Assembly: GCF_052425735.1 (NCBI RefSeq) | Contig: NC_135768.1 | Coordinates: 16,430,001 to 16,494,000, forward strand | Source of the DNA: Oculina patagonica | Taxonomy: Eukaryota | Length of the DNA: 64,000 nucleotides | Direction: 5' to 3' | Part shown: one piece after another, positions 1 through 64,000 of the stretch | Numbering within the stretch: position 1 is the stretch's first letter | How the letters are laid out: every line of letters begins with the position of its first letter | Translations under genes and position numbers: made by a program | The notes under the pieces: generated by a model | Seen by the model: the letters and a program-made list of their open reading frames with translations, nothing else | Databases searched by the model: none | What the model was told of the DNA's origin: nothing

Positions 1-1204
1 TTTGACCAAACTGCGCCCTCATTCCCTTTAATGGCAATGTAAAGGACAGGCATTTAAATTAGGCAAAGCACTCCAATATTCCCGTTTGACCAGGTTCTTT
101 CTTTTCTTTTCTTTTTTTTTTTTTACAAAACAAGTACTTCGCGACCTCAGTTTATTATCGCCACCAGACTGATAGGTCAATGAGACCCACCGTTCTATGG
201 ATTTTAAAACACTGACATTCAGGGCTGGCATGCTGACAAAATCATCCTTGTTGTTGTTATGTTCTTGTGGTTTGACATCCTTGCTGTAAAATTTTTTTTT
301 TCCTCAAAATATCGCAAGAGTGAGAGGTTATATTGTGACTTCCGCTTATTTTGGTACATGGTCTCCGCGCTACCCATAGGAAATAAGAGGACTAGCTCCA
401 TAAATTTAACGACAACGAAACCTTCCGGTTCCGCCAGAAACAGAACCCTAAAATTCATAAACCGAACACCTTATCCTAACTTAAATCTTGTGTTATGTTT
501 ATATTTAAAAAATAAACCATGTTTACACGGCTACGGTTCCTGCGCACAGACCACTAAAATCCAAAAGCTTTTTTTTATTTTTATTTTTATCTTCTTTTTA
601 TTTTGAACGGTGAACGAGTTGTCTTGATTTTTTATCTCAATTTTGCGTTGACCTTTCCAACCTTTCCGAGAAAAAAAGACAAAAATATATATTTTTTTAA
701 TAGATCAATCAGAACTTTCATGCGAGACCAGGACCAGGAGCTTAAAGTGTAGGGGCTACTTGTTTTGTCAAATTCCCGGCATATTTGAAGCTTGCGTGAA
801 ATTTATGACCAGTAAGCACTCGGAATGGCTATCGTGCATAAATTAACTTGGCGTGAAAAAGTGAAAAAAATAAAATAAAATAAATGCAAGACTCATTCAA
901 AGTTGCGACCACAGAAGATAAGATCTACCGAGCAAAAAAATTACAAATTTGACCCTCTTCGCAAAGACTGTGTCCGATCGAAAGATTATCTTACACTTTT
1001 GACTCGATTGACATTTGTTTTAGTAGCGGGATATATGGATTAACCGAACGGAATAATTTCTGCTGGTACCCTGAAAAAAATTATAATGAACCAATTAAGA
1101 AAGACAAGGATTTTCCTGGTAAAAAATGTAGTTCGTTCCTATTTGACCTGCCATGTTTTTATTTGCCAAACCATTGGGTTGAACAAGGCCACCTGTTTCT
1201 CACG

Positions 1205-1275
1205 CTGTGATTGGCTATCGTTTGTTGACAAACTAATCAGGCTTACATGTCACATGACATTGGCGGCCATGTTCG
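1205..1275 (+). promoter_or_regulatory. Putative MAP3K proximal promoter (CCAAT, E-box, YY1-like)
   Basis: ATTGG at 1210, near-palindromic GTCACATGAC at 1249-1258, CGGCCATGTT at 1264-1273, about 300 bp upstream of the ATG. Motif matches only. Confidence 0.45.
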
Positions 1276-1580
1276 GTCGAAAATTTATAAACATCGACTT
1301 CCCTTTCGAGGATTTGCGGCTTTTTTGACGTAAATATGCGATAATTTTCTAGTGGAAGTGTTTTATTTCGAAAACGAAACATTCACAGGCTTAGAGGGTT
1401 CGAATTGGAGCGTCATCGTAATTTTTTTCGGGTAGAAAATGAAATTTTATCGCCGCCTTGAGATTTTTTATGGCCGAACGAACACAAACTCAACGGATGT
1501 GAAGCGTGTTTAAACTTGTCGGTAAAGGACAACGAGTGAGAGGTGAGGATGGCTAACTGTTTGTGTTAAAGAAGTTAAGT

Positions 1581-4500
1581 ATGAACATCAAAGACGAAGA
1601 TTCCACGCGAAGGGAGAAAGTCAATTCGGTGGAGAAAAATGGCGGGGTTTCCCCGGGGAGCAAGCCGAAAACTGCGGGAGATTTCTTGGCTAACCCGGAC
1701 GGGGAAAATCAAGCCTCGTCAAGCAAAGATTATTCGTCAAATTCGGCCTCGCTTAGTGGTCTTTTACAGCGTTTGCTAGGGTGTCTAAGGCCTGTTTGGA
1801 CGATACTAGGCAAGGCTTCAAAAGAACAGAAATCGGATCCATGGACTATTCCATTCGACGAAATTTACGAGTTGGAATGGCTGGGATCAGGGGCTCAAGG
1901 GGCAGTTTTCCTGGGACAATACGGCGGCCAACAAGTCGCTGTTAAAAAAGTCCGTCGTGAAGCAGACACTGATATTAAACACTTGAGGAACATAAATCAT
2001 CCTAATATTGTCAAATTCAGGTAGGAGTATTTATTTTGTTTCTTGACTTTGATGTAGAGTAATATTGATCAAGGGGAGGGGAGACATCACTGGTACCCTG
2101 GTTCACAATGAAATGAAATTAAAATTTATTTTGTTTAGTTAGCTTCTGCCAGATGTTATATCCTTAAATTCACAGTGTGGGTTAAAATTTACCAAAAAAA
2201 ATCAAGGCTAAGGAAATTTAAGAGAATTATTTTAGTGGGTTAGAAGTTATATGAATAAGTTATGTTGATTGTTGCTATTCTCTATTTTCCAGTTGCCCAT
2301 AATACATTTGTTTGCCCCCCAAATTTTGCATAAACTATTGTTTTCAAATTCTCTTGGGAGGACTGCATATTTCCAAAACAATAGTTTATGCAAAATTTGG
2401 GGGGCAAACAAAGTGCATTATGGGCAATTGGAAAATAGAGAATACATGATATGTCCCCTATGTTTATATTTGTTTGTAAAAAAAAAATTAATCAGTCCTA
2501 GTCAGTAGAAAAATGTTAATGGTATAATTTTGGACATTTTGTTGGTATCAGATGGTAATTTTAATGCTAGACTTTGCGATATGGTAAGATCACTAAATTT
2601 TCAGCAAGCCTGAGACTTTCTTATCCTTACAAAATAAATCAAAACACCAAGACATTGTTGAGGAAAAAATTGTTATCCAGCGAGTCCTGTGAAATTTGAC
2701 TAAATTTCTGTGAAACCTGTAGTTCATGAAGGACCCTTTACCACCCATTATTGTTAAACAGTTCATTTTGACAGTGTTAATCCCCGCCCTACCCATTCAA
2801 TGTTTATGAGACACTTCAGAACTGGTACATGAAGGCACTTTGCTTGTTGTAAAATTATTGCAAAAAAGTATGAATTCTGCACCCTGTTTGAACACTCTGG
2901 CTTGCTGTCTTGATGGAAGGTTTTACCATTGCGGAACTATGTTCATACATGTACTTATTTTTTTGTGTGTATGCTGTTGTGCTTGGTCAGTTTTTTGATC
3001 TATTAAACTAAACAGTCAATAGTTTAACTAATGACAGCTAAAGCTCTACTAACTGACACCTGACATGGAACAGACACCTTCTGTTGGCAGATGCTAAGTC
3101 ATGGCCCGTTGACATTTGACATATATAACACTACATTTTAAACCTCCCATTGTGTGGTATACCTGCCAAGTCTCATGCCTTAGGCGCAAATCTTACCCCT
3201 GCGAGTTGAAAACTTCAATCTCACACCAACACACACTCACAAACCAATTTCTCATGACTAGCTGGAAAATGTAAGTTGTTAAAACCATAACTGACAGTCA
3301 CTTTCCAAAAGAATGTAAACTCAAACCACTGTGAGATATGAAAAACTCTCATGTATAACAACAACAAGAAATGCATAGGGAATGAGGTCGTGTTTAGCAA
3401 AACACGTCCTGGGACTGGAACTGGGATACATTCGGAACGTCTTCCGAATACTTCAGACGTGTTCGGAAATCTTCAGACATGGTCGTGTTGTCTTCAGAAT
3501 TCCTGGCACTCTCAGGATAAAAATCTCACGCCTTTGACCCAGAATGTGGACTCTCTTGGGTTCTAAGGGTGTCTTGTAGGAAGTTCAACTGTACCCTCAA
3601 TGCTATTATCTTTATAAACACCAATTTTTTTTTGTTATTTCAGAGGAATATGCAATCAGGCACCAGTTCACTGTATAATCATGGAGTTCTGCCCAAATGG
3701 TCAGCTGTATGAAGTTTTACGCAATGGCCGTCAAATCACTCCTTCCTTACTCATAAAGTGGTCGAAGCAGATTGCGGATGGAATGCATTACCTTCATCTT
3801 CACAAAATTATTCACAGGGATTTGAAGTCACCCAAGTGAGTTTCGTGGAAATTGATGTGTACTCATGTTAGGGCTATGCATAGAGTTAAAAATGTAAATC
3901 AGCTTTAAAAAAACTTATATGTATGAGGTCTGTGGCAACTTTCATTAAGTGAAAACTTACTGTGTTTTACATAAAGTGTGTTACACTTATAATTTACTGT
4001 CTTAAATAACGCCCAGTTAGACCTTGTATTAATAGCCTGGATATAAGCATGTTCAATCACGTTTGTATTCAACCCTTTGAGTTGTGTGTTAGTTTCATAT
4101 AGCAAGTCTCTTGTCTTGTTTTACTTTCCACTTTGAAGTTTGCCCACAGTCTTAGATTCTTGTCACTCTTCTGAATTTTAATGTTTCAGTTGCCCCAGTC
4201 AGAATTCATTGTATTGCCATTTTATGTGGTGTTTCTACCAACTTCTGAAAACAAGCCCTTGGCTAAATATGGGGGGAGAGGAGGTGATCTGCAGCACCCC
4301 CCCCCCCACCCCCGACCCTAGATGACTAGATGATGATCACCCTCGATGGATGAACAACATTATTTTTTCACCAATCAAAAAGTCTGTGGGAGGCGCGGTG
4401 GCCAAATGGTTAGCGCGCTCGCCTCCGAGTCGAACAGCCCAGGTTCGAGGCCTGGCTGGGGCGCTCCGTTGTGTTCTTGGGCAAGACACAAATTTTACTC

Positions 4501-7500
4501 TCACAGTGCCTCTCTCCACCCAGGTGTATAAATGGGTACCGGCGAATTTACTGCTGGGGGGTAACCCTGCGATGGACTAGCATCCCATCCAGGGGGAGTA
4601 GCAATACTCTCAGTCAGTTAATGCTACGGAAACCGGGATAAGCTCAGGCCTGTATGGGCCACTAGGCTCGAAGCAGACTTTACCTTCTTTAATCAAAAAG
4701 TCTCCCTTTCCTTTTTTCAATGTTTCTTTTTGCATGTGTTTATTTGCGATAGTGTCCTTGTTGGAGAGGATGACCTGCTCAAAATATCAGACTTTGGCAC
4801 ATGTAAGGAGTTTAGTGAGAAAAGTGCTAAGATGACGTTTGCTGGAACTGTTGCTTGGATGGCTCCTGAAGTTATCAGGAATGAACCTTGCTCTGAGAAG
4901 GTTGATGTTTGGTAAGCTTGACTTACTGTCATGAGGAGCTAATAAATTAATAATAAATTTTATTGTAATTACGTATATAGCAGTAACATTGGATTTTTTT
5001 ATGTGGCCCTTTTACCAGCTTACAGTTGTTGTCTGTTTGTACTCGCAGGTCGTTTGGTGTTCTTTTGTGGGAACTCCTCACAGGCGAGATGCCTTACAGG
5101 GTAGGTGTTAGCTATAACATTGACAGTTAGCGGAAGAAACAAAATAAATTAAATTTCAAATCATAGATCAATTAGGATACATTTAAAAGAAAAGAAGTAG
5201 AGGGTAACAAGTAAAAACGTGGTGGATGAATACCTTTAAAATCTTAAAGTTTCCTTGTTTCCTTGTGTTCATCTCCTGTCATGAATTATTATCAAAGGGG
5301 AGGGGGGGGGGGGCAGAATAGAAGAGGAACGTTTATATTTTAAAAAAATTAACTGTGATCCAGACCTGTAGTAGCTAGCTTATTAGAGAGGGGGGCTCAA
5401 GGCTGCTGCCTAAGAAAAATTTTTAGGAGCCCTTCGGGCTCCTAACTTCAAAATTTAGGAGCCCAAGCCATTATTTTAGAAGCCCAGCTTAAGTTGCCGA
5501 AGACAAATCTGGGGGGGGGGGTTACTTAGGCAAATATGTGGTCGACTATGTGGCCTAGGAGAGGGGCCCAGGGATTGAACCTTCCCCCAACATTATTGCT
5601 ATAATATACCCGAATGTCCCCTAGGGGTACTCCCTATAGTGGACTATATGGGGAGGCTCCACCCAACAGGGATACCTTTTTCAGGCTCCAGGTATATAAA
5701 AGGGTGGGGATTTCATGAGTTGGACTATACAAAAGGGGAGGGAAAACTGGTTTTAAAGTATTAAAAGAACCCTTCATAATGCTTGAACAGACCCACCAAA
5801 TGATCAAGTCATTTAAGTATTTTAAAGTGTTATTATTCAAGTGAAAAATAAGAAAAAAAGATGTAGTATTCCTTTTGTTGGTATGTGAAAGGGGCGCCAT
5901 CTTCATGAGGGGGTATATGGTTTCTAAAAGGGTAAGGGTCGCTTTCACATACCAAAAATGGCAACCTCGTTCATGAGATCCTGGAAATGAGGTTGCAGAA
6001 ATGGTATATGAAAGGGTAAGGGTACTCTGGGGCAGAGCCTCCCCATAAAACTGCTTTTTACTCTGCAGCAACCTAAGAGACCCAGAGGAAAGAAGTTGGA
6101 TAAGTCATCAATATCAGCAATATATATTATCTCTCCCCTCTGTGGGTTAAATCACTAGCTGGGCTGGGAGAAATAAACCAACAATGAAAACTGACATGCA
6201 TTTAGTTGAAAGCATGAAGTGTTAATTCATTTGTTAAGCCAGTGCCAGTCTGAGTGCATTTCATGTACTTTCATTAGTTTTTTCATGTAGAAAATCAATG
6301 AACATGAAGCAGGAAAATCCAGTTCAATTAATGTTTTAGTAATCAAGGTTAAAAAAGAAGCAATAATTAAGCAGGTCAATTTTTCCTAGGTTTAGAAAAA
6401 GGTAATAAGAAGTCAAAAACACCTGTGTAAACACTTTAATTAAGTTATGATCTTATCTTTGTTACATGATAACCAGTTGACAAAAATAGAACAGAAACAT
6501 TAAATTGTGAAAACACTTCAAATTACTTTACTCATCAAATAAGTTGTTTATAAAATTAATGTAGTAGCAAAAGCAATTTGTTTTATTCAAACTGAACATC
6601 TGAGCAGGCAAAAAGCACTGAGGTTTCCAGCACAAAAATTTGCTAGTTACGGATCAATGCCCGAGAATGCTCCTCATTATAAACGCGAAAACATAAAACA
6701 GTTCGTTGAAAATAACAACCTTAGTCCACAAAAAAGCGGCAGCAGATATGAAATGTCACATGAAAAGAAAGAGGCATACACTTTATGTTCATTCTAAAGT
6801 TAAGCGTTCAATGCTTCATAGATTAAGCTGAATTACATGTAAAACACGCCACGTAAGTTTGTGTACACATCACGATATTTGGCACGTTGTTTTACGTAAG
6901 TTTAAGCCTGTCGGAAAGGTTTTTGTATCAAGCGTTTGCAGATTAAAATTATTTCAGACCTGATTCATGACTGCAGTAGCAAACAGATTGATTTACTTTT
7001 GTATCCTTAAAATTTACTTCAGATTCACTTGGATTCACTTTGAAACTTCTCCGAAACGTCAACGAAGCAAACGAAACGTAAACCAGAACATAATACCATT
7101 ATTCCATATTTGGAAGTTAGGCCCAGTCCTAAACACTTGAAAGCGAATGGTTTTCGAAGTTGCTAAATTTTGCAAAGACACGTTACGTACTTGATACGCT
7201 AAATGCGAACAATTTTAGCGTTTCCGTTTTAAAATGAAGCAGTTTTTTGTTTTAAATGGGATTTTTTATGCCAATGAAACAAGGTTACAAGGAAATTGAA
7301 GTCAAAGGATGGGAGTGGAAGATCAATGTTTAGGCGCCCATGCGGGCTCCTTGAACAAAAATTCAGTCGCCCGCACTCGTAACTTAGGCGCCCCTGGCGA
7401 CCGGGCGCCCGTTAGGCAGCAGCCTTGGGGCTTAATAGACAGTAACTCATAGGCTTTCATGATCACAACGAAACAGTAAAAGCTAATTCAGACTGTTACT

Positions 7501-10500
7501 GACTGTTTTTTTTTTTGTAAAATGTACATTTACAATAGGATGTCGATTCATCTGCCATTATTTGGGGTGTTGGTAGCAACAGTTTGCATCTTCCAGTACC
7601 GACCACGTGTCCAGAGGGCTTTAAACTGCTTATGAAACTTTGCTGGTAATGTTTATGTTTATTTAATTACTTAAAATCTGCATTAAAGTCACACAAAATG
7701 TGAAAACAGATGTTTCATCAATCCCATTCAGGGGAATCTTGGATAAAACCTAGAGAATTGGCAGCTTTTTTATGTTTGAATATAATAACTTTATATTAAG
7801 TGACATTAAAGGGACACTGTCACGAGCTTAACTTCAAAAATTTAGAAGCCTAAAGATGTATGAAAACCTACAAATAGTGGTCCGTTTTGTTAAAAATTGC
7901 AATGCCAGTGTACTGAAGAAAAATGCCTGCAACAGTGTAAGTGTCCCTTTAATTGACATAAAATAATGTATGTTGTTTCTTTCTTTAGGAATAGCAAACC
8001 AAAGAATCGACCATCATTCCAACAAGTGCTTCTTCATGTGGAGATTGCTGCAGGGGATGTGCTTAATACACCCCAAGAAATTTATCTTAACAAGCAGGTT
8101 AGTCAAAACAAAAGCTAAATTCACCAAAATGTTTGGTACATGCATATGTTCCATATGTATTCCATTTGTTCCATATGTGTTCCATATGTATTCCATGTTC
8201 CACACGTATGGGAGGCGCGGTGGCCTTATGGTTAATGTGGTGGACTACAGATCCAGCGGTCCGGATTTAGCCCCGGCAGGGGCACTGTGTTGTTTTCTTA
8301 GGCAAGACACTTTAGTCTCTTGAAGCCTCTCTCCACAGGTGAATAAATGGGTACCGGTGAATTTACTGCTTGGGGGCTAACCCTGCAATGGACTAGCATC
8401 CCATCCAGGGGGGAGTAGAAATACTCCTAGCCGCTTAATGCTACGAAAACCGGGATAAGCTCTGGCCTGATGAGCCACTTTGCTGGACAGCAGGCTTTAC
8501 CTTTTACCATATGTATTAAGTTATAGTTATGCCCCTCAGACCGTTTTCTTTCTGTTGAAAGTCAGCCTTACCAGACATACTGGTAGGCTAAATACAAAAT
8601 TGAAATATTTTCCTTTTTTCCAGAGCAAGAGATTTAATGAGCATCTTATTAACCTTGTCTTCCTTACGTTTTCCCCATCAATTTAATAGGCTTTGCACAT
8701 GCATCTAGTCAAAGACAAAAGCTTACTGGCTCTTTTCTCTTGTGTAACATCCAAACATAATTTCACCATTTATTTAATCAAAAAATCTGTTTTAAAGATA
8801 ACGTGGAGAGGAGAAATCAAAGAGGAGTTTCAGAAGATGAAAAATAGAAGCAGTGCACACATGCAGAACCTTCATCAACTTCAACAACTTGATGAGGAAC
8901 TCATTAGGAGAAGGAAAGAAGAATTGAGGTAAATTGTATTATTTAAATAATACAGGAAGTTAGAGGCTAGAAGGTAGAAGACATGGAGATGAAGGTAGGA
9001 GTGATGAGAGATTGATGTAACAGCTAGCGCATGCTTGACTTTATTATTGTGAATACCTGGTTGGTGTGCTGGGCTAGGGCCGAATTGTGTTGCACTCTTG
9101 GGTCAGACACCCAGCTCTTGCCAACTCTTAACAGTGCCTCTGCACCCAGAAGCATAAAAATTGATGGACACCAGGAGCTGGAAGACCCTAGCATCCCCAC
9201 TAAGAGGAATAGCAATACCCCTAATTTCTAAAGTTTTGCTTTGAAAACCAGTTTAAGTTTCTGCAGCTGCTAGGTACACATGACCCTTGTGGAGACTTTA
9301 CAACCTGACAGCTACATCTTTTGGTAACCTAGCGCTGTACTGCTTCAAACATTGTTCAAAACCTGCAGAGTAAATGTCATTTGGCTTTTTGTTTACAGGC
9401 ATGCAAGGGATATCAGAGTTCACTATGAGCAGAAGCTGGAGAGAGCCAACAATTTGTATCAGGAACTGAATGAATGCATGCAGCACTTAGAAGCGCGAGA
9501 AAAAGAACTTCTCAGGTAAAAAAAACGTAGCAGCACATGTGTTTTGTTGCTGATGACAATCGTGTATGGGTAAAACAATCTAGCTCTCTGCACGCATTGC
9601 AGACCTATTGTGTTTGATATTGTAGAGGACAAGTGGGTTAAGCTGTGATTGCTTTTGATTTATTCCCATAGGCGTGAACGCCAACTCAAACTTGAAAACA
9701 GCAAAAAGAGGGTTATTAAGTCGGAGCTTAAAGCGCGCACTGCTGCTGTGGAGAATGTGTTGTCGAATCAGCCTGTCAGGAAACCTTCATCCTCAAGCTG
9801 GTGAGTGAGAGAAAGAGGGAGGAAAGGAGGGAGGGAGGGATTCAGGGAGGGAGGAGGGAGGGACGAAGACACAGACAGATGGACAGTAAGGAGGAAGAGA
9901 GGGGGACGAACTGACGGACAGACGGACGGACGGGTGGGGGGGGGGGGGGGGAAATAATAATAATCATTTGGCAATAATTGACTTTGGGGGAGGGGGCTAC
10001 AATTAATCGATATAATGGTTAAAGTGTGAGAAAAATATTGACCCAATGCCCCGAATTTAAGCGTTTTCATTTTTCCACTCCCTTTTTCACCTTTTGAAAT
10101 ATATTTTTGAGTGTAAGCAGGTACTGGACGCAGGCTTTTTAGCCAGGTGGGAGTTCAGGAGTCCTATGGACGGCCACTTTTCAGAGAAAATTAATATGAA
10201 TAACTGTATACAGAGGTTTTTATAGCAAATTTGGAAATCTTTAGATACTTTTGCACTCATAACTGCAGTAAAATACCTCTCCCGTTCCTCAGGCCCTCCT
10301 GTGGGAACAACGTCTGGCCTTATAAAAATTTTGGACTCCCAGTTATTAAATCCTGCCTAAAAGCCTGACCGGACGTTAACTCAAAAAGAGACTTTTGGTA
10401 AATGTTGTTTATCTAGTTACTTATTACTGCCATTCCTTAACTTTAGTCCCAACACCTCTAGCAGCTCTAGCAGCCCGACTGAACGCACTCCCTGGCCTCA

Positions 10501-12503
10501 GGAAGGTGACAGCGAAGATCAAGAAAGACAAAACTACGCCAGAAAGATGAAAAGAAGTCGCAGCTGTCTGAGCAAATCCAAACGTCGCAGATCCCCAGGG
10601 ACACCAAGCGCTGGGACACAGGATGTAGACGAATTTATGACCCTCCAGGACTCCAGTTTAGGACTCAAAAAGGGACCTTGTTGTAATGGTTCTCTGCAAG
10701 GTCATTCGTGGGACTGTACAGACAAAATGGCCCCTTGTAGTTGTAGTGACAGTGACCATGATCTAGCAGCATGTAGGCGCACATGTGATAAGTGTCCCTT
10801 CACAACAGGATCTCCTATTAGTATTCCAAGAAGGAAAGCAAAAAGGAGAAGATGGAACTCTAATTCGGAGAGTTCGTGTGAGAGTAAACATTTATCCCCG
10901 CGAGTTTCCTCCTCGGATGAAATGTCCGATCTGGAACCTCAGTTCATACCAAAACTGACAAACGATTCAATAGAGTTAACGGAAGATGAACAGTTTACAA
11001 ATGTCATCCTTCAGTTTTCAGAGTCATGCCTGGAAGAAGAGGTAAGATCCTTTCAAACTAGTCTTGTCTTACGATCGATTTCCAGCCGTTCTGGGGTTTC
11101 GTCCTAGAATCCCATTTTCCAGCCTAAATTTTGCCCAAATCCCATGTCCCACCTATTGTTTTCATGATTTTTCAAATCGCAGTCCCAGTTCTGTTGTTAT
11201 TTGTTTGTGATTCCCAGTTCTAGTGAGCTTGATTTGTGTTTTGGAGACGGATTGTTCTGAATTGCACCTGTCAAAAGCCCTGGTAAACAAATAGGCCATT
11301 TTCGAGTTACCCTTTGCCTCTGTTTTAAAACGAGTCTACGTGCGAAACCATTCATATGAAAATGAGTTTGATTTGCATGAAAATATGGACCTGTAGATGA
11401 AACTCATTTTCATATGAACGGTTTTACACGTAGACTCGTTTTAAGATAGAGGCAGAGGGTAACTCGGAAATGGCCTATTGTTGTAATGTCGGGGTCGGAC
11501 GTCACAAACCGTCTGGATGACTAGCTCGCATTATAACTTTCTTTAGAGTTAGGTCCACCTATCTTTAATAATATGTCTGGATACGACGGAAAGAAGGTCA
11601 TAGCGTTTGGGTGGTAAATCATGTGGAGAGTGGAAAGTGAGAAAAATGACCAAGTAAAAGAGATGTAACCTAAGCTAAGCCCATTCAATCTGTTCAATAA
11701 GTTCGATTTCCAGCCGTTCTGGGGTTGCGTCTTCATCCACCTCCCAACGACTGTGATGTCGGGTGGGGAAGGCGGCTCACAAAACGTCTCTAAATCGAGC
11801 GCACGTGCCTAGGTTGAAATCGAGTTCTGAGAAGAGACCTGAGAAGAGTGGACCAAACTACTCAGGCTACCGGTAAAAGGATCCCCGCTCCCCAGTACCC
11901 GAAAGTAGATTTTGTTAGGGAAAGGAGAGTGTTTCGAATAAGAAGGAAAAGGGAAAGGCATGCATCTCCTGTTCGCCGTTTTGCGGTCTGGGCGAACGAG
12001 CGTGATGACGAACGAGGAACGCGGCTCACAAAACGTGTGGAAATCGAGCCTACATGTACATGAGTTAAGGTTTTTGTCGAGTCCTGGGAGATGACAAACT
12101 ACACATGCTACCGGTGAAAGGAACATGCCTCCCCAGTAAAGAAAGTAGATTTCGTTTGGGAAAGGCCTTCAAGGAGAATATTTCAAATGAGAAGAAATAG
12201 AGAAAGGCACCTATCTTTTATATTTTCATTTTGTTCTAGAAGGGTTAAAAAGTAAAATGGTTGAAATCACACAAAAAGCTTGTTGAAATTCAACTTTTAC
12301 AACTATCACTCAAAAGTAGACAGATTTTTTCCCAACGTAATGTCTGTGCTTCTGTTGAATGCAGCCTTCCAATATTGTGTTTGCACTGATTTTATATTTG
12401 CACTAACTTGATTTCTTGTTTGCAGTCACGTGTTCAAGAGGATAAAAGACATGCAATCACCTCGGCGCTTTCAACCAAGGATCTTCCCGACTCATCAGTT
12501 TAA
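1581..12503 (+). CDS. MAP3K13: Dual leucine zipper kinase family MAP3K (DLK/LZK; MAP3K12/13-like), 11 exons, 702 aa
   Basis: Phase-consistent GT-AG exons: 1581-2020, 3644-3835, 4753-4911, 5049-5100, 7539-7645, 7989-8097, 8798-8928, 9399-9515, 9672-9800, 10447-11041, 12426-12503 (2109 nt). Motifs: [87 protein letters not shown], leucine zippers ([31 protein letters not shown]). These match the DLK/LZK family; MAP3K12 vs MAP3K13 is not resolvable for a pre-vertebrate gene. Confidence 0.93.
2278..2442. mobile_element. Hairpin MITE, TA TSD (Tc1/mariner-type, non-autonomous)
   Basis: Roughly 65-bp near-perfect inverted repeats (TTCTCTATTTTCCAGTTGCCCATAAT... / ...ATTATGGGCAATTGGAAAATAGAGAA) with TA on both sides. 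Confidence 0.8.
4386..4690 (+). mobile_element. tRNA-derived SINE, full length
   Basis: A-box-like GGTGGCCAAATGG and B-box-like GGTTCGAG, conserved core (CTTGGGCAAGACAC...CTCTCCACCCAGGTGTATAAATGGGTACC), 3' end CTTTACCTT. Perfect 13-bp TSD AATCAAAAAGTCT at 4373-4385 and 4691-4703. Confidence 0.9.
5398..7427. mobile_element. Non-autonomous DNA transposon, 16-bp TIR, apparent 5-bp TSD
   Basis: CAAGGCTGCTGCCTAA at 5398 and its reverse complement TTAGGCAGCAGCCTTG at 7412-7427; GGGCT on both flanks; subterminal AGGAGCCC/AGGCGCCC repeats; no transposase ORF. Confidence 0.8.
5618..6060. mobile_element. Degraded MITE nested in the 5398-7427 element
   Basis: Imperfect inverted ends ATGGGGAGGCTCCACCC / GGGCAGAGCCTCCCCAT and repeated GGTATATNAAAGGGT motifs. 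Boundaries approximate. Confidence 0.55.
7810..7948. mobile_element. Short MITE with TTAA TSD (Kolobok-like)
   Basis: TTAA-AGGGACACT ... AGTGTCCCT-TTAA. Confidence 0.7.
8210..8508 (+). mobile_element. tRNA-derived SINE, same family as 4386-4690
   Basis: GGGAGGCGCGGTGGCC start and shared core and tail (GGACTAGCATCCCATCCAGGGGG...GGATAAGCTC...CTTTACCTT). Confidence 0.85.
9060..9301 (+). mobile_element. Old degraded SINE copy
   Basis: Remnant core (CTTGGGTCAGACAC, ACAGTGCCTCTGCACCCAG, CTAGCATCCC, AGACTTTAC) colinear with the two younger copies. Confidence 0.65.
9805..9950 (+). repeat. GA/GGAC-rich low-complexity tract ending in poly-G
   Basis: GGAG, GACG/GACA microsatellite units and a G run of about 15 at the start of intron 9. 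Confidence 0.8.
10131..10367. mobile_element. hAT-type MITE
   Basis: CAGGCTTTTTAGCCAGG ... CCTGCCTAAAAGCCTG; 8-bp TSD ACTGGACG / ACCGGACG (7/8 match). Confidence 0.75.
11290..11479. mobile_element. Palindromic MITE
   Basis: AATAGGCCATTTTCGAGTTACC ... GGTAACTCGGAAATGGCCTATT, near-full foldback; absent from the paralogous segment near 18100 (empty site). Confidence 0.85.
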
Positions 12504-13753
12504 AATATATATATATATATTAATTTATTATAATTAATTTATTCGCTGCTGGGCAGCGGCTTTTAAAGAAGCCTGGCGTTGCTGGTACCCAGTCCGTTAG
12601 CAGCCCAATCAGGTTGAGGAGGAAGCTACAACATAGTAAACTGGCGCCTACACATAACATGCAATGTGATAAAACCACGCAGGATTGAGCCCGCGATCAG
12701 TCTAGGCAGTGCTGTTGCTAAGTAACGTGACATATTCTCAAGCTGACTAGTTTTTCGCGCTATTTTGTTAGTGGTCAGTGGAAAATCTAAAGATTGTCAC
12801 ATTTTCAGCCAGCTTTGAATGCTCATTTTGTCGCTTTTAATGGCTGCAAGAGTTCGCCATTTTCGATTTCGATTTACGTCAGTAGCTTCTTCAGCTAGAA
12901 AGAATAAGTGTAAAGTGACGTTTTCTCTATTCTTGTGTCACTGGGTTTTATAAACTGCCTCGTGTCTTAATATAAATTATTTTAATAGTTGTATTTAACT
13001 GTGGCTGGTTCACTGGATTTAATTATGTTAAACTATAACGTCGCCGCATTAATTGTAAATCGCAATGCAGGCAGCTGAAAATGTATTAATTTATGCGAAA
13101 TATATTTTTCTTTATTACAAAAGGTTTATTCTGTGAAGTACACACGTTTAGAATTAGGAAGATGTCCTAATCACATACAAGCATTTTCTGACGTAGCTAT
13201 TTTGTAACACTGAAATGCAATGCAACATTCTCTTTTCTTAAAATCAATTGCTCTAATATATTTGTAAATGACTTGTTAGAGCGAGAAGAGATAACGATTC
13301 ACGTTTTCATTTTATGTTTCCCTGACCCAGATTACACTTCTCTTTGACTCTCCATAAACTTCAATACTCACTTCTCCCAGCTGCTCTTTTACTTATCTTT
13401 ACTTGCAATGTGTACCTTTCACTCCCCCCCCCCCCCTTATTCTGCCCTTTCCGAGCCCACAGACACGTAGTCCTCTTTGTTTTATTTACATTACGAGTGA
13501 TTTCCCATTTCGTAAAGCTCAAGGAGCTTACAATTTTTACTATTTAACTCCTCTGGTTCAAAGAACTATCTCCGCTATTGCGCTGTGAATCCTTACAGTA
13601 CTTCCCCTTTGTCGTAAATCACCCGGGACTCGTAATACTGCCTTGATTTATTTACTCTACAACCTTATCGACTACTCCCACCAGTTTCGTTAAACACATA
13701 TGACATAATTCTCTCTTTTTATTTCCATTTCGACTACATCCGTATTTTGTTAA

Positions 13754-14101
13754 AGGGGCACTGACCAACTGATAATTAACTGAAATATCAGAATAACGGC
13801 TTAAAACTGTAGAAGATATTGAAAAGAAACACAGAAAGGCCAAAAAGGGGCATTGATGGGCCAAATTCAAGAAGATTAAAACGGATTGCGTCCGGGTAAA
13901 CTTGAAAAGCGTCGGCCCAACATTTTTCAAGTTTATCTCAATTTGTATGGAAGTGCCGTTTACAATGCTCGAAAATCATCCTTGTTTGTAATGTGGCCGT
14001 GATTTTGCCAATAAATGAGTTTTGCTCTGCCAATTTAAAGTTTACAGCTCTAAATTAACGACAATCAGTAGAATTACCTAAAACGCCATGATCTAGCCCC
14101 T
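13754..14101. mobile_element. Kolobok-like non-autonomous element (TTAA-flanked)
   Basis: TTAA-AGGGGC ... GCCCCT-TTAA; body homologous to 30385-30680. Confidence 0.65.
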
Positions 14102-14139
14102 TTAAGCCCTAAGCTTCAATTCTCTCACCTTCCCATTTT

Positions 14140-15810
14140 TGTGGCATTTCATCACAAGGGCCAAAAATCGTCATTTTGAGTTCCGCATGTGGGAAATTCA
14201 TTTGTTGTTGTTGTTTTTTCTTTTTTTTTTTGTTTTTGGAGTGAGCGTTAGGCTGTATTAACGTGATGGCATTTTCCCAAAAAGGTCCCCAAAGTACATT
14301 TTAAGCTTCAAACCGGCCGTTTAGGGTTGGGTGTTTCTGGAGTGAACATAAGGATTAATTTACGTGGTGGTGACATTTCATCACAAGGGCCAAAAATTGA
14401 TACTGAGCTCCCTATGTGGGGGAACTCATTCGATTCTTTTGGTCCTAGAGTGAGCATTAGACTGAATCCACTGGTGGCATTTTCCCAAAAAGAACCCAAG
14501 TACATATTGAGTTTCAAACGGGCCGTTTTTAATGTATCTGGAGTGAAAATAAGGCTTAATCTACGTGGTGGTGGCATTTCATCACAAGGACCAAAAACTC
14601 GTCATTTTGAGTTGCCCATGTGGGGGAACAAACTTGATTCTTTTGGACCTGGAGTGAGTATTAGGCTTAATCCACGTGCTTGCATCTTCCCAATAAGGTC
14701 CCCAAGTACATTTTGAGTTTAAAACTGACCGTGTTTGGTGTTTCTGGAGTGAAAATAAGGATTACTGATATTCCAATTGTTTGCATTTCATCACAAGGAA
14801 AATTGGTCATTTTGAGTTCCAAATGCGAGGGAACTTATTTGATTCTTTTCGACCTGGAGTGAGTATTAGGCTGAATTCACGTGCTGGCATTTTCCCAAAA
14901 AGGACCAAAGTACATTTAAAGTTTCAAACTGGCAGTTGTTTGTGTTTCTGGAGTGAAAATAAGGCTTAATTTACGTGGTGGTAGCATTTCATCACAAGGG
15001 CTAAAAATCGTCATTTCATTGATTTTTTTGGACCTGGAGTAGGAATTAGGCTAATCCACATAGTGTTTTTTTTTTTTCGCAAACAAGCCCTCAAAGTACA
15101 TTTTAAGATTCAAACTGGCCGTGTTTGGTGTTTTTGGAGTGAAATAAGGATTACTGATATTCGTAGTGGTGGCATTTCATCACAAGGACCAAAATTGGTC
15201 ATTTTGAGTTCCAAATGTGAGGGAAATTATTTGATTCTTTTGAACCTGGAGTTAGCATTAGGCTGAATCAATGTGGTGCATTTTCCCAAAAAAGGCCCCC
15301 AAAGCACAATTGAAATTTCAAACTGGCCGTTGTTTGAGTGAAAATAAGGCTTAATCAACGCGGTGGTGGCATTACATCACAAGGGCCAAAATCTTCATAT
15401 TGAGTTTCCCATATGGGGGAACTCATTTCTTTCTTTAGGACCTGAGTGAGCATTAGGCTGAATCCACGTGGTGAAATTTTCCTAAAAGAGCCCCAAAAGT
15501 ACACTTCAAATTTCAAACTGGCCGTTATTGGTGTTTCTGGAGTGAAAATAAGGCTTAATCTACATGGTGGTGGCATTTTATTACAAGGGCCAAAAATCGT
15601 CATTTTGAGTTCCCCTTGTGGGTGATCGAGACTCAGTTGATTCTCTTGGACATTTGGTGAGCATTAGGCTGAATCCACGAGTTGACGTTTTCACAAAAAG
15701 GCCCCAAAGTAAATTTTAAATCTCAAAACTGGCCGTTGTTGGTATTTCTGCGAGTGGCTTAAACTACATTTCGTCATCGTCACAAGGGCCAAAAAAGTTG
15801 GGTGAAATCA
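14140..15810. repeat. ~200-bp tandem satellite, about 8 units
   Basis: Anchor CATTTCATCACAAGG (or variant) at about 14145, 14374, 14575, 14784, 14985, 15173, 15370, 15574 and 15770. Confidence 0.92.
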
Positions 15811-16284
15811 TTTGGTTCTTCTGGAAGGAGAAGGAACCTACGTAAGGGCATAACGGGCTCCCAGGGTAGGGCTACATATTTCGTTGATCTGTTAAAATTG
15901 TTACATTTTCTCCCACATTTCCGGTATAAAAAATGCCATAATTTTTCCCTGATTTCTTTGTAACAATGTAATTTCCGTGTTCGACCTGTTCATAGTAGAA
16001 ATATCACAATAAACCTTTTCCCCGTAAAATAAACGATGACCATGTTCCTTATTACCAGAAACCCTAGCAATGGCCATTCTTCTTGTTGCCAGAGAACGCG
16101 CTAAAGAAAAGCTCTTGACTATTGTTTCAAAGTATAAAATAATTGAAATACTTGATAACATTAATACAAATCGTGCACGTACGACGCTATTTAATAGTAA
16201 GAATTAGGTCTGCGCGGACCAAAATCGGTTATTAACGTTTGGATAGTATTGGATTGTAACCAACATCTCGCTTGTGTTCCGTAA

Positions 16285-16502
16285 AGCCTGGTTTTTACTA
16301 GCGACGCAAGCACAAGCGCCAGGTTAACAACTCTTATTTCACTGTGTAAATGGCCTCGACGCGAGCATAAGCACAAGCGCATTGCATTTTGATCCTTAAA
16401 ATTTCTTAAGGAAATTCCTTAGGATTAAAATTTCTCCTTTACTTGTGCTTGCGCTTGCGCTTGTGCTTGCGCTTGGGCTTGCGTCGCTAGTGAAAACAAG
16501 GT
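16285..16502. mobile_element. MITE (PIF/Harbinger-like)
   Basis: GCCTGGTTTTTACTAGCGACGCAAGC ... GCTTGCGTCGCTAGTGAAAACAAGG with internal GCACAA/GCTTGC hexamer repeats; TAA-like flanks. Confidence 0.7.
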
Positions 16503-16632
16503 TAAATAGACCTTCAAAAATGAAATTTTATTGAGAAGTTCTTGAATGCTTGCATGAGATTACGGGAGATAAGCAATATTCCGCTACCGAAACATAACAC
16601 TGGCAGCATTGCATACAGATATATGTATAGTC

Positions 16633-16633
<1 letters not shown>

Positions 16634-16702
<69 letters not shown>
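16634..16702. repeat. (AAT)n microsatellite
   Basis: About 22 perfect AAT units. Confidence 0.95.
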
Positions 16703-17428
16703 TAAACATTTTCTTAGGGTCAGAGTCGGTAATGATGATACTGGATTTCAATTAGTGGTTATTGTTTGAAGTATCTACAGAGGTTTCTGTTAACTAATAT
16801 ATGTATAATGTAAGCTAAAACAAATTTTATATGTGATTCTGAGGAAAACCAGGCCTTGAAGATTGACTAACTTTCCTTGAAAAGTCCTTGAATAGCCCAC
16901 GGTAACAGTAAATTATCCAAAATCAAGATTGCAAGCCAAGTATGTAAGCTGAGAGGTTTTGTATTGAGAGACGTCATAAACGTTAGTTAAAGGTAAAACT
17001 AACCCTAGGTTAACAGTGCTAAAAAAGAACGAGCACCGACCATCCATGACATTTGCTGTGTTTGCCACGTATAAATGGAGTAACTGATCATTTTTTTTTT
17101 AACGTTTCATGGCCTCCGAAACTTCCATTAGTGAAATAAAAGCTACAATCTAATATACAGTTGTTTGACTTCTATACACAGAGCTAAGCAATGCTAAATA
17201 TTGAGGAAAAAGTTGTTTTGGCGCTGATTCCGCCATCTTGAATTGAATGACGTCACAATGGGCGTTCCTTTTATTACAAAAACAAATAACGCAACATTCT
17301 TGGCTACATTAAAGTCATTAGAAAGTATGTATAAAATTAAATACGGGTCATATTTTTTGTCTTGATCTTTTTGCGACGTACATAAAGACCAAAACTTTTC
17401 CTTTTGTCTTCTTTTCCTCAAAATTGCA

Positions 17429-19840
17429 TTAAACATCATCACCCTCTTGTTCCATGGCCGAGCGTCTGCTTCTCCTCGGGGGACTGTGCCTGCTAGGCCC
17501 AGGCTGTTCCCTTCCGTTTGCAGCCGCTCGAGCTTCTTCCTCTTTAGACAGAAAATGATAAGGTTGATGATAATCAGAGAATAACATGGCTTTCTCTTTC
17601 ATGAGAAGTTCATCGTCGCCTTCTTCTTCTCCTTCCTCTTGGGCACGTCTTGCTTTTTCCTGAAGAGATAAAGGACCATAGGTGATTGAGAACAAAGTTT
17701 GATTCATTGAAGAGAATGGACTATCTCTCTTTCCTCCATCTCCACATTCTCGTCCCCGTAGCCCTTTTCGCTTCTCTTAACCGTCGGGGCCTTGGCACGA
17801 GAAACGAAGGGCTCTTGAGACATAGGATTTTTAAATGTATTCCAATTGTTTTGATTGGCTGTTGAAGCAAACAAATCTTGAACAGAAGTCAAAAATGCCA
17901 TGAATAGTTCACACAGTATTAAGAACCATCACGACTGCATACATGATGATCGGAAGTCCTAGAATCCCATTTCCCCGGCCAAATTTTGCCGAAATCCCAT
18001 TTCCCACCTATTGTTTTCAGGATTTTTGATTCCCAGTCCCAGTGAGCTTGATTTTTGCGTTTTGGAGACGGATTGTTCTGAATTGCACCTGGTAAACAAA
18101 TAATTGTAATGTCGTGTTCGGACGTCTCAAAACGTCCGGCCGTACATACGTTAGCTCACATTATAACTCTCTTTAGAGTTAGGCGCACCAATTAAAATAT
18201 TATGTCTGGATACAATGAAAAGAAGTTTATAGTGTTTTGCTGGTAGCTCTAAATCATGTGGAAAGTGGAGAGTAAGCAAAAGGTCCAAGTATAGAAGCGC
18301 GCACAAGCAAGCGGCGAAGCCGCGACTCCTCCTCCCCAAGCCACTCGCGGCTGCGCCGCTTGTTATCGCGGCTTCGCCGCTTGCTTGTGCGCGCTTTAAG
18401 ACCCAACAATACCGCCAGCTACGCAGGCTAGTCCAAGTAAAACAGATGATAACAGCAGTCTGCTACAATATTTAAAAGCTTATACCATTTCCCAAAGTTA
18501 GAACCAAATGTTTACTCTCTGAATACACAAAGCTGAGCCCACTCAATACCTGTTTATCTTGAGCCATCCTACGTCTTCTTGCTGCGATCATCTCGTCAAA
18601 CTGGCTTGAGTGGCTTGACGCAGGGCTAGCAGCTCCTTCACTCTACAATAAAACATCAAGACATGAACATAGAGCGGAAGAAAAAGAAAATACATCCAAC
18701 AACGACAAAATGTTAGTTAATGCACTTCTTTTAATTTAAAAGTGACAGACGGAAGGTTTTCGAAGCAAGCTCTAATTAACTCTCGAGAACACACAACGTT
18801 CAATCCTATACCGTACCTTTGAGCTACTTGATCGAGATGGCCTGGCACTAGACCGGGATAGAGAGCGAGACCTTCTTAAAGCTGCCGAGAAAATAAAATT
18901 ACTTAGTAAGAAATTACGGAAAAAATTGAATGTACATCACTTTATCAGAAAATTGAGAGGTAGCCTTCAGAAAGTCTCACAAAAGTTGAATGCGTTTTAT
19001 TTCAGTTTAATTTCATTTCGAGGTCTTTCACTGGCAATTGCAAGTTAATGAGACTCAGAAAGCAACGTTAGCTTATGCACAAAACAATTTTAACATATTT
19101 TAAGTTAAAGTAATCAGCTTTTAATTACGTTTTGGTGATATTTCTGTTTTGAGCTCTGAATCACTCATTGCAGAATGATGTAGTTCAAATGGCAATACTA
19201 AGTCTTAGTTTACTGAGTTTATGACGATCATAGAAAAAGCGTTCTTGTAGCTAGAAGAAATTAAATTAGTACGTAATAAAAAAAGGAAAAAAAGAACGTA
19301 AAGCAGCTGAGTGGAGAACTATACCTCGTGATCGTGGACGAGGGGTGCCTCCTTGTTCCTGATTTCTTCTCCTTTTTCTGCGCAAGAAAAGAACAAAAAA
19401 AATTGGAGCAAACTCTCCGAAGAGGATGGTTTTGAAAGCGATCCATGAACCAGGTGTTTCTAATCTTGTCGACCAGCCTGGTTTTACTGTAATAGGGGGC
19501 TTAGTATACTGTAAATGACTACATGAAATAAATGAATTGGCGCGACATGACATGACACGGGCATTATCATGTGACCTGGATGGCAAGCATGACACATTAC
19601 ACGATGATGTGGTATGACGTGGCATTGCAGCCTTAAAGGTCCTAAAAAGCACATTAAAAAGCACACCAGCAAAGGCAATTCATGAAACATGTAAATGACA
19701 ATTTTATAATTAGTTAATATAAGTCAATTGTAAATATGTAAATAGCAATTTCTATTTTTAAGTTTTTCGCTATCAAATATTTTGTTCTCGGAAATATTTG
19801 CTTGTCAAGCTACTCTGAAATTCGAGCTTAAATAAAGTTT

Positions 19841-19873
<33 letters not shown>

Positions 19874-22800
19874 TGTCAATGGAAATTACATGGTGCGCTA
19901 TGTAGTTACATGCCATGACATGAGTGATGACAAGAGAAGACATAATGGTATGGTGTGACTCGACATTGAGCATAAAGAGGTGACATAACGTAACATACCT
20001 CCAGTAGAAGAGTAACACAATCACTATAATGATCAGTACTAATACAGCAAGAATTCCCAGAAGTATTCCTATCCAGCTACGGTCGTGACTCGCCGCTGGG
20101 GAGGGGACTGCGGCTGAGGGGTGTGGAGCTCCTACACCCTGCAATACAAACAGAACCAAATTTTACGTCATGACAGTTACATCGAAAATGAAAGTCGTGA
20201 GATTGTTGCGGGTCTCGTAAAACCGAACTGCACAATCACACCAAATGAAGTTAATTAATAAGCAATGAACCAGTCAAACTTGTTAAACAAGAATATGAAA
20301 CCGATGCCAAGGGCGGAAAGATCGGAGCAAAGCGCGGGAAAACATTCGGCCGGTGCCAAGCGCGAAACAAGCCACAAATGGTTTAAATCGCACTCCTGAA
20401 TGGTTGAAAGCACGTTAGGTTTGCTCTGATTGGCCAAACCAAGTTGCACGGCTGTTTCTAACAAGCTGTAGAGTGAGATCAAAACGAAACCATAGAAAAT
20501 GCGTACTTCGTTAAGATAGTCCACTGCGATCGCTTTTTACTAGCCTTGACGTTAGTGCTTATTGGAAACTACTTCCAATTTACATAATTCTTCTTAAAGA
20601 CCTTGATCACTTACCTTCCCTTTGTTGGTATCAGCCAATATGGCAAAGTCTGTCATGTGATTACACTCACATGTCGTGTGAGTAGCGTTTGAACTTGTTA
20701 GCTTACAGCCTTTTGAGGACCACTCTCCACCACCCTGACTGAAAACGTTTAAAACAAATGACAAAATAAAGTTTAAAATCGCAATCAGTTATTTCTAGCT
20801 TCTAGTGGGGAATACGGTGTAAACCTAGGTTAAAATAGATTTAAAATAAGAGAAACATGTTGTTGAAAAACATTGCTCAAAATGAGGAGAAGGACAAAAC
20901 TGTATTATTTCACATTTTGCAATGTCTGATCTTGTTCGTTTTTGTGTGATGCTGTTTACTTCTAGTAACTCACTAGCAACAGCCTAGAATAGCAATACGA
21001 GGTGTTTCTTAAAAAGCAGTCACTGAATTTGCAAGTGTATTTGAATGATTTGCATAGGAAATAGGAGCACTGATGCCCTTTTCTATCGTTTAGCCTCGTC
21101 TCTGGAATAAACGAATTCAAATTAAACTTGTTTACAAACCCTTCTTTCGATGCCCACGCTACACACTCTTGTTCAAACTTGATTAGGCTGGACTGAAATA
21201 AAAAAAAGAGGTTTTTGACGATTAAACAACACACAGTTAAGCTGTGTACAGTCACTAAGGCAATATAATACTGATGAATTTACGTATTTTTGTCATTTGT
21301 TAGTTGTTTAAGGAACTTACGTTTAAGACTGACATGACAACCTTCACAGGGGGCACAAGCGCTTCTGTAACGGCTGGTCTTGCTGTGCTCGATAGAACAG
21401 CGCTGTTTAAAACTAAACCACTAGAAAACAAACAAGAAAGATAGAAGTTATTGTGTCAAAAATGTGATCAAACTCAATGAAAAAGACTGGAACTATATCA
21501 TTTAAGCTCGATTTACCTGTCTTTTTTGGTCGGAAGCAACTGAGAAACCGTTTTGAAGCGGGTCATCAGAAGATGAACTTGTACACTTTTCCCTGTCAAT
21601 TAAATACAAATCTAAGGTAAGTTGAAGCGACATTGAGGTTTATTTTGCCTTTACTAGTTATAGTGTCAAACTTTACCCTCTCCAGTATAATTCAGAGCCA
21701 TATGCGAGAGAGACTGGGAATGACCTTAAGTTGGCAGTGCTTTTTGACCTCGCTTTGGTAACCAGGTTGTTAGTGTTCGTCTTCGGCAGCGAAAATAACA
21801 ACGACCTCAGTTGTTAATAGTAAGGGAAGCAGTGAGGTTGAAGGTGGCTGCATATGTTGGTCACGCTTGGACAGATTTAGCAATTGAGGTGCTTGCATCT
21901 CGTGCCTTAAGCAAAGCACGCTTCAAGGTTATGTGCAATGTTATGTTACAGGTTATGCACAACCTGATTTTATGCATACATACCCAGTACTGCTGAATCA
22001 AAGATACTGGGCGTCAATGTTATAGAATCGTGCCCAGTGCTCCAGTTTGCCACCAGTGGGTTGGAGTAGTTTGGGAATGACATGGGTATAGTAGGGTCCG
22101 AACTGTCTGAACCAAAAGTTTGCTCACCAACGACTGAAAGAAAAATAACGAGGAAAACATATTTCAAATCTTGTCTCAGGAAAAGAGTGGAAATGAAATT
22201 TCAGTTTAAATAAAATGTCATTTGCCAGGACTGAAAAGAAAAGACAAGTATAAACTGGAGAGAATCTAAGACATATTTTGTGTCTTAAAACAAAAGTTAG
22301 TTATGCTTTCAGTATAGTTTTGTTTTACTTCCCAATACTTAGTCATCAACTCATTAGCCTCAGCTGTTCTTTAAATCATTTTATAGAAACTTACGAATGT
22401 TCTTCGTCAAGAGTGGCTTGGTAACAGGGACACTGTATGACGCATTCATGACGTGTTCTTGAACTGTCCTCACAAGATCCAACACAACCGGTCCAATCGT
22501 TGAGTCCTGGGACTGAATTAGAAAAAAAGGCACTAAAAACTGTGTTTCGCCTGTTTCTAACCATGGATACAAATGATGAATTTATGACGTAGGTATGCTC
22601 CGTTTATGTAGCAATTAAGTACGTTCAAACTGATAACACGAAAGACAAAGATAGCTCTTCTTAACGGATTCTTGCAACAAGGGTTTTGCAGCGACATTTT
22701 GAAGAAAATGTTTTTATTGCAATCCACTTCCACCCTCGCCATCGTTAGTCATCCTCGTTTCCTAATGGGTTCCTGTCATTTGTCCAGTTTCTTCCACAAA

Positions 22801-25800
22801 ATTAAACCGATACCGTAAAATTCCGGTTATAAGCCCTGGGCTTATACAACTTCGTAAGGGGTTTTGGGTGGGCTTATAAGCGGAGGGGCTTATATCAGGG
22901 AGGGCTTAAAAAACGTTTCGAAACGAGCCACGGAAGTGTTAATCGAAATACGTTTTTAGGTTAAAACACATAATAAAGCAACATTTAGCCCTGTTCAGTA
23001 CCGTCATTCAGCAGAGGGGGGCTTATATCCGGGGGGCGGGGGGGGGAGGGGGCTTATAACCGGATGTATTTTTTTTGTTTCCAGGTAGATGGGCCTATAA
23101 CCGGGGGGCCTATAAGCGGGGGGGCTTATAACCGGAATTTTACGGTATTTTATCATCTAGATATAACTTGAAAAATCTTGAAAACGTATTAAAAATCATA
23201 AGACGCGAAGGACTGGCACTAACCGTCATCTGCTGAGACTCGTCCCAGTCCCAATTGCTACTGTCCTCCAGAACGTTGATACCTCTCTTGAAAAGAACTT
23301 CTGCATGCTGTGTAGACGCAAGAAATGACCGTTATTTTATATTGTGTAAAAATATTTGCAAAATTAGGTGATTGTGATTGATACCTTTTGCGCATTACTC
23401 CATTCGTCTTTGTTTTTGAGATCCAAGAGATGACTGCTGGCATTCACGAACGACTGTTGAACAGGAAAAAACAGAAGAATGTTAGATGTTAGTGTAGGAA
23501 TAAACAGTGTTCAATGGCCACGCACTTGTGTTTAATGCACAGACTTAAAAGTTAGAACTACTTTATACAGCATAATAAACAGTTCCACATGAAAGTACTG
23601 CTCAAAAGCTTTCATTTAAATGCTCACACACTAGGGTTTTATCCACGGACTTATAAGCTAGAACCACCTTTGTACAGCAAAGTAGTTCACATGAAAGCAC
23701 TGCTCAATAGCTTTCATTCAAATGGTCACAAACTAGGGTTTTCTGACCCACAGACTTTAAAGGTAGAACCACTATGTACAGCACAATAAACAGTACCACA
23801 ATGAAAATACTGCTCAATAGCCTTCAGTGGAATGGTCACACGCTAGGGGTTTTAACAACAGACTTTAAAGTTCGAACCACCTTGTGCAGGATAATCTTGA
23901 AAAAGTACCACAAACTGGAATAAGTGCCACAAGCCGAAAAGAAAAGTGCTTTTGTATATCTTTCATAGGAATGTATTTTTACCTTCAGATCCTTCTCAGT
24001 GAATTTTGCCTCAGTCAAACGCGCAAATTTCTGTAGCAATTGTAGCACACCTACAGACAACAAAATGTCTCCACCAAACATTGGAACAATGTGCTTTTCA
24101 TTCCTTCCCATTTGAGGGACCGTTGTGTTTTGACGCTTCTGTGCCTTGATTTGGGTATTTACTTTCGCTTGAGGTGGAGGGGCTGACAAATCGTGGAGCT
24201 TTTTCGAGAGATCGTTCTGAGGTCCAGCTTTCTTTGACCCACTAGTTCTAGAGTTTTCATTTTGTTTGGGTGTCACGTGAACAGAAGGTAATTTACTGGT
24301 TATCTTCAGAGCTGGCTGCCTTAACCCAGCAGGGCGATCTGTTTGGCTGACCTTCGCATTTTGAGTTGGGTTTTTGTTTGTGTTTAGTTCAATTCTTGAC
24401 CTGGAAGACGGGGAAGCCGTATTAGCTGCGTTCTGCGAAAGTAAGGGCGACGTTGGTTTCTGAATTTGTGTTCCCAGTGTTGGCCAACGCTCCACGGGTA
24501 CGGGATGTCCACCCGAAACTACTCCTGGTTGTGTCCCGTATCCCGGTGCAGTCTTAATTTGACTTCTTAAACCCACTGCTGCGACTCTTTGTGGCTGTTG
24601 ACCCGCGGGCGAAAGTCCCATCCCGAGGGATTGCCCGTATGGTGCCCGCGGTGGATAACGCGTTTGGTATGGATTTGTAGCGGCCTGGTTTGGCGTTCTT
24701 TGGTAAGCATTTTGTTGTTGCTGATAATAATTTCTTGGTTGTTGATAACTTGTACTGGGAATTCTTCCTTGATTTGCAAGGTAATTCATTCGTGACGGGT
24801 ACTGATGCGCAGTGTACCAAAGCGTATTCTGTCTTTTATGTTTTCTGTCGCTTTCACGGATTTCTCGTTTTCTTCGCCCGATATCCATTTGATCGCTGGA
24901 AAAACTCGGAGGAGAATAACCTCGTCCCCAGCTCCTCTGAACTCCAGCTCGGTTACCCTGCCAGGCTTGGCTACCTGGCCACTGGTAGGGATTAGGTGGA
25001 CGAGCGTAACCTGGCGCAAGTTGTGGATTAGGGCGTTGATAAACTTGAGTTCTCTGTAAAGCGTTACGCATTGGAGAGGGATTCTTATACTGTGCTCGAT
25101 TAAAAGCAAGTAGATTTTGTCTCTGATTCGCCATTTTTGATTGAGCAGTATTGAGAACCCTAGATCGCGCAACAGGGTTTTCGTTTCCTGTCAGACCCCA
25201 GGGCCTCTGTGGCTTTAACGCTTGCGATTGAGTGGGTATCCTGTTTTGATTTATAACGGCGTTGCCGTTTAATTGCACAGGGACACCACCTGGACTTTCG
25301 ACCGTCTGCACCCTCGTTGTTGAAGTTGGTACAAGGTGAAAAGCGGTTGTTGGGTGAATTAAACTCTTCCCATTTACATTATTGTCGGGATTTGAAGCAG
25401 TGAGTTTTGTCTTCAAATCTGAAAACCATACTGGGTTTTGAGCTTCGTTCTTTGCTGTGCTACTCGTCGTTGGCAGAATTTCAGGCTTAAGCCTTGGAAT
25501 TTCTGTCACCGGAACAGAACTCGAATCCTCTTTTTTGTTCTTTTTCGCAGGAGTTTTCACAAAGGTTGCCTTGTCGTGTATTTTGGAGCTTGATTGGCCT
25601 TTTCGCTTCTTAGCAGCCCGGATACGTTTATTTTGATCGGAAAGCGCACGGTTGTACAATTCTTCTCTGTAGGTATCTGCGAAAACGAGCTTCTCCAGAC
25701 GAGTGATTATGTCACTAGAAGATACTGCAGCAAAAGGCAGCTTCTTTTCTGCTCTGTTAGCGAGATCTTTGCTCTGAAAGAAAATTAAAAAAATAAATGA

Positions 25801-28113
25801 TGACTTTGTACACGAAAGACACAACTTATTTTTGAGTTGTCGCACCTATTTCTTGTAAACATATTTGTATTTACACGCCAAGCAATATACACTTAATGAC
25901 TGTTCCCGAGGGTTTCAGTCATTAAGTGTTTTGTTATATAGCACGACGAAGACTAAGAAAAATGGCGGTTATCGGTCCACATTCGCGGGCAATATTGCAT
26001 TGTTACCATCTGACGTCATGGATTTTGCAATGTTGCCTATTCAGAGACTTTTGGCGGGAAACAGTTTTTATTGTTAGAAGTTATGTGAACTCGAATTAGC
26101 CAATAAGTGCGCGCGCTGTTGGGAAAATTTCTAGCTATATAACGATGATGCTTGTTTGTTTTTCGTTCAAATTAAAACCTATCTTTTCAAAGGATTGAGC
26201 AAAGGATTTATTATAAAATTAGGCTACTTCTCTAGCTAACAACTCAAGCAACAAAATGATAAGCTTTGACTAAGGATTGTCATCCCAAGATTGACATCTA
26301 ATTTCTCTTTACGCTATTCATACATTATCAAGCACAAAGTGTTGAGAATAAAGAAAATCATCAACAAGGGGTTATTGTCTTGATGGACCACCAAATTTCC
26401 ATGACTTACATTAAAAGAATTGTATGGCTATTAGTAAGGAGAATTAGTCATTGCTAACCTCTTGATGAAGTTTCTTATATTCAGGAGAGACGCACTCACT
26501 AAAGTTCGGCACAAGCCAAGTCGCGTTCGTAGTTTCGCTTCCAGCGCAAAACCTGCTTGTTTGTCCTGCAAAGAAATTTAACCCAGCCCTAAATTAAGAT
26601 GCAAATTCGATCAGTTACTGCGCCTTTGGCACTACTGCAGAAAGCTGCTGAAACAACGTGCCCACAGGGCGGTAGCCGCTTTGAGGCAAACCGAGGTACA
26701 GGCCTCAGTCACTTTTTTCCATTTTTGTTGTTGTTGTTTCTTTTTTGAAGGGTAAAAGTAAATAGCTTAGAAGAGAATTTAACCATGGACATTGTCTTAA
26801 TCATATATTTTTTTCTGGCTACAGCCCTGGCCGTGACTGACGTAAAAATATGCAGGCTTAGCTTAATTACACGTGTTTTGTATGAAGATAGCGAGCGTTA
26901 ATTGTCATCTCGTTCATGCGTTCCCAAACGTAGAGTGGATTTCAACACGCGGTAAAAAAACAAAACAAAAACAAAACAAAAAACAAAACAAAAAAACAAA
27001 TGCGATTGACAATCCGTCGAAGCTCTGAGTCTACCAACTCCATCGCATTCTGAAAGTCTATTGGCACGAGAGTAAAAATCTTGGACCTATTCCATCAAAA
27101 ATAGAATAATATTTTCCAACAGTATGTCATTTTTTCTACATATGAGCGGCATCTCTCTGTTGCGTTTTTGTAAGCGCATTCAAGAACGATGAGAGACTGG
27201 ACCAATTTATTTTCTAGAGAATTGAACTAAAAGTATTCAACGTCAAATGGTCAAGCCTTTATACATCACTGCCTTGCTATGTCATTAACGTTATGACGTC
27301 ATTACCTTGTGCTTTTCTTGGACATATTTGATTATCAGTAGAATTAAACGTCACCAGCTTCCAGTTGATGTCGTAATCGTGTTCTGCACCACACACCAAG
27401 TTCAGTCCTAAGACAAGAATGAGAATTACGAAAACAGAAAAATTATTGATTGCACGAAAAGGGCTGAAAATTACCACAACGAATCGAAACATTTTTCTTA
27501 TGCCTGTTGTGCATTCGATAACAATTTGAGACTGTTTGGATCAGTCTTAATTGCAATTCCTGCTTGGAAGTACCGCTTTAGAATAGAAATCTCGTCCATG
27601 CGCCCGACAAGTTTCCGATTCTTAATTAACCAATCAGAATATTGAACGAGCGCTTCCGAGCACGCCAAAACTTACTACACATGCTGTCGTCACAGAGCTA
27701 CGCAATGTTGCTTAGCAACTCCACTGACAGAATTCGCGGGATCAGTCAATTTTTTGAAACGCGCCATTTTGAAAATCGCCGTTTTCTCGGCCGTAGCCTT
27801 TAACTTCTGGTAGAAAAGGAGAAATAATTTTAAGGTGGACTACTTACCGGTGGAAGTGAGAAAGCGAAAGCCAGCATCGCTCACCGTGAAGGTGATAGGA
27901 GTTCCGTCAATGGAGGATTTTAATTGCCCAGATTTGACCGCTTTGACCAGAGGAGTGAGTATTTGTGATGCTGTCGCTTTCGCTTCTGTTGTTAACTTGA
28001 GATTAGCGACTACTGGGCCGGGCCTGGGAAGGAATAAAATATCCATTGGTTAAAAAAAAACGGAGGAGCAACTTACAGCAAACAACAAGAACAAAATATC
28101 AACAGCGGCAACA

Positions 28114-28155
<42 letters not shown>

Positions 28156-31100
28156 AACAAATAAAGAAAGCAATACGAAAAGCAAAGAAACACAACATGA
28201 CAAAACAGGAAAAGCTAATTCCCAGATATAGTTTGTTATGTAAACAGAAGCTATGACCGGCATATGACCGACTTGAGGACTTATGCCGCAGTCGGAACGA
28301 AGAGGAACAAGTTAAACAATCGATATCTTTGTTTCTCCCATAGACATACAATAAACATGCAAAATACTCACTGGAATGAAACGACCTCTGCTGTTTTATA
28401 AGACGGTACATTTACAAAAACAGATGATACCTGTTGAAAAGAAACGTAACAAATTACTTATTACCTTAGCGAAAAAGTTAGCCAATTAGATACAGATTGC
28501 TGAAAAATATTTAACAAAAACTGCCCCATGTATAGGCGTTGGCAAACGAGAAAACGGCTCATTGTGCCCTCTGTGGGTCAGCTTTGTCAGACTAACCTCC
28601 CCGGGATTTGTGTCTGTGTTTTACTCCCAAACCCTAGTCTGTAGAAAAGCATTGCACCAGTACCTCGGCGAGACTTTGTGTTGAATGGCACTTAGTCATC
28701 GCTAGTATAAATCAGAGTGGGTGCATCTGGGAAGGCATTCATGGCCCGACAGCCCCTTTTCTGTGTATTGAAATACTTTGAAAGTTTATGATTATCTCGG
28801 TTTGTTTCTTGCGTAATGCGTTCCGGGCTGCGCGCGCGCGCTCACATGAAACTGTTCAAACAAGGTACGCGCGTACATGCAACTGTCGCGAGCCTACAAA
28901 TAAAAACGACCAAATGAGGTTGTTCCGCGCCTGGCTCCTATCCTTTCGCTGGTAAGTTTGTTATTTTTGCTGTATATTCATTTGTTGTAGAAAAGTAAGC
29001 CTTGTAAAAGTGCGTCAGTACAATTTAGTTGTGAACGCTAGTCGGGTCTGAGACACTTTTCGCTCATGTAATTTGTTTTATTTCATCCTCGAAACTCCAA
29101 GCGCTAATAACGAACTTTTACTTTTTCACGTCGGACACTGGACTTATGCTGCTTGCAAATATTTTAAAGACATTTAGTCTGCATAGATTGATAGTTGAAT
29201 ATTGTCGGCTCAGGCACGTAGGGCCAGCTGTGGTACTGCAGTTCGAAACGTGTTGTTAGAGAGATTCACCCTGGGTTGGTTTTTCGTTGAACAGTTCGTT
29301 ACACAGCGGATACAAAGATCAATGTAACGTCGTCCCGCGCGCGCTTATACCCAACTTTCGCGCGCGCTCGTAGTTTAAACTTTTGAACTCTCTAACGGGT
29401 CTGTCACTGTGCCCCTGACGAGAATGACAGGCTTTCTGAGTGCAGACTAGCATATTTTTCTTATCGATCTGTGCCGAGAATTATTTTCTTAGTGAGCTCA
29501 CTAAACTAGTATCTAAGATTGTAATAGGCTTTTGTTTATAGTCTTCGTAAACTCCTTACGTGAAATTTGTATCCATAGAACTGTATATGTTACTTTGATA
29601 TTTTTTCTACATTTTAAACGGCTTGATTTATTCCCAGAAAATGGGACTTTCCAAAAAGTGTGTCAAACTTGACACAATTTTAAAAGAACATGACTCGGCG
29701 AAAGTGCTTGCATCAACGAAAAAACACTGTTGTGATCCATTCAAGAACATTGTTTACGAAGAATCGGCGAAGAAGAAGCACCAAGAATTGCTGCGAGGAA
29801 AAATACAAACATCTCTGGTTTCACCGTTTTATCTCGAAATGAGAGAATTATGGAGGCTAAAAAACGCGAGTTTCCATTTTTAACCAATATTTTGGTTTCA
29901 CAAAATATTACATAGCTATTAATCCAACACTTTTAACAATTCCCAAAATTAAGGTTTCAATACACTTGTAAAGATCTGTTCTTTACAACAAAAACAAAAC
30001 ACTGTTGCGGACACATTATTGCTCATGATGTTTTCTTGGGCGAGCGAACGAGGAAACATTGTTGCTGAAACACAATGTTTCTGAAAGACATAAGAAACAT
30101 TTTTTGTGTCTCGGATACAAATTTTGTGTCCGCAACAAATATTGTGCGTGCGGGAAAACTGGGAAACATTTGTGTCCCCAACAATGTATCCGCAACATTG
30201 TATTCTCGTTTGCCACCACCTTATTTGGATAAGCTATAGAATTATATTTTGCACAGCTAGATCGAATACAGAGGCAAATACAAACGAGCCATTTGGGACA
30301 TTATAACAACGTCAGTGTCCTAAATGCCTACTTATACATATATTTAAGTATTTGTTAGTACATAGGAACACTATCGGTCTTAACTGTCACGCAATTTTAG
30401 GCAATTTCGGCACTGACCAACTTGTCATAACTGAAAACAACCGAAATATCAAATTAACGGCTTTAAACTGTAGAAGAACTCCAAAGAAACAGAGAAAGGC
30501 CAAAAAGGGGCATGGATGGGCAAAATTCGAGGAATCGATTTGTACGAAAGTGTCATTTACAATGCTCGTAAATTATCGTTGTTTGTAATGTGGCTGTGAT
30601 TTTGCCAATAATAAAACGTTTGCTCTGCCAAATTGAGAATAAATATAATTACCTAAAATATCGTGCTCTAGCCTCTTTAAATGACTCAAAAGGGACTGAA
30701 GAAAGTTACTGTACTACAGAAATGACATCTGTGATAAAAATGTTTGAAATTTCTTACCGCCACTTGCAGTTTTTCTGCAAGGTTAAGAAATTCAAGAGAC
30801 TCGATGTCCTTGAGTCGATCCGTGAAGATTTGATTTTTAACTGTTAAAAATACCGTGAACACTTTATCTGTGGAAAAATAGGAGATGGCAGAGTTGTTAT
30901 CATTTGCCAACTAGATAATTCACCAGTGGTAGAGAAATCAAAATTTTCTTCCTCTCAAAATTTTAAAAAAATTTCAGTTTCTGTTTTTCCTAACTCACCA
31001 CTAACTGTGAAAATCATTTCAATCAGATACTCTTGAATTTTGATTGAGATTATGTTGCTATGGTAACCGCGTTATGGCCCTTCCCAACTGTGTAATTAAC

Positions 31101-34100
31101 TTGTGTTTTTATAGAAAAAAAGATATCTAAATAACTTGATAAATCACATGATATAAATCACATGATATTGGCATTAAAACGACGAGAAGGAAACTTTAAG
31201 TTGTTAGTCCCAAAAGATTCAACTTTACTTTGCCAAACTACCATCGACTAATAAGTATCTGGAAACATTAAACTGCACTGGCTGTTTGTAACCTTTTGAT
31301 ACCTGAAAATACTCTTGGGAAGTTAGGATATCAGACTAGGCTTGTTGCCATGGAGTCGATTGTTCTTTGGCATCAGGGGATGGATTGGCTTAGGTTGCAC
31401 GACCTTACTTATCACTGACACTTTCTTAGGTTCCGTGCGACCTTCCTCTTTCCTTAGGACTCCTCAATCTTAACAAAAACAAGAAACTAGGAACTAGCAA
31501 ACTTTTGAATAATTATGACACGACCGGGGTTGTCGCAGTCGTCGCTGAGCAAATGACTGATTTGTGAGAGTGTTTCAAGGTAATTAACAACTCACCTTGG
31601 TTTTTTTTACTTCCTGGAATTCCTTGCCTCTCTGTTAAAATGATGAAAAAAATAGAGCAGCGAAGAGTAAGAAAACTGGATGGAATTCAAAAGAAGCAAC
31701 GGCCGCCAGTTCAAAGGCCTTACTGCATTTTGTGATACACATTTATCTGGTAAATAACTTTTCAGTGTTAAAATGTATTTTAAGACTTAACGGTTTTTGA
31801 TAACGGTTTAATGGTAAAACTGATATAGTACCCTAACTGCTTTACTGAATCAAAATTCTTTGCCGTTGGTGAACTTCTAGGACAGGGCAATGTAAAATAG
31901 CTTTACGAACAAAATAAGAAACACAGTTAACATTATAAACAACAACAACAACTTACTGTCATTTCCAGTCTGTGGAGTCTTTCTTGTGAGGAGCGTAAGC
32001 TGGGACCGGATACCACTTGAATGCTTTTTAACAGTGATGCACTTGTCATAACAAGCCACAGAGTAGCAATGATCGCCCAGTAACCAAGCAACCTGACAGC
32101 TCGGACTTGCACAGCACTTCTGAATACAAGAGCGCATGTCCTTTGCGCCTGCCAGCAGTTCAAATTTTCCCGCCTTGTGACCTCCTCTTAAGCTGACGTC
32201 ACTGAAAATGGCGCCGTGAGGACACGCGCCTCCATTTGAAGACGAGGCTTTCTTTTTGACTCTAGTACTTGATTTATCGTCGCTGGCGGAACGTGTAACG
32301 AATGCTAATTGAGGCTCTATTTTTGAGTCATGCGACGGCATGATCTTGCAAAGTTCCGGTTTGTAACAGTGTAGCGTGTAACAATGTTTGTTTAGCAGCA
32401 AGGAAACATCGCATGTTTGTTGCTCGCAGCAATGTTTGACGCACGCGTTGATATCAGGGACTTCACCGTAATCTGAGAAATCTCCCGACTTGAGTCCCGA
32501 ACGCAGAGTGACTTTGCGAAGAACTCTTCGCGCTCGACAACTACCGGACTTTGTTGATTCCGAGTTTCCATTGTGTAAAAGTTTTGACTCAAGGCTAACA
32601 ACTGCTTTTGTTGGGAAAGAATCGCTTATTTCAAATCCCGTACCTTTCTCCTTGCTTTCGTATGAATTCAAGGAAGCATTTTGATATTTATTTTTAAGCT
32701 CTTTTAATCTCCTGCCCTCATCACTGCTAGCATTCAAGCCTCTATCTTTAGTGGCTGTTGTTTTTGACGCATTATATTCCTCAGTTAAAGTTCTATCCTT
32801 TTGGTACGCATTTTTATCTGAAGAATTATCTTTGCTTATAATTTTATTGGCATTGTTTTTGAATTCATCTTTATTTTGAGATTTTCTACTCATCTTTGTC
32901 CCGTGAAAAGCATTAATCGAAGACCTTGTCACCAAGGTTACCGCAACATTATGGCGGGAAAAGTTTCCCTTTTTCAACCGGCACATTTTTTCACTGTAAC
33001 ACTCAACGTTATAACATAAGTTGTCCACTGAAAAGGCGAGGTCACACCCTTGTTGCCGGCAACACAGCTGACCGCAATGTTCGACGTCGTTGACTCGACC
33101 CAGTTTCCAGAAAATCCCTGAAGCGCTGCCAGCCCGCAGTGTTACATTGAATTTAGGAAGACTCGGCCGGCAGGTGCGCGCCTGTAGTGAGGCACTCCCT
33201 GTGAAATACAGAAAAATAATTTTAAGTCTGTCTTGATTTCCTAAGTGAGTGCCACTAGTGCGTATCTTATTCTTACTAATTTTCGCGAGTACTAATTCGC
33301 GATTTTCGCGATTTCAAAATAATCGCGAAATTTAGAACGCGCGAAAAAAAAATATTGCGCGAAATTTAAACACGCGAAAATTAATCTCATATCATCTATC
33401 AAAACAATTGTTTGGAACTGCAACTATCTACCTTTAAAATATATTTCCGTCTTGTTTCTGACTAGCACCCTTCCTCTGATTACTGTTTCGAGCTTGTTTA
33501 TTGGTTCAAAACTTCTTTAGTTCAGTCAATTAGGTTTCCGTTTGCAGGCTCCTTGTAGTTACATTGTGCCAGGCCTTTGTGTAATTCCAGTAGTTCGTTA
33601 GTCTTTAAAGAATGAACCAAAAAAAACCTGACAAAATCGCGAAATTTAGTACGCTTTTTTCTAATTTTTCTTGCAATCGCGAAAAGCAATACTCGCGAAA
33701 TTCAGCTCTCAAATTTTCGCGAAATTAAGCACGCGCGAAAACTTAGTAAGAATAAGTAAGTAAGTAAGAAATTAGTAAGAATAAGGTACTCTCCGGGTAC
33801 TCGGGTAAATATAACTAAGTGTAACCCAAATGATTTGCTCCAAACAGAAACAATCATTCATAAACAGATTACTGGTAATACATGGTTTACTCTGATCAAA
33901 ATTAACGTTTATCGAGTGAACAAATTGAATCAAACTTGCCATCTTTTCTCAATGGACGCGCGTGGACCCGCGAAGACACGCGTGGGGTGGCAGATAGTTA
34001 AGCGCGCGCGTGCAATAACTTACCTTTTAAATAACTTGGAAAAACAAAAAGCAGTCTAATACAGTAGGGGGAACAAGTGCCAGTTTTGGCAAGTCTTCGT

Positions 34101-36078
34101 TGAAACACTCGAAGAATTTTCTAATCATTTCGTCCAATCAAAAACTAGCACGAGCGCTCACGAGTACTTCGAAAGCCGTCTCGCGTATAAATACGTCATG
34201 TTGCTTGGCAACTTCTGGGACGAAAACTGCGGGCTCAGTCACTTCTCGGAGAAGTGATGTCGCCATCAACTGGCACTTGTTCCCGGCTGAAATAATATAA
34301 ACAGTGAATTTTCCTATCTGGGACCTATCTACTTCACCGAAGAAATGTATTGTTTACACTAAATAGATGTAAACGTGGACCTGAGATATATTTTTTCACT
34401 GTAGAATTAGCGTTATTCTAATTTAGCAAATTTTACTAAAAGATTCTCAAAATACAATTTTGTTTTTATTATGTCATATTGCGATTATAACATTTGCTAA
34501 ATTCTATGCGAAACTCTTTTAAACCGATTTCATTTTCGCTTCGGGGAACTTCATTTTGGTGAATAGGAATATCTCATAGCTTGCGTAAAATTAATCCAAA
34601 TCCACTCAGACCACTCACAGAAGCCACTTGCTCTTTCAGAAAGGTTGAAGTAGAAAATGACAGGTAGTTTGTTCTGTGTTAAGTGATCCATTAACGAAAC
34701 TGCCAAAAGTGACAGTTAGGTCATGAAACATTTTAAAACAGATATAAACAGGGCCAAACAACTTGGCGATTTAAAAACGTCATTAAAATCCTTTTCTAAA
34801 GCATTTGTTCAAACTACCGGAATTTAGACTTTGATAAAAATTGCTTTCTGTTCGAAAAATTGATTACGTTTCTAACGATTTCTCGAAAACTATAAAAGTA
34901 ATAAACTTCCGTTTTCCTCCTTGTTTTGTTTCAGGACATTGCTTACGCAATTTGTTGAAGATGTAAGATGGAAATATTTTACCCTGATGTAGGAGGGGGA
35001 AATGTTGTTTCCGAACAATTAATTTTCTGAACGATCTAAACTCGACTTTTTCTTACAGGTAAAATAATAAACTAACTAAACTTCGGAAAACCACACTCTC
35101 TAGCACTAGAACAATTTTTTGAAAGGTTCTATTCAGAGAAATCTCTTTTGATAAATATAAGAAAGCTAATAAAGTGCGCGGTATTTTAGATATTAGGGGT
35201 TGTCAAATCTCCTGCCGAAACTGATTTTTTCCGAAATTAGTGAACGGGTATTTGTATTCAACGGACGTTAATTCTATTTATGCTTCACTTAATAAACACG
35301 ACCTGGTACCAGCATGAAAAAGACAGATTCTATTTTACGGCCGTCTTCAGATTTAAAACGTTAAAAGTATATCTGATGTATCAAGATAAATAAAAATGTA
35401 TATCAATTTACGTAAATATACAGGAGAAGATTTCATGATCATTCATCTCGTTTACTTCGCGACCCCGTTTCAGACTTCGATTCAACGCTGGGTAAACAAC
35501 CATGATATCTACCGGTGCATGGGTGAATATCGATCGTTGTCAACTCACAACGCTACTTTCAAACTTGCAACTAATACAGCTCAGGAGATATTAGCTTAAA
35601 GCTGTTACTATCAAAGCCCTAAAGACAATTTTACAATCGTGGATGAAATAGAATGTTGTGGCGTGCTAATTTTCCATTGCCAGGGTAATTTTGCGATTTT
35701 GCAATTATGAAGCTTAAGAAACTCGTGTTACATGTGCGCAAAATGCCGCAGACTAAATTACGGGTAATCTACTCGATTTTTGTGGTAAATGGAATTACTA
35801 GAAAGGAGCAAGGCCTAACGAGGTTCATGAAATGAAAAAGAGCTGTTTTGAAACTTTAGATCACTAAATCAAAACACGCCCCTCTTATCCCGGCTCAGGG
35901 AGAGCAAATCTATACTACGTATCACAGAGCAGTAAAATCATTAAGAGGATTAAACACAGAAAAATCAACATTTACCTGATAAAACGCCGAGAAAATAGAC
36001 AAGGAAAAGCAGATAGCTGGCACGATGAAGGTCATTGTGAGCAACAAGGGTCGAAAACGCTTGGCTCCTTACAGGCAT
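17429..36078 (-). CDS. Single-pass GAIN/GPS-domain membrane protein: SP - 3x MANEC-like - SEA - HormR - GAIN (large insertion) - GPS - 1 TM - cytoplasmic tail; 21 exons, about 1665 aa
   Basis: Phase-consistent GT-AG exons (minus strand): 36078-35976, 33198-31957, 31631-31596, 30867-30758, 28430-28372, 28023-27848, 27407-27306, 26565-26459, 25773-23983, 23453-23385, 22512-22395, 22133-21984, 21592-21517, 21420-21321, 21192-21140, 20738-20615, 20138-19999, 19377-19325, 18881-18817, 18642-18550, 17659-17429 (4998 nt, open). Signal peptide ...[14 protein letters not shown]; [23 protein letters not shown]...VVSFQPGPVV; HormR C...INWKLVT...QICP...G...RFC...[11 protein letters not shown]; [33 protein letters not shown]; GPS ECVAW...WSSKGC...[14 protein letters not shown]; [27 protein letters not shown] followed by RKRRR. 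Confidence 0.85.
18292..18430. mobile_element. MITE with 9-bp TSD (left end partly deleted)
   Basis: Ends ...CCGCCAGCTACGCAGGCTA; TSD GTCCAAGTA at 18283-18291 and 18431-18439; internal GC-rich hairpin; absent from the paralogous site near 11650. Confidence 0.8.
19841..19873. repeat. (ATG)n microsatellite
   Basis: About 11 units. Confidence 0.9.
20615..20738 (-). other. GPS autoproteolysis motif exon
   Basis: Translates [27 protein letters not shown]|[13 protein letters not shown]; canonical W..GC...C.C.H(L/M)T.FA.L. Confidence 0.9.
22813..23145. mobile_element. Tc1/mariner (pogo-like) MITE
   Basis: TA-CCGTAAAATTCCGGTTATAAGCCC ... GGGCTTATAACCGGAATTTTACGG-TA; internal GGGCTTATA repeats. Confidence 0.9.
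23539..23915. repeat. ~105-bp intronic minisatellite, about 3.5 units
   Basis: ACAGACTT...AGTTAGAACCAC...CACATGAAAGTACTGCTCAA recurring at about 23539, 23645, 23749, 23858. Confidence 0.85.
28108..28153. repeat. (AAC)n microsatellite
   Basis: About 13 CAA units. Confidence 0.9.
30001..30222. mobile_element. Degraded MITE
   Basis: Inverted motifs TGTTGCGGACACA / TGTGTCCGCAACA and repeated GGAAACATT. Confidence 0.55.
30385..30680. mobile_element. Second copy of the Kolobok-like element at 13754-14101
   Basis: Colinear similarity (GGCACTGACCAACT...AGAAAGGCCAAAAAGGGGCAT...TTTACAATGCTCG...TCTAGCCTCTTTAA). Confidence 0.7.
33265..33786. mobile_element. MITE, TA TSD
   Basis: TA-TCTTATTCTTACTAATTT ... 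AAATTAGTAAGAATAAGG-TA with many CGCGAAA subterminal repeats. Confidence 0.8.
34062..34290. mobile_element. MITE with 17-bp inverted repeat
   Basis: GGGAACAAGTGCCAGTT at 34069-34085 and AACTGGCACTTGTTCCC at 34268-34284. Confidence 0.65.
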
Positions 36079-38026
36079 AGAGCAGGGAGACCCAGTCGGC
36101 ACCGCTGCGACACATGAAACCTCTTCTGGGACCGTCCTTTTTCTGTGCTACGGTGGGACATCTATAATATCGGCTTCTCCATCAAATGCGTCCACCATGA
36201 TGTAAAGAATATCGTAGACTTGCGTTTTCTTGCATCACTTTACAGCGCTCATTTTAATATCGACTTCTGCTACGCGAAGGATTAGCCGCCTACAGGCTCC
36301 ATTGCGTTACATTAAAAATTCATAGTGTCCATTCAAGGAAAGCGCTTATGATGTCATGCGCCAAACACGGTCATGAGCACGCGGGAAATTCACTCCTATT
36401 ATTGTTTGTGGTTGGAAAGCAAAGCGAGTGCTTTCTCTGAGTTCAGAGATCAAGATTCCTGATCAGAACTAAGGGCAAGAATGAGTTCTGGATCGAGATC
36501 GGAGCACCTGTTGTTTCATGTCACGTTTGTCACGTTGAATTCGTCACGCAACTGCGAAACATTGGTATTCGTTGTTCGAGTACAAGCTTATCACTTTTAC
36601 GTGCAATCGGGAAATTAAGAGCCATTGATGTAAATCTTCGTTGAAGCACTCGAGAAGCTTCCGAGTTTAATTATCCAATCAGAAACTAACAAGAGGACAG
36701 ACGAGCGCTCCGAAACAGTCACGCCAGTATGGCACCATGTCATACATCATGTTGCTTAGCAACGTTGGCGACAAAAACCGTGGGCTCAGAAATGGCCACG
36801 GATGTAGCGCTTGGCTACTAAGCAACCAGGAAAAAGAGTAGGAGTGTATTTTTCTGGCGTAAAAAAGCAACATTGGAACTGTTAACCTCTACAAAGCTGT
36901 TCTCGTGGCACATATTTTTTCAATCGTATAGTTGACAGTGAATTAGTCTGGACTTAGTTTATGGTGGACATTTAATTCGTCACTGTTAACAAGAAACAAA
37001 CAAAAACAAATACAAAGCTGTTCGAAAAGGGCGAATGTTATGCCCACAAGATTTTTTCCCATGATAAGAATCCTAAATTGCTTACTGTATCCAAGTAAAT
37101 ATACAGGCAATTAACCTTAACAAATGAAGATGCACCTCAAAGGCCGACATAATCATGCTCGGCTTGAGCCCCTTACATTTTGTATATATAGTTTTTTATT
37201 TTGGGTGTATTTTTGTTTCCTTTGGGTCTTTTGGACTTGTAAAAATAAACTATTTACTGTAAGAAGGTGAGCAAAACATCTTAAAACTGTTCTGAGTCGG
37301 GCTTTCCATTTGTCCAGAAACTCTAATTTGCATTCAATCATTAGGCTTTGCACGCCTTGCGTACCTATGATTCCAAAATTCATCACTTATAAATCTGTCT
37401 TGATTTACCAAAAGGTGGCTATCTGGCTGTTAAGAAAGTGAGTGGGGTTGAGAATTTTTTTTTAAGGACATGGGAGATTATTTGGCTTACTTTCAATGGA
37501 AATGAAGTGCTTTCAATTTTATACTCATGGCTTTTTTTCCTTCTACCTACCTAACAATCTTATGTTACAGTGGAGGTCAGCCAACCTTTTGAAATCTGAC
37601 TGACAAAAAAACAGTCAGTCGTGACGTTAATTCTGTTTTCTCGGAATCTGAAATAATATCCTCAGGCGGTTGTCTGTTTTGCAAGAGCTTTACTTAGCAA
37701 CGACGCTTGATCACGGATAAAAATCTTTTTAAAGGGCTTTTACGAATTCGTATTACGATCCCATTTCATCTTGCTCGAAAACTCCACATGGTTAAAGTTA
37801 AACTATTTTGATAAAAGATCTAAGAAGACTACGATCTTGCATTCAAAATAAGCAACAGCTGAATGACCAAAGGTTAAACTGAAGAGCTCAGACAGAACTT
37901 AAATAACATCTGATTGGCTACTGGCAGACAGTTGTAACGTTAATTATTTCTGTTTTCTCAGAAACTAAAATAACACCTTTTGGCGCAGTTGTGTTTCGCA
38001 AGTTTCACTGTTCGACGCTTAGCGCG
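36079..38026. promoter_or_regulatory. Divergent intergenic/promoter region between the GAIN gene (-) and TRIM-NHL copy 1 (+)
   Basis: CCAATCAG at 36674, X-box-like GTTGCTTAGCAAC at 36751-36763; on the TRIM side ATTGG near 37913, GTGACGT and TTCnnnGAA at 37638 and 37955. Duplicated at 56578-59150. Confidence 0.6.
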
Positions 38027-40238
38027 ATGGAGTCTCTTTTAGAAAACCTCAAACAACGTCTTACCTGCTCGATTTGTCTCAATATCTACGACGAGCCCAA
38101 AACTATATCATGTCTTCACACATTTTGCTGTGAGTGTCTGTCGAATCATGCAAGAGCAAGCCACAGACAAGGAAAATTTTCTATGTCCAGAATGCAGAGC
38201 CGAAATCGATTTACCCGAAGGAAATCGCTTCAAAAGTTTGCCGAGCAGTTTTTTCCACAACAGTTTGTTGAGTCTCCTTGCTGTTCGACGGAGTGGCGAT
38301 GGAAGTAACATTACTTGTTCCCAATGTCGAAAGGCCAACTCCCAGATGTTCTATTGTTTTGACTGTGGACGATTTATGTGCCCAGACTGTAACAACGCAC
38401 ACGAAATGTTAAAGGATTCATTCGAAGGGCACAAAGTCACGCCAGTGAAGGAGTTTAAAGCAGAAGATTACGAAGCCTTGCTGAAGCGACAACCATTTTG
38501 CTCGCAGCAGTTCCACGAGAAAGAAATCACGAGATTCTTTTGCTTTTCGTGTCAAGCTTGTGTTTGCCAAATTTGCATTGTCACGGATCATCGGAATCAC
38601 GAATTTCTTTTACTCGACAAAGCAGCCCATGACGAGAAACCCAACATCATGTCGGGCGCTAAAATGATCGAGGAAAAGATAAGAGAGATTGGTGAAGTGA
38701 TTCGACAATTTGAAGAAACGATTTCTAAGCTGGAAAACAATGTCACAACAGCTAAACGTGGAGTCTCGCAAGCTGCTGAACAAATGATCGCAAAGATTCG
38801 AGAGCGCGAGCGAGAGGCGATTGTATCACTCGAGACTACACGCGTGACGAGACTCAAGAGAATTGACTCGGCTATGCAGGAAGCGCAGTCCCTGGTCAAA
38901 CAAATGAAACAAGCGGTCTATTTTGCTAAAAATCTGGCAGAGAGAAGCTCTAGCTCAGATATCATGCAAAACAAGGAAACTTTGAAGCAGAGATTTGAAG
39001 TTCTGCGTGCAGTTGAAGTTCCTAAACATGACGAGACTTCATTTATCAAGTTTACTAAGGCTTCTCTAGAGGACTTGAAACTGGGTTTCATTGAGACCAC
39101 TGCAAAGAAGGCAGAGGCAAATCGATCTACGCTTGAAGGAATGGATCAAACTCTTCAGGCTGGTGTAGAAGCAGAGTTTACGTTGTGCCTCAAAACATCT
39201 GAAGGGAAGCTGAGTAACCAGGCTGATCTTAAAGATCAAGTTAAAGTTCTGATAGAACCTGCTAAAGATGTAACAAATGTGATGGTTAGCGAGAAAGAAG
39301 ACGGTAATCTGCAACTGAAGTTTATTCCGAAAGTACCAGGTGCTTACAGCATTGAAGTTAAGATCAATGGCGATAGACTTCCGACCTCTCCTTTTACTAT
39401 GCAGGTGAAAGAACGTAAACTTGTTGTAGTTGGAGAGTTGGACTTAAAATTCTTTCAAGGAGATAGGCCCCAAGGGTTATATGGGATCGCTATTAACACA
39501 GACGGAAAGATGGCTGTTATAGATAACAAAGGACACTGTGTTTATGTGTTCGATAACGAAGGCAACTGTTTAAGGACAGTTGGCAACCATAGATCAAATT
39601 CTGGACAATTTAACTATCCTGCTGGCGTTGTGTTTTTAAACGACAACGAGATTCTAATTGCAGACGAACTGAATCATCGAATACAACAAATAAATATCCA
39701 AACAGGAACTGTTGTAAAATGCTATGGAAAACGCGGTGCAGAAAAAGGAGAGTTAAAGAATCCACTTGATGTTTGTTTGGATGATGAAGGACACATGGTT
39801 GTAACCGAGGGCGGTAATCATAGGATACATGTGTTGTCAAAGGAAGCAGAAACTGTTTTCAGATTTGGAGACAGTAGCCCAGAGAAACTCGACCATCCAA
39901 CTTGCTGCTTTCCTTACAAAAACATTTTTCTCGTATCAGATAGATACAATAACTCAATTAAAGTTTACGATCAGTCAGGAACTTTTATGTACAAGTGTGG
40001 AACACAAGGGATTCAAAACGGACAATTTAACTTGCCGTGGGGTATGCTTGTAGACAGGTCCAATAATCTTCTTGTATGTGATTTTAAAAATGATCGAGTT
40101 CAGCAATTTTCTTTAGACGGTCGCTTCACAGGCAAAACTATCACTGATGTACCTCGTCCTGTTGGAATAGCAACAGCACCAGATGGACGTATTCTCGTCA
40201 CTAACTTTACAGCTAGGAAAGTATTTATACTGAAGTAG
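38027..40238 (+). CDS. TRIM-NHL E3 ligase copy 1 (TRIM2/3/71-like), intronless; +1 frameshift near 38173-38180 (probable assembly error, otherwise pseudogene)
   Basis: MESLLENLKQRLTCSICL..C3HC4 RING, two B-boxes, coiled coil, filamin repeat (PGAYSIEVKING), six NHL blades. The extra base in AAAATTTT is evident from alignment to copy 3. 736 aa if corrected. Confidence 0.85.
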
Positions 40239-41201
40239 ATGTTTAAGTTGTCCGTATTTGTAGTCGGTAGTCCTGTTGTGAAATGCGTCGTCTCTGTGAT
40301 GACACTTTTGTGCATTTTATTGTCTTGAAGCTAAATACATACATACATCACCATAATTTAAACCTAGGATTGCATGAGTAGCTGTTGTATGTTGAATGAA
40401 TGTTTCTATATGGCGATAAATAACCAAATAATAATGTAGACCAATGTAGTAAATAGCATGGTTATCATAATATTGTATTGTTTACGTTTGGAAAAGACGA
40501 ACTCATGTAGAACACATGTTTAAAAGATCAATTATTTGAATTTTTGTTACCTTCCGTGCTGCTTTAGAAACCAATATAGAAGTTTCTTGCAGCTCAAGTA
40601 GTTTGATGTCTGTGAAATAAGAAATATATATTCGTATTTTTTTTACCAGAAAAGTTTCGAAGCTCTGTTGTTTGCTAAGTCCATCAAAATTGTCACGGCG
40701 GACAATTTGAAAGACAAATTCTTCGTAGTATCAAATTGCGGTGATCAATGTATATAAAAAAGCATTTTTAAATATATTCCAATGGGTAAAAACATTTTTT
40801 GTTGCCTTTTTGAAAGAAGCTATTATTACTTGTCAGCCTCTAAGAAGACTTAGATGTGTTCGCTTAGTACAATCTGATTTTTATTGTTAAACTATTTTAG
40901 TATCTTTGAATAAAATAGTCTTAAAATTGCTCAAGCCAACTTTTTAACTACCCTGTTGCCTAATTAAACTTGAAAGCAAACACTATTTGGGTGAGTGAAT
41001 GAGTTGTACAGGCAAGACTGTTGTTTCCCATGATATTAGTCTCAACAGCGCGCTTTCTGTAGGATGTCCTGGGTCAGCTGTTTAAAAGTTTAAAAAACTC
41101 CCAGAAAACCGCAAACTACTCAAACAATGTAAGCTTGAAAATGAAATTACAGAAATTATATCGACAGCAAAAGGGTTCATGAATTGTCCATCAAAATTTT
41201 G

Positions 41202-41435
41202 CAGTGCTCGCAAAATTAGGCTTCTGCTCGGAATGCTCGCAAAATTTTAGTGAGTGCTCGTTTGCTCGTTGTCGCATATTTTTACAAGTGTTGGCATGCT
41301 CGATATTTCGGAGAGGTAGCGTTTTCAAAAGTGCTCGTTGCTCGCAAGGCTAGCTTTTATCAATGCTCGTGCTCGCAAAGAAAAACGCTCTGCGCGAATG
41401 CTCGTAAATTCTCGCAAAACCATTCGATACCCCTA
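41202..41435. mobile_element. MITE fragment with TGCTCG repeats (hAT-like end CCCCTA)
   Basis: About 10 copies of TGCTCG(C/T); ends TTCGATACCCCTA. Confidence 0.5.
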
Positions 41436-41979
41436 GCAATAAAATAGTCGTCATTTAGAAGAGTTCAAGTTCTACATTTTCCTATCTACAATCAAACGCG
41501 AACATCGGTAAGCGGAACTCGTTTAAACTCAGTTGTCCTGCATTCCAATGAAAAGCATCGCACAGATAGTCCTGGTGACGAGATTGTTGTTTTCCATGAT
41601 CTCGACCGAAACTGCGCATTCCTTTTTAATTCTTTTTTAATAGGAAAGAAAAAAATAAACGCTACGCAACTGCGGCATGCAGAAGCGATGACGTTTCCCA
41701 ATTTTGTTTTAATCATTTTTAGAGGATTTGTAACGTTAATAAAGTGGCTGACAGCTTCTGTGTTGGATGATTGTTAAACGAAAGTTGCGTTATCTTGTAG
41801 CTTGACATCCGACATACGATGTACGATACTCCTTGCGAGCGAGCAAGGTCACAGGCTGTCTGCATGATCTCGCAACTGTTTACACATGCCCATTGTATTA
41901 AAAGAATGTAGAGATGTCGCTCTTTTTACTGAATCTAATAGAACTCATCAAATATAATTTGTCTCTTTCGTTTACACTT

Positions 41980-42330
41980 AACAATTAGATTACGAGCCCG
42001 AGTTTTCTATAAGCAAATACTCAACGAGAGGCGCAGCCGAGTTGACTAACACTCATAAAAAACGAGGGCGATTAGTCTAATTGTTTTATTAGTATAAATC
42101 TACCAGCGTTCTATCATTAATCCTGTTCTCTGATTGGCTACGCTACTCACTATCTATTCTGTTGTAGAAAGTGAGTAGCCAAATAGCGTGCATTTGTCAA
42201 CAAAATGGCGGCCGCTTCTTTGCTTTTCAAATTGTCTGTGAAGAAGGACTTGGATGATTTATTATTCGAGGCGATTCCGGAGAAAACAAAGACTGCAACG
42301 AAATATGTAATGAAGAATTTACACGGTAAG
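41980..42330 (+). mobile_element. Crypton-like relics: terminal foldback plus first coding exon remnant
   Basis: About 110-bp hairpin AACAATTAGA...TCTAATTGTT at 41980-42085. ATG 42205 opens MAAASLLFKLSVKKDLDDLLFEAIPEKTKTATKYVMKNLH then GTAAG donor, resembling N-termini of DUF3504/Crypton proteins (from recall, not searched). Confidence 0.45.
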
Positions 42331-42596
42331 AAAACGATTTGAAATTAAAGTTCAATGATTTTTATTATTCATTTACGTTTTTAAAAGCGGGTGAGTTTTA
42401 TAACATTCGGAGATGCGTTTCACCGAGACATTCTGTGGAAATTAATTTTAAAATGGTTTGCAATCCAACACAATTTCATCGACCCCATCGAGGAGTAGTG
42501 AAAGAAGTGCAAAACAGATTGAACTTGCAAGTTTTTTATGCATCAATAAATTAAGCAACAAAATTGAAAGCGAATTCAAGGTTTTTTTGCTTGCGG

Positions 42597-43032
42597 GCGA
42601 CTCGTTCAACTTTTCATAAACTTCTAATAGTTCACGTTTTCTAGATTTAAAACAACTTGACTTCCAAAGGGCCTTTATTAGTCAGTATATCTTTCAGTTG
42701 TCATTTTATAATGAAAATCCTGCATTTTCTTTCAGTTTCGAGCAAATGACAATTTAAAAAATTCGTGAATGAAATGCAAAGGCGCACACAAAAGCTAAAG
42801 CAATGTGGTCTCATCCTTGCGAAAAACTCGTTCAACCTTTCAGAAATTTCTAATTTTAAGTTTCCGAATTTAAAAAAAAAATTGTCTTCCAAGGGCCCTT
42901 GTGCGTCAGTACATCTTTCAATCATCAATTTACAAACAAACTTGGCTTTTCCTTCAGTTTCGAGCAAATAACGGTTTCAATAAATCGTGAATGAAATTCA
43001 AACGCGCACACAGAAGCCAATGCAATGTGGTG
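42597..43032. repeat. Two diverged ~220-bp tandem units
   Basis: ACTCGTTCAAC...TTCAGTTTCGAGCAAAT...TCGTGAATGAAAT...GCGCACACA...GCAATGTGGT present twice. Confidence 0.8.
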
Positions 43033-43221
43033 CAGTTGTCAGTTATCACCGTGTGGCATGACAGTATTTATATCATTATCCAATTAAAACAAGAGCCTGT
43101 CTTGCTGTAAAGTTTTAAACGTCTAGTAGATTTATATAGTTATTAGTTTTGGATTCGTGGGTAAAGGATTTGTGTTTGGGTGCAATTTTCGATAGATATC
43201 GATAAGGTTCAATTCGTTCAT

Positions 43222-44350
43222 AAGGTTGCTATCTGAGGTTAGCATACTGACCTCGTGCTAGATTATTCTGTCTGAATTACTTAGGTGGTAAGTTCCCTAC
43301 GGAACTCACTTTATTATGAGGAACCATATTGAGCTTGTGCTGGATAATTCCGTCTTACTTTTGGTGGTGAGTTCCTTATGGAACTCATGTTATTTGAAGA
43401 CAGCATACTAACCTCGTGCTGGGTTATTCTCTGATCTTGGCCTTGTGCTAGATTATTCTGACTCACTTACTTGGGTGGTGTGTTCCTTATGGGATTCATG
43501 TTATCTTAGGGCAGCAGATTGACCTCGTGCTGGATTATTCTCTCTTACTTGTGTGGCGAGGTTCTTATGGAACTCGCGTTGTCTGTGAGCAGCATATTGA
43601 CCTCGTGCTGGATTATTCATTCTTACTTTGGTGATGAGTTCCTTATGGAACTCATGTTATTTGAGGGCAACATATGTTATGTGAGTTCCTAATGGAACTC
43701 ATGTTTTTTGAGGGTAGCATTTTAACCTCATGCTGGATTATTTACTCTTACTTGGGTGGTGAGTTCCTTATAGAACTCACGTTATGTGAGGACAGCATAG
43801 TGACCTCGTGTTAAATTATTCTCTCTCACTTACTTGGGTGGTGAGTTCTTTATTGAACTCACGTTATCTAAGTACACCATATTGACCTAGTGTGGTGAGT
43901 TCCTTACGGAACTCAAGTTATCTGAGGGCATCATATTGACCTCGTTCTAAATTAGTCTCTCTGGTAGAGAGTTCTTTATGGAACTCACGTTATCTGAGGA
44001 CACCTATATTGACCTCGTGCTAGATTATTTGTCTGACTTATTTGGATAGTGAGTTCCTTATAGAACTCATGTTATCTGAGAACCGCATATTGACCTCGTA
44101 CTGTATTATCCTGTCTTATTTACTTGGGTGGTGAGGTCCTTATGGAACTCATGTTATCTGATCGCAGCATATTAAGCTAAAATACCTAAAATCCTAAATC
44201 ATGCGAAATTTTGCTCGTTTCAGGTTGCTTTTGCTCCATAAATTGAAGTTACATGAAAAAAGCGCATTAGGAAGAAATTTGATCTGTTCTCTTAACCACC
44301 TACTAGATTATTCTATCTTACTTTGGTGGTGAGTTCCTCTATCGAACTCG
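43222..44350. repeat. ~80-bp minisatellite with a palindrome in each unit (13 palindrome copies)
   Basis: GTGAGTTCC-TTAT-GGAACTCAY at about 43288, 43367, 43478, 43556, 43634, 43681, 43759, 43841, 43895, 43967, 44049, 44131, 44329. Confidence 0.9.
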
Positions 44351-44709
44351 GATTTTCGAAAAATATCGTGATTTGTCAGTGTCTCGCATTGATCTTCTCG
44401 CCACCAACAAATCACGTTAATTTTCTCAAACTTCTTCAATAATTTCATCAAAGTATCTTGTTTCACCTATTAATTTTCAGAGCAACCGGGAAAATGTAAG
44501 AAAAGAGAAAGGACGAGCAAGTCTATACAGTGGACTGGGGAGAGAAAGTGCATGTTCGTCTCCAGTCAATTCTTGTTTTCCCAATTCACCTCCTTCAATC
44601 TTTCAATCTCGCATTTATTACACGCGAGAGAACAACCTTACCTCACATGAGAAGTTAGCAAAGCTATAGTGGTTGATCATTTTCAGTATCCCTCCATTTG
44701 TTATAAACC

Positions 44710-44835
44710 TGACTTTGTTTCCGTGAAATCTTAAATACATCCCTTCCGGCGGTTGTTTCGTTTCCTAGACAGTGGTGTGTCGGCAATGGAGTCCCTTTTG
44801 AAAAACCTCAAACTAATTACGTTTAATTACTTCGT
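44710..44835 (+). pseudogene. Relic TRIM-NHL 5' end (promoter module plus first 9 codons)
   Basis: ATG GAG TCC CTT TTG AAA AAC CTC AAA (MESLLKNLK) at 44786, identical in protein to the start of copy 2, then similarity is lost. Confidence 0.75.
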
Positions 44836-45403
44836 AAGTCAAAATTTTCAAATAGTTTAATTGTCTAAAAACAAAGCTCTCAGCAGGTTACGTTCTTGCA
44901 TTGATAACATGAAATGGTTGAACACGCTTGTTATTAAGATTTGATTTGCTACAAGCAGACAGCTGCGAAAGAAGATAATTCTGTTTTCTTGAAAACTGAA
45001 ATAACTTCTTGAAAGAATACTGTTTCAAAGTCTTAGTTAGCGATAGCTACCTTTGAAGTTCCTTTCTGTCAATAACGTTACACAGTTTAATGAAATCATA
45101 ACTTGCAAATTTTAAATGGTTTAATTGTCTAAAAATAAAGCTCACAGCAGACTACGATCATGCATTTATAAACATGAAACGGATGAACAACTACAACTAC
45201 AACTACACTATAATTAAACTTACATCGTTAAACTTCTTCTCAGCGGGATGATGGCGAGGTGAACGGACGTGCCCCGAGCTCTCTCCTCAAATTGTTTATC
45301 AATGTGCTTTTAAAAACGTGATATTGCTTTCTTCCTGTGTTTATGACCTTAAAGAGGCGAATGAGTATCAAAACCAGGTCTAAATAAAAAAAAAGGGAGC
45401 GAA

Positions 45404-46177
45404 ATGTCAGTAATTGACTCGTCTGATAAACTCGACTCTGTCCTGACCAAGATGGACGCCAAGATGGATGACTTATTAGAGGCGAAAGTCGAACAAGAAA
45501 GAAAGCTTAACTCTATACTGCAGAAATTAGAGAATCTTGAAACAAGCCAGAAGCAGACTGCCGAAGACGTCAAGAATTTGAAGCAAGGCTATGGTCTTCT
45601 GGAGGAACAAGTCACTGAAGTCAAAACCGACATGGCAGAGAAAGCGTCCCGCGTGGAGTTAGCCACACTCGAGAAGAGAATTGACGACCTTGAAAACCGA
45701 TCTAAAAGGAACAATGTAGTAATATGGGGTCTAAAAGAAGAAACAGAAAAGGGATACGATTCCCTAGAACTCTTCTTAGCGCATCATCTCTTCGAAAACC
45801 ATATGGGAATCAAAGACATCGAAGTAATGAGGGCGCATCGTACAAACATAAAGGAACGTGCTGCGACTGCAAAGGCAACACCGAGACCAATTCATGTTTA
45901 CCTTCTAAGGTACACGGATAAAGTGAAGATCTTAAAAGCTGCTTCCAACGCTCTTAAAGAAAAAGAATTCCACGATTGCCAAATCTTTATTTCAGACGAC
46001 GTAACAAAGTCGGTGCGCAAAGAAAGGGCCAAACTACGAAAAGATTATCTAAATGAAATCAAGCAAAGAGAAGAAGTGGATTTCGCCTTTATTCCTTGGT
46101 CGGTCCCGGCGCAGATATTATACAAGAAGGTTTCTTCTACAAAGCTATCATCCTTTAAACTGCCAAACGATGAGTAG
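45404..46177 (+). CDS. LINE ORF1p (coiled coil + RRM-like, L1-type)
   Basis: Heptad coiled coil then DDLENRSKRNNVVIWGLKE, RAHR, PRPIHVYL, IFISDD. Confidence 0.88.
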   Translation: MSVIDSSDKLDSVLTKMDAKMDDLLEAKVEQERKLNSILQKLENLETSQKQTAEDVKNLKQGYGLLEEQVTEVKTDMAEKASRVELATLEKRIDDLENRSKRNNVVIWGLKEETEKGYDSLELFLAHHLFENHMGIKDIEVMRAHRTNIKERAATAKATPRPIHVYLLRYTDKVKILKAASNALKEKEFHDCQIFISDDVTKSVRKERAKLRKDYLNEIKQREEVDFAFIPWSVPAQILYKKVSSTKLSSFKLPNDE

Positions 46178-46541
46178 TCACTCAAACAATTGCTTGAACT
46201 ATTGAACTGAACTGATTTGTGCTGTGATGGACAATTTGAACGCTCTCTCAGTTGAAACAAACTTTTAAATATTTAATATGCATATCATGTAAACTGGCTT
46301 TATTCAAAGGAGATCTCGGCGAAAGCGTGTCTTGAACCGCAATGGTAAGTGCGCTTTCGTTATTGTGTGTAACCAATGTGTGTGTCATGTTTTGTGTTTG
46401 TGCTGTGTTTAATGTTTCTGTGTTTATAAAATTCCACATATCTTGCCGATTACAAACATATCAATTGCTCAAACATGTTAATTATTGTAATAAGTTTTCG
46501 ATAAGTCTCTCATGGGAAAAATTTCTGAAAATGGTATATAG

Positions 46542-49500
46542 ATGACAAATGCTAAAACTAAGTCCGACAGCCTGAAATTGCTGTCTCTTAACGCGAGAGG
46601 CCTCAGTTATTTTCGAAAACGCAGAGCTATTTTCACCTGGTGCAGAAAACAAAAAGCAGACTTAATATTTCTTCAAGAAACTCATTCAACAGAAGCCGGC
46701 GAGTGTAAATGGAAAAAAGAATGGGGCTCTGAAATTATTTTCTCCCACGGGAGCTCCAATGCCAGGGGTGTTGCTGTATTAATTAAGAGGGGTCTTGATA
46801 TTGTCATTCAACAGGAGCTTCTAAATTCTAATGGCAGGTCGATTATACTAAAGGCATTAATTAAAGATAAAAGATACATATTGGCCAATATTTATGGTCC
46901 TAACAAAGATGCAGAGGCAGTTCGATTTTATCAAAATTTGTCGGCAACATTACGAAAAATGGATGCTGATAGTGATGATAATATTGTTGTAGGCGGTGAT
47001 TTTAATTGTCCTTTGAACCCGACTTTAGACAAAAAAGGTGGAATATTAATTCCACGGCAACATGTCATTAATTCGATAGAAAATGTTCAAAACGAATTCA
47101 GTCTTCATGATATTTGGCGCATCAAAAATCCAAACACCCGCAGTTTTACATGGAGCAGAAACCATCCTTTTATCTTCTGTAGACTCGACTACTGGCTGAT
47201 TTCAGACAAGTTGAATGATTTGGTCAAGCAGGTTGATATTCAGGCTTCAATTAAAACCGATCACTCATCAATAATATTAGAACTAGAAGATATCAAAGAA
47301 ACCCCAAGGGGACCAGGTTTTTGGAAATTGAACACCTCCCTTTTGGCCAGGCCTGATTATGTTGAGATGATAAGCAAAGAACTGCCTAATTGGCTGAAAG
47401 ATGCAGAGGATTTGTCAAATAAGCGAGCTAAATGGGACTGGCTTAAGTTTAAAATCAAGTCGAGTTCTATTGCTTACTCAAAAGAAATATCAAGAGATCG
47501 AAAAGGAAGAGAAGAAGAACTTAACTTAAAATATCAAGCCTTGCTTAAAATATTTCAGGAAAACCCTTGTGAAACAACAAGACAAGAAACTGAAAAGGTT
47601 AAAAGTGAATTGGAAGCACTATACGATGAAAAAGTAGAGGGAATTATCATACGATCCAGAGCAAGATGGCACGAGCATGGCGAGAAAAATAGCAAATATT
47701 TTTTTAAATTTGGAAAAGCGGAATAATATAAAGAAGCATATCCGGAAACTATTCGTGAGTGGTGCTATTACCACTGATCCTTTCGAAATATTAAATACTG
47801 AAAGGCGGTTTTACGAGAAGCTTTACAGTAAACAAAATACTAATGTAAATAGTGATGAAGCGAATTCCTTTCTTAACAATCCAGACTTATTAAGACTCCC
47901 TAAGGAATTAAGTGAAAGCTGCGAGGGAGAAATATCTCTTCAGGAATGTGAAAATATATTAAACACTTTTCAAGCTGGAAAAACGCCTGGCAATGACGGA
48001 ATCCCAGTGGAATTTTATAGAGCATTCTGGCCTTTATTAGGTAAATTTATGGTGGACTCTTTCAATGAGGCTTATGACAAAAAAGAAATGTCTCACTCAC
48101 AAAAACAGGCTATTATCACACTTATCGAAAAGAAGGGAAAGGACAGAAATTATTTGGAAAATTGGAGACCAATATCTTTGATTAACGTTGATGCAAAAAT
48201 TGCTTCTAAAGTAATTGCAGCTAGAGTCATTAAAGTCCTCCCGGAAATAATTCATTGTAATCAGACGGGATATGTAAAAGGCAGGTTTATTGGTGAAGCA
48301 GCTAGATCTATTATAGATGTTATGGATTATACAAAGAAGGAAAATGTACCAGGTATATTGCTCTTCGTTGATTTTGAAAAAGCTTTTGACAGCATCGATT
48401 GGGAATTTATGTTAAAATGTTTAGACGTGTTTGGTTTTGGACCTAGTATAAAAGGCTGGATAGAAACATTCTACAAAAATATAACCAGCTGCGTTATAAA
48501 CAATGGAATGTGCACATCTCACTTTGAGATACAAAGAGGAGTCAGGCAAGGAGACCCGTTGTCACCCTATCTTTTTATTATTGTTGCTGAAGTTCTAGCA
48601 ACTGCTATTCGAAGTAAACCAAATATTCAAGGTATTAAAATAGGGAAAGAGGAATTCAAAATTGTACAATATGCTGACGATCTTACCGCGTTTGTCCCGG
48701 ATGTCGATAGTGCACAACATATCTTTGTTTTGCTAGATCAATTTGAAAAGTGCTCTGGTTTGAAGGTCAACTACACGAAAACTGAAGCTATGTGGATAGG
48801 CTCCTGTCGAAATAATACAGCGGCGCCCCTTGGATTAAAATGGGTCAACACTGTTAAAGCACTTGGAATAGTTTTCACATATAATGAAACCGAACAGTTG
48901 CAGAAAAATTTTTACGATAAATTAAAAGGTATTCGGTTACAGACACGGCTGTGGCGCTGCAGGGGCCTCTCGCTGCTTGGCAAAATTACCATTATTAAAT
49001 CTTTTTTTGCTTTCGAAAATGAGTTATGTGTTCTTAGTTTTGCCAACTCCGCAAGAGTTTATAAAGCAACTCAACACTATTATACATAACTTCCTGTGGA
49101 ATGGATCTGATAAGATAGCCCGATTAGCAGCAATTAATGACATAAAATTTGGGGGGCTTAGGTTAACAGATATTGAGACGTCGATTAAATCATTAAGATT
49201 AGCCTGGCTAGGAAGAATTTTTTCGTCGGGCCGGACTCCATGGAAGGCCTTTATTGACCACCTGCTGGATAACTACGGTGGAATTTTTTTTGTTAGGTGT
49301 AATTATGATATTAAAGATTATAACTTCTATTCCATATTTTATAATGAACTCCTCCAATGGTGGGATGATTTTAGAAACTTTTTTTCTACTACGTCTCTCA
49401 CTTCCGAAAATATAATCTGGAACAATAAGCTTATCAAAATAGACGGCAAGAGCATTTACTACCACAATTATGTAAAAGCAGGAATTACTTCAACTAGCCA

Positions 49501-50315
49501 GATGCAATTCAATAAGGGCAATGTAGAGTCATACAATATTGCAACAAGTGCTGGTTTGAAACACTCAAAATTTTTTAACGTGGTCAGGAATTAGAAGTGC
49601 AATTCCTGGCAACTTAAAAGTTTTGGATGTTGATGGTAATAAAATCGGTTCATTAGAATTTTACTGTGGGGAAAAACCTTTCGATCCCTTATTATGTAAA
49701 AGTAAACAATTTTATGAATTACTTATTACAAAAAAGGCAATAGTATCAAGGGGTTTTACGAAGTTGAAAAATGCTTTTGGTTTAGATGACAGTACAGTGT
49801 CAAAGGTTTTTCTTAATTTGTTGTCTGTTTCATCGGAAACTTTTGTAAGAAGCTTTCAGTTTAAACTTCTAAATGATATTGTTTTTACTAATAAGCGACT
49901 AGCTAAAATAGGTTATGTTCCACATGATACCTGTACGTTTTGCAAAGTTAACCCAGAAACTGTATATCATTTATTTTACGATTGCCCTCTGACTCGTTTC
50001 TTTTGGGAAAACTTTGAAAACTTCTGGTTTGTACTGTCTGGCCAACGTGAGAAACTCACGTTACAAGATGTATTTATTGGTAAATTAGAAAAATGCGAGT
50101 TGTTAAACTATCTTATAACTCTTGCAAAATTGCATATATGGCTTAGCTTAAAACAATCTAAAATTCCAAAGTGTGAAGTATTTATAGAACTAGTTGACCA
50201 AAAATACAGAACCGAGAAATATATTGCTGTAAAAAATAATACACAGAAACAATTCCAGGCTAGGTGGCAATTATATAGGTGGTACTTATATATAATTAAT
50301 AGTTTACAAAATTAA
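46542..50315 (+). CDS. LINE ORF2p (APE endonuclease - reverse transcriptase - Cys knuckle), split by three +1 homopolymer frameshifts; about 1256 aa if corrected
   Basis: SLNARGL, FLQETH, GGDFN, RLDY, TDH (endonuclease); WRPISL, DFEKAFDS, GVRQGDPLSP, YADD (RT); CTFC..ETVYHLFYDC. Frameshifts near 47699-47705, 49002-49008 and 49567-49576. Confidence 0.92.
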
Positions 50316-50561
50316 TAGCTTACAAAAATTAATATACTTATATACTCTATAATAGCTTGTGAGAGTCTTTGTAAACACTTAATGTATTGTAATGTATTTT
50401 CAAAATGGCAATAAATATGTGGAAAAAAAAATAATTAAAAACATTTCTGAAATTTGATTGGCGCCTAGCAGACAGTGGTGACGTTAATTCATTCCCTTTT
50501 CTCAGAAATTAAAATATTGAGGTGTTTGTGTTTTACAAGCTTTACGGAGCGACGCCTAGTG

Positions 50562-52775
50562 ATGGAGTCCCTTTTGAAAAACCTTAAGCAGCATCTTACC
50601 TGTTCGATTTGTCTCGATATCTACAACGAGCCCAAAACTATATCATGTCTTCACACATTTTGCTGTGAGTGTCTATCGAATCATGCAAGAGCAAGCCACA
50701 GACAAGGAAAGTTTCGTTGTCCGGAATGCCAAGCTCTAATCGATTTACCCGAAGGAAACCGCTTCAAAAGTTTGCCGAGCAGTTTTTTCCACAACAGTTT
50801 GTTGAGTCTTCTTGCCGTTCGACGGAGTGGCGATGGAAGTAACATAACTTGTTCCCAATGTCGAAAGACCAACTCCCAGATGTACTACTGTTTTGACTGT
50901 GGACAATTTCTGTGCCCAGACTGTAACAACGCGCACGACATGTTAAAGGCATCATTCGCCGGGCACAAAGTCACGCCAGTGAAGGAGTTTAAAGAAGAAG
51001 ATTACGAAGCCTTGCTGAAACGACAGCTATTTGGCTCGCAGCAGTTCCATGAGAAGGAAATCACGAGATTCTTCTGCTTTTCGTGTCAAGATTGTGTTTG
51101 CCAAATTTGCATTGTCACCGATCATCGGAATCACGAGATTATTCTACTCGACAAAGCAGCCCATGACGAGAAAACCAACATCATGTCGGGTGCTGAAATG
51201 ATCGAGGAAAAGATAAGCGAGCTTGGTGAAGTGATTCGAAAGTTTGAAGATACGTTTTCCCAGCTGGAAAACAATGTCGGAACCGCTAAACGTGGAGTTT
51301 CGCAAGCTGCTGAACAAATGATTGCAAAGATTCGAGAGCGCGAGCGAGAGGCGATTGTATTACTCGAGACTACACGCGTGACGAGGCTCGAGAGAATTGA
51401 CTCTGCTATGCAGGACGCGCAGTCCCTTGTCAAACAAATGAAACAAGCGGTTGAGTTTGCAAAAAATCTGGCAGAAAGAAGCTCAAGCTCGGATGTCATG
51501 CGGAACAAGGAAACTTTGAAGCAAAGATTTGAAATGCTGCGTGCAGTTGACGTTCCTAAACATAACGAGACTACATTTGTCCAATTTACCCCGGCTTCTG
51601 TAGACGACTTGAAATTGGGTCTTATTGAGACTACCGACAAGTACAGGGCAGAGGCAAATCGATCAACGCTTGAAGGACTGGATCAAATTCTTCAGGCTGG
51701 TGTAGAAGCAGAGTTTACGTTATGCCTCAAAACATCTGAAGGCGAGCTGAGTAACCAGGCTGATCTCAAAGATCAAGTTGAAGTTCTAATAGACCCCGCT
51801 AAAGATGTAACAAATGTGATGGTTAGCGAGAAAGAAGACGGTAATCTTCAGCTGAAATTTTCCCTGCAAGTACCGGGCGCCTACAGCATTGAAGTGAAGA
51901 TCAATGGCGATAAACTTCCGACTTCTCCTTTTACTATGGAGGTGAAAGAACGTGAACTTGTTGTAGTCGGTGAGTTGGACTTAAAATTCAATCAAGGAGA
52001 CGTGCCCCAAAGGTTACATGGGATTGCTGTTAACAGGGAAGACAAAATAGCTGTGACAGATAACCATGGACACTGTGTTTATGTCTTCGATAAAGATGGC
52101 AATTGTTTAAGGAAAATTGGAAAACAAGGATCAGCTTCTGGACAATTTCAGCACCCCACTGGCGTTGTATTTTTAAACGATAACGAGATTCTGATTGCAG
52201 ATCAACTGAATCATAGAATACAACACATAAATATCCAGACAGGAACTGTTGTGAAAAGTTTTGGAAAATGTGGAGCAGGAAAAGGAGAGTTTAAGAATCC
52301 ACTTGATGTTTGTTTGGATGATGAAGGACGCATTGTTGTAACCGATTGCAGTAATCATAGGATACATGTGTTGTCAAAGGAAGGAGAAACTATTTCCATA
52401 TTTGGAGACAGCGGCCCTGAGAAACTCAACAATCCAAGAAGCTGCATTGCTTACAAAAACATGTTTCTTGTTTCTGATACAGACAATAACTGCATTAAAG
52501 CTTATGATCAGTCAGGAAGTTTTATGTACAAATTTGGAACACAAGGGAATCAAGACGGACAATATAACTTGCCGTATGGTATGCTTGTAGACACGTCCGA
52601 TAATATTCTTGTATGTGATTACAAAAATATGCGAGTTCAGCAATTTTCTTTAGACGGTCGCTTCACAGGCAAAACTCTCACTCATTTACCAAATCCTGTT
52701 GGAATAGCAACAGCACCAGATGGACGTATTCTCGTGACTAGCTATACAGCTAAAAAAGTATACATATTGAAGTAG
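50562..52775 (+). CDS. TRIM-NHL E3 ligase copy 2, intronless, 737 aa
   Basis: Intact ORF with the same architecture as copy 1; B-box2 first Cys replaced by Gly. Confidence 0.92.
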   Translation: MESLLKNLKQHLTCSICLDIYNEPKTISCLHTFCCECLSNHARASHRQGKFRCPECQALIDLPEGNRFKSLPSSFFHNSLLSLLAVRRSGDGSNITCSQCRKTNSQMYYCFDCGQFLCPDCNNAHDMLKASFAGHKVTPVKEFKEEDYEALLKRQLFGSQQFHEKEITRFFCFSCQDCVCQICIVTDHRNHEIILLDKAAHDEKTNIMSGAEMIEEKISELGEVIRKFEDTFSQLENNVGTAKRGVSQAAEQMIAKIREREREAIVLLETTRVTRLERIDSAMQDAQSLVKQMKQAVEFAKNLAERSSSSDVMRNKETLKQRFEMLRAVDVPKHNETTFVQFTPASVDDLKLGLIETTDKYRAEANRSTLEGLDQILQAGVEAEFTLCLKTSEGELSNQADLKDQVEVLIDPAKDVTNVMVSEKEDGNLQLKFSLQVPGAYSIEVKINGDKLPTSPFTMEVKERELVVVGELDLKFNQGDVPQRLHGIAVNREDKIAVTDNHGHCVYVFDKDGNCLRKIGKQGSASGQFQHPTGVVFLNDNEILIADQLNHRIQHINIQTGTVVKSFGKCGAGKGEFKNPLDVCLDDEGRIVVTDCSNHRIHVLSKEGETISIFGDSGPEKLNNPRSCIAYKNMFLVSDTDNNCIKAYDQSGSFMYKFGTQGNQDGQYNLPYGMLVDTSDNILVCDYKNMRVQQFSLDGRFTGKTLTHLPNPVGIATAPDGRILVTSYTAKKVYILK

Positions 52776-52906
52776 ATGTTTCAATCGTCAGTATTTGTAT
52801 TTGGTATCATAGCTGACTCGGTAAATGTTTTGCAATTCGCAGTCTCTGGTTCGACAATATTGTGCATTTTCTGGTCTTACGTCACATTTCATTATGGCGA
52901 TATTTG

Positions 52907-53909
52907 TATAGGTAATCACATGATTTCGAGTGCAATTTGGGATAAATAAGCACGAGTAAATTTTTCAAAGGCTAACAAAGTTGCATGAGCCCGTAGGGCG
53001 AGTGCAATTTGTAGTCTTTGAAAAATTTACGAGTGCTTATTTATCCCAAATTGCACGAGAAAAATCATGTGATTACTTATTAATAATATTCATGAAAAAA
53101 TTGCGAGAAAATAACAAGCGCAAATCTCGTACAAAAAATATTTATTCAAACTCGGCAAAAAAAATCACTCGTTCATTCAAAACAAGGTCAAAGCCCAAAC
53201 AACGTACAGGCCGGGTTTCTCAATGTTTTAAAAGTTTTTTAGCCGAAAACTCTGGCTAAACAGCTCAACGAATTATCTAAATACAAGATTCTGGGTTTTA
53301 CCTTTTCCAGAGATTTTCTTCGCTTCGTACTTGTCGAGCTTTGCTTGAGCGCTTTCGACTCGACCTCCAGCCAAGTGGAGCTGTTTCGCTTTTCTTTTCA
53401 ACACTTCCTTAGACAATTCTCTGTCCCGTACAGTTCTCTAAGTAAAGTGTCTTTCAAGTGATGTATATGTAGTCATTACTTTGAGGCTATCTGGTCCATA
53501 ATCTTTGCCAATGTGTTTGTTTTTGAATTCGGTGAATTCGGCGTAAATAAATTCGCTCAAGCATAGCAGTTATTCCAAAACGAGAACCAAACACCAATGC
53601 TTTTCAATGCTATGGTATTTAGAGCTGTCTTCTGGTCCTCTACTGTGCTCAAAACGCCAGCCATTTTTTTCACTCGCATCTCGAAGCAGATCCAAACTTC
53701 GCGCCATTCAGATCGCGTGGAAGCGTTTGATTGGCCCCCTGTGGCTGCCTTTGTTTATTAACCAATCAGGATGCCGCGTTTGTTTCTTTTTTTTGCACTG
53801 AATTTCGTCATTTCTGCACTGAATTTCGTCATGTCTGCATCGAATTTCTTAAAAACTGCATTTCTCTAAGCCAATCAGATTCGAGAAATTTTTTGATGTA
53901 TATTATTAG
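52907..53909. mobile_element. ~1-kb insertion without TSD and with ~170-bp terminal foldback (Crypton-like, non-autonomous)
   Basis: Absent from the paralogous 3' flank of copy 3 (GGCGATGTTTA|CCCAAAATACAAT near 62690); hairpin TAATCACATGATTT...AAATCATGTGATTA at about 52913-53075. Confidence 0.7.
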
Positions 53910-53974
53910 CCCAAATAACAATGTGAACAAAACTTGTATATAGTATGATGATGTCATAAATGCTTTCAAATTTG

Positions 53975-54125
53975 TAGCCTGCGTAGCAGGCGCCTGCATA
54001 ACTTTTTTAGTGCGTTTAAAAGAGAGCGAGATCGCGAGAAGGCCACGCGATAATTTTTTTTTTCTCGCGTGGCAACCTCGCGCCCATACGTGCGCTCAAA
54101 ACTACGGCGCCTGCTACGCAGGCTA
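53975..54125. mobile_element. MITE with 9-bp TSD
   Basis: TAGCCTGCGTAGCAGGCGCC ... GGCGCCTGCTACGCAGGCTA; TSD TCAAATTTG on both sides; empty site in the paralog near 62760. Confidence 0.92.
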
Positions 54126-54666
54126 TCAAATTTGTAAAGACAAAATCGTGTAGTACACGCACATGTTAATTGGTGCCTTTTTTACGTAAAGCGATATAGA
54201 TTCCTTTAGTGGTTTAGTAGGTGAATATTAGCCTGCGTAGGATTAAATTCGTCTGTGAATATTAGTTTTCTTTCTTTACAAGATGAGTTTCAAACCTTAT
54301 TTTTTTAACCTTATTTTATTTTGTCCATTTAAACTGGCACGACAGTTGAACTTTTTAGTAGAAGATGAAGTTTTTGAGTATTAATTTACGATGACGAATG
54401 TTGGAAATATTTTTTAAATATTTTCGGTCAAAAGTAGTTTTTCACATGTATTTATATGGCACTGAAAGAAGCTATTATTATTTGTTAGCTTCTGAGAAGA
54501 TTTAGATGTCTTAGATTTTTAGTACCATAAATTTAATAAAACACAAATTGCACAAACTTACTTTTTCAGTTTTCTGTTTCGTATTTAACATTTTTAGACT
54601 AGTGGTTTGCTTTCAGCAAAAATTCCCACGGGACCTTTCATTAAGACATTTGCTCACAGACTATAT

Positions 54667-55949
54667 CAATCTCGAGCCCAGAGTGACCCCCGGCTCCGCG
54701 ATCCGTCAGCGGTTGGTCAGCGGTAGGGTCGCCGGGACTCACTCTGGGAAACTGAATTTTAATTCAGTGGCCTACTGGTCCTCACAGAACAATAGAAATC
54801 AACACGGAAGTCTGAAAATCCTCCCCGGAAGTAAACCAAACCGGAAACCCTGGAAAAACATTTTTTTGTTTTCCATGGTCAAATGTTCAGATGTATCACC
54901 TTAATTTTGTAAAACATCTAAGAACTCGTGATATGGCGCTACATACATGAAGTATTTTCTAATTCTACCATTTTTGAACTCAAAAGATACCATGAATAAA
55001 AAAGGACTTCCTTTAAACGTCAATTCTGAACGGAGTTTTAAAACAACAACGACGGCGTCACCAAGGACAAGGTCCGATTGAAAACTCAATTTATAGTTGA
55101 CTTACAAATCTCGTTAGAACTACTGTTTTCATTCAAATCTCCAATACGGTTGAAAAAGTGAATATTGCAGACAGTGCTCGATTCAAAATAATAACTAATA
55201 ACGCAGAATTTGAACATTACGCGTTGTTGTTTTGCTGAAAAAAAGGAATTGTACAATTGTGTGCACGTGAATTGCGTGAATTGCGTGCACGAGCTGAGTC
55301 GCCGAAGTGCTAATTACACCTTTTGAATAGCGTTGACCGGTGTGGCCTTTAACGTCTTTATTAATATTACCGCCATTCGACGAGGAAAAAATTATTTGCT
55401 CGAAAACATGCAATCTATCATGAAAAGATGCGCTGTCAGCGAGAAGCCTCTGAAATATACGAAAGTCGCCAAACAAAAAATTTTTATCAACAGAACAATA
55501 GCTTGTCCGTGCGTTGTGCATTATGTAAATTTCTTCGCCGTCGTCTGCAAAACAACAACTGACACACGCGCGCAGTTTTCACAAGCGGAATCCTGGAAGG
55601 CAAACAAAATCTTTGATTTAAAACCAATATAGTAGTATGCTCAAGAAAGAGACTAAAGGAAATCAAAACACCAGACGCTCTTTTGTTAACTGCAGAACGT
55701 TTTTGTTACGTTTGTTGCTTCGATAAACACCAGTTCTGTCCATACTGTGTTTTAGAGATAGTTCAACTTTCTCGATTTACTTCCGTTCTGGGAAATTTAC
55801 TTCCGTTTAGACCTGAGAGCATGCGCAATAAAAACCGGAAGACCAAGGTTCTACCTGAAATCGACCTGAAATTGATCTGATCGATTCCAGTTTCCCAGAG
55901 TCCGTCCCGTACCGCTGACCGACATAGACGGACTCTGGGCTCGAGATTG
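54667..55949. mobile_element. Non-autonomous DNA transposon, 18-bp TIR, 9-bp TSD, with nested repeat fragments
   Basis: CAATCTCGAGCCCAGAGT ... ACTCTGGGCTCGAGATTG; TSD AGACTATAT at 54658-54666 and 55950-55958. Confidence 0.9.
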
Positions 55950-57499
55950 AGACTATATGGGCTAGTAACCTGGAACGAGTTCCGTTTGCTCGAGGGCATC
56001 ACGCGGATAGTCCTGGTGTCGAGATTGTTGTTTCTCGTGATTTTATCCTAAACTGCACCACAACCATGACTGCACTCCTTGTTTCGTTTGTTGCAAAGAA
56101 AGAAAGAAAAAGGATAGTAGCGATTTAGGGTGAACCATCAGTGATTCAATTAAATCCGAGCAATTAACTCGATTTACCTTTGCTTTTCATCCTAGAAAAC
56201 AACTTTTTGTGGAACCAGCCGGTTGTTACAGTTTTGCCTTCAGTGAAAGGCTCTATAAGTCACGTCAAGTCTTGGAAAATTCGCATATGAAAAGCGCTCT
56301 GTTTGTTTCCCACCCGTATGATTAGCTTAAATATTATTATATAATTATATTTAAAGCTACTCTAAAATTCGAGATGAAATAAAGTCTATGTATGTATGTA
56401 TGTACTCTCATTTAAACCTTCGATTCCCCATCTATACTGATACTCTTGCGCATGTAACACTGGCGAAAGTTATCATCCAGAGAGGATGAGGTTTAGGACA
56501 TAATGCCTCATAGACTTATAGAATGGTACACTTTCGAGAATCCCCATCTAGGCAAGCGAGGAATACCATATGTCAAAGGGCATAGAACAGGGAGACCCAG
56601 TCGGCACCGCTGCGACACATTAAACCTCTTCTGGGACCGGCCTATTTATGTCCTATGGTGGGCCATCTTTAACATCGGCTTCTCCATCAAACACGTTCAC
56701 CATGATATAAAGAATTTTGTAGAATTGCACTTTTTCGCATCACTTTACAGCGCTCATTTTATATATCGACTTCTGCTACGCGAAGGATTAGCCGGCTTCA
56801 GGCTCCATTGCGTTACATTAAAAATTCATAGTGTCCATTCAAGGAAAGCGCTTATGATGTCATGCGCCAAACACGGTCACGAGCACGCGGGAAATTAACT
56901 CCTATCATTGTTTGTGGTTGGAAAGCAAAGCGATTACTTTGGGTCCAGAGATCACGAACCCACATCAAATCTGAAGCAAGAATGAGTTCTGGATCGAGAT
57001 CGGAATACAGTACCTGTTGTTTCATGTCACGTTTGTCACGTTGAATTCGTCACGCAACTGCTAAACAGTGGCATTCGTTGTTCGATTACAAAGCTTATAA
57101 CTTTTACGTGCAGTCGGGAAATTAAAAGCCATTGATGTAAAATCCTCGTTGAAGCACTCGAGGAGCCTCCGAGTTTAATTATCCAATCAGAAACTAACAG
57201 GAGGACAGACAAGCGCTCCGGAAACAGTCACGCCAGTATGGCACCATGACATACGTCATGTTGCTTAGCAACGTTGGCGACAAAAACCGTGGGCTCAGCC
57301 AATACTCGGAGATAGCCATGGATGTAGCGCTTGGTTACTAAGCAACCAGGAAATGGAGTAGAAGTGTATTTTTCAGGCATTAAAAAAATGCAACATTGGA
57401 ACTGTTTTCCTCTGCAAAGCTGTTCTCGTGGCACATTTTTTTTATTCGTATAGTTGACAGTGAATTACTCTGGGCTTAGTTTATGGTGGACGATTTGAT

Positions 57500-57993
57500 T
57501 AAGGCTTTCTACAAGTTGCTCGGGATTTCCCAAAACGTTGCCCGTAATTTCTAAAAAAGTTGCTCAGAAGTTGCCGCAAAAATCCAAAAAAGTTGCTTCT
57601 GATAATAAAAGTTGCGCGAAAGTTGCTCCAAAAAATCCAAAACGAAAATTTGTTAAATGACAAGGTTTTCTGTAACTGAGAAAAATCGTGAAGATATCGA
57701 TGACGTCATGTTTCCTGACGAGTTTTGTAATGTTTTAATGCAGAATGAGCCGAAACATGGGTTGAAACGTCTTCAGATGTTCATCGAAAATCTTCGGCAA
57801 ACTTCTTAAATCTTCGAAAACGTTCGTATGGCCTTTGAACAACACTCGGATAAATTTCGGAGATCTTCGGTCTGGAAATTGCACAAAATGCAACAAGTTG
57901 CTCGAGAGGAAAAAAGTTGCTCGAAGGGGAAAAAGTTACTCGAAATATGAAAAGTTGCCAAAAAAATTGCCGAGCAACTTGTGGAAAGCCCTA
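57500..57993. mobile_element. hAT-type MITE
   Basis: TAAGGCTTTCTACAAGTTGCTCGG ... CCGAGCAACTTGTGGAAAGCCCTA; 8-bp TSD GATTTGAT; empty site in the paralog near 36970. Confidence 0.92.
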
Positions 57994-58393
57994 GATTTGA
58001 TTCGTCACTTTAAACAAGAAACAAACATAAGCAAATACAAAGCTGATCGAAAAGGGAGAATGTGATACCCACAAGTTTTTTTTCGCATGATTGGAATCCT
58101 AAATTGCTCACTGTATCCAAGTAAATATACAGGCAATTAACCTTAACGAATATAGATGCACTGCAAAGGCCGACACAATCAGGCTTGGCTTTTGTATATA
58201 TTTTTTTCTGTGTGGTGCATTTTTTTTTTCTTTTGCTTTTTTGGGGGCCTTGTAAAAATAAACTATTTACTGCGCGAAGTTGAGCAAGACATCTGAAAAA
58301 TGTTCTGAGTCGGGCTTTCCATTAGTACAGAAATTGCATTCAATTACTAGGTTCTAAATTCGTCAGCTATAAATAGCCTTTTAGCTTATCTTC

Positions 58394-58470
58394 CATTCTC
58401 GGCCCAGAGCCCACGACCCTTCTGCTTTGCGATCCCTGGCACCAGAAGGATCGTGGACTCTGGGTAAGAG
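58394..58470. mobile_element. Short foldback MITE related to the 54667 family
   Basis: CATTCTCGGCCCAGAG...CTCTGGGTAAGAGA hairpin; a similar element lies near 17746-17825. Confidence 0.5.
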
Positions 58471-60370
58471 AGAGAGAGGGCTTTTCTTCATAACTCACAA
58501 TACAGAATAAAAAATATGCTGTTCAAAACAACGATCCAAACAGTCAACAATGGCACATTTATTTCATTACCACCCACACTAGTCTTTGCACGCCTTGCGT
58601 ACCTATGTTTCCAAATTCAGACGGTTTGTGAAAATAGCTCTATCATATCAAAACAACTCTCCACGTACATTCATAGACAGAAATGGCACATTTATTATAT
58701 GCAACACAACAACAATCTTATGTTACAGTGCAGGTCAGCCAACCTTTTGAAATTTGAGTGTCAAAAACAGCCAGTGACGTGACGTAAATTGGTTCTGTTT
58801 TCTCGGAATCTGAAATAATACCTTCAGGCTGTTTTCTGTTTTTCAAGAGCTTTACTTAGCAACGACGCTCGGTAACGGATGAAGTTCTTTTTGAGGCCTC
58901 TTACGAAATCGTACCACGATCACATTTAATCGTGCTCGCAATTTTCAAATAGCTAACTTTTTTTGATAAAAGATCTAAGAGGACTACGATCTTGCATTCA
59001 AAATATGCAAAGCCTGAATTACCAAAGGGTAAATTCAAGGGCTTTAAGAACTTTAATGACATCTGATTGGCCACTAGCAGACAGTTGTGACGTTAATTAA
59101 TTCGGTTTTCTCAGAAACTAAACACCTTGGAGGCAGTTGTATTCAGTTTTTCTTAACTGTGTTTCCTTTAGTCTCGATATTAATAGATTACAAAGTAAGT
59201 ACGACTGTCGGAAACAGGATAATACCATGGAAATCAAACAGTGATTGTGAAATGTTTGTCTGGAAATCTTTCTTATTCTTATGTCTAGAAGATTCGTATC
59301 TAGCCAATCAGTGTTCTTTAATGCATTAATCAGTGTTCTTTATTTAGCTTTTAGTGGATATAATCTTTCAGTCTGTCGAGTCAAAGAGTTGTGAAATCTA
59401 GCGAGAATCGAAGAGGAGAAGAATAAAATCTAGTGAAGACGAGACAGTGTGGGCTATCCTTTCTAATTTCCCACACGACAATTTTTTTGCCAGCATAAAA
59501 AGCCTCCCAAAACTCTAATATAGGAAAGACCACAACGACAAACAATGAACAGTGCCGGATCTTTTGAAGACCTGGATCAGTAAAAAATCTTGAGATAATA
59601 CGAAAAATACAGCAAGCTGATCCCTACGGTAAGAAGAAGATATTGAGACAAAAATATATTGGTTTGAGAAATAAAACTTCTACGAGGGAGCTTTGAAACA
59701 TAACAAAACATATTCCGATAGGCAAACAAATGGATTAAATGTTACTAATTTAGTTCATCGCGTCTATTTACACCTTGAGACTCAAGCCGCTTGTCTATGA
59801 GGTGTACCTCGCGTGTCTTTACACGCATTGCAGACCTATGTTCCAAAATAGCATGTTCTTCACACCTCGTAAAACAGTATTAAAATAGCTCAATTTTGTC
59901 AAAACAAAACTCAAAGCAGACAACAATGGCACATTTACTAAATGCATCAAAACAAAAATCTTATGTTACAGTGAAGGTCAGCCAACCTTTTGAAATTTGA
60001 TTGTCAAAAACAGCCTCTCGTGACGTTAATATCTTCTGGTGTAGTTAGCGACGGCACGCGATCACGGAAAATGTTCCTTTTAATCGGGCTTATTTAGAAT
60101 TTGCAACACGATTTCATTTAGTTGTAGAAAGCAAATTTCAAAAAGCGATATTATCTCGATTAAATATCGGAGAAGAGTACGCTCTGGCATTTAAAATATG
60201 GAACGCCTGAACTACCCAAGGTCAAACTCAAGAGCTCAGTGAAAACTTCAACGACATCTGATTGGCCACTAGCAGACAGTTGTGACGTTAATCAATTCGG
60301 TTTTCTCAGAAACTAAAATCTTGAGGTATTTGTGTTTCGCAAGCTTCACAGAGCAGAGCGACGCCTCACG

Positions 60371-62569
60371 ATGGAGTCCCTTTTGGAAAACCTTAAACAA
60401 CGTCTTACCTGCTCGATTTGTCTCGATATCTACAACGAACCCAAAACTATATCATGTCTTCACACATTTTGCTGTGAGTGTCTGTCGAATCATGCAAGAA
60501 AAAGCCACAGACAAGGAAAGTTTTTATGTCCGGAGTGCAGAGCCGAAATCGATTTACCCGAAGGAAATCGCTTCGACAGTTTGCCGAACAGTTTTTTCCA
60601 TAACAGTTTGTTGAGTCTCCTTGCTGTTAGACGGAGTGGCGATGGAAGTAACATTACTTGTTCTCAATGTAGAAAGAACAACTCCCAAATGTACTATTGT
60701 TTTGATTGTGGACAATTTATGTGCCCAGACTGTAACAACGCTCACGAAATGTTAAAGGCATCGTTCGAAGGTCACAAAGTCACGCCAGTGAAGAAGTTTA
60801 AAGCGGAAGATTACGAGGCGTTGCTGAAGCGACAGCCATTTTGCTCGCAGCAGTTCCACGAGAAAGAAATCACAAGATTTTTTTGCTTTTCGTGTCAAGA
60901 TTGTGTTTGCCAAATTTGCATTGTCACGGATCACCGGAATCACGAGATTGTTTTACTCGACAAAGCAGCCCATGACGAGAAACCCAACATCATGTCGGGC
61001 GCTGAAATGATCGAGGAAAAGATAAGCGAGGTTTGTGAAGTGATTCGACAATTTGAAGAAACGATTTCTGAGCTTGAAAGAAATGCCGCAACCGCTAAAC
61101 GTGGAGTCTCGCAAGCTGCTGAACAAATGATCGCAGAGATTCGAGAGCGCGAGCGAGAGGCGATTATATCACTCGAGACTACACGCGTGACGAGACTCGA
61201 GAGAATTAACTCGGCTATGCAGGAAGCACAGTCCCTGGTCAAACAAATGAAACAAGCGGTTGAGTTTGCTAATAATCTGACACAGAGAAGCTCAAGCTCG
61301 GATATCATGCGAAACAAGGAAACTTTGAAGCAGCGATTTGAAGTGCTGCGTGCAGTTGAGGTTGCTAAACAAAACGAAACAGCATTTGTCAAATTTACAG
61401 CGGCTTTGGTAGTGGACTTGAAACTGGGTTTCATTGAGACCACGAAAAAGTGCAAGGCAGAGGCAAATCGATCAACGCTTGAAGGACTGGATCAAACTCT
61501 TCAGGCTGGTGTAGAAGCAGAGTTTACGTTATGCCCCAAAACATCTGAAGGGGCTGATCTCAAAGATCAAGTTGAAGTTCTCATAGAACCCGCTGAAGAT
61601 GTAACAAATGTGATGGTTTGCGAGAAAGAGGACGGTAATCTTCAGGTGAAATTTACACCGAAAGTACCAGGCGCCTTCAGCATCGAAGTGAAGATCAATG
61701 GCGATAAACTTCCTACCTGTCCTTTTACTGTGCAGGTGAAGGAACGTGAACTTGTTGTAGTCGGTGAGTTGGACTTAAAACTCTTTCAAGGAGACGTGCC
61801 CCAATCGTTTTGTGGGATTGCTGCAAACACGGAAGGAAAGATAGTTGTGGCAGATTACAATGGACACTGTGTTCGTGTCTTCGATAAAGAAGGCAACTGT
61901 TTAAGGAAAATTGACAACAAAGGATCAAATTCTGGACAATTTAACTATCCAGCTGGCATTTCGCTTTTTAATGACAACGAGATTCTATTTGCAGATTTCG
62001 GTAATCATAGAACACAACACATAAATATCCAGACAGGAACTGCCGTCAAAAGCTTTGGTAAACCTGGTGCAGGAAATGGAGAGTTTCAGAATCCACTTGA
62101 TGTTTGTTTGGATGATGAAGGACGCATAGTTGTAACCGAGTGGGGGAATCAGAGGATACATGTGTTGTCAAAGGAAGGAGAAACTGTTTCCATATTTGGA
62201 GACAGCGGGCCAGAGAAACTTTGCCGTCCAAGAAGCTGCATTCCTTGCAAAAACATGTTTCTCGTATCTGATACAAACAATAACTCCATTAAGGTTTACA
62301 ATCAGTCAGGAACTTTTATGTACAAGTTTGGAAAACCAGGGAATCAACACGGACAATTTAACTCTCCGTGGGGTATGCTTGTAGACAGGTCCAACAATCT
62401 TCTGATATGTGATAGGTTCAATAACCGAGTTCAGCAATTTTCTTTAGACGGTCGCTTCACTGGCAAAACTCTCACTCATTTACCAGATCCTATTGCAATA
62501 GCGACAGCACCAGATGGACGTATTCTCGTGACTAGCTTTGCAGCTAACAAAGTATACATATTGCAGTAG
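60371..62569 (+). CDS. TRIM-NHL E3 ligase copy 3, intronless, 732 aa
   Basis: Intact ORF with RING, B-box1/2, coiled coil, filamin (5-aa deletion relative to the others) and six NHL blades. Confidence 0.93.
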   Translation: MESLLENLKQRLTCSICLDIYNEPKTISCLHTFCCECLSNHARKSHRQGKFLCPECRAEIDLPEGNRFDSLPNSFFHNSLLSLLAVRRSGDGSNITCSQCRKNNSQMYYCFDCGQFMCPDCNNAHEMLKASFEGHKVTPVKKFKAEDYEALLKRQPFCSQQFHEKEITRFFCFSCQDCVCQICIVTDHRNHEIVLLDKAAHDEKPNIMSGAEMIEEKISEVCEVIRQFEETISELERNAATAKRGVSQAAEQMIAEIREREREAIISLETTRVTRLERINSAMQEAQSLVKQMKQAVEFANNLTQRSSSSDIMRNKETLKQRFEVLRAVEVAKQNETAFVKFTAALVVDLKLGFIETTKKCKAEANRSTLEGLDQTLQAGVEAEFTLCPKTSEGADLKDQVEVLIEPAEDVTNVMVCEKEDGNLQVKFTPKVPGAFSIEVKINGDKLPTCPFTVQVKERELVVVGELDLKLFQGDVPQSFCGIAANTEGKIVVADYNGHCVRVFDKEGNCLRKIDNKGSNSGQFNYPAGISLFNDNEILFADFGNHRTQHINIQTGTAVKSFGKPGAGNGEFQNPLDVCLDDEGRIVVTEWGNQRIHVLSKEGETVSIFGDSGPEKLCRPRSCIPCKNMFLVSDTNNNSIKVYNQSGTFMYKFGKPGNQHGQFNSPWGMLVDRSNNLLICDRFNNRVQQFSLDGRFTGKTLTHLPDPIAIATAPDGRILVTSFAANKVYILQ

Positions 62570-64000
62570 ATGTTTTAATCGTCATTATTTGTAGTCTGTA
62601 GCCTGTTTTGCAATGCGGGGTCTCTGGTATGACATTGTGCATTTTCTGGTCTAAGTTGTATGACGTCATGTTTCTATATGGCGATGTTTACCCAAAATAC
62701 AATGGTTATGCGAACGAATCTAGTGAACTGATATTGTCATGATGTTGTAAATGTTTTTAAATTTGGAAAAGACAAAATCATGTAGTACACACTTGTTTAA
62801 AAGATCAATCATTTGAATTTTTGTTACCTTCGGTACTGCCTTAGAAAGAGATATAGAAATTTCTGGCGGCTTAAGTAGTTTGATATCTGTGAGGTAGAAA
62901 ATATATATTTTCAGCGTTGAATTTTTCTTTTTTTACCAAAAGGAGTTTCGAACCTCAGTTTTCTATTAAATCCATTAAAATTGGCACGACGGACAATTTA
63001 ATGTTTAAGTATATATTTGAAAAGATGAAGTTTTCGTAGTATCAATTTGCGATAATAAATGTAAAATAATAATAATAATAATAATAATAATATTCAGTTT
63101 GGTAGTTTTCTTTTTTGTAGCTGAAAGAAGCTATCTTGTTTCTAAGCTTTTTGAGAAGACTTAGATGTGTTAGCTTGGTACAATCTGATTTTCAATGTTA
63201 AAACTTTTTTTAGTAATGTTTAATAAAACTGTTTTAAAATTGAACAAACCTACTTTTTTAACTTTTCTGTTCCCAATATTGCTAATTAAACTTGAAAGCA
63301 GACGCTACGGGCGAGTGAGCTTTGAAAGAGTTGTCCTGTGTAGACTGTGTATACATTGTATATCACACGGATAGTCCTGGTGACGAGATTGTGTTTCCCA
63401 TGATCTTAAGCCTGAAACTACGTACTTTCTTTCGTTTTTCTGCTAAGTAAGAACGAGAAAAGGATGGCAATGATTTAGGGTGAGCCATGTATGATTAAAT
63501 TAACTCCAAGCAATTCAATCTACCTTCTATTTTCATTCTAAACAACGTCTTGCAAAACTAGCTGCTAATTTTAGTAGGTTTTCCCTTCGGGAATGATTCT
63601 AAGCCACGCCATGTCTTGGACAGTTTGCAAATGAAAAGCGTGTTTTTTTCACGCAGTATTATTTTGTGTAATTCCCTGAGTATTAAACATGTCCGATATT
63701 GCTTGGAAAAAAAACTCGGCAACACTCATCGGGAGGCATATGTTTACACGCGAACTTTCAGGCTCAAAACCTAACTAACGATTGCGTTTTTCTCTGCCGT
63801 CAATCATAATTACAATCACGAACCTTGAAGAAAAGAAACAAACAAACAAAAATGGAAATTTACCAATCACAACCCATGAACGTAACCTGTCCAATTGTTT
63901 AAGTAAACTTCCCTTTCTTGAGAGATCTGCTAAGGTGATTAACCAAAAATGCTCTTTGTCAGTCAATTCATCTTTCGAGTTCGAAGACTCTTCAAACATG

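Follow-up and report, generated by a model that had tools for sequence, protein, structure and literature searches.

The locus examined here raises the question of whether neighbouring TRIM-NHL genes in the stony coral Oculina patagonica couple a constant ubiquitin-ligase part to a recognition surface that diversifies, and what such a surface might recognize. The window, i.e. the whole stretch of 64,000 nt analysed on contig NC_135768.1, contained three single-exon genes on the + strand (as are all the features given below), each presenting RING, B-box1, B-box2, coiled-coil, filamin and NHL domains. The copies c2 (50562..52775, 737 aa, identical to the database protein P0001) and c3 (60371..62569, 732 aa) were intact, with coding sequences of a single exon, and the copy c1 (38027..40238) had a +1 frameshift in the RING. 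In particular, one extra base was found within the motif at 38171-38188, so that the frame starting from the ATG at 38027 ended in a stop at 38306, the long ORF spanning 38130-40238; as assembled, the RING was split and no RING can be made. Outside the variable face, the lineage-specific N/S of c1 was 1.14, like that of the intact copies, and therefore the frameshift is either recent or an assembly error, an old pseudogene being ruled out on the same grounds. Moreover, P0006 was considered as a repaired version of c1 and rejected for being a separate paralog, while look-ups of the Oculina paralogs P0006 and P0073 gave no record.

The domain architecture was established with Pfam and AF2 models. 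Both c2 and c3 had a C3HC4 RING finger at residues 14-56 (zf-C3HC4, zf-RING_UBOX; 50598..50732 in c2), followed in c2 by B-box1 and B-box2 (50847..51152), which comprised two zf-B_box stretches and an ANCHR-like B-box at residues 97-137. The coiled coil of c2 (residues 189-327, 51126..51542) was modelled as an unbroken helix at 189-306, with block pLDDT values of 65-88 that mostly lay at 77-88, followed by another at 312-327, the model of the N-terminal half being relied on for the helix only, with zinc fingers of pLDDT <50. Next came a filamin/Ig domain (51654..51935; Pfam Filamin 2e-11, pLDDT 83-93) and the NHL propeller (51957..52772; Pfam NHL 4e-28, supported by AF2, Foldseek and the site models), whose counterparts were located at 39420..40235 in c1 (Pfam NHL 1.8e-25, three-way protein alignment) and at 61751..62566 in c3 (domain search and alignment). 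The propeller was modelled with a pLDDT of 94.4 as 24 strands forming six blades, blade 6 being closed by the N-terminal strand, and the top Foldseek match was the filamin-NHL part of Lin41 (E 5e-30), followed by Thin, TRIM71, TRIM2/3 and Brat. Thus, all the features of class VII TRIM proteins were present (RING, B-boxes, long coiled coil, filamin and then six-bladed NHL), and no Pfam match to a SPRY domain (B30.2/PRY-SPRY) was found, the C-terminal domain being NHL.

The search for homologs was saturated and yielded more than 1,764 proteins, the named matches belonging to Oculina patagonica and Pocillopora. A fourth copy appeared just outside the window, the tandem array thus extending past it, and at least 11 further copies were spread over 228 kb in the assembly of a second coral, one of them broken into three pieces and another 5′-truncated. 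The copies grouped by species with 100% support in the tree. Hence, the window genes are members of a tandem, lineage-specific TRIM class VII array in stony coral. An Atlas search for propeller relatives with non-RING heads returned generic NHL clusters only. Furthermore, a conserved proximal promoter block was found upstream of c1 (37911..37971), c2 (50455..50515) and c3 (60259..60319), being kept in most of 13 copies from the two coral species; it contained an inverted CCAAT box, GCAGACAG, a TGACGTTAAT-like element, a palindromic TTCnnnGAA and TAAAAT, although the palindrome proves nothing as a sign of immune induction.

Between c1, c2 and c3, 72-76% of the amino acids were identical in the NHL, whereas the RING-C, B-box, coiled-coil and filamin domains reached 82-96%; an earlier sequence-only reading had described the RING and B-box regions as nearly identical, which was right as to the conservation of the N-terminal halves but overstated its degree. 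Since dS was alike in all domains (about 0.2-0.3), the contrast sits in dN, with omega values of 0.54-0.75 for the NHL and 0.25 for the remaining domains, and it is quantitative, not absolute. The homogenization of the N-terminus by gene conversion was ruled out as its source by the same equality of dS. All ten residue sets on which that reading had been built were present in the protein alignment of c1/c2/c3, namely DNK/DNH/DYN, DEL/DQL/DFG, EGG/DCS/EWG, DRY/DTD/DTN, DFK/DYK/DRF and NFT/SYT/SFA after the blade Asp, and GLYG/RLHG/SFCG, NYPAG/QHPTG/NYPAG, DHPTC/NNPRS/CRPRS and NLPWG/NLPYG/NSPWG at the blade starts. At 30 top-face positions, 18-23 residues differed between any two copies, far more than chance, and the elevated dN/dS anticipated there was indeed observed (omega of 1.6-3.2 vs. 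0.26-0.53 elsewhere).

Codon site models were run on 14 paralogs from the two corals with an in-house implementation (GY94 F3x4, NEB posteriors). For the NHL domain, M7 vs. M8, the comparison proposed in the sequence-only reading, gave a 2dlnL of 135 favouring a positively selected class, while M8/M8a gave 112 and M1a/M2a gave 116 (p 6e-26; omega 5.3 for 7.3% of sites), with 97 for M1a/M2a over the whole gene, although these tests may be inflated, as array paralogs undergo gene conversion. Under M2a and M8, the selected class of the NHL had an omega of about 5 and comprised 7-9% of sites. No positively selected class was detected in residues 1-462 of the same 14 paralogs (M1a/M2a 2dlnL 1.7, p 0.42), and the part from RING to filamin is under purifying selection. 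A PHI-like test indicated recombination when applied to the N-terminal half (p 0.01) or to the gene as a whole (p 0.002), and no detectable signal was obtained inside the NHL. Moreover, the tree-free pairwise omega at the 30 face positions, a set chosen after the site-model output was known, exceeded 1 in 88 out of 88 pairs (median 2.2), compared to 0.33 at the remaining NHL positions. Relaxed constraint was ruled out as the source of this variability by M1a/M2a, M8a/M8 and the pairwise values above 1. Among 110 family proteins, the entropy was higher at the face positions (mean of 2.93 bits vs. 0.83); of the 30 columns that varied most over the full protein length, 22 were face positions, and a single position could take as many as 19 residue types.

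Regarding their location, sites with P>0.5 were found in 15 of the 89 residues of the top loops and at four positions of strand A, but in none of the 46 bottom-loop residues or the 97 residues of strands B-D (Fisher p of 0.001 for top vs. bottom and 3e-5 for top vs. rest), the faces being assigned from DSSP strand topology and repeat register, not from coordinates. The variable sites were therefore not spread evenly, all 19 selected NHL sites falling in the B-C loops, the D-A loops or strand A. Hypervariability was concentrated in the B-C loops, at the one or two positions that follow each blade Asp, and at the D-A loop ends, at positions -2, -1 and +1 relative to the Pro found where each strand A begins, in an NHL alignment of c1-c3 that was nearly gap-free. 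About 20-30 residues ringing the top face of the propeller are thus under strong diversifying selection from paralog to paralog, and the coupling of an unchanging E3 part to a diversifying ligand face, as had been claimed, was strongly supported, with selection confined to the NHL and lying on its top-face loops. In addition, the selected sites share their repeat register with RNA contacts of zebrafish LIN-41, namely C563/R564, R581/S582, R611, K628/D629, Y658/W660 and R676, the 6FPT numbering offset of 415 having been verified on eight named residues and the other six contacts being placed by blade-spacing numbering only. In phmmer alignments to PDB chains, the internal repeats slipped by whole blades, and so only the within-blade register was used.

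The hint that RNA is the ligand was not supported. The variable residues were Trp/Tyr/Phe/His, Gly, Ser and Arg with no strong positive charge, Lys/Arg occupying 1-6 of the 30 positions and the net charge of the face ranging from -2 to +5, on an NHL domain that was neutral to acidic overall (-12 to +2). RNA binding is not implied, since the face is aromatic-rich and not basic, and its chemistry is no less suited to proteins or mixed ligands than to RNA. A reading that gives the paralogs a role in post-transcriptional regulation, in the manner of LIN-41, Brat or Mei-P26, with propellers retuned to different endogenous RNA elements and no host-parasite conflict, is considered unlikely, even though the nearest solved structures by Foldseek are RNA-binding NHL domains, the selected positions match the RNA-contact positions of LIN-41, the RNA-binding surface of NHL domains is described as evolving rapidly (Kumari et al. 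2018) and Acropora has a TRIM71-like gene under developmental regulation. Against it, LIN-41 binds RNA chiefly via Arg/Lys-phosphate contacts, while the variable face is not basic; moreover, an omega of 2-5 over 88 out of 88 pairs, together with as many as 19 residue types at one position, exceeds what could be expected from a one-off retuning, and the copies, specific to each species, turn over rapidly. Diversification would in that case amount to a partitioning of RNA targets (neo- or subfunctionalization) following duplication.

Less probable still is a role of the family in monitoring or regulating resident microbes, among them the intracellular algal symbiont, the face tracking their proteins in a management of symbiosis, not defence. 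This would agree with a scleractinian-restricted NHL-domain gene that shows Ka/Ks>1 between Acropora clades and is induced in larvae acquiring native symbionts (Shinzato et al. 2021), as well as with the expansion of NHL-repeat and B-box orthogroups in merulinid corals; however, the Acropora gene is only a candidate relative of the window family, and the sequence gives no pointer to symbionts over viruses or transposons. Finally, a non-adaptive origin of the variation, either through loosened constraint on the redundant genes of a decaying array or as an artefact of misalignment or gene conversion, is largely refuted and very improbable, since the frameshift in c1, the fragmented and truncated copies of the second coral and the recombination signal in the N-terminal half are outweighed by the rejection of models permitting omega=1 in favour of about 5, the tree-free face omega >1 in every pair, the purifying selection that persists outside the face, in the NHL as well as in the N-terminal part, with long ORFs retained, and the nearly gapless NHL alignment.

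The joint reading of a tandem TRIM array with a conserved E3 part, in which the propeller face is diversified by conflict with ligand partners, was given a probability of roughly 0.6. Each paralog would bind its own distinct ligand on the top face of the propeller, and the coiled coil would form an antiparallel dimer displaying two propellers, as in other TRIM proteins. Binding of the target might then gather the RINGs and lead to ubiquitination of the target or of a signalling partner, and the diversifying force could be conflict with fast-changing partners such as viruses, transposon products or microbial and symbiont factors. At the sequence level, the diversification pattern reads as the signature of a recognition-receptor family. 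From the likeness to TRIM5alpha and finTRIM and a thin literature, an innate-immune or anti-transposon role may be suggested. The intrinsic antiviral immunity of vertebrates depends heavily on TRIM ligases whose recognition domain evolves fast, and to our knowledge this domain is always SPRY in them. On the other hand, canonical TRIM-NHL proteins are conserved developmental RNA regulators and not immune receptors, which counts against the immune reading.

A broader and more tentative proposal, to which somewhat less than an even chance is given, is that the coral NHL is a germline-diversified intracellular recognition module of a large and so far undescribed cnidarian innate-immune receptor system, of which the array in the window would be one locus, in parallel to the SPRY of TRIM5 or the LRR of NLRs. 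In such a module, some 30 hypervariable face residues over six blades would constitute the binding site and the ubiquitin-ligase head the output. A large, expanding tandem family in corals with an omega of about 5 at the positions equivalent to the ligand contacts of LIN-41 would imply that the propeller has been independently recruited as a diversifying receptor surface, and the field of coral immunology and symbiosis would gain a testable receptor family with defined specificity residues that could be mutated or swapped. The literature yielded no account of selection acting specifically on the propeller face of invertebrate TRIM-NHL genes, the nearest being brief mentions of an Acropora NHL gene with Ka/Ks>1 and of the merulinid NHL/B-box orthogroup expansions.

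Among the known systems, invertebrate expansions carrying the same automatic names are candidate relatives of the coral family. These are the TRIM45/TRIM71-like genes of the sea urchin, which are expanded and induced in phagocytes alongside NLR and RLR genes, and the Acropora NHL-domain gene OG0010986, with Ka/Ks>1; the papers describing them present neither selection mapped on a propeller face nor tandem arrays of the coral architecture. LIN-41/TRIM71 (class VII; 6FPT, 6FQ3) shares the domain order from RING to NHL and is the best structural match to the coral propeller, with an identity of only 27-33% in the NHL. Nevertheless, LIN-41 is a single-copy gene whose pocket is basic and whose contact residues are conserved, whereas the coral genes form a large tandem family in which those positions are hypervariable and not basic; the conserved basic pocket and one-to-one relationship of LIN-41/TRIM71 orthologs were thus not found, the contact-equivalent positions being the most variable and having few Arg/Lys, and the copies grouping by species within large arrays. 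TRIM2/TRIM3, Drosophila Thin (TRIM32-like) and Brat have a six-bladed NHL propeller like that of the coral (TM by target of 0.80-0.88), and TRIM2/3 also have the filamin domain in common, but each of them, unlike the coral family, is a conserved single gene acting in neurons, muscle or development, and none is known to us as having been reported under diversifying selection. Lastly, primate TRIM5alpha/TRIM22 and teleost finTRIM/btr combine a conserved RBCC with a C-terminal recognition domain whose surface loops are positively selected, and they show lineage-specific tandem expansion and a demonstrated antiviral function. Their recognition domain is B30.2/PRY-SPRY, while that of the coral is an NHL propeller; the two groups are alike in the conserved RBCC and in the selection acting on the surface loops of the recognition domain.

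Three long ORFs were found on the + strand of the window, the products of which could be aligned over their full length, and a C3HC4 RING, two B-boxes, a filamin repeat and NHL repeats were identified by Pfam in each of them. The three copies (c1, c2 and c3) had single-exon coding sequences starting at the ATGs in 38027, 50562 and 60371 (+), respectively, with a pairwise nucleotide identity of 84-88%, and flanking DNA of several kilobases was common to c1 and c3. The 737-aa product of c2 was identical to a database protein, and its AlphaFold2 model showed at residues 189-306 the long helix expected of a TRIM coiled coil; the architecture is that of a class VII TRIM. The best named relatives were, in the stony coral Oculina patagonica, an 'E3 ubiquitin-protein ligase TRIM45-like' and, in Pocillopora, a protein assigned to TRIM71 by UniRef, and the homologue search was saturated, with at least 1,764 matches below 1e−10 among 8,000 scored candidates. 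Furthermore, a one-base insertion interrupted the RING of c1 (within 38171-38188), the frame from the c1 ATG ending at 38306 and the long ORF restarting in another frame at 38130. Since the c1-specific substitutions outside the variable face had the same N/S ratio as the intact copies (1.14 vs. 0.85-1.39), this break is either recent or an assembly error.

A fourth copy (c4) appeared about 8 kb past c3 on the same chromosome (CM126645.1, near 16.5 Mb). In this part of the chromosome, the public gene models (10001-22439 and 20196-32439 of L001, a separately numbered stretch of it, corresponding to 60371 onward in the window) were chimeras spanning about 12 kb, which begin at the ATG of one paralog and finish in the next, despite the complete single-exon ORF of each paralog. 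Moreover, a contig of a second coral assembly (ENA ERZ25067872) harboured paralogs every 5-10 kb across at least 228 kb; ten of the sampled copies kept a reading frame of 648 codons or more (one without its 5′ end) and one more was split into three pieces. Between these paralogs, a full-length Ty3/gypsy-type polyprotein ORF of 1,436 aa (19053-22199 of stretch L004, 4795-9105 of L005) and a THAP-domain ORF (16427-16948 of L002) were also present. The codon alignment used for trees and selection tests comprised 14 sequences of both corals, for which the tree was star-like, with copies grouping by species (100% support), a within-species dS of about 0.24 and a between-species dS of 0.30, a pattern that points to birth-and-death turnover, or possibly to concerted evolution, of the array.

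The amino-acid identity among copies was 72-76% in the NHL domain vs. 82-96% in the other domains, so that the N-terminal halves, described as nearly identical in the sequence-only reading, are conserved but not to that degree, while the ten groups of variable NHL residues that it listed were all found at equivalent positions of c1, c2 and c3. As dS did not differ between domains (about 0.2-0.3), the contrast resides in nonsynonymous change (omega of 0.54-0.75 in NHL vs. 0.25 elsewhere), and gene conversion keeping the N-terminal halves young was excluded as the cause of their likeness. Site models were fitted with our own Goldman-Yang codon likelihood implementation (F3x4, all branch lengths optimised). 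The comparison of M1a and M2a gave a 2dlnL of 97 for the whole gene (omega of 4.0 for 4% of sites), no positive selection for residues 1-462 of the 14 paralogs on their own tree (2dlnL of 1.7, P = 0.42), and a 2dlnL of 116 for NHL on its own tree (P = 6e−26, omega of 5.3 for 7.3% of sites). The comparison of M7 and M8 that had been proposed as a check also favoured selection in NHL (2dlnL of 135, omega of 4.9 for 8.6% of sites), as did M8a vs. M8 (2dlnL of 112). In a PHI-like permutation test, the N-terminal half gave evidence of recombination (P = 0.01) and the interior of NHL gave none (P = 0.62).

The AlphaFold2 model of the c2 filamin and NHL domains (mean pLDDT of 94.4) presented 24 strands in six four-stranded blades, with blade 6 closed by the N-terminal strand, and its closest solved structures were zebrafish Lin41 filamin-NHL (E = 5e−30), followed by Thin, TRIM71, TRIM2/3, Brat and Mei-P26. 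When residues were classified by strand topology, 15 of the 19 selected NHL sites (posterior >0.5) fell among the 89 residues of the B-C and D-A loops (top face) and four among the 37 of strand A, three of these lying within the first two residues of that strand, while none appeared in the A-B and C-D loops of the bottom face (46 residues) or in strands B, C and D (97 residues). The selected sites were not scattered evenly over the propeller (Fisher test, P = 0.001 for top vs. bottom loops and P = 3e−5 for top loops vs. everything else). As a tree-free control, the Nei-Gojobori omega was calculated at 30 positions of the B-C loops and of the D-A loops and strand-A starts (five per blade), which were chosen via the LIN-41 contact register after the site-model output had been seen, not blindly, a choice of which the Fisher test is independent. 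Omega at these positions was elevated as predicted: the four Oculina copies gave 1.6-3.2, and each of the 88 pairs with a dS over 0.05 exceeded 1 (median of 2.2). In the remaining NHL the Oculina copies gave 0.26-0.53 (median of 0.33 over all pairs), and values of 0.26-0.40 were obtained for the N-terminal part. Furthermore, in 110 full-length family proteins the entropy averaged 2.93 bits at the 30 positions vs. 0.83 in the rest of NHL (P = 3e−18), with up to 19 residue types at single positions, and when all columns of the protein were ranked by variability, 22 of the top 30 fell among them.

The RNA contacts of zebrafish LIN-41 are listed by Kumari et al. (2018), who place the RNA-binding ('upper') surface opposite the filamin domain. 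In the HMMER alignment to chain 6FPT_A (numbering offset of 415, checked by the identity of C563, R564, R581, S582, R611, K628, D629 and R676), these contacts fall into two classes, −2/−1/+1 around the proline starting strand A and the +1/+2 residues that follow the blade Asp. By topology and repeat register, the coral selected sites occupy exactly these within-blade positions, both around the strand-A proline (model residues 125, 127, 171, 219, 265, 311 and 313) and after the blade Asp (143, 189, 190, 237, 238, 282 and 328). In each of the 14 paralogs, between 3 and 8 of the 30 positions were aromatic or His and 1-6 were Lys/Arg; the net charge was −2 to +5 for these positions and −12 to +2 for the whole NHL domain. 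The mix of Trp, Tyr, Gly, Ser and Arg on this face is typical of versatile surfaces binding proteins or other ligands. In LIN-41, by contrast, the RNA sits in a basic cavity and is bound for the most part via Arg/Lys-phosphate contacts (Kumari et al. 2018), and because of this difference in charge the coral propellers are not obviously RNA binders.

Upstream of the genes, a block of about 60 bp located 45-115 bp before the ATG was conserved in most of 13 paralogs of the two corals (37911-37971, 50455-50515 and 60259-60319, all +, in c1, c2 and c3, with equivalents in L001-L006). Its elements include an inverted CCAAT box (TGATTGG), GCAGACAG, TGACGTTAAT, the palindromic TTTTCTCAGAAA and TAAAAT, and it is probably a shared core promoter; a 12-mer of the block occurred exactly four times in the window, always inside such blocks. 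The palindrome is of the TTCnnnGAA type, the consensus type bound by STATs. An orphan copy of the upstream/promoter region of the gene (58711-59143, 82% identical to 37553-37995), with the palindrome at 59106-59117 and no coding sequence after it, lay about 1.2 kb upstream of the c3 promoter. A degenerate non-LTR retrotransposon occupied 45404-50445, between c1 and c2, with ORF1 (45404-46177), endonuclease (46542-47726) and reverse transcriptase (47677-49089) ORFs and frameshifted fragments to 50315. An A-rich tract ends about 10 bp before the CCAAT box of c2, and as a result of the element this copy lacks the block of upstream DNA common to c1, c3 and c4. The first codons of the TRIM-NHL genes (MESLLKNLK) are matched once more by an isolated stretch of 28 nt (44786-44813), some 600 bp upstream of the retrotransposon; no gene follows it, and a lost copy may have left this remnant. 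Degenerate tandem repeats (66-78% self-identity at offsets of roughly 200 bp) appeared at 14141-15795 and 43227-44179, and two exon-like ORFs unrelated to the array encoded MANEC and KIAA0319 N-terminal domains (31877-33028, −) and the start of a protein kinase domain (1563-2024, +).

Overall, a diversifying recognition surface is strongly supported. Judged from its codons, the E3 part is under purifying selection, and the ligand face of the propeller is under diversifying selection, confined to the top loops and strand A, which bears out the earlier proposal of a constant E3 part coupled to a variable NHL face. TRIMs form antiparallel dimers in which ligand binding leads to RING-dependent ubiquitination; by analogy, the coral dimer would present two propellers, and binding would cause either the ligand or signalling partners to be ubiquitinated. 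Literature support for ligands of parasite, pathogen or symbiont origin is thin: an Acropora scleractinian-restricted NHL-domain gene has Ka/Ks >1 and is induced on symbiont uptake (Shinzato et al. 2021), NHL and B-box orthogroups are expanded in merulinid corals, and in sea-urchin phagocytes expanded TRIM45/71-like genes are induced along with NLRs and RLRs. Selection mapped onto an NHL face was not found for any invertebrate in the literature searched. The evolutionary signature and the analogy with TRIM5alpha and fish finTRIMs suggest that the ligands would be fast-evolving, with parasites (viruses, transposons), pathogens or symbionts as their probable source. In those TRIMs the recognition domain is SPRY, whereas the coral genes appear, from their sequences, to be a TRIM ligase family diversifying an NHL propeller in its place.
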